Of a stretch of 64,000 bases of DNA, positions 1 to 64,000 are shown piece by piece (within the stretch, counting starts at the first letter, position 1; every line of letters begins with the position of its first letter). The stretch comes from Chiloscyllium plagiosum (Eukaryota). Made by a program: the position numbers and the translations under genes. The stretch is taken from the NCBI RefSeq assembly GCF_004010195.1, contig NC_057752.1, positions 3,217,487-3,281,486 of the forward strand, in the 5' to 3' direction. Under the pieces are notes generated by a model. The model was not told the DNA's origin. It searched no databases and saw nothing but the letters and a program-made list of their open reading frames with translations.

Positions 1-39
1 ATTTGCACTGAATACTCCTAATCTAATGATTTGTTCATG

Positions 40-545
40 GCAATACGATGGCTCAGTGGTTAGCACTGCTGCCTCACAGCGCCAGGGACCCAGGTTCAGT
101 TCCAGCTTCGGGCGACTGTCTGTGTGGAGTTTGCATGTTCTCCCCGTGTCTGCATGAGTTTTCCCGGGTGCTCCGGTTTCCTCCCACAGTCCAAAGATGT
201 GTGGGTTAGGGTGGATTGGCCATGCTGAATTGCCTATGGTGTTCAGGGATGTGTAGGCTAGGTGCATTAGTCAAGGGCAAATATAGAATAATGGGGTAGG
301 GGAATGGGTCTGGATGGGCCGAAGGGCCTGTTGCCGCACTGTAGGGATTCTATATGCAGGTGAGGGTGGTATGACCATGACACAGTGTCCATAGTGTTCA
401 GGGATATGTAGGTTAGGTGAGTTGGCCATGGGAAACGTAGGGTGATGTGATAGGGGCGTGTGTCGGGGTGGGATGCTCTTCAGAGGGTCAGTATGGACTT
501 GATGGGCTGATTGGCCTGCTTCCACACTGCAGGGATTCAAGCACA
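40..545 (+). mobile_element. tRNA-derived SINE (HE1-like) with duplicated 3' module
   Basis: A-box TGGCTCAGTGG (50-60), B-box-like GGTTCAGTTCC, body matching the other SINE copies, CR1-like tail GGGCCGAAGGGCCTG..CACTGTAGGGATTCTA. Confidence 0.9.
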
Positions 546-689
546 ATAGCAATGCTCCCCCTGTCAGGGTGGGGTGAAGATGGCCATGTTGTGTTAGTTT
601 TCCCGAAACGCAAATGGACAGTGAATTTATTGGCCGTTGGAGTCCTTCTCTGTCCCTCTGTTGCTCCTGGACTCGACTATCCTAACACA

Positions 690-990
690 CTCCTACCTGG
701 TCTCCCACGTTCTCCTCTCTGTTAACATGAGCTCATCCATAACTCTGCTCTTCATTGCACCAGCTCCCATTCTCCCCTCACCCCTTTCGCTCACTGGCCT
801 TCACCGGCTCCCAGTCAAACTGTCCTCCGCATTTTCAAAGGCCCTCAGGCAGCTCACGGTCTCCTCCAGCCCCAGCAATGTCCGGGATTTCTGCTGTCCT
901 CCAATCCTGACCTCCTGTCTATCCACCGCCAACGACGGCCGCGCTCTCGGTTGCTGGGGCCCGGAAGCTCTGGAATGCCTCTGCCTTTTC
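690..990 (+). mobile_element. Degenerate L2-clade LINE 3' fragment
   Basis: Translation SPLSLTGLHRLPV resembles the L2 ORF2 C-terminal HITPVLxxLHWLPV motif, followed by GGCCGCGCTCTCGGTTGCTGGGGCCCGGAAGCTCTGGAAT (L2 GGRAFS..LWN region). Confidence 0.55.
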
Positions 991-1704
991 ATTGCCATCG
1001 AGGTGCTTGATAAATACAGGTTGTTGTTGTGGCACTCATTGCCCACACTGGCTCCCCCCACCCCTCCACAAATGGTTAAACTCGGAGGACTGGAAGCAAA
1101 TTGTGGCATGCAATATGAGCTTAATTGAAAAGGAGAACAAATAACCATTAGCTTCGCCAACCTCCCCAGCTGAGGTGATGATCTGAAAGCTTATAGGGTC
1201 CTCTCTAGAATTGAATCAATATTCATCAATATGAAGACACTTTCCTCCCTTCACACACACGCCATAACTCAACATGTTATCTGCTTATGCAGGCCTGAGA
1301 GTGTTCATAAATAACAGCCTTCCTCTCTGTTTCAAACTTGGAGTTAATTTCCAAACTTGTGCAGTCTGGTATCAGAGGTGAACAGTCTCCATAAAAGCAG
1401 TCACAATCCCTCTTGCCTTGAAGTGTAATAATAAGCTGTTTATCCAGAGAAATCTCTCAATGACAAATGCGTTCCCTTCTGTTTGACACGTGGCCATATG
1501 CGCAGCTTGATCGATGGGCCCAGTTCGACAAGAGGCCTCCTCCACTCCACTGTAGGCAGCCTCTAAGCACACAATGGCTTATGCAGCAAAAAAAAACCCG
1601 TTATAATTGAGCTGGGAATTGGTGAACAACATTAATTAGCCCTTTCCTGCTTGCCATTTGACATTGCCGCTGGATTTGCAATACAAACATCAGGGATGGT
1701 CGTC

Positions 1705-2216
1705 AACGGTAAGGTCCGAGGGAGTGTTGCTGAACAAAGAGACCTTGGAGTGCAGGTTCATAGCTCCTTTGCCAGGGTTGGAGGATTTGAGCTATAGGGA
1801 GAGGCTGAACAGGCTGGGGCTGTTTTCCCTGGAGCGTCGGAAGCTGAGGGGTGACCTCATACAAAATTCTGAGGGACATGAATAGGATAAATAGACAAAG
1901 TCTTTTCCCTGGGGTCGGGGAGTCCAGAACTAGAGGGCATAGGTTGAGGGTGAGAGGGAAAAGATATAAAAGGGACTTAGGGGGCAATGTTTTCACACAG
2001 AGGGTGGTGTGTGTATGGAATGAGCTGCCGGAGGAAGTGGTGGAGGCTGGTACAATTGCAACATTTAAGAGGCATTTGAATATATGAATAGGAAGGGTTT
2101 GGAGGGATATGGGCCGGGTGCTGGCAGGTGGGACTAGATTGGGTTGGGATGTCTGGTCGGCATGGACGGGTTGGACTGAAGGGTCTGTTTCCATGATGCA
2201 CATCTCTATGACTCTA
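1705..2216 (+). mobile_element. CR1 (HER1-like) LINE 3' fragment, internally deleted
   Basis: [25 protein letters not shown] and RTRGH..FTQRVVCVWNELPEEVVEAGTI motifs; 3' tail CTCTATGACTCTA. Confidence 0.93.
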
Positions 2217-2267
2217 GAACTGTGCAGTCCCATGTTGGATCTGAGATATCCTGGGTAGTGAGCCATG

Positions 2268-2376
2268 GTGTAGAGGTACCCGTGCTGGACTGGTCAGAAG
2301 TCACAGAACGCCAAGTTACTGCCTGACAGGTTCATTTCAAATCACAAGCTCTCGGAGCGCTACCCCTTCCTCAGGC
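2268..2376 (-). mobile_element. Penelope-like element terminal fragment with degenerate hammerhead
   Basis: Minus strand CTGAGGAAGGGGTAGCGCTCCGAGAGCTT; same family as 29798-30235. Confidence 0.55.
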
Positions 2377-2424
2377 ACCGTAATGTGTCCTGTCCTCCTT
2401 CTCTTGCAGAGGGGCATTGTCACA

Positions 2425-2670
2425 GTGCATTAGTCAGGGGTAAATATAGAATAATGGGGTAGGGGAATGGGTCTGGGTGGGTTACTCTTTAGAGGGTCTG
2501 TATGGACTGGATGGGCCGAAGGGTTTGTTTCCACACTGTAGGAGGTTCTATATGCAGGTTGGGGTGGAATGGCCATGACACAGTGTCCACAGTGTTCAGG
2601 GATGTGTAGGTTCGGTGAGTTAGCCATGGGAAACGTAGGGTGATGTGGTAGTGGTGTGTGTCGGGGTTGG
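2425..2670 (+). repeat. Local direct copy of SINE 3' region at ~262-470
   Basis: GTGCATTAGTCA.GGG.AAATATAGAATAATGGGGTAGGGGAATGGG...CCATGGGAAACGTAGGGTGATGTG shared with 262-470. Confidence 0.8.
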
Positions 2671-2712
2671 ACACTCAGTGGTGCTGAAATGTCTCCCTCA
2701 GACGGGCAGTCC

Positions 2713-2938
2713 TAGAGCTGTACAGCACGGAAACAGACACCCTTCGGCCCAACTGCGTCCGGGCTGACCAGGTATCCCAACCTAATCTAGTCCCATTTGC
2801 CAGCACCCGCTCCATATCCTTCCAAACCCTTCCTATTCATATACCCATCCAGATGCCTTTTAAATGTTGCAATTGTACCAGCCTCCACCACTTCCTCTGG
2901 CAGCTCATTCCATACACGTACCACCCTCTGTGTGAAAA
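2713..2938 (-). mobile_element. CR1 LINE 3' end
   Basis: FTQRVVRVWNELPEEVVEAGTIATFKRHLDGYM on the minus strand. Confidence 0.9.
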
Positions 2939-3351
2939 GGGCAATGCTAATGTGCGATGTTACAGCTGCACTGTGTCCAATAACTGCAATTACGGACATT
3001 AGCAAAGAGCAGATTCCCCACTTATCTGCAGACAGCGCCCTCGACTCCCACTACCTCAGTACCTGGAGAGCGGAATCTCCCAGGTGACCAGCCAGCACTG
3101 ATGGATGGTCTTCGAGAACGGTGGAAATGAAATTCGCAAGTTGGCACTGACACAATTTGCCGCCTTTCACTGACAGGATGGTGCACGACGACAGTAAGTA
3201 ATCAGATCAGCTCCAATTAGCAGAAACATTCACAGAAACAAAGGGCACGCAAACTCACATAGCTTATTGTTTCAGAGGAGCAGCTTTCCGAATCTGTAGG
3301 TTTCCAACAGAAAAAGCAATAGACCAAGGAATCACAGCTGATCATGAAGAG

Positions 3352-6300
3352 GGTCACAGGGGTGGGAGGGTAATATTTACAGAGAGTCATGGGATGGAAG
3401 GGTAATATTTACAGAGAATCACTGGGATGGGAGGGTAATGTTTACAGAGAGTCATGACAGAAAAAGCAATAGACCAAGGAATCACAGCTGATCATGAAGA
3501 GGGTCACAGGGGTGGGAGGGTAATATTTACAGAGAATCACTGGGATGGGAGGGTAATGTTTACAGAGAGTCATGGGATGGGAGGGTAATATTTACAGGGG
3601 TCACTGGGATGAGAGGGTAATATTTACAGAGGGCACTGGGATGGGAGGGTGATATTTACAGGGGTCACTGGGATGGGAGGGTAATATTTACAGGGGTCAC
3701 TGGGATGGGAGGGTAATATTTACAGGGGTCACTGGGATGGGAGGGTAATATTTACAGGGGTCACTGGGATGGGAGGGTAATATTTACAGGGGTCACTGGG
3801 ATGGGAGGGTAATATTTACAGGGGTCACTGGGATGGGAGGGTAATATTTACAGGGGTCACTGGGATGGGAGGGTAATATTTACAGGGGTCACTGGGATGG
3901 GAGGGTAATATTTACAGGGGTCACTGGGATGGGAGGGTAATATTTACAGGGGTCACTGGGATGGGAGGGTAATATTTACAGGGGTCACTGGGATGGGAGG
4001 GTAATATTTACAGGGGTCACTGGGATGGGAGGGTAATATTTACAGGGGTCACTGGGATGGGAGGGTAATATTTACAGGGGTCACTGGGATGGGAGGGTAA
4101 TATTTACAGGGGTCACTGGGATGGGAGGGTAATATTTACAGGGGTCACTGGGATGGGAGGGTAATATTTACAGGGGTCACTGGGATGGGAGGGTAATATT
4201 TACAGGGGTCACTGGGATGGGAGGGTAATATTTACAGGGGTCACTGGGATGGGAGGGTAATATTTACAGGGGTCACTGGGATGGGAGGGTAATATTTACA
4301 GGGGTCACTGGGATGGGAGGGTAATATTTACAGGGGTCACTGGGATGGGAGGGTAATATTTACAGGGGTCACTGGGATGGGAGGGTAATATTTACAGGGG
4401 TCACTGGGATGGGAGGGTAATATTTACAGGGGTCACTGGGATGGGAGGGTAATATTTACAGGGGTCACTGGGATGGGAGGGTAATATTTACAGGGGTCAC
4501 TGGGATGGGAGGGTAATATTTACAGGGGTCACTGGGATGGGAGGGTAATATTTACAGGGGTCACTGGGATGGGAGGGTAATATTTACAGGGGTCACTGGG
4601 ATGGGAGGGTAATATTTACAGGGGTCACTGGGATGGGAGGGTAATATTTACAGGGGTCACTGGGATGGGAGGGTAATATTTACAGGGGTCACTGGGATGG
4701 GAGGGTAATATTTACAGGGGTCACTGGGATGGGAGGGTAATATTTACAGGGGTCACTGGGATGGGAGGGTAATATTTACAGGGGTCACTGGGATGGGAGG
4801 GTAATATTTACAGGGGTCACTGGGATGGGAGGGTAATATTTACAGGGGTCACTGGGATGGGAGGGTAATATTTACAGGGGTCACTGGGATGGGAGGGTAA
4901 TATTTACAGGGGTCACTGGGATGGGAGGGTAATATTTACAGGGGTCACTGGGATGGGAGGGTAATATTTACAGGGGTCACTGGGATGGGAGGGTAATATT
5001 TACAGGGGTCACTGGGATGGGAGGGTAATATTTACAGGGGTCACTGGGATGGGAGGGTAATATTTACAGGGGTCACTGGGATGGGAGGGTAATATTTACA
5101 GGGGTCACTGGGATGGGAGGGTAATATTTACAGGGGTCACTGGGATGGGAGGGTAATATTTACAGGGGTCACTGGGATGGGAGGGTAATATTTACAGGGG
5201 TCACTGGGATGGGAGGGTAATATTTACAGGGGTCACTGGGATGGGAGGGTAATATTTACAGGGGTCACTGGGATGGGAGGGTAATATTTACAGGGGTCAC
5301 TGGGATGGGAGGGTAATATTTACAGGGGTCACTGGGATGGGAGGGTAATATTTACAGGGGTCACTGGGATGGGAGGGTAATATTTACAGGGGTCACTGGG
5401 ATGGGAGGGTAATATTTACAGGGGTCACTGGGATGGGAGGGTAATATTTACAGGGGTCACTGGGATGGGAGGGTAATATTTACAGGGGTCACTGGGATGG
5501 GAGGGTAATATTTACAGGGGTCACTGGGATGGGAGGGTAATATTTACAGGGGTCACTGGGATGGGAGGGTAATATTTACAGGGGTCACTGGGATGGGAGG
5601 GTAATATTTACAGGGGTCACTGGGATGGGAGGGTAATATTTACAGAGAGTCACTGGGATTGGAGGGTAATATTTACAGAGATTCACTGGGATGGGAGGGT
5701 AATATTTACAGAGCGTCACTGGGATGGGAGGGTAATATTTACAGGGGTCACTGAGATGGGAGGGTAATATTTACAGGGGTCACTGCGATGGGAGGGTAAT
5801 ATTTACAGGGGTCACTGGGATGGGAGGGTAATATTTACAGGGGTCACTGGGATAGGAGGGTAATATTTACAGAGAGTCATGGGATGGGAGGGTAATATTT
5901 ACAGGGGTCACTGCGATGGGAGGGTAATATTTACAGGGGTTACTGCGATGGGAGGGTAATATTTACAGAGGGTCACTGCGAAGGATGTATAATATTTACA
6001 GGGGTCACTGGGATGGGAGTGTAATATTTACAGAGAGTCACTGGGATGAGAGGGTAATATTTACAGAGTCACTGGGATGGGAGTGTAATATTTACAGGGG
6101 TCACTGCGATGGGAGGGTAATATTTACAGAGGGTCACTGGGATGAGAGGGTAATATTTACAGGGGTCTCAGGGATGAGAGGGTAATATTTACAGAGAGTC
6201 ACTGGGATGGGAGGGTAATATTTACAGGGGTCACTGCGATGGGAGGGGAATATTTACAGGGGTCAATGGGATGAATGGGTAATATTTACAGAGAGTCACT

Positions 6301-6627
6301 GGGATGGGAAGGTAATATTTACTGGGGTCACTGGGATGAGAAGGTAATATTTACAGAGGGTAACTGGGATGGGAGGGTAATATTTATAGAGAGTCACTGG
6401 GATGGGAGGGTAATATTTACAGAGAGTCACTGGGATGGGAGGGTAATATTTACAGGGGTCACTGGGATGAGAAGGTAATATTTACAGAGGGTAACTGGGA
6501 TGGGAGGGTAATATTTATAGAGAGTCACTGGGATGGGAGGGTAATATTTACAGAGAGTCACTGGGATTGGAGGGTAATATTTACAGAGGGTCACTGGGAT
6601 GGGAGGGTAATATTTACAGAGGGTCAA
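3352..6627. repeat. 32-bp G-rich tandem array (GGGATGGGAGGGTAATATTTACAGGGGTCACT)n, about 100 units
   Basis: Lines repeat exactly every 480 nt (15 x 32) between ~3661 and ~5640; 34-bp variants (CAGAGAGTCACT) at both flanks. Confidence 0.98.
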
Positions 6628-7184
6628 TGGACCAGAAGGCTGTGCCGACCCTCCTGGCAGTTTGGTGATGTCTGTGAACATCCTTGCTGGTGTCTCCTGT
6701 GAGAACTTTGAGAAGCGTTGCTCGCTCCACATTCTCAGCAGCGTCTGATTTGGTCATGCTGTGTCGAAGGCCTGTAATCTGGCCCGGGTTTATTGCCTTG
6801 ATGTTATCACAGACATCTATAACTCCTCATGTAAACATGTTGGACCTGATGTCAGTGAGAAACCCGTTGAAACATCAGGATATTTAATGGGATACGCTGG
6901 GTTCCTTTCTCGCTCCTGACAGTCCTGCATAAATCAATGAGCTCTATGCCACGATACGTCAGCATTGGAATTTGTATTCACTCGCTGTATTCAATTCATA
7001 CACCAGATTTTAATAAACTACCATACAAGCGTGTACTGTTTTCGACGTGGCCTGTGAAATATCAAGCATGGCTAAATATTTCTTAAAAGATATTAACGTG
7101 TCAAGTGATATGCTATCTTGCTTCCAACAAAACACAAGTTGGTTTTGAAAAATGCATTCTGCGCAAATCTTCATAAATGAAATG

Positions 7185-7246
7185 TCAAAATACCACATCC
7201 AATGGCATATCAAAGTCCGGAGCAAGTTCACGGTCATCAAAACTAC
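7185..7246 (-). CDS. Candidate terminal coding exon (G)SFDDRELAPDFDMPLDVVF*, gene not recognised
   Basis: Minus-strand acceptor CTTCTATTTTCCACAG|GT, 19 sense codons then TGA, AATAAA about 400 nt downstream (6789-6794), non-repetitive context; no homology recognised. Confidence 0.25.
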
Positions 7247-7545
7247 CTGTGGAAAATAGAAGCTATCAACAGGTTTGAACCCAATGTCAAACATTAAATC
7301 GCAATGAAGCCAACCATCAGCACCAAGAATTCTCACTCCATGTATCCAATAGTTTCACCAACCATCAGTCATTAATCCCTTCCCATGAATACTCGAGTTC
7401 TGGTCAATTTTGTGTAAAAGTCAGCCCCTGGCACATTGTATATGCCCATGACTTCAACCCCATTCTGGCATAAGCCATATTTGATAGAGGCGGGTATTTT
7501 CCCAATCAAAAGTAAACACCTCAAAGATGCTGTCATTCAGAAACC

Positions 7546-7690
7546 ACAACAGAAGCCGCTGGAGAAGCTCAGCAGGTCTGGGCAGCATCTGTGGGGAGGA
7601 GTCAGAGTCGACCTGAAACGTTCCACTCTGACTTCTCTCCGCCGATGCTGCCAGACCTGCTGAGCTTTTCCAGCAATTCCTGTTGTTTTA
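7546..7690. mobile_element. Penelope-derived palindromic (hairpin) remnant
   Basis: GCTGGAGAAGCTCAGCAGGTCTGGGCAGCATC ... GATGCTGCCAGACCTGCTGAGCTTTTCCAGC inverted arms around GAAACGTT. Confidence 0.75.
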
Positions 7691-8361
7691 TTTTCCGAAC
7701 CAAGGAGGTGGGACTTGAACCCTGGTCTCCCAGCCCACCTCTTTCCTTGTTTCCCGGTATCTTCGAATCAGCCCTGTTCTGGTATGTTGCTGCATCTCTG
7801 GTGTAGGTTGGGCTTGAATGCAAGCTCCTTGACTTATAGAGGTTGGGCCACTACCACTGCACTGCCAGTGTGCCAACTTGATCGAGTCATTCAGTGGCAC
7901 ACCGCTGAAGGAAGCTGCCCGCATGTTTGGCTCGTTCTCATGTTGCCTTTGCCGGTGCAGTTAGCGGGAAGTCTCCGAGGTGACAGTCTGCAATAAGGAA
8001 GCAATGGGAGGTCCTCCCTCCCTTCTCTTTGACTAAAAACGTCATCTTTGAGACCCAACTTTCACCTGACTGTGGAGAGGAGATGTCCTTTGGACTCGCT
8101 CCGAGCTCAGGATGGACTTATTATGGCGCATTGTCCAGATAATTCTCCTCTCTGCATGGAATCTCAAAAATAATCAGGGATTTTCCATAATTTCCATTAG
8201 TTGGCCCCATACTGAACTCTACCAGACCTCTCATTTCACCGCATTAGTAACCCAGCAACAAAGAGAAGGCCTGTTTAACATTTAATGAGATCATGGATGA
8301 TACCTGACGTAACACCAAATACTGGCCCTCTCTGAGGGTTTGGTGGTTGTGGGGGGGGGGA

Positions 8362-8735
8362 ATCTCATAGAAACATATGAAATCCTGATGGGACTGGACA
8401 GGCTAGATGTAGGAAGAATGTTCCTGATGTTGGGCAAGTCCAGAACTAGGGATCACACTCACAATGAGGGATAAGCCATTCAGAACCAAAATGAGGAAGA
8501 ATCTCTTTGCTCAGAGGTTTGTGAACCTGTGGAATTCTCTCCCACGGAAAGCTGTTGGGGTCAGTTTGTTTGATATATTCAAGAGGGAGCTGGATGTGGC
8601 CCTAAAGGGATCAAAAGATATGGAGCGAAAGCGGGAGTGGGATATGGAGGTTGCATGATCAGTCACGATCCTATTGAATGGTGGTGCAGGCTCGAAGGGC
8701 CGAATGGCCTCCTCCCGCTTCTATTTTGTATGTTG
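8362..8735 (+). mobile_element. CR1 LINE 3' fragment (second subfamily; near-identical to ~35420-35795)
   Basis: MRDKPFRTKMRKN.FAQRFVNLWNS.PRKA..SLFDIFKRELDVAL. Confidence 0.88.
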
Positions 8736-9323
8736 CTAGGTAATCCCAGGTTTCACATTAACAAATGATCGAGCAACAATTGCCATCTGGAGAAGCAAGT
8801 TTGCAACTTTTCCCTGTCTTTGTGTCGGAATATTTCCGAGTCTCGCTCCTGAAAGATCTGGCTCTCTGTTTTCGACTACACCTACTAACCCGAGACATCC
8901 CAAACTCGTGAAAATAATTTCCCTTCACCCACCTTACATCTTCCCCTTAATGTATTTAATACTTTCATCAAATCATCCCTTAGCCTTATAATTTCCAGGG
9001 AATACAACTCAAGCCTGTGTAATGTCCACTTGTCATTAAATCTTTGTAATGGTAACAAACTGAATTTTCTTCAAGGCTTATATTATCCTTCTTTAGGTCT
9101 GGTGCCCAGAACTGTTGACATTTGCCTGTGTATGGTCAAACCAGGATTTTGGGTTTCTATAGTATGACATCACTTCTCTCACAGTTTATTCTAGACCCTT
9201 GGATATGAAGCCTTTTTAAATACTTCTTAGCCATCTGTAAAGACAAGAGCAGCAGATACATGGGAACACCACCCCCTGCAAGTTCCCCTCCAAACTACTC
9301 CCCATTCTGACTTGGAAATACAT

Positions 9324-10048
9324 TGAAGAGGGAAATGGCAGGGTAACACTAGGCACACGAGATGGCCATTGAGTCATCAGTTGACCGACTTGATGCACAA
9401 GATGGCCGCCGGATCACAATTTGGAGAGAAACAGCAGAGCAGATACAGACACTGCCTGGGGCCACCAGAATGCCAGCACAATGCACTCACAACCCAGTTG
9501 ATTAATTTAAGGCGGGTGGGGGAGAGAATACACATGAGTAACATACACTGCCCGCTGAAGTGTCTGGGTCCAGCCAGCACCTCTTATAGAAATGCTAACA
9601 GCTTGATACAGACTCAATACAGAGTGCTAATAGCCAGGGCTGCAGTAGTCCTTCTCAGGAAGAGCAATTAGCGCCCATTACTTCAGCAACGGACATCCAC
9701 TCAGACATTGAAACTGACAATATCTGCGCTGAAACTGACAATGACCACACAGGAATTAACCAAAGTTGCGCTGGAACTGACAAAGACTGTATCGAAACAA
9801 TCAACGATTCTGCAATGATGGCCATAAACAAACCATGTTACAAAGACAATAATCTCATCATTGACATATTGTATCACAAGATGTATAAAAGTTTCTTGAC
9901 ATGTGCTCCGGGCCGAGAGAAAACTCACAGCTGGCCACTGAGCTGTTGGTGTCGCTCTTTCCCCGGAGCTCCGGTATTTCCTTGGACAATAAACTCTGCT
10001 GTTGAACCCTGATTCTGACTCCGAGACTGGTGTTTTCCCCCCACAACA
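9324..10048 (+). mobile_element. Solo LTR (725 bp), TG...CA, 4-bp TSD ACAT
   Basis: ACAT|TGAAGAG ... CCACAACA|ACAT; TATAAAA at ~9884, AATAAA at ~9988; the interrupted host repeat rejoins as CTTGGAAATACAT+CGCCATTCC. Confidence 0.88.
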
Positions 10049-10114
10049 ACATCGCCATTCCAGCAGTGTCGCTGGGTCAATAATCCTGGAACTCGCTCCC
10101 TGACAGCAAGCAGC

Positions 10115-11260
10115 AAAACAAAAGAAAACTAGTATAGATGCTGCAAACCTGAAGTAAATCCAGAAAACTGCTGGAGAAACTCAGCAGGTCTGGCAGCACC
10201 TATGGAGAGAGAAACAGAGTTAGCGTTTCAGGTCCAAAGGAACTGAAGTGGTGGCCGGGGGGGCTGGAAAAAGATGCTTCTTTGCTGATGACATAGAGAG
10301 GTCACAGTCTTAGGATAAGGGGTAGCAAATTAAAAACCGAGTTGAAGAGAAGCTACTTCTCCCAAAGGGTTGTGAATCTGTGGAATTCCCTACCCCAAAG
10401 TGTGGTGGATGCTGGGAGAGTGAGTAAATTTAAGGAGGAGTTAGACAGATTTTTAATTGGTAATGGGTTGAAGGGTCACGGGGAGAATGCACGAAGATAG
10501 GGGTGAGGAGCAGACTCGATGGGCCGAATGGCCTCATTCTACTCCTCTATCTTACGAACGTATGATGACAAAGGAGGAGGACCAAGTGGACCAGATTGTG
10601 AGGACGCCCAGAGTAAAAGATAAGGAGAGTGCGCAAGTTGGTAAAAGAGTGATTGAGGTGTCAAATGGGTGTAAATGATGGGTGCAGAAACCAGAACGTG
10701 TGCTGAGAACAAAGCCCACAAGGGGGCGGAGGGGCAGGCGGGTTGGAGCAGCAATCAAAGTGGACGATCGAGTTCACGCTGTGAGGTTGATGAACTCGGT
10801 GCTGAGCCCTCGAGTCTGTAAGGTGGAAAATGAGGTACGGGTTTCTCCAGCGTGCATTAAGCTTCTCTGCATCAGGCCTCGGACAAAAATGTTACTGTGA
10901 GAATATGATGGTGCAACAGAACGGCATGTGACTGGCACGCAGGCTGCAGAGCTGTTCTGCAAAGTGGTCACCCAGTTTGTGTTTGGTCTCACCCATGGAA
11001 AGGAGACTGCACTGTGAGCAGTGAATGCAGCGGACTAGATTGAAAGGCGGACAGATGAAAGCTGACCTCTCATGAAGGTGCGTTCAAGACCTTGGACAGT
11101 GAGGAAGAAGGAGGCCAAAGGTCAATCTGCAACCGCACAGCAAGATCCCATGGGAGGTGGGGAGCGGGGCAATCAGGAGTGATGATGGAGGAGTGGGCTA
11201 GGCAGTCACAGAGGGAACAGCCCCTGTGGATGGGGAGTAGATGTTGTGTGGTGGTAGGGT
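10115..11260 (-). mobile_element. Degenerate Penelope-like element (GIY-YIG remnant) interrupted by a CR1 fragment
   Basis: Minus-strand translation at ~10952-11045 FNLVRCIHCSQCSLLSMGETKHKLGDHFAEQ matches the PLE GIY-YIG motif (VYCIxCxxC..YIGET..L..RFxEH); PLE terminal sequence at 10130-10245. Confidence 0.75.
10295..10560 (+). mobile_element. CR1 LINE 3' fragment nested in the PLE remnant
   Basis: GGTCACAGTCTTAGGATAAGGGG...GTTGTGAATCTGTGGAATTCCCTACC; tail GGGCCGAATGGCCT. Confidence 0.8.
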
Positions 11261-11376
11261 GGCAGAGTGCCACATCCTGCCAAATTGAGCAGCTGCCCAT
11301 TACCCCTGCTCTCTGCCTCCCCACCAGGTCAATCACTTCTCTCTCATTCCATGACCTTCATCTTCAGCGGACAGTT

Positions 11377-11603
11377 TGCTACGAAGGGCTTTGAAATAAC
11401 TCCCCAGAGGCCGGTAGCCCATCCCCAAGTCCCCCTTTATTCACACGTGGAGAGTCCCTGACACTGATCCAGCTCTCAGAGTGAGCAGAACCTCTGTTTC
11501 GATCTGTCAGCCAGGGCTCCCTGATTGGACCAGGTTAATGGCCCCAATCTGGGAACTCAGATTCTATGAGGTCCACCTACCTGACCTTGTTACAATCACT
11601 ACA
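11377..11603 (-). mobile_element. Short solo LTR-like element (~227 bp)
   Basis: Minus strand begins TGTAGTGATTGTAAC and ends CGTAGCA; minus-strand AATAAA near 11435-11440; no clear TSD. Confidence 0.5.
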
Positions 11604-12424
11604 GGCTTTATTGAATTTTTATTTTGTAACAGCATAAAAAGAACATCCACAGACAAGATATGTTGGTACTTGGTGCCTAGTATAAGGTCACACTGCACAA
11701 AACACTTTCCATTGACTCACATTATGAGTGAAATTGAACAAACATTGCTATTCCTGACTGACTACTTTTGTGATCAAACCACTTCTTATTGACTTCCATC
11801 GTATATCATTCTAACACCCAAACATAATTCCTTCAATTTCCATTGTGTGAAACTCAAGCATTACAAACAAATTTGTTTCACTGCGTGAAGTTAAGATCTG
11901 AAATAATCCTGATACTGGCACAAAACGCTCCAAAATCCTCTCGTTGTTCCTATTCATCACAATGAACCAACACGCTTTAGAAATCTGATGACTTTGTACA
12001 AACAGATGCTTTGTCGGATGCTTTCTATGCACGGCGGCTGCACTGAAACGAATGATTGAATTAGCCGTGCTTGAATGATGAGCAAATTTTTTTTTTATCT
12101 CTGCTCTCGAGAAGCCCCAATTCATTCACAATTCTGATTGAAGCATAACGCTTCTTGGCAAACAAGTTAAAACATTTACCAGGATTAAACCGCACGTGGT
12201 AATCCTGCAGAATGGTGAGGAGGGGAGGGGGGGGCTAATTTGACAGCGAACAAAGCTGAAGTTGAGCAGGATGGCAATATTGATCAGGATTCCCCAAAGT
12301 CACTAGACATCACTTCACGTACAGTCCAGGTGAAAAAAAAAATTGAGGTTAGCATCTTGCCTCACCGTTTTTAACATGGAGTTTACAATGCATGATGACT
12401 CGGTTGAAATAGTTGAATCTACTA

Positions 12425-12685
12425 CAGTAGAACCTTGATTTTCCGAATGAGACAGGCAGGGAGTATTTTGTTTGGATAACTGATCGTTCGGATTACCGGA
12501 AACAAGCGGTAATTTATGAGTTATTATCATCTGAACATTTCGAGCTTATCCGGCAATGCACGCCATAATGCCATTTAACTGATAACTGAATGCTGGGATC
12601 GCCTCATGCCGTTTTTTTTAAAGGGACCTTGTTCGGATAATCTGGAAGTCGGATAATTGATGTTCAGATAATCGAGGTTCTACTG
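12425..12685. mobile_element. Tigger/pogo-type (Tc1-mariner) MITE, 261 bp
   Basis: TIRs CAGTAGAACCTTGATTTTCCGAA / TTCAGATAATCGAGGTTCTACTG flanked by TA on both sides (12423-24, 12686-87). Confidence 0.9.
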
Positions 12686-13106
12686 TATTCAGTTTGCCCA
12701 TGGTCACTCAACGAATCAGAGGGCTTTATTTTGGGCACAGTTGGGAAGAGGCGTCACAGAAGGTTGCTCCACACCACCATCTGGTGGCCACAACCTGTCA
12801 CTACGTCATTACAGGTTCACTCATGTGGGCTCTCTTTGAAATGTTCACAGAGGCAGCTTCAAAATTGGCATAAAAATGTAACTCGAAACAATGATAGTAG
12901 GAAGATAGACATGGAGCGCATGCACCAAGATGATATATATTCCATTTCCTTCTAACCATGAAAGTGTCCAGAGTAGGTTCATCAGTGCGAAGTATCATCA
13001 GAGGTTCTGTTTGGACCACTTCCTTTCCACACTGTTTGAACACATTCCATTGTGAGGAATGTAATGACATGGCGGTCTGTATTATCTAAGAATCTCCCTT
13101 ACGAAA

Positions 13107-13660
13107 CAGGCCACGTTTAGAATACTGTGCTCAGTGTTGGTCTCCCTGCTATAGGATGTTGTGAAACTTGAAAGGGTTCAGAAAAGATTTACAAGGATGT
13201 TGCCAGGGTTGGAGGATTTGAGCTATAGGGAGAGACTGAACAGGCTGGGGCTGTTTTCCCTGGAGCATCGGAGGCTGAGGGGTGACCTTATAGAGGTTTG
13301 TAAAATCATGAGGGGCATGGAAAGGGTAAATAGACAAGGTCTTTTCCCTGGGGTGGGGGAGTCCAGAACTAGAGGGCATAGGTTTATGTTGAGAGGGGAA
13401 AGATTTAAAAGGGACCTGAGGGGCAACCTTTTCACGCAGAGGATGGTGTTTGTATGGAATGAGCTGCCAGAGGAAGTGGTGGAGGCTGGTACAATTGCAA
13501 CATTTAAAAGGCATCTGGATGGGTATATAAATGGGAAGGGTTCAGAAGGACATGGGCCAAGTGCTGGCAAATAGGACTAGATGAGGTTAGGATATCTGGT
13601 CAGCATGAACGCGTTGGACCGAAGGGTCTGTTTCCGTGCCGTACATCTCGATGACTCTAC
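13107..13660 (+). mobile_element. CR1 LINE 3' fragment (ORF2 C-terminus)
   Basis: ORF 13161-13574 [46 protein letters not shown]. Confidence 0.95.
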
Positions 13661-14877
13661 AACAGTGCAAGGTATCCTGTCGCCTGGACTGCAGGAGAAG
13701 GGGCCTGATGGGACTGGTATCCTCAAAGGTGAACAATCAGTCGGGGGGCTCTGCATCTGATCCTGCCTGGCATCTACAACATTAAAATGTAGCTTCCACC
13801 TTCTTTCATTCAGTCTCAAACGTTACACCGGAGCTGCAAGCACACACAGGTGAAAGGTTGTATGAGTGCTGTCCGGCTTTACCACAAACCCAAGTGCATG
13901 TGCTAAAAGACAATGGATGTATTTACTCTCCTGGCAGCAAGGGGGGCTGTGACAGCAGCATTCGTTCTGCAGAGGAGACCAGAGTCCCGGCTGAAAGCTC
14001 AGCACAGCGACCCCGGCTGCAGCAGCGTACAAAAGGGAAAGAGAATAGATACGTGGCACTATGTGCTCATTTAGCAGGAGTAATCGTCCCCTACAATTAT
14101 GGGCAATTTTGTGCTCTGCACTCAGATCCACTGAGTACAAAATTTCGGCTTCCCAGATACATCGTATTTACAGCCTTCACTGCTTGTTAAAGAGAAGGTC
14201 CCTTCAAACAATTTGCTGGCTGGATTTAAACCCAGTTTCTGATAATGACAGGGCTATTACACAGTGGCTGCAAACTAATAGTTCCTGAGAATGAGCTGAG
14301 TTCGGGAGTTTTTGGCATTTTACTTTAGCCAGGCACTGTGTAAGCGACAGCCTCAGCTCCTTTTGTCAACTGATTTTTCTCCGTCCCCTTTCCTGAGTCC
14401 TCTGGCCCGACATGCCGCACATGCCCACTTGGGCTGGCAACTGAGCCAGAGCAAGGGTGCCCTCTTTCACAGCGGATGGCACCCGCTGCTGGGTGGCATC
14501 TCCTTGATATAAAACCCCCTGTCTTGTCAGTTGGAAGTCCACAAAGATATCGTACTGCACAATGCAATGATACCAGAAATGGGCTATTTCATTTTAATGG
14601 CTTTGTTCCCTTGGCACCTGCACCACTTGCGCCGCTGAGGAAGCTGCGCCCTGGTACCACCAATACTTTATCCAGATAGATGTCTCACCAACTGCTCGAC
14701 TCAGCACCCAGCCCAGCGCCTCTCAGTATCGCGGGGAGACATCTCAGGAGCAGAGAGAGAGGGACAGAGGGACACGCACACACTGTCCAAGGGACAGAGA
14801 GCGACAGAAGGAAGCTTGGATTACCGACAGGCGACAGGTCAGGGGAATGGAGGAGTTTGCGAGTCCTGAAGGCCAAT

Positions 14878-15350
14878 CCCAGAGCAGTGTCTGGGCAGGG
14901 GAAGCAGTCCCAGAGCAGTGACTGGGCTGGGGAAGCAGTCCCAGAGCAGTGACTGGCATTGGGGAAGCAGTCCCTGAGCAGTGACTGGGCAGGGGAAGCA
15001 GTCCCAGAGCAGTGACTGAGCAGGGAAAGCAGTCCCAGAGCAGTGACTGGGCATTGGGGAAGCAGTCCCTGAGCAGTGACTGAGCAGGGGAAGCAGTCCC
15101 TGAGCAGTGACTGGGCAGGGGAAGCAGTCCCAGAGCAGTGACTGGGCAGGGGAAGCAATCCCAGAGCAGTGACTGGGCAGTGGAAGCAGTCCCAGAGCAG
15201 TGACTGGGCAGTGGAAGCAGTCCCAGAGCAGTGACTAGGCTGGGGAAGCAGTCCCCGGTTAGTGACTGGCATTGGGGAAGCAGTCCCTGGGTAGTGACTG
15301 GCATTGGGGAAGCAGTCCCCGGTTAGTGACTGGCACTGGGAAACAGTTCC
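14878..15350. repeat. 31-33 bp minisatellite (CAGAGCAGTGACTGGGCAGGGGAAGCAGTCC)n, about 15 units
   Basis: Direct tandem repetition; explains the repetitive ORFs at 14685-15512. Confidence 0.95.
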
Positions 15351-16674
15351 AGGCTGGTGCTGGTGCAGGGAGTGAGTCTCAGGTGGAGGCCAGTTGGGGA
15401 ATCCCGCTCGGAATAAACTTACCCTCAGACCCAGCACGTTGCGGACTGGAAGCTTAGAGCAGAGCAGTCGTTGGACTGTGGCCTGGTGGTCCGCGTGTGG
15501 TAGCCCCTGCACTCAGCTCTTGCAATGGAATGTTTATTTGAATTTTTTTTATCTGACTATTATGTCAATCCTTTTACTCTGTCTTATTTCTGACTTTTTC
15601 TTTCAACAATGGAAAATGCAACTGCTTGTCTTTGTTATTCCTCTTTTGTATCTAAGATATGTACCTCGGTACTTGTACCTAAGATGGCACCAGAAGAGGC
15701 AACTTTGTAAAACTTGTCACCATACTCCTGTACTTGAGTACACCTGGCAGTAAAGGATACTCTGTATTCCAGTAGGTATGAGTTGGGTGAGGACATCATT
15801 CTTTGGCTGTAAAATTGTCACTGCCTTCACTTGTTCCCAGAACCAAATGCAGCTTATTTTGTTGTCTTCTCATTGACTTTCCTGTCGCTCAACAAACATT
15901 CATGTTATCAAGTGCCTGAAGGATTTCCAGCCTGTGCAATGCTCCCAGATTGAACAATGACAGGACATTATGCTACACCGAGCGTGAGGGGAAAACAGGG
16001 TCCTCAGATAACATGGCAAGATTCTTACCATTGCTGTTATATTTGATTTGATTCGAGTTATTGTTGTCATATGTGCCACGTACAGTTGCTTTGAGAGCAG
16101 TACAGGCAGGTCATAGCAAACAAGGACATACAGATCACAGGGTGCTTTGACAGAGCGAGGTAATAACAATAGATCAGACTGGTGATGACGTAAAGTTGCA
16201 ACACATTTATGAAGGTGAGCTTCTGATTCTAAAGTGTAGTTACCTGTACCACCAATGCGCCCTCAGGACTGAAACCTTCCATGAAACCCCCCGAAATTGA
16301 CTCTTTGTCACCTCTTCCCAAAACATTTGTATCTCTCTCAAGGAGGCTATTCAATCTAAAACATATCCATTGTCCTGCAATGGTTTCAGATCTCGCCCAC
16401 CAACCTTATCCTTCTCGATATTTTCACCATCCCCTTCTTCTCTCTCCCCTTCTTTTGGTTCTTATCACTGTCCGAATGCTGAAGAGTCTGGTTTCTCTGA
16501 TAACGTAAATTCGCTGCGACCCTCATAATAATTTTAATAAGTGCCAAGTGATGTTTTGCAACATTACAGCCGACGCTGCACTTTGAGAAGTCTTCAGACT
16601 GCAGAGGGCACTAACTGAATGCGAGGTTTCACTTCCCTTTTAGATATTTCTAACAAAGCTACTCAGAGAATCTC

Positions 16675-16892
16675 TGATGTAGAGGGGCTGGTGTTGGACT
16701 GGGGATGGGCAAAGAGGTAAAAACAATGACTGCAGATGCTGGAAACCAGATTCTGGATCAGTGGTGCTGGAAGAGCACAGCAATTCAGGCAGCATCTCCT
16801 CGGATGGGGCTGGGCAAAGTCAGAAGTCACATGACGACAGCTTCCAGTCCAATGGGTTTATTTGAAAACACAGGCTTGCGGAGTGCTGTCAG
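16675..16892 (-). mobile_element. Nested Penelope terminal fragments
   Basis: GTGTTGGACTGGGG..GGGCAAAG split by CTGCAGATGCTGGAAACCAGA..GTGCTGGAAGAGCACAGCA; the GGGG.TGGGCAAAG junction is duplicated. Confidence 0.6.
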
Positions 16893-17087
16893 ACTATAAC
16901 CTGGGAATCTATGACACATCTCTGGAGCAGGTGGGATTTGAACTTGGCTCTCCTAGTCCAGAGGCAGGTACACTACCACGGCAACACAAGAACTTGCTCA
17001 ATGTCCTCGTGTACAACAACTCCTCAGTTTCAAATATGTTGGATGTACTGTGAAGTGCAATCTTTGTATGCAGGATAATGATTTTTT

Positions 17088-17381
17088 TAGATTAGATTTC
17101 CAACAGTGTGGAAACAGGCCCTTCGGCCCAACAAGTCCACACAAACCCTCCGCAGAGTAACCCACCCAAACCCATTTACCCCTGACTAATGCACCTAACA
17201 CTATGGGCGACTTAGCATGGCCAATTCACCTGGCCTGCACATCGTTAGATTGTGGGAGGAAACCGGAGTGAACCCACACAGACACTGGGAGAATGTGCAA
17301 ACTCCACACAGACTGAGGCTGGAATTGAACCTGGGACCCTGGTGCTGTGAGGCAGCAGTGCTAACCACTGAGCCACCGTGG
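17088..17381 (-). mobile_element. HE1-like SINE
   Basis: Reverse complement of A-box (CCACTGAGCCA) and B-box, (TCTAA)n tail. Confidence 0.9.
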
Positions 17382-18029
17382 CTAGTTTAGGATGCTAACT
17401 GCTCTTTACTCACCTTCAACTTGGACACTAGCTCGATTTCCTCTCCCTGAAGATTTTTTTTTAAAAATAACAAAATTCCTTTGAAACCAGGGCGTTTCAA
17501 AATCAATTCTCCGTTAAGTTTCTGAATAATCAGTGTGCCGCTAATGTCGCGTTCCTGCGGTTATTAAATTTTAATGAGGTTTAGAGGTTGAATTTTAAGG
17601 ACTAATAAACGCTTTCGGCCTGGCCACAGCACAGCGGCAGTGTCCCTACCCCTAGATTGGGAGGGTTGGGTCCAAGCCCCACTTGCTGCAGAGGTGTGCA
17701 ACAACATCTCTGAATAGGTTGATTCGAAAAAACGTTTTCTTCCTGCCCTGGTTATTTCATACATGTAGAAAAGGCCCAATAAAATGAACGGAACAAGAAC
17801 ATTCTGAACCCAAAATCCACGCGATTGAAATTTCAGCACCAACCCAAAACCACAATCCATGTGCATCGCAGTAATATGTCATGCAATATTGTTTTCCCAA
17901 GGCCTCTGTTTAATCTCATGACTGTGGGTTTCTCTGCTAAATTTTGGGATCCCATTTTCCTCTGATAATCTGGTTCTGGCTGAGAAAATCAGTTTTGTAG
18001 TTCCTGCCTGAGTCTGTGCTCTTTTATGC

Positions 18030-18795
18030 AGTCATAGAGTTAGAGTCATAGAGATGTTCAGCACGGAAACAGACCCTTCGGTCCAACCCATCCATGCCGA
18101 CCAGATATCCTAACCCAATCTAGTCCCACCTGCCAGCACCCGGCCCATATCCCTCCAAACCCTTCCTATTCGTACACCCAACCAAATTCCTTTTCAATGT
18201 TGTAATTGTACCAGCCTCCACCATTTCCTCTGGCAGCTCATTCCATACACGTACCACCCTCTGTGTGAACTTGTTGCCCCTTAGGTCTCTTTTATATCTT
18301 TCTCCTCTCACCCTAAACCTATGCCCTCTAGTTCTGGACTCCCCAATCCCAGGGAATAGACTTTGTCTATTTACCCTATCCATGCCACTCATAATTTTGT
18401 AAACCTCTATAAGGTCACCCCTCAGCCTCCAAGTTGTACAGATCCTTTGGTCCAACTTGTCCATGCTGACCAGATATCCTAAAAAAACTAGTCCCATTTG
18501 CCAGCATGTCTGTTCAAACTTTCCTATCAATGCACCCATCCAGATGCCTTTTAAATGTTGCAATTGTACCAGCCTCCATCACTTCCTCTTGCAGCTCATT
18601 CCATCCACCCGCTGCATGAAAAAGTTGCCCCTCAGGTCCCTTTCCCCTCTCACCTTAAACCCAAGCCTGCTGGTTTTGGACTCTCCTACCTTCATAGTTT
18701 TATAAATCTCTATAAGGTCACCCCTCAGCCTCCGATGCTCCAGGGAAAACAGCCCCAGCCCATTCAGCCTCTCCCTGTAGCTCAAACCCTCCAAA
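18030..18795 (-). mobile_element. Two tandem CR1 3' fragments
   Basis: ORFs 18120-18563 and 18579-18827 carry RLRGDLIEVYK / WNELPEE motifs. Confidence 0.9.
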
Positions 18796-18884
18796 GGCAG
18801 TAAGTGGACAATAGGTTTCTTAAACAAAATACAGATTCTATGTGGCTATATATTGTGGTTGGTGGCACTTCCATAGTAAGTGGG

Positions 18885-19132
18885 AGAACAAAGAACCTTA
18901 CAGCACAGGAACAGGCCCTTCGGCCCTCCAAGCCTGTGCAGATCCAGATCCTCTATCTAAACCTGTCGCCTATTTTCTAAGGGTCTGTATCCTTCTGCTC
19001 CCTGCCCATTCATGTATCAGTCTAGGTACGTCTTAAATGATGCTATCGTGCCCGCCTCTACCACCTCCGCTGGCAACGTGTTCCAGGTACCCACCACCCT
19101 CTGCAGAAAGAGCTTTCCATGCATATCTCCCC
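18885..19132 (-). mobile_element. CR1 3' UTR fragment (third subfamily)
   Basis: GAACCTTACAGCACAGGAACAGGCCCTTCGGCCC..GCCTCTACCACCTCCGCTGGCAAC. Confidence 0.75.
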
Positions 19133-19191
19133 CAGTCTGTCTTACTCTCATTTCATCTGTTCTTGAACACACAAGGGGCAGATTTCTCTCC

Positions 19192-19449
19192 AAAGTTTGT
19201 GAGAAGATTTGTAGCTCAGATGCTCGTTGTTGTGGTTCTGTTCACCGAGCTGGGAAATGGTGTTGCAGACGTTTCGTCCCCTGGCTAGGTGACATCCTCA
19301 GTGCTTGGGAGCCTCCTGTGAAACTATAAATGCCGGAGGAAACATCACAGAAGCGCTTCACAGGAGGTTCCCAAGCACTGAGGATGTCACCTAGACAGGG
19401 GACGAAATGTCTGCAACACAAATTCCCAGTTCGGCGAACAGAACCAAAA
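19192..19449. mobile_element. Penelope-like hairpin insertion with hammerhead motifs in both arms, 13-bp TSD
   Basis: TSD CAGATTTCTCTCC (19179-19191 / 19450-19462); ~95-bp inverted arms. Confidence 0.85.
19265..19304 (-). ncRNA. Minimal type I hammerhead ribozyme motif
   Basis: GCA-CUGAGGA-U-GUCACCU(AGCC)AGGGGAC-GAAA-CGUC-UGC: intact core, stem II, GCA/UGC stem I, palindromic ACGU in place of stem III. Confidence 0.7.
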
Positions 19450-19499
19450 CAGATTTCTCTCCTTCACAATTGCTGGTCAACCCTTGTGTGAAACCCTTC

Positions 19500-20085
19500 A
19501 ACGTGCACATTCTCCCTGCGCCTGCGTGGGTCTGCTCCAGTTTCCTCCCACAATCCAAAGATGTGCAGGTTAGGGTGAATTGGCCATGCTAACCCCTCCC
19601 ACCTCCCCCCCCCTCCCTCCCCCGCGCCCCCAGTCTTAGGTGCATTAGTCAGAGGGAAATGGGTCTGGGTGGGTTACTCTTCGGAGGGTCGGTGTGGAGT
19701 TGTTGGGCCGAAGGGCCTGTTTCCACACTGTAGGGGAATGTAATCTAAATGCACCAGATCACCACCAGCTTTCAATTAGGGGCAGCACAGTGGCTCAGTG
19801 GTTAGCACTGTTGCCTCTCAACGCCAGGAACATGGGTTCGATTCCCACCTCGGGCCACTGTCTGTGTGAGGTTTGTATGTTCTCTGCGTGGGTTTCCTCC
19901 GGGCGCTCCAGTTTCCTCCCACAGTCCAAAAGATGTGCAGGCCAGGTGAATTGGCCATGCTAAATTGCCGATAACGCCAGGTTCATTAGTCAGGGGTAAA
20001 TGTAGGAGGGTGGGTTTCTTTTCAGAGGGTTGGTGTGGACTGGTCGGGCTGAATGGCATATTTCCACACTGTAGGGAATCTAATC
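19500..20085 (+). mobile_element. Two HE1-like SINEs (5'-truncated 19500-19748; full 19779-20085)
   Basis: A/B boxes TGGCTCAGTGG / GGTTCGATTCC in the second copy; AATCTAA tails. Confidence 0.9.
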
Positions 20086-20131
20086 AAACACATGTGAATG
20101 TGAACCTAGAATTGCAAGTGTTTTGAGGCAA

Positions 20132-20600
20132 AGAGTCATGGAAACAGACCCTTCGGCCCAACCAGTCCATGCTGACCATAATCCCCAAACTAAACTAGTC
20201 CCAGCTGCCTGCTCCTGGCCCATGTCTCTCCAAACCTTTCCTGTTCACGTCCTTATCTAAGCATCTTTTAAATGTTGTAGTTGTACCCATGTATACCACT
20301 TCCTGAGGAAGCTCAGTCCACACTGTGTAAACAAAATGCCTCTTATGTCTTTTCTTAATCTGTCTCCTCTCCCCTAGTCTTGAAATCCTCCACCCTAGGG
20401 AAAAGACAGCTGCCTATCGATACCCCTCGTGATTTTATCAACCTCTGTAAAGTCACCTCTCAACCTCCTACGCTCCAGTGAAAAAGGTCCCAGCCTCTTC
20501 TTATAACTTCCAGACCCGGCAACATCCTGGGAAATCTCTTCTGAACCCTCCCCAGCTGAATAATATCCTTCCTATAACAGAACTGGACACAATACCCCAA
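20132..20600 (-). mobile_element. Degenerate CR1 3' fragment
   Basis: Reverse complement of the CR1 3' UTR and ORF2 end; similar to 52138-52580. Confidence 0.8.
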
Positions 20601-21349
20601 AAGCGCATCTCAGACCGTGTGGAAAGAAATGGAACTGTTGCCAAATTCGAGTCATGTCAGGCACCTTTACAAGTTTCGTGAACAAAGTCTAATTCGTTCT
20701 GACAAAACTGGAGTGGGGTGAGCTGAAGGAGGTGGACACTGGTGATAGGAGGAGGAACAAAACCAGACAAATTTGTTCAAATGATGTCAAGGTGGATTGT
20801 TGGAAGGACACAAGGCACGGTGATAAAAAGGGGAGTTTTTTATTTCCCCTTTTGGTTTCATTTAGAAAACACAGTAATCTGCACTAGCCAGCTGACAGTC
20901 TATACGTAAATAAAGATAAATTAACACCTTCTCTCCAGTGATGGCTTTGCAAACAGTTGTGATGCCCTTGAGAGATTAGTGAGTTTTGTCAATCCAATGC
21001 ATACGTCAGTGGTGGTGAAAACCATTCCCAGCCCAGCCTGAACACGATGGGACTGTAACTCTTTCTTAGTTCTGTGAAGTCAATTCTTTTCATTTGCTTT
21101 CTCATGGCCAATTTCGGAATTTTTCACCATCCCTTGTCTCAGAGCTGCAATTTGCTTCGAATGAAAAGTAACAGATTGCCGGAAGAGAGATAGTGTGGAG
21201 AGAAATATATGGGCTCTTGCGGTAGTGTCCCTACCTCTATGCAAGGAGATCCAGGTCAAGTCCCACCTGGCCCAGTGCTGTGTCACACAGTCTATCCCAG
21301 GTGAATGAAAAAAATAAGGATATAGTAACAGAATGCCCCATTCATTCAC

Positions 21350-21965
21350 AGTGGCACAGTGGTTAGCACTGCTGCCTCACAGCGCCAGAGACCCGGGTTC
21401 GATTCCAGCCTCGGGTGACTGACTGTGTGGAGTTTGCACGTTCTCCCCGTGTCTGCGTGGGTTTCCTCCAGGTGCTCCGGTTTCCTCCCACAATCCAAAG
21501 ATGTGCAGGTGAGAGTGGATTGGCCAAGTTAAATTGTCCAGGGATGTGCTAGGTAGGTTATGGGGATGGAATGGGGGTGGGCAGGTGAGTTGGATGAGAT
21601 GCATTGACCATGCTAAATTACCTGTAGTGTCCAGGGATGCAAGGCTAGGTAGGTTACAGGCTACAGGGATGGAGTGGGGTGGGTAGGTGAGTTGGATGAG
21701 ATGGATTGACCATGCTAAATTGCCTGCAGTATCCAGAGATGTGCAGGCTTGGTAGGTCAGCCATGGGAAATGTGGGGTTATAGAGATGGTGTGGGTCCGT
21801 TGGATTAGAGGGATTGGACATGCTAAATTACTCCATCGTGTGCAGGGGAGTAACCATGGGAAATGTGGGGTCACATGTGGAGGGTGGTCTGGGTGGTATG
21901 CTCTTTGGAGGGTCAGTACAGACGTGATGGGCTGAATAGCCCCGATCTACAATGTGGGGATTCTA
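21350..21965 (+). mobile_element. HE1-like SINE with internally amplified GT-rich module
   Basis: A/B boxes; module ATTGACCATGCTAAATT..CCAGGGATG..GGTAGGT repeated about 4 times. Confidence 0.88.
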
Positions 21966-22064
21966 CACTGTGTGAGTCTGACTGTGTCGAGATCCCCATT
22001 ATACCTCAGTGATTAGCCCTGCTGAATTTCAGAGCTCCATTCTACTGACAGCCATAGCAGGAGA

Positions 22065-22505
22065 TATAGGGAGAGGCTGAACAGGCTGGGGCTGTTTTCC
22101 CTGGAGCGTCGGAGGCTGAGGGGTGACCTTATAGAGGTTTATAAAATCACGAGGGGCGTGGATAGGGTAAATAGACAAAATCTTTTCCCTGGGGTGGGGG
22201 AGTCCAGAACTTGAGGGCATAGGTTTATGTTGAGAGGGGAAAGATATAAAAGGGACCTAAGGGGCAACTTTTTCATGCAGAGGGTGGTATGTGTATGGAA
22301 TGAGCTGCCAGAGGAAGTGGTGGAGGCTGATACAATGACAACGTTTAAAAGGCATCTGGATGGGTATATGAATAGGAAGGGTTTGGAGGGATATAGGCCA
22401 AGTGCTGGCAGGTGGGACTAGATTAGGTTGGGATATCTGGTCAGCATGGACGGGTTGGACCGAAGAGTCTGCTTCTGTGCTGTACATCTCTATGACGCTA
22501 TGATT
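22065..22505 (+). mobile_element. CR1 LINE 3' fragment
   Basis: RYKRDLRGNFFMQRVVCVWNELPEEVVEA. Confidence 0.93.
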
Positions 22506-23149
22506 ACAGATCACTCAATGTCCTCACAACCAGCTTAGCTGCGAGATTTCCATCGCAAATTCAAAATAAAACAATAGCGATGAGGAGATAGTGAGGCAAT
22601 GTGCACAGTCCCTTCACCACTGTGTCTTCAGGCAAGATAAATAAGAGGGGTTGTGCTGCTTTTGAGGTTATTTAGCGCGTGACAGAGTCATCATTTACCC
22701 TCACTGGCAAACGGCTTCCATCGAGAAGCAAATGACTTCTCTTTTTAGCTGAAAATAAATCTGTGTGAAAGGACGAAAGGTTCTTCGCTCGATCTTGCAG
22801 TTTAATGCACCCTTGTCAATTCTTCCCCAAGGTCTCAGGTCACATGCTCAAAAAAGAAAGTTTTCACAAAAACCTCCTGGGAAAACCGAGCATCAGTATC
22901 TCACGGGTCAAAGACATTGCTTTTAAAATATCAAACGTTTAGGACTATTTACAGCCGAGATGGATAAGGCATCAAATGGATGTCAGTGCATCCCACTACG
23001 AGGAGGATTTGCTGCAGGCTCTGCTGTTACTAGCTTGCAGTTTTCAGCTCTTTGCATTTACAAAGCTTTCCCAGAGCCCTGAATCAATATTCAGCCTTTA
23101 TCGCCAACATCTTGCAGTATCAGTTTCAGGCAATTCTTTCTGTGTGGCA

Positions 23150-24030
23150 CCTCCTCCTCCAGCCCCCTACACCCTCTCCCTATCTCTGTCACTTCCTCCT
23201 CCAGCCCCCTACACCCTCTCCCTATCTCTGTCACCTCCTCCTCCAGCCCCCTACAGGCCCTCCCTATCTCTGTNNNNNNNNNNNNNNNNNNNNNNNNNNN
23301 NNNNNNNNNNNNNNNNNNNNNNNNNNNNNNNNNNNNNNNNNNNNNNNNNNNNNNNNNNNNNNNNNNNNNNNNNNNNNNNNNNNNNNNNNNNNNNNNNNNN
23401 NNNNNNNNNNNNNNNNNNNNNNNNNNNNNNNNNNNNNNNNNNNNNNNNNNNNNNNNNNNNNNNNNNNNNNNNNNNNNNNNNNNNNNNNNNNNNNNNNNNN
23501 NNNNNNNNNNNNNNNNNNNNNNNNNNNNNNNNNNNNNNNNNNNNNNNNNNNNNNNNNNNNNNNNNNNNNNNNNNNNNNNNNNNNNNNNNNNNNNNNNNNN
23601 NNNNNNNNNNNNNNNNNNNNNNNNNNNNNNNNNNNNNNNNNNNNNNNNNNNNNNNNNNNNNNNNNNNNNNNNNNNNNNNNNNNNNNNNNNNNNNNNNNNN
23701 NNNNNNNNNNNNNNNNNNNNNNNNNNNNNNNNNNNNNNNNNNNNNNNNNNNNNNNNNNNNNNNNNNNNNNNNNNNNNNNNNNNNNNNNNNNNNNNNNNNN
23801 NNNNNNNNNNNNNNNNNNNNNNNNNNNNNNNNNNNNNNNNNNNNNNNNNNNNNNNNNNNNNNNNNNNNNNNNNNNNNNNNNNNNNNNNNNNNNNNNNNNN
23901 NNNNNNNNNNNGTCCCTACATCCCTCCCTATCTCCGTCACCTCCCTCAGCCCCTACATCCCTCCCTATCTCTGTCACCTCCTGCAGCCCCCACATCCCTC
24001 CCTATCTCTGCCAACTCCTCCAGCCCCTCC
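23150..24030. repeat. C-rich ~38-43 bp minisatellite spanning an N gap (23274-23911)
   Basis: CCTCCTCCAGCCCCCTACACCCTCTCCCTATCTCTGTCA-type units on both sides of 638 Ns. Confidence 0.9.
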
Positions 24031-24352
24031 ACACACACTCACACCCACACATACACACATACACACAAACTGACAGGCACACATACACACAGGAATACAC
24101 ATACACACTTTCACACAAAGACACACGCATACACACACCCCTACATACACACAAACTCACAGGCACAAACACACTCACACACACACTCGCACACATACAG
24201 GCAGACACAGAGGCACACACAGACACACACACAGACACACACACACAGAGGAACACACCCATAGACACACCTCCACCCCCACACACACCCATAGACACAC
24301 ACACGCACACACACATACACTCACACACATAAACTCACAGGCACACACACCT
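24030..24352. repeat. Degenerate (CA)n microsatellite
   Basis: CA-rich low-complexity sequence. Confidence 0.95.
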
Positions 24353-24861
24353 CCCCACAGTGCAGTATTGCCCCAACACTGCCAGCTGAGATTGTTCGGT
24401 TTCAGTCTCAGGACTGGGACTTGAACTAACAATTTTTAGACACAAAGGCAAGAGTCCTACCAATGGCGGGCGGTGAGTTGAGTGTGGTTGGGAATCAGAG
24501 GTCACTTTGGGCCTATTATTCTCAACCACTGGTGTTTCCCTGTCCTCGAGCTGATGACAGAAACAGAATGCTGTAATCAGTGACCATTTGAAGATCAGAT
24601 ATTACTCCTCCAAACCGTGTCCTCTCATTGGCTCTTTACGCCCAAGGGACAAAGCTACGGATAATCTTGAGAAGGAGAGAAAATTCAAAAGATGAATATC
24701 GACAATGCCCTTTGATATAAGAAAGTTATCCTCTCACCCAGAATAATAGTGAGCTCATACGTGGTTGGTAATTAAGACTGAAGTTTTGCAAGAACAGTCA
24801 CGTGTCTTTTAGACCTTTGAATATTTAGGGGCTGGGTGATAGAAATGTATATTGTTGTGAC

Positions 24862-24984
24862 TTGCTCAGAAGGGTCACCAGACCAGAAACGTTAACTCTG
24901 ATTTCTCGCCACAGAGGCTGCCAGACCTGCTGAGCTTTTCCCGCAGCTTCTGCGTTTGTCTCTGATTTCCAGCATCCGCAGTTT
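24862..24984 (+). mobile_element. Penelope terminal fragment
   Basis: GAAGGGTCACCAGACCAGAAACGTTAAC..CTGCCAGACCTGCTGAGCTTTTCC..CCAGCATCCGCAG. Confidence 0.7.
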
Positions 24985-25296
24985 AGATTAGATTCGATTC
25001 CCTACAGTGTGGAAACAGGCCCTTCGGCCCAACCAGTCCACACTGACCCTCCGAAGAGCAACCCACCCAGACCCATTTCCCTCTGATTAATGCACCTAAC
25101 ACTATGGATAATTTAGCATGGCCAATTCACCCTGACCTGCACATCTTTTGGATTATGGGAGGAAACCGGAGCACTCGAAGGAAACCCACGCAGGCACGGG
25201 GAGAATGTGCAAATTCCAGTCGCCCGAGGCTGGAATCGGACCCGGGTCCCTGGTGCTGTGAGGCAGCAGTGCTAACCACTGAGCCATCGTGCCACC
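24984..25296 (-). mobile_element. HE1-like SINE
   Basis: Reverse-complement A/B boxes, TTAGA repeats at the tail. Confidence 0.9.
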
Positions 25297-25326
25297 CCAA
25301 GCACATTGCCCTTGAGCCAGGTAGGA

Positions 25327-25555
25327 CTGGGGAACGTGTGAATCTGATTTTCCGTATTGTCGTGCATGTCTGTCAAGTGAATGGTCCAGGCTGTCAAGGG
25401 GAAGGCCGAGGTTACGAAATCCTCTGGTAAAGTGTCCATTCTGTGACTACAAATGCTGGTGGACGCCATGTTTGAATTGGACAGTGCTGACAGTTTACGC
25501 TCGGAAGAGGAAAGGGCAGAAGGGCTGAAGGAAAACAGATTCACACGTTCCCCAG
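25327..25555. repeat. Isolated 26-27 bp inverted repeat, 176-nt spacer
   Basis: CTGGGGAACGTGTGAATCTGATTTTCC (25327-25353) vs GGAAAACAGATTCACACGTTCCCCAG (25530-25555), one indel. Confidence 0.85.
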
Positions 25556-25964
25556 CCCGCATTCGGAGGACAGCTCATTGTTTATTCAATTGCAAGAACT
25601 AGCTTCTAAGAAGAAAACTCAGAAATTGTCTTTGTGGACACAACAGAGAGTAAATATTACTTAGGCGGCCGCACATCATCACCTATTGAGATGTTTCAAG
25701 ATTAAGGAGGTTGGAGAACCCAGTGACAATTTCCACCAGTACCTTCTCAGTTGTAAATAAGAGGGTTGATGCAATACACCTCGCTGTGGGCTGATTATAG
25801 AGCACCACTGCAACGTGCTAACATGCAGTGTGTCTATAACCTCTACTTTTAGCTTCGAGATATTTATTATTGCGGAAGAAAGGACCAGAAAAACAAGCAC
25901 AATGCGTACTTGCTCCGAGCAGTTACAGCAGTTTTTTACCTCATTTCTCAAATGTTATTTGGTC

Positions 25965-26665
25965 ACAGAGTCATCGAGATGTACAGCACAGAAGCAAACC
26001 CTTCAGTCCAACGCGTCCATGCCGACCAGATATCCCAACCTAACCTAGTCCCATTTGCCAGCACTTGGCCCATGTCCCTCCAGATCCTTCCTATTTATAT
26101 ATCCATCCAGATGCCTTTTAAATGTTGTCATTGTACCAGCCTCCATCACTTCCTCTGGCAGCTCATTCCATACACGTACCACCCTCTGTGTGAAAAAGTT
26201 GCTCTTCAGGTCCCTTTTATATCTTTCCCCTCTCACCCTAAACCTATGCCCTCTAGTTCTGGACCCCCCACCCCAGGGAAAAGACTTTGTCTATTTATCC
26301 TATCCAAGCCCCTTCATGATTCTGTAAGGTCACCCCTCAGCCTCCGACGCTCCAGGGAAAACAGCCCCAGCCTGTTCAGCCTCTCCCTCGAGCACAAATC
26401 CTCCAACCCTGGCAACATCCTTGTAAATCTTTTCTGAACCCTTTCAAGTTTCACAACCTCCTTCCTATAGCAGGGAGACCAGAATTGCACACAATACTCC
26501 AGAAGTGGACTAAACAGTGTCCTACACAGCTGCAACATGACCTCCCAATGTCTATGCACTGACCAATAAAGGAAAGCATACCAAACACCTTCTTCACTAT
26601 CCTATCTACCTGGGACTCTACTTTCAATGAGCTATGAACCCGCATTCCAAGGTCTCTTCCTTCAG
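25965..26665 (-). mobile_element. CR1 LINE ORF2 3' fragment
   Basis: [34 protein letters not shown]. Confidence 0.95.
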
Positions 26666-26863
26666 CACTGAGATCCAAGGGTTGAAAACATACTCTTGTG
26701 TGAGTTCATGTGCTGCCATGTATTTCCCACTGAGGAATTTGATTTGAACCAAGGGGAGGGGAAAATCCAAAATACATTTGCTGACTTTTGTTTTGTGTAG
26801 GATAGTACACATCAAACCCAGTAGTAATTCTATCGTAGGGCTCTAACGTTCACTGTTTCCTGA

Positions 26864-27616
26864 GCTTGCGTCAATTGATTCAGTCTGGGGAGTCTCCCAA
26901 CTAGTTGCCATTGTCTGTGGACATAACAGGAAATTGCCTTCATCTCCCACAATCTGCCAATCTGGCTCAGATTTGGGAGAGTCTTTCCTACTTGTACGTG
27001 TATGGAATGAGCTGCCAGAGGAAGTGGTGGAGGCTGATACAATTACAACATTTAAGAGGCATTGGGATGGGTAGGTGAATAGGAAGGGTTTGGGCCGGGT
27101 GCTAGCAAGTGGGACTAGATTGGGTTGGGGTATCTGGTCACCATGGACGGGTTGGACCGAAGGGTCTGTTTCCATGCTGTACATCTCTATGACTCTATAA
27201 CTACAACTGCAGTGGCCCCTTCTGATTTTCTCGCTCTTGGCTTGCGTCAATTGATTCAGTCTGGGGAGTCTCCCAACTAGTTGCCATTGTCTGTGGACAT
27301 AACAGGAAATTGCCTTCATCTCCCACAATCTGCCAATCTGGCTCAGATTTGGGAGAGTCTTTCCTACTTGTACGTGTATGGAATGAGCTGCCAGAGGAAG
27401 TGGTGGAGGCTGATACAATTACAACATTTAAGAGGCATTGGGATGGGTAGGTGAATAGGAAGGGTTTGGGCCGGGTGCTAGCAGGTGGGACTAGATTGGG
27501 TTGGGGTATCTGGTCACCATGGATGGGTTGGACCGAAGGGTCTGTTTCCATGCTGTACATCTCTATGACTCTATGACTACAACTGCAGTGGCCCCTTCTG
27601 ATTTTCTTCGCTCTTG
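26864..27616. repeat. 376-bp near-identical tandem duplication, each unit containing a CR1 3' end
   Basis: GCTTGCGTCAATTGATTCAG starts at 26864 and at 27240. Confidence 0.95.
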
Positions 27617-27928
27617 TCACGCCGTTGGATGTCCGTGCTGAGAAAATGAACCTTTGCCTCAAGTCAGGCAACCCAACGGAAAGACGATGCGAACCTTGAA
27701 AGGGTTTGATGGCGGCCAATGGTGTGGAGGTGCCGGTGTTGGACTGGGGTGGACACGGTCAGACGTCACACGCCACCAGGTTATCGCCCAGCTTTCGGAG
27801 CGCTGCCCCTCCGTCAGGTGAAGTCACTTGACAATTCACACATGAAGATTTCCAAATCCCTCTGCTCTGCAGCTTGCTGCAGTCTTACTCTGTCGAAATA
27901 ATAGTCAGCTCCTCTATTCTTCCTGCCA

Positions 27929-28127
27929 AATGTGTTGCTGGAAAAGCGCAGCAGGTCAGGCAGCATCCAAGGTGCAGGAAAATCGGCGTTTCGGGCATAA
28001 GCCCTTCTTCAGGCTTATGCCCGAAACGTCGATTCTCCTGCTCCTTGGATGCTGCCTGACCTGCTGTGCTTTTCCAGCAACACATCTTTCAGCTCTGATC
28101 TCCAGCATCTGCAGTCCTCACTTTCTC
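27929..28127. mobile_element. Penelope-like hairpin insertion, 15-bp TSD
   Basis: TSD CTATTCTTCCTGCCA (27914-27928 / 28128-28142); ~70-bp inverted arms; hammerhead-like CUGAAGAAGGGCUUAUGCCCGAAACGCC on the minus strand. Confidence 0.87.
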
Positions 28128-28282
28128 CTATTCTTCCTGCCAGACAATCTCACATTTCTATTCCATCGGGCCAGGTTTGCTTGCTGACTCACTTAACCTG
28201 TCGGTATCCCTCTGCGGACTTTTACTGTCACCCTCACCCCTTGCCTTCTTGCCTGTCGTGTGTAAACTTGGTGAAAGTACAC

Positions 28283-28584
28283 TGTGACGATGTTGCTCGT
28301 TTCACAAGGTTATGTCAGCTTTGGGTTTTTTTTTTCTTTTCAGGTGGTTGTAACAACAGTCGGGGTGTTTGAATGATTTAGGGCCAGTAGCTAACAGATA
28401 CTGGCTCAGGCAAAAGGCTTTTAAGTTTAAAATAAAACATGTACAATGAAAGGGGAGTGGCCAGCTCTCCCAGCTCAGCTTTCCTCTGGATTGATTTGGT
28501 TTTTGGATTTCTGGCTGTTCACTGAAAGCAGTCAGTGAGACTACTGATCCAAGACACAGCTCCATGGAAGAGGGTGTCCCACAC

Positions 28585-28617
<33 letters not shown>

Positions 28618-29060
28618 CTGTCAAACCCTGTGTTTGATTTTACCTTTTTTTGCCAAGGGGTGTTTATGGGGATTGTTGCAAGCATTTGAAACAGCTTCGT
28701 TACGTTGGGATGATCTGTTGGGGTTAAGTTATTCGGTATTCTGGTCTCTTTTGTCTGCTGTCAGACCCAGTGTTTGATTTTACCTTTTTTTGCCAAGGAG
28801 TGTTTATGGGGAATGTTGCAGGAATTTGGAACAGCTTCATTACGTTGGAATGATCTGTTGGGGTTAGGTTATTCGGTATTCTGGTCTCTTTTGTCTGTGT
28901 TTCATTCGGTAATCTTGTAAATAAATTCTGTGTTGTGTAAAACTAAGTAGTCTGACCAGCTCATCCCTCCTGGAATATCTACTTTACACCTGCTTAAAAC
29001 AACGAGCATCGTTAGGGTCTGGGCTACTTTCTTGAAATGTTTCGAGGGGGATTGGCCTGA
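28283..29060 (+). mobile_element. LTR-like element (TGTGACGATG family) with internal ~140-bp duplication and (CT)n
   Basis: Starts TGTGACGATG; AATAAA at ~28920; homologous to 30703-31020 and 38040-38509; 28627-28760 repeated at 28766-28900. Confidence 0.7.
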
Positions 29061-29459
29061 ATATTCACGCTAGTCTTTAAAGTCCCAAATGTATATTGTA
29101 GATAATAATGACCCCTGATTAGGAAGCTCCATTCCTTCAGTTGAATTTTCCCTTCAAGGATGGCACCATTGGGTCCTTCTGGAAAAGGACTGGCTTGGTC
29201 AGATGCCTGTTTTTTTTCTCCCCCAGCCTTTATCCTATTGAATAGTGAAGAGATAGCCATTTATATCATTTTCATATCATTTTTAGTCTAAGGTTTTAGC
29301 CTAAACTTGTTTCTGATGGATTTGAAGGTACCTGGTGAGAAACTGCAAGATTTAAAAGCGGATTCTTGGGATATGGACGCCACTCAGTGTGAAAGGACAC
29401 ACTTTCCTTGCTTAATTATCCCAGAGATGGAAGGGACGAGTTATCTTATCAAAAAAAAT

Positions 29460-29746
29460 GGGTGGCACTGTGGCTCAGTGGTTAGCACGGCTGCCTCACA
29501 GCACCAGGAACCCGAGTTCAATTCCAGCCTCGGGTGACTGTCTGTGTGGGGCTTGCACATTCTCCCAGTGCCTGCATGGGTTTCCTCCGGGTGCTCTGGT
29601 TTCCTCCCAGGGTCCAAAGATGTGCAGGTTAGGTGAATTGGCCACGCTAAATTGCCCATAATGTTAGGTGCATTTGTCAGAGGGAAATGGGTCTGGGTGG
29701 GTTAGTCTTCAGAGGGTTGGTGTGGACTGGTTGGGCCACACTGTAG
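29460..29746 (+). mobile_element. HE1-like SINE
   Basis: A-box TGGCTCAGTGG, B-box GAGTTCAATTCC. Confidence 0.9.
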
Positions 29747-29797
29747 GTCATCTCGTCATATCATCATTTTGCCCCATCTGTGGCCACTAGGAAAGGT

Positions 29798-30235
29798 TAA
29801 AATCCCACAACACCAGATTATAGTCCAACAGGTTTATTTGAAAGCACTAGCTTTCGGAGCGCTGCTCCTTCATCAGGAAGCCAGTGGAGCAGGAATATAA
29901 GACAAAGAATTTGCAGCAAAAGATCACAGTGTCATGCAACTGAAATGCAATCTTGAATGAACCTAGATTGCTTTTAAGTCTTTCATCGTTTGGAATAAGT
30001 TGCAGGTTTAGGTTGAGGTTGTAGGCTTAATTTGCAGCAATCTTGATTTGTTCAATATATCATTTCAGTTGTAATCTTTTGCTATAAATTCTGTGTCACA
30101 TATTCCTGATCCACAGCTACCTGATGAAGGAGCAGCTCTCCGAAAGCTAGTGCTTCCAAATAAACCTGTTGGACTATAACCTGGTGTTGTGTGATTTTTA
30201 ACTTTGTCCACCCCAGTCCAACACTGGCTCCTCCA
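29798..30235. mobile_element. Penelope-like hairpin insertion with two hammerhead motifs, 13-bp TSD
   Basis: TSD CACTAGGAAAGGT (29785-29797 / 30236-30248); ~180-bp inverted arms. Confidence 0.87.
30118..30152 (+). ncRNA. Minimal hammerhead ribozyme motif
   Basis: UAC-CUGAUGA-A-GGAG(CAGCU)CUCC-GAAA-GCUA-GUG; palindromic AGCU; mirror copy on the minus strand at ~29844-29878. Confidence 0.65.
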
Positions 30236-30702
30236 CACTAGGAAAGGTGTAAATGCATTCGAGAGAGTGCAGAGAGGATTCACAAGAATGCTTCCAGGGG
30301 TGAGTCGCTTTGATGGGAGAAGATTGGGATAGCATTGCTGAAAACCATAAGAGGTCTGGACAGAGTAGACAGAGAGAGAGAGAGACTATTCCCACAGTGT
30401 GGGGGGAGAATCGGGAAGCAGAGTCAAAGAGTCATACAGATACAGTCAGATTTAAAAGGAATGGCAAAAGAAGTGAAGGTGACATGAGGAGAGAAACATC
30501 CTTTTTCATCAGCAAGCCATGGAATGTACTGCCTGAGTGGTGGAGGTCAATTCAGTTGTGACTTTTAAACGGGAATTGGGGATGCAATAGTCTAGTGGCA
30601 TTATCACTGGGTTGTGAATCCAGAGATCTGGGTAATGCTCTGGGGAGCTGGGTTCACACCCCACCATGGCAGATGGTGGAATTTGAATTCAATAAAGAAT
30701 CT

Positions 30703-31020
30703 GTCTGATGATGCTGCTCCTTTAACAAGGTTAGGTTGTCCTTGGGTTTCTTTTTTCAGAGAGGTCATAAATGACACAGACCCTGAAAAGTCTACGTTTG
30801 AAGGGTTTGAAGGTCATTTTGATTATAGCTAACAGATACTGCCTGAGACAGAGGGCTTTCAAGTTAAAAAAGAAACACTTGTACAATGAAAGGGGCGTGG
30901 CCAGCTCTCCCAGCTCTGCTTTTCTCTGGATTAATTAGTTTTTTACCAGTATGGCTATTCACTGAAAGCAGTCCGACAGTTTTAAAAAGCTGCTGGACCC
31001 AAAGAAGCAGGAAGTTGTTT
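30703..31020 (+). mobile_element. LTR-like fragment (same family as 28283)
   Basis: GATGCTGCTCCTTTAACAAGGTT...GCTAACAGATACT...GTACAATGAAAGGGG.GTGGCCAGCTCTCCCAGCTC. Confidence 0.7.
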
Positions 31021-31930
31021 CAGGTCACATGCCCGAGAAAGGCTGAATCGCCTCTCTGCCTTGGCCAGCTTCGATCTGAAAGGTAAGTCGAACAAAACTC
31101 AGCTTTGAATTCTGTGTGCGCCAGTTTTTGTGTCTTGGTTAACAAGGTCACATCGTATTCCCACATGCGGTTTCCACTCCGGGTGAAGTCATGAACCACA
31201 AAGCTGTCTTGGAGTCCAGAAAGGGGACCTGAATTGTTCGACTTGACATTCTACATGAAAGTCTTTGACTTTCGCCTTCCCTGCAATGACATTGTTGAGG
31301 TACCAGCAGCTTAGGACGCAACGTTTCCCACAGCTTTTGATATCTCCTGTCTGTACTTATCCTCACAAACGTCAATCAAAATACTTTTCTGATAGTCATA
31401 CAGCTCTTAAATTGAGCCATCCTGCCACCATTTCAGTCTGCTATCCTTCTGAATAAAAATTACTTCCACCTTCAGATAACAAAATATATATTGAAGCGGG
31501 AGATTATTGTCCAAAAACAGCAAAGAGCTGTATAAAATATGTAACACGTTGGGTTTATGTATGTCTCAGACTATCACTTGATTCTTCTGCATTGTATATG
31601 CTCATTTGTGGAACACTGTTGTTCATTCCTGCCACTCTCAATTAGCTTCTCACACAATGCACCATGTATTTTAGCCCCCTGTTTGCTGATTCACACCACA
31701 CAGGTGCCCACATTTGAGAGTGCAGCAGTCAGATTGGCTGGGGCTTTAAGAGGAGCATTTTGCCCCGGTTTCTGTGAAGAGAGGCTTTAAGGTGGATGCA
31801 CTGAGCTGGCTAGTGAAGCCCAGAAAGTAAATAGCTCAGGGAGGCCTTCAGTTTCTTTTAAAAAGTTGGAACAATAGAAGCAGCCCAACTGGGCATGGAC
31901 AGCTCTCACAGAACCAGGATTTCTCATTTT

Positions 31931-32241
31931 TAGATGAGATTACATTCCCTACAATGTGGAAACAGGCCCATCAGCCCAACCAGTCCACACCAATCCTCCG
32001 AAGAGTAACCCACCCAGACCCGCTTCCATCTGACTAATGCACCTAACATTATGGGCAATTTACCATGGCCAATTCACCTGGCCTACACATCGTTTAGATT
32101 GTGGGAGGAAACTGGAACAAATCCACACAGACACAGGGAGAACGTGCAAACTCCACACAGACAGTTGCCCGACGCTGGAATCGAACCTGGGTCCCTGGTG
32201 CTGTGAGGAAGCAGTGCTAACCACTGAGCCACCGTGCCACC
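31931..32241 (-). mobile_element. HE1-like SINE
   Basis: Reverse-complement A/B boxes. Confidence 0.9.
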
Positions 32242-32242
32242 C

Positions 32243-32500
32243 TTAGGAGCAGAAATTAGGCCACTCAGCCCATCGAGCCTGCTCCGCCATTCAATCATGG
32301 CTGATAAGTTTCTCAACCCCATTCTCCCGCGCTCTCCTCGTAACCCTGGATCCTCTTGACGATCAAGAACTTGTCTATCTCAGTCTTATAGACACTTAAT
32401 GACCGGGCCTCCACAGCTTCTGTGGTAATGAATTCCCCAGATTCCCTACTCTCTGGCTGAAGAAGTTTCTCCTTATTGCCGTTCTAAAAAGTCTTCCCTT
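32243..32500 (-). mobile_element. CR1 3' UTR fragment
   Basis: TAGGAGCAGAAATTAGGCCACTCAGCCCATCGAGCCTGCTCCGCCATTCAATCATGGCTGAT. Confidence 0.8.
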
Positions 32501-32671
32501 TTTAAACTTTGAGATTCAGCATCAGTTGCTGTTGGGGTCTCAACAGAGTTGGAAGCTGCAGTGAAAGGCTCCTAACTGCTTGGTATTTGTTTCTCCTCTC
32601 TCTGCTACTGGGTTGATGTGAGAAAATCTGATTTCTAAATTTGCCTTTTATGCCAAGGGGTGTGTTTATGG

Positions 32672-32995
32672 GATTAGATTAGATTAGATTAGATTACTTA
32701 CAGTGTGGAAACAGGCCCTTCGGCCCAACAAGTCCACACCGACCCGCCGAAGCGCAACCCACCCATACCCCTACATTTACCCCTTACCTAACACTACGGG
32801 CAATTTAGCACGGCCAATTCACCTGACCTGCACATCTTTGGACTGTGGGAGGAAACCGGAGCACCCGGAGGAAACCCACGCAGACACGGGGAGAACGTGC
32901 AAACTCCACACAGTCAGTCGACTGAGGCGGGAATTGAACCCAGGTCTCTGGCGCTGTGAGGCAGCAGTGCTAACCACTGTGCCACCGTGCCGCCC
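32672..32995 (-). mobile_element. Young full-length HE1-like SINE
   Basis: 5' GGGCGGCACGGTGGCACAGTGG, intact B-box GGTTCAATTCC, (TCTAA)n tail. Confidence 0.95.
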
Positions 32996-33044
32996 ATAAT
33001 GTTACTATATTGGAACAGTTAACTTAGTAACAACTAATGTTTCT

Positions 33045-33652
33045 CATAGAATCCCTAGTGTAGAAACAGGCCATTCAGCTCAACAAGTCCACTCCAACCC
33101 ACCAAAGAGTAACCCACCTAGACCCATTCCCCGACTCTATTATCCTATATTTACCCCTGATTAACGCACCTAACCTACACATTGGGGCTCAGTGGTTAGC
33201 ACTGCTGCCTCACAGCACCAGCGACCCAGGTTCAATTCCAACCTCGGGCAACTCTCTCTGTGGAAATTGGACGTTCCCCCCGTGTCTGGGTGCTCTGGTT
33301 TCCTCCCACAGTCCAAAGATGTGCAGGTTAGGTGGATTGGCCATGCTAAATTGCCCATTAGTCAGAGGGAAATGGGCCTGGGTGGGTTACTCTTCGGAGG
33401 GTCGGTGTGGATTTGCGGGGCCGAAGGGCCTGTTTCCACACTGTCGGGGAATCTAATCTAATCCCTGAACAGTATGGGGCAATTTAGCACAGCCAATTCA
33501 CCTAATCTACACCTTTTACTTGGAGGAAACCGGAGCAAACCCGCATAGACATGGGGAGAATATGCAAACTCCACACAGACAGACGCCCGAGGTTGGAATC
33601 GAACCCGGATCCCTGCCGCTGTGAGGCAGCAGTGCTAACCACTGAGCCACCA
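33045..33652. mobile_element. Minus-strand SINE interrupted by a plus-strand SINE (33186-33462)
   Basis: Host rejoins as GCACCTAACCTACACAT+CCCTGAACA; the insert has its own A/B boxes and AATCTAATCTA tail. Confidence 0.85.
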
Positions 33653-34819
33653 TTTCTGTAAAGTTTCCCAATAGAGTTAAGTTATTTTAAGTTTTGATGT
33701 GGAGGTGCCGGTGTTGGACTGGGGTTGGACAAGGTCAGAAGTCACACGACTCCAGATTACGGTCCAACAGGTTTATTTGAAATCACCAACTTTTGGAGGA
33801 CTTTTGTCTTCTGGGGTCTCAGTTTTCAATTAAAATTGCTGTCAGGCTGGGCCCTCTTTCGCTGGACCCAAACAGCTTTAGGCAGCCAGTTGAAGTGCCT
33901 GTTCAGAAGCTTCAAAATTGAAAAGGTGAACAGTTTTTGGAAGCGGGCAATTTTTAACCGCTCAGGTTCCAAGCTAAAGTGATGAAAAGAAACCTGAACA
34001 GCCCCATCCAGTAAAGGGCTCAACAGTACTCCTCTACATTGACAGGAAGGTATTGTAAAGAGTTAATGCGAGGATGGAAGTAGGATAGTTTCCATCGTCT
34101 TCAGGAAGTGATGTAAGATCACATGACTTATAAGAGCTGGTTCTTTCTTGCAGTCTTGTGGCCCTGCAAGTAGAATTTATTTACGCCAATTAAGATCACA
34201 TAGTATTATTGGCATTTGTCTTTGCAATCTTGCCTTTAGAATGTGACTTTCAAAGACAGGTTTGAAACGGGATTCATTGGGACCCCTATCAACCTGTAAT
34301 CTGTAAATTGCCCCATCACTCTCAGACGTATGCGTCTAATTCTCTTTCATTTGCATTTTTATTGAAAAGAAACGAGCATTAGCTCAGCAGGAATTTAAAC
34401 CTCTGCTGGGTGAATCACTTCATCGTTACATCTGGTGCTTAATTTTTAATAACATTTCAAATAAAAAAGGCTGATAAGCTTTTAAGCAATAACACTCTTC
34501 ATTCTGCACTCAATTAAATTAAAAGAAAATGAAACATTTTAGATCATCCATTGTTTCACTTCAAATTAAAGTGACAGCACAGATAACAGCAAAAGAATTG
34601 ATTCATGCCAAAAGGAAATGGACACCTGTTACTTTAATGAGTGCTCAAATCTCAAATCTATTTCTTTAGCAAGAAAGAGCCTGTGTTCATTTAGAGTCAC
34701 ACCACAGGGGAACGCTCTTTCTGATAGCAAATGGGATGAATGACCAGATAACTTGCTGATGATGGGGCTAGCTGAGGGGATGATGGTGGTCAGAACACTA
34801 GAACGTCCTGAACAAAATC

Positions 34820-34952
34820 CCCCAAGACCTGCAGATGCTGGAAATCAGAAACAAAAACAGAAGTTGCTGGAAAAGCTCAGCGGGTCCGGCAGCATCCGGT
34901 GGAGAGAAATCGGGAGTTAACGTTTCGGGTGCGGTGACCCTTCCTCAGAATT
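34820..34952 (-). mobile_element. Penelope terminal fragment with intact hammerhead core
   Basis: Minus strand UU-CUGAGGA-A-GGGU(CACCGC)ACCC-GAAA-CGUU-AA at 34916-34950. Confidence 0.7.
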
Positions 34953-35191
34953 GATGGGAGCTCGGAAAATGTTGGTTTTAGGGTGAGGGAGAAGGAGGTA
35001 AGGAAGAAATTATCGGTGGAGATCGAGCAAGGTGCACTGATGGCTAGAACGCCCTGCTCTGACAAGCTGACCAACGTTAGAAAAGGCAGGCAGGATGTTG
35101 ATTTAAATCCTCAAAGTGCCTTACCTTCCTCAAACGATAACAGCGTCTCCTACAGCGCAGAACTCCTGTGGGTCTTCCTAGCGAGAGGATT

Positions 35192-35795
35192 GGAGTAGGG
35201 ACGTCTTGCTGCAGTTATACAGGGCCTTGGTGAGGCCACTCCTTGAGTACTGTGTGCAGTTTTGGTCTCCCAGTCTGAGGAAGGACATTCTTGCTATTGA
35301 GGGAGTCCAGTGAAGGTTCACTAGACTGATTCCCAGGATGGCGGGAATGACGTATGAGGAAAGACTGGATCGACTGGACTTGGATTCACTGGAATTTAGA
35401 AGAATGAGGGGGGCCTTCGTAGAAACATATGAAATCCTGATGGGACTGGACAGGCTAGATATAGGAAGAATGTTCCTGATGTTGGGCAAGTCCAGAACTA
35501 GGGATCACACTAACAATGAGGGATAAGCCATTCAGAACCAAAATGAGGAAGAATTTCTTTGCTCAGAGATTTGTGAACCTGTGGAATTCTTTCCCACGGA
35601 AAGCTGATGGGGTCAGTTTGTTTGATATATTCAAGAGGGAGCTGGATGTGGCCCTTGCAGCTAAAGGGATCAAAAGATATGGAGAGAAAGCGGGAGTGGG
35701 ATATAGAGGTTGCATGATCAGTCACGATCCTATTGAATGGCGGTGCAGGCTCGAAGGGCTGAATGGCCTCCTCCTGTACCTATTCTCTATGTTTC
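35192..35795 (+). mobile_element. CR1 LINE ORF2 3' fragment (second subfamily)
   Basis: GMTYEERLDRLDLDSLEFRRMRG..ETYEIL; FAQRFVNLWNSFP. Confidence 0.92.
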
Positions 35796-36684
35796 GATGT
35801 ATCCTGGATTTGGAACCCAAATCTCTGAGCTGGGACTTGAGCCCAGCACTCAAAAATGCAGAGCAAACAGGACAGTCCAGAGCAAGCTCAGAGGTTCTTT
35901 CACTGTGCCCATTAGTGAATGTACACCGACAGCTGGGTGATCTGTGGGTGATCTTGTGGAGGTGGGAGGTGGGGGAGCTGATTTCTCCCCACTCTAACCG
36001 AAGTTGGTGACTCTTTGCTACCATGAAATTCATGAGCGCCACCCACCTTCCAGGATCTGATCCACGTGGTGGACTTTATGATACGAATGCTGGCAGGAGA
36101 TCCTGCCCTCACCCAGTGCCAGGTGCAGCAAACCTTTTACCAACGGGCACCTATGGGACAGGGAGTGTGTTGGTTAATCAAGTATTCTGGATAATCAAGA
36201 GGTTCTCCATAATCAATGTAAAAACACACACTAAGTAATAGAAATGTACTGCAGAGGGTACACACATTACTGTTATACTTTATTCGCAGCAGAAATCACA
36301 GAAATAATAATGCGACATTGCCTTAAATAAAACCTACTGGCAGAGAGCCTTCTCACTCACACCCTCAACTGACATCAAGGTATTTGGGGAGAAACTCACT
36401 CGAGATTGAGTCAAGTGTTGATGTTTCGTGCAGCCAGTCGATTGAACAAGTATGTTTACATTGAGGTAAATAAATTTTGAAACAGATATAATGGGACAGA
36501 ATGAAACCGTGAACTTAACGGTATTTTGAGGTACAACAGCCTTTGCCAGTTTATCAAGTGTACTGGTTCATTATATTTCGAGTAAAATAATTTTTGATTT
36601 GATCTGATTAAAACAGAGTTTGCTTCACTTGCGGACAAGGGAAGTGGGAAGTTTCCTGAAGGCGGAACACTCTCCAGCTCTTCA

Positions 36685-36933
36685 GTCATAGAGTCACAGA
36701 GATGTACAGCACAGAAACAGACCCTTCGGTCCAACTCATCCATGCCGACCAGATATCCCAACCCAATCTAGTCCCACCTGCCAGCACCCGGCCCATATCC
36801 CTCCAAATTCTTCCTATTCATATACCCATCCAAATGCCTCTTAAATGTTGTAATTGTACCAGCCTCCACCACTTCCTCGGGCAGCTCATTCCATGCACAT
36901 ACCACCCTCTGCGTGAAAAAGTTGCCCCGTAGG
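36685..36933 (-). mobile_element. CR1 3' end
   Basis: LRGNFFTQRVVCAWNELPEEVVEAGTI. Confidence 0.92.
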
Positions 36934-37164
36934 TAACACAGCCCTCCTGTTGCTGGTTTGGCGAAGAACCTGGGACTCTCATGCCAAATAGGGATCAATG
37001 CCACACTGGGCACAGCATTTAGCATCTGAGCAGCTGAGAGAGATGCAGAAGGACGTGTTTAGTGTCCTGACAAAATTTTGATCTTTCTGTCAAAGAAATC
37101 CCAGGCTTCTCAATGAACAGGACCAACTACATTTAATGATATTCAGCGGACGAACCACTTCAGA

Positions 37165-37510
37165 ATCCTCGGGAAGGCAGCCAACATCATCAAAGACTCC
37201 TCCCACTCCTTTTAAACTCTCTTCCACCCTCTTCCCTCAGGCAGAAGATACAAAAGCTTAAACACGCAGACTAACAGATTCAAGAACAGCTTCTTCCCCG
37301 CTGTTATCAGACTTCTGACTGGACCTCTCCAATTTCAAATCGAATGTTGATCTTGCTTTTTCTATACCTTCTCTGCGGCCGTGACGTTGTATTCCTTGCT
37401 CTGTTCTATTACCCTAATGCCCTTTGTATGGTATGATCTACCTGTACTGCACACAAAACAAAACGTTTCACTGTACCGAGGTATGTGTGACAATAATAAA
37501 TCAAATCAAA
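37165..37510 (+). mobile_element. Rex1/Babar-like LINE 3' end
   Basis: KAANIIKDSSH..LFHPLPSGRRYKSL..RFKNSFFPAVIRLL; tail TTTCACTGTACC..GACAATAATAAATCAAATCA. Confidence 0.8.
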
Positions 37511-37761
37511 AATCATTTTACTCTAAATATAATGAAAAACGTCATTTTTGTACACTCCTTGTCCTGTCAGTGCCTTGTTCCATGTTACCCTTTTACTGCT
37601 CACCAATACCTCCTCTTTGAACATTCTGAGACTTTTTCGAATTTCTCTCCCCCTGACTCCAGAATTCAATGGTTGCACCCAAAGGAGAGAAAGTGTCCAT
37701 TCATCCTCTGGAAACAAAGCTCCCAAGGTGTTTTTCTTTTGGTTCTTGCCAGTTGTTATGG

Positions 37762-37968
37762 TCGGGCAGTGTACGCTACTCATGTGTATTCTCTCCCCCA
37801 CCCGCCTCAAACTAATCAACTGGGCATTCTGGTGGCCCCAGGCAGTATCTGCTCTGCTGTTTCTCTCTATATTGTGGTCCGGCGGCCATCTTGTGTGTCA
37901 AGTGGCCAACTGATGGCTCAGCAGCCATCTTGTGTGTCCATGTACCCAGTGTCACTCTGCCCCGTGCC
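37762..37968 (-). mobile_element. 5' fragment of the 9324-10048 LTR family
   Basis: Reverse complement contains CAAGATGGCCGCCGGACCACAAT..GGGGGAGAGAATACACATGAGTA. Confidence 0.85.
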
Positions 37969-38039
37969 AGACCAGAAGATTAGCTCGACTTTTAAGAAGA
38001 TTAGCTCGACTCTATTTTTTTCTTATTTCTAAAGGTAGA

Positions 38040-38509
38040 TGTGAAGTGGGTCAAACCACTCGGCTTTAAGTGAAACAGAAATTATTTAAACATGACGGTT
38101 GGAACACAAACAAAAGTGAACGGAATTTAGAATAACTGTTGAAAACTTGACCGACCTGATACCGCAACTTAACTAAGGAACTCTTCCAATCCAGTAATAT
38201 CCCATAAACACATCCCTTGGCCAAAAAAAGGTAAATTCAAACCCAGATTCTTACAGGCAGGAGGGAACCACATCCAAAGAGATTTCAGACTGAAAGTCAG
38301 TCGGGAATCATTCCCTGAAGCTTGCAACCATTTTGTGACTGCCACAGCTAAAGCAAATGAGAGAAAACCCTGAACTGGGAGCACTGGCCACTCTCCTGCT
38401 ATTGTTAAACTATGCTATTCCTAGACCCCTCGGCATTTCTGCCTTTACAATTTCTCTTTAAGAAAACCCAAGGACAAAATAACCTTGTTAAAGTGACAGC
38501 ATCGTCACA
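38040..38509 (-). mobile_element. Solo LTR-like element (TGTGACGATG family)
   Basis: Minus strand TGTGACGATGCTG...CCCACTTCACA; TSD not evident. Confidence 0.6.
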
Positions 38510-38944
38510 CAGTTGAGGTCAAAGGTCAGACCCATAATGCCGTCAGGTTAGCCATCCATCCACATGCCTTCTTAAGTGTTAATGCGATTTTGCTATATGG
38601 GTTACCACACCAGTGCCTAACAATTAGCCACATTAACAGCAATGCTGTCAATGCGAGCATCAGCATGAACCAATTATAGCTCCTGGTTGTCAGCATTCAC
38701 ATGGACAACTGCTATTAGTCAAAAAGAGACGTTTACAACTGAATAAATGCATTGCAAGAAAGTTTCGAGCAGATGTTTCATCAATAAAAGGTATAGGTAC
38801 TCTGGAGTACTTTACAACAGTCTCACTGTTGAGATAACATGAGATACGCCATGTTTCATTCTCAGAGTGTGTTGCTTTAACTGCTCATCACATTCAGAGT
38901 CATCTCATTGTAGTGGGTGGGTGATGGGGCTGGGTGAGGGCAAA

Positions 38945-39160
38945 AGAAATTAGACATTGGCCAACAATGGGGGGGAACAAAATTAGACATTGGCCGAGAA
39001 TTGGGGGGTAAAATTAGACGTTGGTCAAGAGTTGTGAAGCAAAATTATATGTTGGCGAAGAATTGGGGGAAAAATTAGACGTTGGTCAAGAGTTGTGAGG
39101 CAAAATTATATGTTGGCCAAGAATTGGGGGCAAAATTAGATTTTGGCCGAGAATTGGGAG
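38945..39160. repeat. ~30-bp minisatellite (AAAATTAGACGTTGGCCAAGAATTGGGGGC), about 7 units
   Basis: Direct tandem repetition. Confidence 0.9.
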
Positions 39161-39861
39161 GGGTTCATGAAGATGCCCAAATGCAAGTCAACTATTTTAA
39201 AGATGCTCTTGGGAGGAAGGGGTAGACTTACAGCAAAAAAAAAAGGAAGACAATTCCAGTGCCCCAGGAATCTGGGAACTGACAGATGGCACAGCAGCAT
39301 GGTAGGATGGAGTTGCCCAAGAGTCCATATTTGAAAGAGTGGTCATTCTTCCAAAGCTGGCAGAGAGGGCTCAAACAGATCTGTAGCATGGTGCCCACGT
39401 TGGCTGCCCGGAAACTTTTGCCACGGTTACTCTGCATTGGCATGAAAGAGCCCCCAAGATGCCCAACAAGCTCCTGCTTTCTCCTCCATGCTCCCCCCAC
39501 CACGAATAGCAGATTGGGTGATATGCCCCCATTGCCCTCCGACAGTGTGATCGATGGCACAAAGCTGGGTAAGAGGGAAGGCAAATGGAATGTTGGCCTT
39601 TATTTCAATGAGAATGGGGTCTAAAAGTCGGGAGGTTTTGATGAAACTATACAAAGTCACTAGTCGAGACCACAGCTGGAATACTCTGAACAGCTTGGGG
39701 TCCCTTATGGAGGGAAAGATATCCTGGTATTGGAAACAGTGCATGGAAAAATTCCACCTGGCTTAAGCCACAGCTAAATTCAATGAAGAGTGTTTGTGCT
39801 GTTGACATGATGGCATAAGCTGAACAACCTCCTCATTGACATCATAGTGACAGGACCTGGG

Positions 39862-40529
39862 TGATGGCATGGGGCAGAGTGACACTGGGCACATGGACAC
39901 ACAAGATGGCCGCCGGACCACAATATAGAGAGAAACAGCAGAGTAGATACAGACACTGTCTGGGGTCACCAGAATGCCAGCACAATGCACTCACAACCTA
40001 GTTGATTAGTTTAAGGTGGGTGGGGGAGAGAATACACATGAGTAACATACACTGCCCGCTGAAATGTCTGGGCCCAGCCAACACCTCTTATAGAAATGCT
40101 AACAGCTTGAAACAGACTCAATACAGAGTGCTAATAGCCAGGGCTGCAGTAATCCTTCTCAGGAAGAGTGATTAGCGCCCATTACTACAGCAACGGACAT
40201 CCGCTCAGACATTGAAACTGACAATGTCTGCGCTGAAACTGACAACAACCGCGCTGAAATTAACAAAGGCTGCGCTGGAACTGACAATGACTGCATCAAA
40301 ACTATCAACGATTCTGCAATGATGGCCATAAACAAACCATGTTACAAAGACAATAATCTCATCACTGACCTATTGTATCACGAGGGATAAAAGTTTCTTG
40401 ACATGTGCTCCGGGCCGAGAGAAGACTCACAGCTGGCCACTGAGCTGTTGGTGTCACTCTCTCCCCGGAGCTCTGCTATTTCCTTGGACAATAAACTCTG
40501 CTGTTGAACCCTGATTCTGACTCCGAGAC
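39862..40529 (+). mobile_element. Second near-complete copy of the 9324-10048 LTR family (3' end missing)
   Basis: Colinear with ~9335-10028; ends at CTGACTCCGAGAC. Confidence 0.88.
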
Positions 40530-40644
40530 GGAGAGAGAAGTATTGACAGGTATAAATGGATGGATATGACAGGGCTCCTACTTGACCCTCCAGCCGTGAC
40601 AAATGGGATGCCAAAGCATTATCCACAACTGCTGTCATCGAGCC

Positions 40645-40990
40645 ATAGAGATGTACAGCACGGAAACAGACCCTTCGGTCCAACTTGTCCATGCCGACCA
40701 GATATCCCAACCCAATCTAGTTCCATTTGCCAGCACTTGGCCCATATCCCTCCAAACCCTTCCTATTCATACACCCATCCAAATGCCTCTTAAATGTTAT
40801 AACTGTACCAACCTCCACCACTTCCTCTGGCAGCTCATTCCATAGCCTCTGCGTGAAAAAGTTGCCCCTTGAGTCCCTTTTATATCTTTCCCCTCTCACC
40901 CGAAACCTATGCCCTCGGGTTTTGGACTCCCCCTCCCCAGGGAAAAGACCTTGGCTATTCACCTGATCTACTCCCTTCATGATTTTGTGA
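40645..40990 (-). mobile_element. CR1 3' fragment
   Basis: ORF 40717-41013. Confidence 0.92.
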
Positions 40991-41429
40991 AGAATTCCAA
41001 CAGGATGTTCCAATGCCTTTGTAGGCTGCAGTAACTCACCAAGACCCTCATCACTGATTCCAACTGGAACAAAATCTTATCTCTCTTTCATCCACGGGAT
41101 ATAGTAAAGTGGAATGCAGAGCTTCAGTATCCCACCAGCCATAAGACTGAATTAGCTGGAGTAAATGCATTTCAGACTGATTTCTTATTCTCCCCTTGCC
41201 GTGCCCTGGGCTGTTTCTTTTCGTTTGTTCAGGCTCATTAGTTTCTGCTTGACATTATCTTCACACAAACTGACAGAAAGCAAACAGTGTATTAACTTGC
41301 AGGCCTGCTCTCAGCCTCTTTGCTGTGGTCTGTGAATTTCTTCCCAGTTCGAAGGAGAGTAACGTTATTTTGAGCTCCCTTCCCCTCTTGAAACCTGATG
41401 TGCTTGCATCTTCCAACCACTGTGTGCTG

Positions 41430-42130
41430 TCATAGAGATGTACAGCACGGAAACAGACCCTTCAGTCCAACCCGTCCATGCTGACCAGATATCCCAACCC
41501 AATCTAGCCCCATTTGCCAGCACTTGGCCCCTTTCTCTCTAAACCCTTCCTATTCATATACCCATCCAGATGCCTTTTAAATGCTGTGATTGTACCAGCC
41601 TCCACCACTTCCTCTGGCAACTCATTCTATAGCCTCTGTGTGAAAATGTTGCCCCTCAGGTCCCGTTTATATCTTTCCCCTCTCACCCTAAACCTATGCC
41701 CTCTAGTTCTGGACTCCCCCACCCCAGGGAAAAGACCTTGACTGTTTATCCTATCCATGTCCCTCATGATTTTATAAACCTCTATAAGGTCACCCCTCAG
41801 CCTCTGACGCTCCAGGGAAAACAGCCCCAGCCTGTTCAACCTCTCCCCATAGCTCAAATCCTCCAATCCTGGCAACGTCCTTGTAAATCCTTTCTGAACC
41901 CTTTCAAGTTTCACAACATCTTCCCTACAGGAAGGATACCAGAATTGAACACGGTATTCCAAAAGTGGCCCAACCAATGTCCTGTACAGCTGCAACATGA
42001 CCTCCCAACATGTGTACTCCATGCATTGATCAATTAAGACAAATGTACCAAACGCCTTATCCTATCTAACTGCAACTCCACTTTCAAGGAGCTGTGAATG
42101 TGTACTCCAAGGTCTCTTTGTTCAGCAACA
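41430..42130 (-). mobile_element. CR1 ORF2 3' fragment
   Basis: ORF 41627-42022 LYRTLVGPLLEYRVQFW..KLERVQK. Confidence 0.95.
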
Positions 42131-42949
42131 AATTAAGTTTAACAAAATCTACACTTCAACAGGACCGCACTGAAGAAGTCACATCGGACAAGTGAAACCC
42201 AAAAAGAATGCTTCCCAACATTCACTGGTTTGTCTTAGTGAATTTCCATTGGCTCAAGTTAAAGTCCATGCAAGTTTCGATTAAATCAGTCAGAGGCGCG
42301 TGAATTATAGTTGACGAGATGATAGCATAGGCTCACACCATTTCCAGCTGGGTGAAGGAAGCGACCGAGGTATAGGAGGGGAAAAGCCCCAGATGGATAG
42401 GAACAGAGCATTAGAGTTGATGATGTTTGAGATGTTAATGATGTCTGACTCAAAGTGCCCAAAGTCTGCTTGGCTTTTCAGACTTTCGCTTTGCTTCACT
42501 ACTTATTCAACACAGACAAGAAAGAGATTTGAGAGCAATTTTACCCACAGGCGTTAGTTTAAAAATCAATTAGAATCACTGCAAAGATAGGTATTTATTG
42601 TTCGAATCCCATTAACCCCGCTCACTGATTCATTGCTTTGACTGTGAAGTCAGTTGTTTATTGTTTCATGATTCTTGATTCTGTTATAGTCCTCGTTGAA
42701 TTATGCCGTTGTCAGGTATCTTTTACCCTCTGGAAGCTCTACGTCAGCTCAATATTACTGGCTCTGGTCGTGGGTTGGCCACAAAGGGCCTAGTCAAGGA
42801 CATCAAGAGGGATGAGAGTGCGGACAGCGTTAAAAGCAAGTCTTTTCAATTGCCCTCTGCGGTGTGGAGCTCAGAGAGAGAGATGGCCTAGAGATGCACT
42901 CAGCGGTGGCAGGGAGACATGGGAAGTTTTTAAAAATGGTAAAACAAGG

Positions 42950-43330
42950 GCCTTTATCGCTAACACACCGTTGACTAGATTATTCCAAAATGCTCTGCAG
43001 GCAACTCAGTGCTGCTTTTTTGAAGTGAGCGAATTGTTGCTGTTTAGGAAACACCATGGCCAATTCTTCCACCAAAGCCAATGGAATAACGACCAGGTGA
43101 CCCGTTGCTGTGGTGACGGTCGAGGGATAAACATGGGCCAGGACGCCCTTTGAAGAAACGGTCCCTTTACATCTACCCGAGAGGGCAAAATGGGGATTTG
43201 GTTTAATGTCGTAGGTGGCACCTCTGACAATGCAGCACTCCCACAGCACTGGATCACCTGTTCAAATCTTTGGAGTGAGATTGGAAGATATCCCTGTTGA
43301 ACTCAGCGCTGAGCCATAGACTGACACTCT
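42950..43330 (-). mobile_element. Old Deu-domain SINE (SacSINE1/AmnSINE-like)
   Basis: Minus strand GGGAGTGCTGCATTGTCAGAGGTGCC..TTAAACC..GCCCTCTCGGGTAGATGTAAAG..GTCCTGGCCCATGTTTATCCCTC; related pieces at ~59085-59260, 62620-62760, 63310-63460. Confidence 0.6.
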
Positions 43331-43979
43331 GAGGTTAACCTGGGGTGCGCTGTCCCCACACGTTTGCTGTTTTTGGGGGAGGCTTCCTGACATATGATTG
43401 TAACAGGGGTAGAATGGTGAGATTCCTCCACATGTCTCCAACTGACCCTTTAAGTGTAAGTGACTGAAGGGAACTAAAGAGATTAGCTTTTCAGATTTTG
43501 TAAGTTTGATGAGCTGCTCGGGCAGAGAAAATGGAAGGGGGTGATCGAGATTTTGCAGACGCCTGGTGATTCACCCTGAAGTCAGTGCTCAGCTGTCTAC
43601 CTGGAGTTTTCAAGTTAGAGTGCGGTACAGTTCTGAAGGCTCAAGCGCGAGATCAGAGGAGACTGAGTTGGATGATCAGCCAGGATCCCATTGACGGGCC
43701 AAATAGCCTAAGCTGCTCCCTGGGAAGTGGCAGCAGGGTCATCTGCAGTTTGAGCAGCGTGCCAGAGCAGGCCTGGTGTGCCAGCTCACCCGTGATAGTG
43801 AGGAGCCACTGAATTCTGAGCAATAGAGGCACACTTCATCAGTCAGTGCGGGGCTGTGTACTGGAGGGAGGTCTGTAATATACAGCAGACAATCTTAGGC
43901 TCATGACAATAGAGATATTGTTGGAGTGCTTGACTTTAAGCTCTGGAATGTACTCCTTAAACCCTCACCATATCTAGAA

Positions 43980-44091
43980 TCATAGAATCACAGTGTGGAA
44001 GCAGGATTGTGGGAGGAAACCGGAGCACCTGGAGGAGAATGTGCAAACTCCACACAGACAGTCACCCGAGACTGGGATCTCTCTCTCTCTG

Positions 44092-44122
<31 letters not shown>

Positions 44123-44168
44123 ATCTCTCTCTCTCCCCCTCCCTCCCTCCCTCTCTCTCTCTCTGTCC
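43980..44168 (-). repeat. SINE fragment plus (CT)n tract
   Basis: TGTGGGAGGAAACCGGAGCACC..CAGTCACCCGAG followed by CT-rich run. Confidence 0.8.
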
Positions 44169-44565
44169 TAATTTAAGAAGTTCCTTTATGCATTCTAGTT
44201 CCGGATAGGAAATCAAGAACAGGCTCCATGCAGAAATGAACGAGAGACATGGGCAATGCCACTCCACTTCACTTCGTCATGATGCCAGCTTAACCAGGGG
44301 TTGAGACAGCAGTAACCTATTGGGATCCACAATGTGAGAAAGACAATTAACATCCCAGCACCATAGGGGAGGCAATTAAACTGGCAGCGCTCTGCAGGGA
44401 ACATACTCGGGTTTTAACAAGGCAATGTTTTTATGCGGCAGCTTTGGCTAATTACAACTCTTGGCTCACTCTACCATGTAAACTGATGCATCTTTAAACT
44501 GTATCGTGGGTAAGAACATGGATAAGTAATTCACTGGTCAGCATGAATAGCATTGAGAAGGGTGG

Positions 44566-45327
44566 AGAGTGTGGTGCTGGAAAAGCACAGTAGGTCAGGC
44601 AGCATCCGAGGAGCAGGAGAGTTGACTTTTCGGGCATAAGCCCTTCATCAGGAATGTGGCTTGTGGGCCAAGGGGGCTGAGAGATAAAGGGGAGAGGGGG
44701 TTGGGGCTGGGGGAGAGGGACCTGAGAGTGCGATAGGTAGATGAAGGTGGGAGTGAAGGTGCTACGCTGGAGAGAAAGGTGGAACACTTCAGAGAACACC
44801 TCCAGGACACACATACGAAACAACCCCACTGCCCTGTGGTCGAACACCTCAACTCCCCTCCCACACCACCAAGGGCCTGCAAGTCCTGGGCCTCCTCCAT
44901 CACCAAACCTTTACCACCCTGGGCCTGGAGGAAGAATGCCTCATTTTCCACCTTGGGATCCTCCAACCACATGGGATCAATGGGGGTTTCACCAGTTTCC
45001 TCATTTCCCCTCCCCCAACCTTATCGCAGTTCCAACCTTCCAGCTCAGCGCTGTTCTCATGACCTATCCTACCTGTCTATCTTTCTTCCCATCTATCCGC
45101 CCCACTCTCCCCTCCAACCTATCACCTTTACCCCCACCTCCATCCCACCCCCCTCCCGTTTATCTTCCAGCCCCCTTGGCCCACAAGCCTCATTCCTGAT
45201 GAAGGGCTTATGCCAGAAATATTGACTCTCCTGCTCCTCGGCTGCTGCCTGACCTGCTGTGCTTTTCCAGCACCACACTCTTCGACTCTGATCCCCAGCA
45301 TCTGCAGTGCTCACTTTCTCCTGACAC
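44566..45327 (+). mobile_element. Penelope-like element: inverted 5' pLTR, GIY-YIG C-terminal remnant, 3' pLTR, 12-bp TSD
   Basis: TSD TGAGAAGGGTGG (44554-44565 / 45328-45339); EHFREHLQDT..PHCPVVEHLNSP; CTGATGAAGGGCTTATGCC in both arms. Confidence 0.88.
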
Positions 45328-46799
45328 TGAGAAGGGTGGGTGTCGTGCAAAACCCCATGTGCCTGGAGGAGAAGAAACATTATTGGTTTCCCTTCCATGC
45401 TAACAAGCCCATGATATGATTACTCATGGTCAATACTCTCCACCACAAACTGCTCCACACTCAAAGATTAGATGCTGCTTCGACTGTGTCCACTATTTCT
45501 TCGGCTATTTTACACACCCAGCATGAGTAAAGGTTTCGATAGACTTCAGTGTTGCTGGGTGCGATCGAGTGACAGTGTGAAACAGCAGGAGGTCATGGGG
45601 AGCAAGAATGCATGCAGGAGACATTGAGGGGAGAGAGGGCAAATGAAGGGAGAGAGACTGGGTGACAGTGAGGGAGGCGAGTGTATGAAGCACTGAGGGA
45701 TTACTGCGAATGAGGGAGCATCTGATTGAGAACAGCTCTCTACCGAAGCTGGGAAACAAATTTTTCCGTGTATTTCCGACTGTAGCCTTGTTTATCCACA
45801 CGGTGTGCCTCAGCAGACTGCAATGTAAGATGTGAAGTTGTCAGATTGAAGTAGTTGACGGTTAAAGACTGTTACTAGGACAGGCACAGGCCCACACGGT
45901 CCATTTCCCAGTCTAGACATCTCTCACGGTCCCCAGGCCAACTCAGTGTGAGTTGCTAAAGACTGCACAGCCCGCCAGTACAATACTAGCTCCAATCACT
46001 GGAGACGAGTCACGGCAGTGGACTTCGATGGAATCCTAAGGGAGCCACTTGGGGTTTGGAAAAGCGTGAAGAAAGGTTATTTGAATGGTGGTGCACCAAT
46101 GGCATACATTGAGTATGCTTCACACACATAGCCACTCTTCCAAAAACAGCTCCATCACAACTCTCTAGGTTGGCTTAAGTCAACAAGGCTAGTTGTCCTT
46201 ATTGACTGCTCTAATACAGCAATGCAAATATTGACAGGTATTACTCTGGGAGCAGAGAATGAGTGGATTTCAATTCCCTGGCTGGCTCTGGCTTTGTGCC
46301 AGGTTCAGGCTTATTTATTCTGACAGGTATAATTGTATCACAGAGAGCTTCAATAATCTGTTGCAAGAAACAGCCATGAATAGTGACACGGAATTACCTC
46401 GAAATGTACAGCACGGAGGGAGCCCAACAGCTGATGCTTATGCTCAGCTCCTTCTAACTCCCTCCAGCTCATCCAGTCATGTTCCACGTCTTGCTGGAGC
46501 ATGCTTTACTTTCCCCAAATGATACCACTCCTTGGAAATTTACCCCAAAGGCCCCCTCCCAAGCTCCAAACCCGCCATGCTGGTCTTCGTCATCCGTGGA
46601 ATCGCATCGTGCCAAAACGGTACCACTTCCGACCACAACCCGTTTGACTGGCCATCACGGGACGATGGGGCATCTCATGGGACTCTCCAACTAACTGCTT
46701 CTCTCAAAGAATCTAACAGCTGATGTCCTGAACAGAACATGAGGAATGTGAGTGGCAGCGAGCGCTTTGGGGTTTCGAACCTGTCCATTATTCGATCTG

Positions 46800-47512
46800 A
46801 ACAAAGAACATTCCAGCAAAGTGCAGGCCCTTCGGCCCTCGATGTTTCGCCAACCTGTGGAACCAATCTGGAGCCCATCTATCCTACATTATTCCATTTT
46901 CATCCATATGTTAATCCAATGACCATTTAAATACCTTTAAAATTGGCAAGTCTGTTGCAGGCAGTGCATTCCACGCCCCGAATACTCTCTGAGTAAAGAA
47001 CCTACCTCTGACATCTATCCTATATCTATCACCCCTCAATTTAAAGCTACGCCCCCTTGTGCTAGCCATCACCATCCAAGGAAAAAGGCTCTCACTGTCC
47101 ACCCTATCTAACTCTCTGATTATGTTACATGTTTCAATTAACTCACCTTTCTAACGAAAACAGCCTCAAGTCCCTCAGCCTTTCCTCGTAAGACCTTCGC
47201 TCCATACCAGGCAGCATCCTGGTAAATCTCCTCTGAACCCTTTCCAAACCTTCCACATCCTTCTCATAATGCGATGACCAGAACTGTACGCAATACTCCA
47301 AGTGCAGCCGCACCAGAGTTTTGTACAGCTGCAACATAACCTCGTGGCTCCGAAACTCAATCTCTCTACTAATAAAAGCTAACACACCGTACGCCTTCTT
47401 AACACCCCTATCGACCTGAGTGGCAACTTTGAGGGATCTCTCTGTTCGTCGACACTGCCAAGAATCTTGCCATTAGCCCAGTACTCTGCATTCCTGCTAC
47501 TCCTTCCAACAT
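46800..47512 (-). mobile_element. CR1 ORF2 3' fragment (divergent subfamily)
   Basis: [47 protein letters not shown]. Confidence 0.92.
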
Positions 47513-47635
47513 GAAGTTTGAGGTTCATCTTCAGCCCCAGCTGCAATCTCCAGCCTGCTTCCCATATCCACTGATTCATTCAGAGCGACGTGAATAATGT
47601 CAGTGACTGAACCTGCATGGTCCACTGTGCTAAAC

Positions 47636-48075
47636 TTCAAGGGACTGAGTTACAGGGAGAGGTTGGACAAGCTAGGGTGGCGTTTCTTTACAGCGTAACA
47701 GACTGAGGGAGCATCTAATCGAAGAGTGTAAGATCCTAAGACGCATGAATAGGGTGAATGCACTCAGTCTGTTTCCCAGGGTTGGGGAGTCGAGGATGAG
47801 AGGGCACCAGCTTAAGGTTGGAGGGGAAAGAATAAAAGGGAACCTGAGGGGCAATGTTTTTACACAGAGGGTGGTACGCATAGGGAATGAGCTTCCAGCG
47901 GAAGTGGTTGAGGCGGGTACATTAACATCATTTAAAAGGCATTTGGACAAATACATGGATAGGAAAGGATATGGGCCAAGTGCAGGGAAATGGGGTTAGC
48001 ATGGGTGGCATTTTGGTCAGAATGCACCAGTTTGGGGCAAAGGACCTGTCTCCGTGCTGTAGGACTCTATGACCC
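47636..48075 (+). mobile_element. CR1 3' fragment
   Basis: LRGNVFTQRVVRIGNELPAEVVEAG. Confidence 0.9.
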
Positions 48076-48184
48076 TAACCTCTTGGTATCTACTCTGGTT
48101 TCAATATGACTGCAAATGGATTGGTTTCACTTCCTGTGCATGCGAGTTGATAGACCTTAATAGGAAGGCTTACTGTAGCTGTCC

Positions 48185-48730
48185 AAGGTGCTGAGGAGAC
48201 CACACCTGGAGTACTGTGAACAGTTTGGGTTTCCTTATTTAAGGAAAGATATTTATTCGATTTGAGGTGGTTCAGAGGAGGTTCACTAGGATGATCCCTG
48301 GGATGGAGGGATCGTGTTATGAGCAAAGGCTAAACAGGCAGGGAATCTACTCACTGGAGTTTAGGAGAATGAGAGGCGATCTCATTGAAACATAGAAGGG
48401 CTTGACAGGGTCAGTGCCAAGAGGATGTTTCTGCTCTAGCAATCCATGATGAGAGGGCACAGTCTCAGAATAAAGGGGCGCCAATTTATGACTGAGATGA
48501 GAAGGAATTTCTTCCCTGAGACATTTGAGAGTCTTTGGAATTCTGTGCCACAGGGAGCCGTGGGGGCAGAGTCGTCACGTATATTTAAGGCTGAGATCAA
48601 TTCATGATCAGTCGGTGAATCAAGAGGCACACAGAAAGGGCAGGAAAATGGACGTGAGGAACATCGGGTCAGTCATGATGCTGTTGAATGGTGGAGCAGG
48701 CTTGAGGGGCCGAATGGCCTTACTCCTGTC
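48185..48730 (+). mobile_element. Older CR1 3' fragment
   Basis: CACACCTGGAGTACTGTGAACAGTTTGGG..AGAGGAGGTTCACTAGG..GGCCGAATGGCCTTACTCCT. Confidence 0.8.
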
Positions 48731-49091
48731 ATTCTGGTCATTCTGCCCGCTGAGTCAGATGATGGCTGATCTTCTACCTCAGCTACACCTTCCCTACACT
48801 ACCTCCCCGTCCCCCCCACACCCCCCATACCCCTTCATTCCCTCAGCATTTGAGAAAATTGGTCAATCTCTGACTTCAAAAAGACTCACTGTCGAAGCAT
48901 TCACAATCGTGTGGAATGGAGATTTGTAAAGATTCATTCCTCCATGCTCCGAAACTCTCGAGAAAATGTGCCCATTCTGCTCAAGCACCTGGAACGCCCA
49001 ATAGCTTTGGCTGAACTTGTCTCAGAAAGGAAATCCTGGATTTTGAATAACTTGACTGTTGAAATTCTGTCTGGACCTATCCAGATAGGAT

Positions 49092-49510
49092 TTCAGTGGT
49101 TAGCACTGCTGCCTCACAGCGCCAGGGACCCGGGTTCGATTCCAGCCTTGGGCAACTGTCTGCGTGGAGTTTGCACATTCTCCCCGTGTCTGCGTGGGTT
49201 TCCTCCAGGTTCTCTGGTTTCCTGAAGAAGGGCTTATGCCCGAAACGTCGATTCTCCTGCTCCTTGGATGCTGCCTGACCTGCTGCGCTTTTCCAGCAAC
49301 ACATTTTCAGCTTTCCTCCCACAGTCCAAAGATGTGCAGGTTGGGGTGGATGGGCCATGGGAAATTGCCCCATAGCGTGCTGGGATGGGTTAGGTGGATT
49401 GCCGGGTTACAAGGTAGGTGGGGTGGGTCTGGGTGGGATGCCCTTCGGAGCGTCGGTATGGAGCCGATGGGCCAAATGGCCTGTTTCCATGCTGTAGAGA
49501 TTCTATGAGT
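49092..49510 (+). mobile_element. HE1-like SINE carrying a Penelope terminal fragment (~49221-49311)
   Basis: B-box GGTTCGATTCC; SINE body split at GGTTTCCT|CCCACAG. Confidence 0.87.
49219..49252 (+). ncRNA. Minimal hammerhead ribozyme motif inside SINE
   Basis: UC-CUGAAGA-A-GGGC(UUAU)GCCC-GAAA-CGUC-GA. Confidence 0.7.
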
Positions 49511-49745
49511 CTGTCTCAAACAGGAGATAGCATACTATTCCTCGATGTTGTCTGGCAGATGAGCTGTGAAAGCCAGGTATAGCCCTTGATGGAACAGAGT
49601 CAATCCTGTGGAGTACCAAAGAAATTGATTATTTGGCTATGCATCAGCTCTCATGCTATTTATTGGACCTTGATGCGGGCTAGCAAGGCATCCGTGGCCG
49701 CCCTCTGCAAAGGAGACGATTGGCTTTGAATTGCTTTGGGAGCAC

Positions 49746-50302
49746 ATAGAGTCATAGAGATGTACAGCATGGAAACAGACCCATCGGTACAACCCATCCA
49801 TGCCGACCCAACCCAACCCAACCCAATCGAGTCCCACCTACCAGCAACCGGCCCATATCCCTCCAAACCCTTCCTAATCATATACCCATCCAAATGCTGC
49901 TTAAATGTTGCAATTGTACCAGCCTCCACCACATCCTCTGGCAGCTCATTCCATACACGTACCACCCTCTGCATGAAAAAGTTGCCCCTTAGGTCTCTTT
50001 TATATCTTTCCCCTCTCACCCTAAACCTATGCCCTCTAGTTCTGGACTCCCCGTCCTGTACAGCCGCAACATGACCTCCCAACTCCTGTACTCAATACTC
50101 TGACCAATAAAGGAAAGCATACCAAACGCCTTCTTCACTATCCTATCTACCTGTGACTCCACTTTCAAGGAGCTATGAACCTGCACTCCAAGGTCTCTTT
50201 GTTCAGCAACACTCCCTAGGACCTTACCATTAAGTGTATAAGTCCTGCTAAGAGTTGCTTTCCCAAAATGCTGCACCTCGCATTTATCTGAATTAAACTC
50301 CA
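49746..50302 (-). mobile_element. CR1 ORF2 fragment with internal deletion
   Basis: MEFNSDKCEVQHFGK..DLGVQVHSSLKV; WNELPEDVVEAG. Confidence 0.93.
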
Positions 50303-51091
50303 TATCACATCGTTACACCAGCACAATTCCCTTCCCTGTGGCTGTTGTTGTACATTGCAAAACCTGGCTGAAGTTTACTATCCAACGTTACAAAGTGAGT
50401 GTGCGATAGCATGAGACTATTTTTAATCCAGTTAGCTCAAAGATCACTTATGAAAATTGCTGGGAGACTGTTGAGAGCGCGAGAGAGAAAAAGCTAACGC
50501 TGTAAAAGGAACATAATCAGAGTCAAATATCAAACCCATGCTTCATCATTAGTGTCTTGGATATGACAAAGCCAGCGTACAGACCTCGCTGAATTATTCA
50601 TCCGCCTATTAAATGAAACTACACACAGCTTCAAAAACTCCAAAGTGCTGGGACAAAATGTTGGATGAGCTGGATCTCAGCTAACATTGTGCATTGAAGG
50701 TTCCCTGTGGAAAGTCTCAGTAATTTAAAAAGTTGAGTTCGCCACTGATCGGGAGTATTTTCCACTGACACATCACAGGAAGGGGACATCAATGGACCTG
50801 TCACTTGAATGTACTGGAGTTATTTTTCCAACGTCAGTGAGGAAACTTCAGCGAGAACAAAAGCGGACTCGTCTCCGCCATGAATTGCTATTAATTTTTG
50901 CTTTAACGCGCTGAAGGACTGTCTCTTTGAATGATCAGTTTAACCATGCTTGCAATGTTAAGCAGGTGCTGCAACTGTGTAGCCTTCGTGGCATGGAAAC
51001 CAAGCAGAACCTCAGAGACAAGCAACACAAATTGAATCCTCGCTCTGCATGGCTCTCCCTATCCACTTCAAACTGGACCCCTTCCAACCTT

Positions 51092-51510
51092 CAGAGTCGA
51101 GATTACACTGGTGCTGGAAAAGCACAGCAGGTCAGGCAGCATCTGAGGAGCAGGAAAATCGATGTTTCAGGCAAAAGCCCTTCATCAGGAATGAAGGCGG
51201 GGAGCCTGCGGGGTGGAGAGATAAATGGGAGGGGGGGGTGGGGCTGGGGAAAAGGTAGCCAAGAGTACAATAGGTGGATGGAGGTGGGGATGAAGGTGAT
51301 AGGTCAGAGAGGAGGGTGGAGCAGATAAGGAAGATTGGCAGGTAGGACAGGTCATGAGGGCGGTGCTGAGCTGGAAGTTTGGAACTAGGGTGAGGTGGGG
51401 GGAAGGGGAAATGCGGAAATTGGTGAAGTCCACATTGAGGCCCTGGGGTTGAAGTGTTCCGAGGCGGAAGATGAGGCGTTCTTCCTCCAAGCATCGGGTG
51501 GTGAGGCCCA
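51092..51510 (-). mobile_element. Penelope-like 3' fragment (GIY-YIG end plus pLTR)
   Basis: LEEERLIFRLGTLQPQGLNVDF; CTGATGAAGGGCTTTTGCCTGAAACATC on the minus strand. Confidence 0.85.
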
Positions 51511-51665
51511 GATCCAACCTTCAGCCAAATCAAATTGCTGAGGTTTTATTCATCAAGGCATAACCGTGAGGAGGCTATCCTGAACTTGGATAAGACACTG
51601 CTCCAGCATCAGCTGGAGTATGACAACCAGTTCTGGGTGCTGTACTTTGGGAAGAATGTGTAAGG

Positions 51666-51699
<34 letters not shown>

Positions 51700-52137
51700 A
51701 GAGTGCAGGGAAGAGTTACTCGAATGGTTGCAGGGAGGAGGGACTCATGTTCGAAGGTGGGTCGGAGAAGTTGGGATAAATGCATAGAAGGCTGGAGAAA
51801 CTCAGCAGGTCTTTCAGCAGCTGTGCAGACGGAAAGAAAGATGGTGTTTCGGTTTCAATATTGGAGCCATTATTGGACTGAACCATTCGCTCCGCGAAAA
51901 GAGAAACAGAATTAATGTTTTGAGTCCACGATGGCTCTTATAGTGAAATCGAAACACCATCCCCCTTTCTTTCTGCACAGATACAAAAAGACCTCCTTGA
52001 CCATTCGATGTCCTTATTTCTGATCTCCAGCATCCGCAGCGTTTTGCTTTTGCATTGGAGAAATTGGGACTATTATCCCTGAAGAAGAGAAGGTAGGAGA
52101 GGAGATTTGAGAGATGCGTTCGAAATCGTGACTGCCT

Positions 52138-52900
52138 AGAGTCATACAGCCCGGGAACAGAACCTTCGGCTCAACCAGTCCATGCTGCCCATTATCCCAA
52201 ACTAACCTAGTCCCACCTGCCTGCTCCTGGCCCATGTCCCTCCAAACCTTTCCTATTCATGTATTTATCCCAATGTCTTGTAATTGTCTCCACATCCACC
52301 ACTTCCTCAGTAAGTTCATTCCACACACGAACCACCCTCTGTGTGAAAACAAATTCCCCTCATGTTTTTTTAAAATCTCTCTCCGCTCACCTTAAAAATA
52401 GTCTTGAAATCCCCCATCCTAGAGAAACAACAACTACCATTAATTCTATATCTACCCCCATGATCTTTTAAACCGAATTAAGGTCACCTCTCAACCTCCT
52501 ACGTTCCAGTGAAAAACGTCCCTGCCTATCCAGCCTTTCTTTCTAACTCAAGTCTTCCAGACCCGGCAACATCCTGGAAAAGTCGGGGAAAATTACGGCA
52601 GGTGCTGGAATCTGTTCTGAAAACAGCAAATGACGGAGATCAGAGCGGGTCGGGCAGCATCCGTGGAGAGAGAGCAAGCTAGCGTTTTGACTCAAGATGA
52701 CTCTTCATCAGAACATCCTGGTAAATCTCTTCCAAACCCTCTCCAGATTAATAATATCCTTCCTATAACAGGGCGACCAGAACTGGACACAGTATTCCAG
52801 ATGAGGCCTCACCAATGTCCTGTACAACCTCAACATAACATCCCAACTCCTATACTCAAAGGACTGAGCAATGCAGGCAAGTGTGCTAAACACATTTTTA
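52138..52900 (-). mobile_element. CR1 fragment interrupted by a Penelope terminal fragment (~52580-52712)
   Basis: [29 protein letters not shown] duplicated on both sides of the insert. Confidence 0.8.
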
Positions 52901-53074
52901 ACCATAATGGGAATGTTCTCTCCATTGGGAGAAGAGTCAAGAACCATAGGATACAGATTTAAGGTAATTGGCAAAACGCTGACAGGATGAAAAGGTTTTT
53001 CACACAGTGAATAGTTACGTTCTGGGGTACACTGCCTGACAGCATGATGGAGGAAGGCAAAGTTAGGGCATTTA

Positions 53075-53792
53075 TAGAGTCACAGAGATGTACAGAACGG
53101 AAACAGACCCTTCGGCCCACCACATCTATGCCGACCAGATATCCTAAGTTAATCGAGCCCAATGTGCCAGCACTTGGCTCATATCCCTCCAAACCCTCCT
53201 ATTCATATACCCATCCAAATGCCCTTTAAATGTTGCAATTGTACCAGCCTCCACCACTTCCTCTGGCAGCTCATTCCATACACGCACCATGCTCTTTGTG
53301 AAAAAGTTGCCCCTTAGGTCTCTTTTATATCTTCCCCTTCTCACCCTAAACCTATGCCCTCTAGTTCTGGACTCCCACACCCCAGAGAAAAGGCCTTGTC
53401 TATTTATCCTATCCATGCCCCTCATGATTTTATAAACCTCTCAGGTCACCCCTCAGCCTCCGATGCTCCAGGGAAAACAGCCCCAGCCTCTCCCTGTTCA
53501 GCCTCTCCCTGTAGCTCAAACCCTCCAACCCTGGCAACATCCTTGTAAATCTTTTCTGAACCCTTTCAAGTTTCACAACATCTTTCCGATAGGAAGGAGA
53601 CCAGAACTGCACGCAATATTCCAACAGTGGCCTAACCAATGTCCTGTACAGCTACAACATGACCTCCCAACTTCTATACTCAATGCTCTGAGCAATATAG
53701 GAAAGCATACCAAACGCCTTCTTCACTATCCTATCTACTGGCGACTCCACTTTCAAGGAGCTATGAACCTGCACTCCAAGGTCTCTTTGTTC
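53075..53792 (-). mobile_element. CR1 ORF2 3' fragment
   Basis: ORFs 53144-53425 and 53430-53639. Confidence 0.95.
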
Positions 53793-54034
53793 AAGAGGGA
53801 ATTTGACTGTTGTCTGAAAGGAAGAATGAGTTGAGTAATTTCCCTGTCAATCATGCCCAAAGTCAGCCCAGCTTCACATGATTGGGATTAGTTTTCTCCA
53901 CATCCTTTGTATTATCCTCCACTTACTATATTTTGTCAGCAAAATAATCCTGCTGTACTTGGGAGACTCTACAACAGTTTCAGGCACCAGACGGGGTATT
54001 CTGTAAATTAAACTGAGAACAACTGCCTTCGATT

Positions 54035-55040
54035 CAATATTTAACACTGGAGCCCCCCAGGGGTGTGTACTCAGCCCCTACTGTACTCACTGTATGCCCA
54101 TAACTGCATCACCAAATACCAGACTAATGCCATTTACAAGTTCGCTGATGACACCACCATAGTCGGTCGAATCTCAGATGGCGACGAAACAGACTACAGA
54201 TGTGAGGTGGAAGACCTGGAAAAATGGTGCACTGAGAACAACCCAGCTCTCAATGCTGGCAAAACCAAGGAACTCATTATTGACTTTCGGCAGGATGTTA
54301 CTCATGCCCCCCCTTCTCCCCCACACATTAACAGCACAGAGTGGAACCAGTGGGGAGTGTCAAGCTTCTGGGAGTGGGTCATCCACAACAAGCTTTCTTG
54401 GACTCTTCATGGGGGCGCACTGGTTACAAAGGCCCAACAACGTCTCTTCTTCCTCAGGCAGCTGAGGAAATTTGGCATGACGGCGAATACCCTTGCCAAC
54501 TTTTATAGGTGTGCCATCGAGAGCATTCTGTTTGGATGTATCACTATCTGGTATGACAACTGTACCATACAAGATCAGAGACGGTTACAGAGAGTGGTGA
54601 ACTTAGCTCAGACAATCACAAGGGCCAACCTCCCATCAATAGAATTCATCTACCAGGCCACTGTCAAGGAAAGGCAGCCAGCATTCTCAAAGATCCATCC
54701 CACCCTGGCAATGNNNNNNNNNNNNNNNNNNNNNNNNNNNNNNNNNNNNNNNNNNNNNNNNNNNNNNNNNNNNNNNNNNNNNNNNNNNNNNNNNNNNNNN
54801 NNNNNNNNNNNNNNNNNNNNNNNNNNNNNNNNNNNCTGTTGTTAGAATACTGAATGGACTCACAAACTCTTAACGTTCACCTGTACCTGTGTTTTGGTTT
54901 TTGCCGCTGTTTACCTATTATTTACTTATCTATTCTACTTAACTCTGTGACCTGCCTGTATTGCTTGCAAGACAAAGCTTTTCACTGCGCCTCGGTACAC
55001 ATGACAATAAATTCAATTCAATTCAACTCAATTCAATTCA
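54035..55040 (+). mobile_element. Rex1/Babar-like non-LTR retrotransposon RT fragment (frameshifted; N gap 54714-54835)
   Basis: NTGAPQG/PLLYSLY..YKFADDTTIVGRISDGDETDYR.EV..L..WC..N..LN..KTKELIIDFR..QRLFFLRQLRKFGM; AATAAA followed by (ATTCA)n tail. Confidence 0.88.
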
Positions 55041-55869
55041 TTGCTTACATAGCATTGTCAATATCTCCTCCTATCTTTTCTTTGGATCACCAGCCTTGAA
55101 TTCTGCATGTTAAAATGCTGTGGCCACTTACACATGCAAACAACGCTGTTGGTATTCTGTGCACTGAGGTAAACCCACTTGGATCGCAGATAATTTCAAT
55201 TATTCAAGCCGAAGAGGTCAATGAAAGGGCTGAGGTTGCACAAGGGAAAATAAACCTGTCAAGGTTCCATAATTCGATGGCTGGAATTCACAACATTTGC
55301 TTGTCTTTTATTCCAGCAAGGTCTGCACCTCCGTACAGAGAAGATCATCGGATCTGTCTGCCCTCCATTACACACATTTACACCACGCTGCATCCACAAG
55401 GCCACACACCCCTCACTCAAACTCTTCTCCCTCCTGCCATCTGGCAGCAGATACCAGAGCATTCGGACTCTCACAGCCAGACTGCGCAATAGATCCCCCC
55501 CCCAGCCCCCACCCCCCCCGCGGGCCCCCGGGCCATCACGTTCCTTCATACTGTATCATCACACTATTCCATTTGCAATTTTTGGACGACTTTTCAAATT
55601 GCTGCTAATACGATGTTTTATTAATGCTCATTCACTGCTACATTTTAATTTGTCCACCGCTGTACCTATTGTCTTGTCAGAAATTACTGTGCTCTCTTGC
55701 ATGTTTTGCATTTCTCTCTGCAGTTTATGCTGCTCTGTGTATGACTGTACTGTCTGAAAAATCCTGCTGTGACATTTTGTTGATTGAGGATGATTGTCCT
55801 CAGGCTTTGACTTTTTATCTCTCTGTCTCTCTCGCTCTCCAGCGACTTGTCTGTCCATTTCTGACTGCT

Positions 55870-56486
55870 TATGCTTTCCTTTATTGGTCAGAGTATTGAG
55901 TACAGGAGTTGGGAGGTCATGTTGCGGCTGTACAGGACATTGGTTAGGCCGCTGTTGGAATGTTGCGTGCATTTCTGGCCTCCTTCCTGTGGGAAGGATG
56001 TCGGGAAAGGGTTCAGAAAAGATTTACAAGGATGTTGGAGGGTTTGAGCAATAAGGAGAGGCTGAACAGGCTGGGGATGTTTTCCCTGGAGCGTTGGAGA
56101 CTGAGGGGTGACCTTATAAAGGTTTATAAAATCATGAGGGGCATGGATGGGATAAATAGACAAAGTCTTTTCCCTCGGGTGGGGAAGTCCGGAACTAGAG
56201 GGCATAGGTTTAGGTGAGAGGGGAAAGATATAAAAGAGACCTAAGGGGCAACTTTTTCACACAGAGGGTGGTACGGGTATGGAATGAGCTGCCAGAGGAA
56301 GTGGTGGAGGCTGGTACAATGACAGCATTTAAAAGGCATCTGGATGGGTTTATGAATAGGAAGGGTTCAGAGGGATATGTGCAGAGTGCTGGCAAATGGC
56401 ACTAGATTAGGTTAGGATATCTGGTCGGCATGGATGGGTTGGGCCGAAGGGTCTGTTTCCATGCTGTCCATCCCGATGACTCTATG
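55870..56486 (+). mobile_element. CR1 ORF2 3' fragment
   Basis: ORFs 55960-56217 and 56214-56405. Confidence 0.95.
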
Positions 56487-57208
56487 CTCATCTCTGATGC
56501 TGCCAAATCGTGACTTTCTCCATCCCTCTTGTCACCACCTCCTGAATTAGCCACATGATGTGTTTGGCAAGAGAGGGAGGAGTTGGTTGAACAGTGGCAT
56601 GTCCCAAGATGCTGGAGTTGAAACAGGATTTCTTAATCCCCGAACAGACTTCAGAGGACACTCACTTCAGTGCACATCAGATATGAATGATGGAAGCTTT
56701 TCCATTTTAATTAAATAAAGTCTGGTCTGATTCACCAAAGAAGCGTATTAAATTAAATAATTGATTAGACACAAGTATCGTCAGGTTAAACAAATACAAA
56801 CAGAAGGTAATTAATAACAGGAGTATTCCTTAATGCCTTTGCATTTCCTAAACGGATCTGCCATTGCGATTATTAATGCTTTACTGAGCCAGGGTTGGAG
56901 TAATATGCAGGCGAGAAATGCATCACCGTTTGTGCACTGAGTAAACCACCATCACAGAGATGATGAGACCCCTCTCTCTCACCTTGGGTCATCAGTCTGT
57001 CAAATTCTCTCCCCCAGAGACGTCGGGCCACCCAATATGATAGATCGACAAGGAGGTCAAAAGGTTAAAGGGGGGGATGGATAAGATGTGGAGTTGAGGC
57101 CACAGTCAGATCAGCTATGATCTTATGAAATGGCAGAGGGGGTTCGAGGGGTTGAATGGCCTACTTGCTGTCCTAATTCATAGAGTCGCAGAACGTGAAA
57201 GCAGAGAA

Positions 57209-57980
57209 ATATTATTAAATTGGAAACAAAATTATAAGAATGTTACCGGGTCTGGAAGGTTTGCGTTATAAGGAGAGGCCGTATAGAGTCATACAGCACG
57301 GAAACAGACCCTTCGGTCCAACCCGTCCATGCTGACCAGATATTCCAACCCAATCTAGTCCCACCTGCCAGCACTTTGCACATATCCCTCTGAACCTTTC
57401 CTATTCATATACCCATCCAGATACCTTTTAAATGCTGTCATTGTACCAGCCTCCACCACTTCCTCTGGCAGCTCATTCCATACCCGTACCACCCTCTGTG
57501 TGAAAAGATTGCCCCTTAGGTCCCTTTTATATCTTTCCCCTCTCACCTTAAACCTATGCCCTCTAGTTCTGGACTCCCCAACCCCAGGGAAAAGACCTGG
57601 TCTGTTCACCCTATCCATGCCCCTCATGATTTTCTAAATCTCTGTAAGGTCACTCCCTCAGCCTCCGACGCTCCCTGGTAAAAAAAGTCCCAGCCTATTG
57701 TGGGATTAGTTTAGTTTGGGAACATGGTCTGCATGGACGGGTTGGACCGAAGGGTCTGTTTCCATGTTGTATGACTCTATCCGGCCTCTCCTTATAACGC
57801 AAACCTTCCAGACCCACTAACATCCTTGTAATTTGTTTCTGTATGCTTTCCAATTTAATAATATCCTTCCTGTAGCAGGGAGACTAGAACTGCATGCAAT
57901 ATTCCAAAAGTGGCCTCACCAATGTCCTGTACAGCCGCAACATGACCTCCCAACTCCTGTACTCAGTGCACTGACTGACG
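57209..57980. mobile_element. Rearranged CR1 cluster with ~150-bp inverted arms
   Basis: 57209-57365 is the reverse complement of 57699-57864. Confidence 0.85.
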
Positions 57981-58494
57981 AAGGCAAGCAAACCAATCGA
58001 GGGGTGATACTGGGACGGGGGAGGCGTGTCAGATGGTGAATACTGGGGCGAATTGTGGAGGCAAAGGGCAACATGGAGTAGCATGGGACAGAAAGGCAGC
58101 TGCACACGCCAGAGGCAAGGCTGTATGGAGCAAGAGGCCTATGAGTTGAAGAGAGATAAAGCCACCAGCCACATGATCAGCAGACTTATGGGTGATGGGT
58201 AGGCTAAGAGTTTGAATTGAGGAAACACACAGCACGTTGCATATTTGTCTGGGAAGGCTCCCCCGAAGAAAGAGAAGCCTCGAAACAACACCAAGAGTGA
58301 GAATGTCAGTTGAAGTGAACAGTGTGGATCCATTTAAGGGCAAGCTGGACAAGTGTGTGAGACAGAGAAGGAAACAGAGGCAGACAATGACAGGTTTAGA
58401 TGAGGGAACTTGGCAAGTCGCTCAACTGGAAATGTAAGCACTAGGGTAAAGTCACAACACCAAATAGCCTGCATCTGTGCCATACCTTCTAAGT

Positions 58495-58996
58495 ATGAAA
58501 GAGTCCAGAAAAAATTTACAAGGATGTTGCCGGGGTTGGAGGATTTGAGCTATAGGGAGAGGTTGAATTGGCTAGGGCTGTTTTCCCTGGAGCATCGGAG
58601 GCTGAGGGGTGACCTTATCGAGGTTTATAAAATCATGAGGGGCTTGGATAGGGTAAATAGACAAGGTCTTTTCTCTGGGTTGGTGGAGTCCAGAACTAGA
58701 GGGCATAGGTTTAGGGTGAGAGGGGAAAGATTTAAAAGGGACCTGAGAGGCAACCTTTTCACTCAGAGGGCGGTGCGTGTATGGAATGAGCTGCCAGGGG
58801 GAGTGGTGGAGGCTGGTACAATGACAACATTTAAAAGGCATCTGGATGGGTATCTGAATAAGAAGGGTTTAGAAGGATATGAGCCAAATGCTGGCAGGTT
58901 CGACTAGATTGGGTTAGGATATCTGGTCGGCACGGACAGGTTGGACCCGAAGGGTCTGCTTCTGTGCTGTACAGCTCTCTGATGCTATGACTCTAT
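58495..58996 (+). mobile_element. CR1 ORF2 3' fragment
   Basis: ORF 58410-58907. Confidence 0.95.
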
Positions 58997-59997
58997 AAAT
59001 GGTGAAGAGTGGGACTTTGTACCTCAGAGAGATAGCCTACCCATCAGCCATGGGCCAATGATCATGTGGATGGTGTCAGTGGTGACTCTGTTGGTAGTAC
59101 GCTCGCCCACTCCAGTTCAAGTCCCACTCCAGAGAGTCGAGCTTGAAAATCCAGGTGGCTCTGAGGGAGTGCAGGGTGCTCTCGCCCTTGAGGGTAATGT
59201 TAAACGGAGGTTCCTGCTTTCTCAGGAGCCCGTGGCACTGTGGTCTGCTCCCCCTCTCATTTGCTGCCTTTATAACCGGAAGGGTGGTGGCAAAGCGAAG
59301 GAGGTTGGGGGCAGGTCGTACAATTTCGCTGCAAACTCCAAAGGCTGGGGATCCACAAAGAATGTCAACAAAGACTACAAGTACCCTCCACCCATACATT
59401 GACAGCAGTGGCACTGGGCTATTACCCAGAATGCTTCAGATGTAGACAGTGGTACGATTCAGAGTAACATAGAAAATGGGAGCAGGAATAGGCCATTCGG
59501 CCCTTTGAGCCTGCTTCATCATTCAGTATTATTGATCCTGACCTTTCAACTCAGTCCCCTGTTCCTGCTTTCGCTTCCATATCCTTTACTCCCTTTAGCC
59601 CGAAGAACTATATCAAACTCCCTTGTGAAAACATTCAATGTTTCGCTGTCAACAATTTTGGGTGGCAGAGAATTCCATCTCTGTGGGAAGACATTTCTCC
59701 TCGACGCAACAGCATATGGTTGAGGGCATTTGGCAGAGGATCAAGATTGTTCTCAATCAGATATGTACTAAATGATTCAAATAAGCTTCCAGCAGCCACT
59801 CTTTCCCTTTTATGTGTCTCTCCTTCTCTTCGCAATCCTGTTCCTACCCCGTTCCTTTCTTTAAGGCGTCTTCTGACATTTTCCACCCGAGAGGCCATTT
59901 TGGTTTCTTTGGTCATGGGATGCCATGCTGCCAACCCCAGTTGTTTCTGAACTGAGTGGCTGGCTGGACAGCTGAGAGTCCACCCCATTGCCAGAGA

Positions 59998-60180
59998 TAG
60001 AGATTGCTGGAAAAACTCGGCTGGGTGGGGGGGGGGGGGTGTCTGGCAGCATCAGTGGAGAGAAATCGGGGTGAGTGAGCTGAAAGGTTCACTCTGATTT
60101 CTCTCCACAGATGTTGCCAGACCCCCCTGCTGAGCTTTTCCAGCAATCTCTAGCACAGATTTGCAGCATCCACAGTCCTT
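59998..60180. mobile_element. Penelope-derived hairpin remnant
   Basis: AGATTGCTGGAAAA..TCTGGCAGCATC.GTGGAGAGAAATC / GATTTCTCTCCACAGATGTTGCCAGA..TTTTCCAGCAATCT. Confidence 0.75.
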
Positions 60181-61743
60181 TCACACATTGCTATGGGTCT
60201 GGAGTCACATGTAGGCCAGGCCTGGTAAGAGAGGCAGATTTCCTTCCCTTCAAGAACACGGGTGAATTAGACAGCCTCTGACAATTCAATGCCAGACTCT
60301 TTGATATTTTCCCTAACCAATGTGGTGCTATTACACCCCTCTGGAGCAGGTAGGACTTGAACTCAGGTCTCTGGCTGAGAGTCACTCTCGCTGCAGTCCC
60401 TTTTGATTGCAAATCTATTTATTGACTGTTAAATTCCATGAGCTCCCTTGGTGGGATTTGAACCCACGCACTCGAGTATGGGTCCAGCCCTATGGATGAC
60501 CAGCCTAGTGATATTGCCATTATTGCTTACATCTGCGAAGCACGTTCTTGGCCGTAAAATGCGTCCAAGACCTCCCAAGGTTGCAAGGTCTTTCGTTGCA
60601 ACATGACACAAACAACCCCAAACTCATTTCCCAGACAGCTCCTTGGCCTCCAAGCATCTGCTGATTTACTGCTCCCTGTGCTGGGAAGATTCACTAGAGA
60701 TCAGCACGCTCAGCTCTGCCTGAGGCTGACATTCTGTATCGGTGACAAGGCAATGTGTCGTGACACCAGTTTCTCACCAGAACATTCAGTCAAAAAAAAA
60801 TGTGTTTTTTTCTGCTCTGCAGCCCAGCACTGACGAAACAGAATAGCCTTGCAGCTCCCTCTGTCCCCAGGGAGACAAGTCAACACCTTCTGCGCTTTTC
60901 AAACACTGATCTATGCTCTTGTGCAGATAATTCCATTTATGAAAAAGAACCAAAAGTAATTTCAAGAAGGTTACAGACTGCAGCAAGTAAGCACATTTCT
61001 GATGAACTTGCACATCCTTTTTATTAAATCGCTGTTTATCGCATCTTATTGTTGAGAGAATATTTTGAACAGCTCCACACTATTAACTCCATATTCTTGG
61101 ACACAAGGCTGAGGAAGGGCAAATTTTCACTTTCACTGTGAGGGGATGAGGGTAAGTTATTGGTCTGAAATCGTCACATTTTCGTGAGGTACATGAACAC
61201 AGCCATCGTGCCCCATTTATCGCGATCTCGGTCCTCCCCGCTCACCTTTCTTGGTTATGTTCCACGGATGCTCTGCACTATCACTACTTCTTGCAATCTC
61301 CATTTTGAAAATTTTCATTTCACCTTTTTTGAGGGGAGAAAACTCCAAACCGTTTCTCTTTGCACTCGACATCACCCCTGACAAGCCTGGCTCAAATTTC
61401 CAGGTTGTGATCTCTTGTTTACGATTCCATCCATGGAGAAGAAATCATTTCTCTCTGTCTACCTTGTCAGAGCCTTTGAATCAGTTAACACCTTGTTTAG
61501 AGGATCCCTTAATCGTCTCACCTAAAGGGAGTCCGAGTCCAGCCTAGCAACATAATTTAACCTTCGACTTAAAGTCATTCTCGTGAATCTTTCCAACAGA
61601 TCTGAACAGGACAATGTATCTTTCCCTAAAATCTGTGAGATTTTTATGAGATCCCTTCTCTTGTGCGTGCAGCCAAGACAGACAGAAGACAAACTTGCCC
61701 TTCTATACACAAGCTTTACTTTTTTTACGCTTAGGATATGTTT

Positions 61744-62466
61744 TGTTATGAAGGTATAAGGGGTACTGTACCTTTAAGAGAGCTGGAAGCTAGCAAGGTC
61801 TTAGAGAGGCACAGACAGTCCGGAACAATGTCACGTTTGGTCAGAACAGCAAGCACCGGCTAGGTTGCTATGAGACCAAAACAAATTCAAATGTGGCCAT
61901 CTGTATAAATTATGCCCCAAGATACCAAACTCCAATCGAGTGTGAATTTAGTATTTTAACAATATCAAAACCAATGAAACGATCTGGTGGTTTGGGGTAT
62001 AAGTATCAGACAATCTGAATAGTTAGTCAGAGAGAGAACTTCCAAAAGACTAACAGATGTAAGCTGCAAATGAGAACTCTCTGAGAGGTACCTGGCTGGA
62101 GAAGGAGTTTGCACAGAGAACAAACATCAACACCAACCTGGAGAGCAAATCTACTGAGGAAGATACAAAGAGCAGATTCGCCAACTGGTTTTGAAATTTG
62201 AATTTTTCTGTTAGTCTTAATCAGGGGTTTTATTGGACCAGCAAGGGGAAGATAAAAGGTAGGTTTAGGTAAACGAGTTATAAATAGTTGTTAATTAACT
62301 TCTCTGTTAGACATTTAAAAAAAAAAAGTTGTTAATTTTTACTGTAAATACTGACTTTTGGGGTAGTTCATTTCCTCTCGAATTTTCACAGATTACAGCA
62401 CGGGGTAAATCTTTTCTGTGTTGCTGGTTTAAATTAGCAGAGGGAGGTTTACCTCGTGTCATAACA
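61744..62466 (+). mobile_element. Solo LTR (723 bp)
   Basis: Terminal inverted TGTTATGA...TCATAACA; flanks GTTT/GTAT (4-bp TSD with one mismatch). Confidence 0.8.
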
Positions 62467-62762
62467 GTATGTATCATGTGAGGAGTTCGCCAAATTCACC
62501 TTGTCTCCACGAGCAGGAAATAAATCTCACACTGTGCAGGCTAAAACTAGAATTACAATTTATTCCCGAGTAAGATTATATAAAAACCTCCTCAGAGAAG
62601 TTAAGTATCACATGCTGAGATCTTCCATTACCTCAGGCCATTCCAAAGTCCTTTCCAGCTAATGGAGCACTTTGTGAAGTGTAGTCACATCAATTTGTGC
62701 AAAGCAAGATCCCACAGCTAGCGGTGTGCTAAGGACTAGATAATCACTTTTTAAGTGACAGT

Positions 62763-63066
62763 TATAGAATCCCAACAATGTGCGAAGGGACCATTTGGCC
62801 CGTCAAGTCTGCACTGACCCTCCGAAGAGCAGCCCCCCTATCCCTATATTCCCCTGTGGCTAACCCACCTAGCCTGCGCATGACAGGACAATTTCTCATG
62901 GCCAATCCACCTTAAGCTGCACATCTTTGGACTGTGGGAGGAAACCAGAGCACCCGAAGAAACCCACGCAGAGAATGTGCCGACTCCACCCAGACAGTCG
63001 CCCAAGGGTGGAATTGAACCCGGGTCCCTGGTGCTGTGAGGCAGCAGTGCTAACCACTGAGCCAAT
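62763..63066 (-). mobile_element. HE1-like SINE
   Basis: Reverse-complement A/B boxes. Confidence 0.88.
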
Positions 63067-63164
63067 ATGCTACACGTTGGTTGGGGAATGATCAGTGGGT
63101 TATATGGAATCATTTACAGACATCTAAAAGGGCAGATTGAGTTTTAGCTTAACCCAAAAGGTAG

Positions 63165-63305
63165 AAGTGGGTACTGCAGATTAGAGTCAAGATTAGAGTG
63201 GTGCTGGAAAAGCACAGCAGGTCAGGCAGCATCCGAAATCCTGCTCCTCGGATGCTGCCTGACCTGCTGTGCTTTTCCAGCACCACTCTAATCTTGACTT
63301 TAATC
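63165..63305. mobile_element. Penelope-derived hairpin (hammerhead region deleted)
   Basis: AGTCAAGATTAGAGTGGTGCTGGAAAAGCACAGCAGGTCAGGCAGCATCCGA / perfect reverse complement; flanks CAAAAGGTAG / CAAAAGATGG. Confidence 0.8.
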
Positions 63306-64000
63306 CAAAAGATGGCACCTCCGACAGTACATGGATCCCTCCGTACTGGTGTACCAGCCTTGGTATCTACTCAAGTTTATAGAATCTTGCAGAATAAGAT
63401 TTGAATCCCATTTTGAGACTTTTTGACTCAGGGCAACGAGCACTGCCAACTAAGCCAGTGCCAGGACCTGAATTGCACATATCCTCAAGAAAAACGACTC
63501 GATAATTAGCTTGCATGGTGCTGGGAATGGCCCCGATCTGCCCGCAAGGAATGAGACAGCATGCCAGTCCGCAAGCCTGGCTTCCAGCACGGGCATGAAC
63601 GGGCCGCGAACCCAGGCTGCTCACTCCGAGGGTCCACACTTGGTGTCCAAAGCCCTACTGGCGGCCCACTGACCCGCGCGGAGGTGCTGCTCACGGAATC
63701 CCTTACTGACTTTGCAGCATCTGGGCAGCCTCCTGTCAGACCGATCTGCCGTCACATTAACCAGCATTCCCTCTCCTTGGCCGATGCGGCATTTCCTGCC
63801 CCCCCCATCGGAAAAAGAAGAAGGGAATCGGAACGCACGCTTAATACCGTAACCAGCCCCGCCTTCCCGGTGTGGGAGCCGCTGGTGCTTATCAAAGCGG
63901 GGATGGTGAGCCTGTTCAAAGTGCTTAACGTAAGCAGTTAGCTAGGGCACCAAGGCCTTAATAAAACAGGAGATTTGATTTTTCCGAATCACACCTCTGG

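Follow-up and report, generated by a model that had tools for sequence, protein, structure and literature searches.

Minimal hammerhead ribozymes in the pseudo-LTRs (pLTRs) of metazoan Penelope-like elements (PLEs) were described in 2014 (Cervera and De la Pena, PMC4209133). Canonical endonuclease-positive (EN+) PLE insertions carry an inverted pLTR, a 30- to 40-bp tail and a target site duplication (TSD) (PMC3846280, Arkhipova et al. 2013; PMC8557442, Craig et al. 2021), and the Neptune clade is defined by a Cys-rich linker before the GIY-YIG domain (PMC8557442, PMC3846280). For Poseidon of Anolis (PAc), the hammerhead was cleaved only with protein and was dispensable for insertion in vitro (Frangieh et al. 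2024, PMC11167929). Non-LTR retrozymes are hammerhead-bearing pLTR derivatives arranged in tandem units, and they have been reported from one chondrichthyan (bioRxiv 10.64898/2026.07.22.740005). The hosts named in the accessible parts of PMC4209133 are fishes, coelacanth, Xenopus and reptiles, with no sharks among them, and two of its supplements contain no match for shark, Callorhinchus, Leucoraja or skate. A search of the open-licence literature for hammerhead ribozymes in cartilaginous fish returned nothing relevant, which does not imply absence from print or from Repbase/Dfam.

Here, we analyzed a 64-kb stretch of the Chiloscyllium plagiosum genome (the window), for which a first-pass annotation had proposed a multi-family system of hammerhead-bearing Penelope derivatives. 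The pieces are very probably dead-on-arrival, 5′-truncated insertions of endonuclease-positive PLEs belonging to about three lineages (A, C plus D, and B). Each piece is the end module of an element, consisting of a pLTR with a minimal hammerhead and often a tail of 36 to 43 nt, and many of these modules are fused to an inverted truncated copy and bordered by TSDs. Family A, family D and one C-type copy match PLE proteins; for B, no protein link was found. The proposed PLE origin is thus upheld by the protein links and by the PLE-type inverted copy, tail and TSD. The label of a system of derivatives was unsupported or overstated, as the pieces are 5′-truncated insertion products. Most of their cores are decayed.

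A strict descriptor of the minimal hammerhead (core, one inserted base, G10.1-C11.1, at least three stem II pairs and GAAA-NN-U-H), which was composed after the matches were known, detected seven cores in the window and none in 300 dinucleotide shuffles. The 15.2-16.2 pair was palindromic in five of the seven. All four cores quoted by the first-pass annotation as distinct sequence contexts were present (C3 to H17: 19301-19268 on the minus strand, 30121-30149 on the plus strand, 34948-34919 on the minus strand and 49222-49249 on the plus strand), and the degenerate copies that it had placed at about 27990, 44630, 45195 and 51170 were located as family D cores at 28012 (−), 44651 (−), 45196 (+) and 51188 (−). 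Additional cores were found at 19378 (+), 29876 (−), 2374 (−), 27817 (−) and 52711 (−). Intact cores account for 5 of the 13 tabulated copies, with all four families (A to D) represented; a sixth, at 45196, passed the scripted intactness test, yet it has lost G10.1-C11.1. Rfam (E ≤ 5) gave 12 matches over the window, none to a hammerhead family and only to miRNA-like hairpins and lncRNAs. By hand, 17 insertions with a sum of 4769 bp were listed, and therefore the earlier figure of more than a dozen pieces per 64 kb holds.

The stem II sequences had been claimed to differ between families while staying paired, and our counts agree with this. Pairs 2 to 4 are altered on both sides between families, which represents compensatory change with pairing kept: family A has U-A at pair 2, where the intact copies of B, C and D have G-C; pair 3 is C-G, A-U or G-C, and pair 4 is G-C, U-A or C-G, with an A-G mismatch in family A. 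The core served as the anchor for these counts, because a MAFFT alignment of the 13 motifs shifted the B rows by one column. The 4-nt palindrome described in place of helix III was also recovered, with 15.2-16.2 being CG in A, C and D and GC in B among the five intact copies. Helix I of the intact copies is weak, comprising one to three contiguous pairs, and in several copies its 5′ strand has been truncated or has decayed. Monomer and dimer folds of six copies (ViennaRNA) never yielded the hammerhead as the minimum-energy structure, a result that is uninformative for motifs with a non-canonical core. Most of the sequencing depth placed on family B carries the single stem II variant shown (30137), which pairs better than the window copy. 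The same core was carried by 117 metagenome loci, 24 of which had a PLE-protein match. Using column shuffles that ignore kinship among the sequences, stem II pair 4, a position left free by the pattern, was paired in 60 of 93 loci (shuffle mean, 31; maximum, 45), and the helix I pairs, also pattern free, were formed in 62 to 69 of 93 (shuffle maximum, 44 to 49). No similarity between the window elements and the 117 loci was detected by blastn, and there were no matches to the family B pattern in metagenome contigs or to the C/D and A patterns in viral contigs.

The family A fold-back insertion spans positions 19192 to 19449 (both arms) and is flanked by an exact 13-bp TSD (19179/19450). Its direct pLTR piece (+) contains a TATA-like motif at 19325 and the broken core at 19378, and the inverted copy (−) contains the intact core 19301-19268 plus a 38-nt tail. 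The ATG of the ORF overlaps the core at the boundary to stem II, 28 nt ahead of the predicted cut site, and two 3′ ends lie within the ORF (+66 and +104). The encoded peptide is 86% identical over 44 amino acids to the N terminus of a bamboo-shark RT protein (P0146), whose record stops before any endonuclease and which shares only 28% identity with the Neptune-type protein P0048. This layout, with an ORF start inside the hammerhead, suggests a Poseidon-like element, the clade being named by motifs and layout.

Downstream of the core, the DNA of families C and D is about 70% identical. Four independent lineages were thus rejected, and this kinship leaves about three; the earlier claim of several coexisting lineages at high density is supported. 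A family D fold-back at 27929-28127 (both arms; exact 15-bp TSD, 27914/28128) has an inverted arm beginning exactly at C3 (28012, U16.1 lost) and a plus arm with a 41-nt tail. The insertion at 44566-45324 (TSD 44551/45325, 15 bp with one mismatch) comprises an inverted pLTR with the broken core 44651 (−), a frameshifted C-terminal remnant of a GIY-YIG endonuclease (44758-45047, +) and a direct pLTR with the broken core 45196 and a 43-nt tail; the remnant matched the whale-shark protein P0014 (tblastn, E 1e-15) and was identical to P0030 at 20 of 27 positions. A 5′-truncated copy without a tail (51095-51512, −; exact 12-bp TSD, 51083/51513) retains an endonuclease C-terminal remnant at about 51502-51398 (tblastn, E 7e-11), the pLTR and the broken core 51188. 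The short copy at 49219-49311 (+) starts from the intact core 49222-49249 and lies inside a SINE-like repeat that is interrupted at 49223 and continues at 49312 with a 6-nt overlap; scored as a 6-bp TSD, this overlap is at chance level. The arms of the fold-back at 63161-63299 (12-bp TSD with one mismatch, 63149/63300) start downstream of the core, and the hammerhead is gone.

Among the family C copies, that at 34811-35043 (−; 13-bp TSD with one mismatch, 34798/35044) has the intact core 34948-34919 and a tail and keeps 95 nt upstream of the core. A C-like short copy with a broken core begins at C3 (52582-52711, −; 14-bp TSD with one mismatch, 52568/52712). An old C-type copy (10130-11225, −; TSD at chance level only) consists of a decayed GIY-YIG remnant (11225-10792), a repeat-interrupted pLTR and a decayed hammerhead end; it was matched by 103 of 132 PLE-type proteins in tblastn and by family C in blastn (10233-10136). 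Decayed family C pieces comprise a fold-back at 7510-7688 (both arms), a short copy at 24862-24982 (+; no TSD found) that is 85% identical over 115 nt to the copy at 34.8 kb, and pieces in both orientations at 60000-60180. The protein matched by the D remnants, P0014, contains GIY-YIG above and RVT_1 below the Pfam cut-off; a CX2-5CXXC linker, CX4CXXC in P0014, precedes GIY-YIG in both P0014 and P0030, and it is unreadable in the window copies. By eye, the zebra-shark protein P0015 reads through into a peptide resembling the in-frame D-hammerhead peptide. Pfam gave no relevant match in five pieces of the window endonuclease remnants and recognized none of the first seven relatives. Judged by the motifs of the closest proteins, C and D probably form one Neptune-type lineage.

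The family B fold-back (29798-30235, both arms; exact 13-bp TSD, 29785/30236) contains two intact cores, 30121-30149 (+) and 29876-29848 (−). Its plus arm has a 36-nt tail, an AATAAA signal at 30159-30164, beginning 10 nt past the hammerhead, and a GU-rich tract from 30180. Short copies on the minus strand start at a broken core with an internal deletion (27720-27819; no TSD found), inside stem II with the AATAAA and tail kept (33695-33800) or, decayed, at the core (2266-2375); end pieces of the B and C/D types, nested in one another and decayed, occupy 16675-16888 (−). Reads ending in A-runs were seen on the fold-back at 30176/30179 and 29821/29818. Neither the 132 Neptune-type nor the 2 A-type proteins gave a tblastn match to B, and among the loose ends listed for B no ORF-like consensus was found.

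An adjacent inverted 5′-truncated copy was seen in six insertions (A at 19 kb, B at 30 kb, D at 28, 44 and 63 kb and C at 7.5 kb). The arms differed in length by 38, 36, 43 and 41 nt in all four fold-backs measured, corresponding to a one-sided tail. The TSDs are 12 to 15 bp long; a TSD score of at least 12 was reached by 5 of the 17 hand-picked candidates and a score of at least 9 by 9 of them, whereas among 150 random interval pairs the corresponding numbers were 2 and 9. For 7 of the 17, the TSD was absent or at chance level. The window contains no full-length element (pLTR-ORF-pLTR). Dimer cleavage had also been envisaged. Paired cores inside the long fold-backs point to opposite strands, so that the dimer geometry is absent at these loci, and because the window holds no same-strand tandem pair of cores, cleavage as dimers in cis is implausible here.

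Following published work on PLEs, the RT/GIY-YIG protein of the element would nick the target, and reverse transcription would begin at one or the other of two internal sites separated by about 40 nt, giving tailed or tail-less ends. Copying would mostly halt early, often close to the hammerhead start, and a second, inverted copy would be joined before fill-in of the staggered nick. The hammerhead may be retained because it acts in the full-length parent RNA, either as a dimer formed via the 4-nt palindrome or assisted by the element protein, and at these loci the hammerheads are most likely inert and decaying.

Family B, and perhaps the short C and D copies, could instead represent a non-autonomous, SINE-like PLE derivative, in which a unit of about 120 nt, from shortly ahead of the hammerhead to the tail, is transcribed alone and mobilized in trans; we consider this rather unlikely. 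Family B is very abundant: two DNA runs placed 117,439 and 103,677 contigs on its insertion, where the stretch 30156-30191 has about 100 times the summed depth of 30066-30101. However, summed contig depth does not give copy number, and at 85% likeness the same step in depth would arise if subfamilies diverged upstream of the core. Also in favor of this reading, contigs have loose ends at 30119 and 30224-30237, and of the 15 joints shown, 11 begin at 29875-29877, where the hammerhead of the inverted arm starts. Moreover, 5 of the 13 window cores start within about 3 nt of C3 (3 with TSD or junction evidence), and in A and B a TATA-like motif precedes the apparent start by about 30 nt. A shared 5′ end is also expected from reverse transcription reaching the 5′ end of a normal PLE transcript, and the copies of B at 29.8 to 30.2 kb, D at 44 and 51 kb and C at 35 kb continue well upstream, with two of the four entering the ORF.

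Type I minimal hammerheads in mostly non-coding pieces would also suit non-LTR retrozymes, tandem hammerhead repeats replicating via circular RNA, for which the chondrichthyan report offers a precedent. Nevertheless, all 28 tandem-repeat rows lie outside the hammerhead copies, cores of one family on one strand come no closer to each other than 2059 bp (one of that pair being broken), and several copies contain PLE ORF remnants; with tandem arrays missing, we rejected this very improbable reading for the window. Least credible of all is that the motifs are chance look-alikes in ordinary repeats or belong to MITE-like fold-back DNA transposons. The absence of an Rfam hammerhead family, the palindromic insertions and the many broken cores would fit, but the seven descriptor matches against none in the shuffles and the same core in unrelated contexts with compensating stems do not. 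Chance resemblance is refuted by the protein links and stem compensation, and a MITE-like transposon by unequal, tailed arms and PLE protein remnants. Truncated insertion of EN+ PLEs remains our preferred explanation.

In one RNA run, 1730 of 4022 reads placed on B ended in A-runs 12 to 15 nt past the AATAAA, which is 27 to 30 nt past the predicted hammerhead cut site. The B module thus likely serves shark transcripts as a poly(A) site, and transcripts ending there would carry a latent cut site 27 to 30 nt ahead of the tail. No pile of read ends was seen in RNA run X21, from which products of 27 to 30 nt would be missing in any case. B RNAs might pair with one another in trans through the 4-nt palindrome, or the protein of the element might activate them. 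That the abundant module, a hammerhead with a complete poly(A) signal, forms a dispersed, retroelement-derived 3′-end switch, in which cleavage activated by trans-dimers or protein strips the tail, is a highly speculative proposal. The open-licence literature yielded nothing joining Penelope retrotransposons, polyadenylation sites and hammerheads, which does not imply absence from print; the term "polyadenyl" is absent from PMC2377424. If B gives many host genes poly(A) sites with a cleavable hammerhead before the tail, it would carry greater weight. For now, the window extends a known PLE feature to a shark genome and provides clean examples of inverted copy, tail and TSD in three lineages, which are useful for repeat curation and for testing the model in which PLE reverse transcription has two start sites.

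Compared with the accessible descriptions of related systems, the window hammerheads share with those of PMC4209133 the core, the base inserted between 9 and 10.1, G10.1-C11.1, the palindromic 15.2-16.2 and the missing helix III, as well as multiple consensus families per genome, chiefly solitary truncated copies and dual motifs 100 to 700 bp apart on opposite strands. They appear to differ in helix I (4 to 5 bp in PMC4209133), and they differ in a stem II of 4 to 6 bp. The kind itself is already known, as several consensus families of PLE minimal hammerheads per genome have been in print since 2014 (PMC4209133). Canonical EN+ PLEs likewise show an inverted 5′-truncated copy beside a direct one, a single-end tail and a TSD; the measured tails fit the published 30 to 40 bp (PMC8557442, PMC3846280), whereas the TSDs exceed the 8 to 10 bp of the rotifer examples, and the full-length partial tandem known from these elements is missing from the window. 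Retrozymes, defined by at least two consecutive tandem units with a complete hammerhead each, have no counterpart here. The closest named proteins come from bamboo, whale and zebra sharks, which supports the shark host proposed by the first-pass annotation. As in Neptune PLEs, CX4CXXC lies ahead of GIY-YIG in the shark proteins matched by D and the old C-type copy; in the window itself, truncation has removed the linker from the D copies, and the C-type copy is too decayed for it to be recognized. PAc resembles family A in an ORF that starts where stem II begins, in the distance from ATG to cut (26 nt) and in two 3′ ends inside the ORF, and it differs in its main RT start at +111 to +118; the arm-length differences agree with its two RT start sites (PMC11167929). 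PLE ends bearing minimal hammerheads are of a described kind, and the poly(A) signal behind the family B motif is an extra.

All four hammerhead cores quoted in the first-pass annotation, together with its four degenerate copies, were found where it had placed them. A strict hammerhead descriptor, composed only after the cores had been seen, retrieved seven cores in the window compared to none in 300 block-wise dinucleotide shuffles. Among 13 copies anchored on the core, five were intact (family A, 19301, minus strand; family B, 30121, plus, and 29876, minus; family C, 34948, minus; family D, 49222, plus), and the other eight were broken, through loss of a base in the core, of the palindrome or of the closing G-C pair. 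From family to family, both sides of stem II vary at pairs 2 to 4, which bears out that the stems differ yet stay paired. The palindrome is CG in families A, C and D and GC in family B, helix I of the intact copies is short (1 to 3 contiguous pairs), and no Rfam hammerhead model matched the window cores. The high density of pieces was likewise confirmed (17 insertions listed, 4769 bp in total). The proposed division into four families held in part: the core contexts are distinct, but families C and D are ~70% alike 3′ of the core and are therefore better treated as one group.

The pieces are Penelope-like element (PLE) end modules inserted with target-site duplications (TSDs). Six insertions are fold-backs in which a direct copy is joined to a truncated one in inverted orientation, and in the four measured, the 3′ end of one arm extends further, by 38 nt in family A, 36 nt in family B and 43 and 41 nt in family D. 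Exact TSDs were found for the family A and B insertions (13 bp each) and for the family D copies D28k (15 bp) and D51k (12 bp); TSDs with one mismatch were found for D44k (15 bp), D63k (12 bp) and the family C copies C35k (13 bp) and C52k (14 bp). Nine of the 17 candidates, which were picked by hand, had a TSD score of ≥9 versus 9 of 150 random interval pairs, and no TSD above chance was found for 7 of the 17. The short family D copy at 49.2k has a 6-bp duplication, based on host repeat continuity. Five of the 13 window cores begin within ~3 nt of C3, three of them with boundary evidence. TATA-like motifs are present in the pseudo-LTRs of families A (19325-19357) and B (30083-30113); the inverted family A arm begins ~30 nt past its motif, which suggests that some 5′ ends may represent the transcript start.

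A 49-residue query from 51.4-51.5k matched 11 proteins at an E value of ≤0.001 (1.84 billion representatives searched), and shark proteins were reached via one of them. These include the whale-shark protein P0014: its GIY-YIG domain passes the Pfam cut-off, its RVT_1 match falls short of it, and the protein also has a CX4CXXC linker. Endonuclease remnants were located by tblastn at 44758-45047 (plus), ~51502-51398 (minus) and 11225-10792 (minus), and a D- or C-type hammerhead end lies downstream of each. The bamboo-shark protein P0030 is identical to one family D piece at 20 of 27 residues, and a family A peptide matched the N terminus of the bamboo-shark RT protein P0146 (86% over 44 aa; E value, 2e-13), which shares 28% identity with the Neptune-type protein P0048. 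No coding remnant was found within the window for family B pieces. Clade names for the window families are inferred from sequence features and layout rather than from a tree. Judged by its closest protein relatives, the host is shark-like. Gene models P0031, P0035 and P0115, named kinase, chitinase-domain protein and XIAP, consist mostly of PLE RT/endonuclease sequence and are likely annotation artefacts or exonised PLE copies.

In the proposed mechanism, the GIY-YIG domain would nick the target, and reverse transcription would begin internally at either of two sites, giving a tail or no tail. It would terminate early, often close to the hammerhead start, and an inverted copy would then be added. 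The hammerhead presumably works while part of the parent RNA, either dimerised or assisted by protein. Dimer cleavage, the mode named in the first-pass annotation, finds little support at the window loci. Paired cores lie on opposite strands inside hairpins that are 73-83% paired, no tandem array in the window covers a hammerhead, and the nearest same-strand core pair of one family is 2059 bp apart. Thus, cis-dimer cleavage is implausible at these loci, and the copies are probably inert.

The sole lead worth pursuing from these insertions is the family B poly(A) module. Just behind the family B hammerhead come AATAAA and a GU-rich tract (30159-30199 and 29798-29838). AATAAA was found 10 nt past the cut site in two of three family B cores checked and also in two pieces without a full core, and was absent from nine copies of families A, C and D. 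In the poly(A)-primed RNA run X21, 1730 of 4022 reads on the family B insertion end in A-runs, at 30176/30179 and the mirror positions 29821/29818. These ends fall 12-15 nt past AATAAA (30159-30164), ahead of the GU-rich tract and 27-30 nt 3′ of the predicted cut site. No templated A-run was found at these positions in the window (longest, 3-4), although internal priming at other copies might contribute to the ends. The upstream loose ends of the reads are unlike the window locus, and a 2-nt insertion makes up 0.2% of DNA depth versus 406 of 2100 reads; much of the signal therefore comes from a few other loci, as either host mRNA ends or element transcripts. Read ends did not pile up at the predicted cut site in X21, where short products would escape detection. 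A further run on that sample, X22, yielded 0 reads, which carries no evidential weight. From the two DNA runs, one each for organisms A and B, 117,439 and 103,677 contigs fall on the insertion, and summed depth rises ~100-fold from the upstream to the downstream side of the core; this depth is not copy number, and subfamily divergence could enlarge the step. Of 15 joints listed, 11 start where the core of the inverted arm starts. The literature searched held no report of a hammerhead with a poly(A) signal behind it, which does not imply absence from print.

Other repeats in the window comprise a 32-bp minisatellite (3501-6630; 97 copies, 96% matches), a 31-bp tandem array (14877-15352; 15 copies) and recent two-copy tandem duplications at 26864-27616 (376 bp, 98%) and 28614-28897 (140 bp, 92%). 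A non-LTR retrotransposon RT fragment (54045-54710; RVT_1 below and ALKBH8_N above cut-off) adjoins an assembly gap. A LINE-like 3′ end, which we take to be CR1-like, occurs in many copies that are 86-93% alike (13155-13659, 18041-18430, 22111-22500, 57283-57656 and others). More than 10 copies of a SINE-like repeat of ~260-330 nt (29476-29737, 49093-49503, 24982-25282 and others) presumably resemble the shark HE1 SINE; ARAGORN found no tRNA for it.

Hammerhead-bearing PLE end pieces are a known kind, and the inverted truncated copy, tail and TSD of the window insertions are shared with endonuclease-positive PLEs, for which PMC8557442 and PMC3846280 describe an inverted 5′-truncated copy, a one-ended 30-40 bp tail and a TSD. 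In family A, whose two 3′ ends lie at +66 and +104, the ATG sits where the core meets stem II, 28 nt ahead of the predicted cut site, a layout like that of Anolis Poseidon PAc (26 nt; PMC11167929). A generic hammerhead pattern recovered at least 117 metagenome loci, 24 of them with a PLE-protein match at an E value of <1e-5 among the matches listed. At positions that the pattern left free, stem II pair 4 was paired in 60 of 93 distinct motifs listed (column shuffles, which ignore relatedness: mean 31, maximum 45), and helix I pairs were present in 65, 69 and 62 (shuffle maxima, 49, 47 and 44). Because the pattern itself constrained the palindrome, the number of motifs that keep it (85) barely exceeded the shuffle maximum of 83. 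The matches and the above-shuffle pairing indicate that the predicted minimal hammerhead is a common animal PLE feature, in line with PMC4209133, which reports several families per genome and opposite-strand hammerhead pairs 100-700 bp apart. In each of two metagenome loci (L063 and L071), ~50-60 nt separates two hammerheads on opposite strands: the fold-back layout of the window insertions also occurs outside sharks. A whale-shark preprint already notes a PLE expansion, and a 2026 preprint (bioRxiv 10.64898/2026.07.22.740005) describes hammerhead retrozymes in one chondrichthyan. The window families are further members of the already described PLE hammerhead kind.
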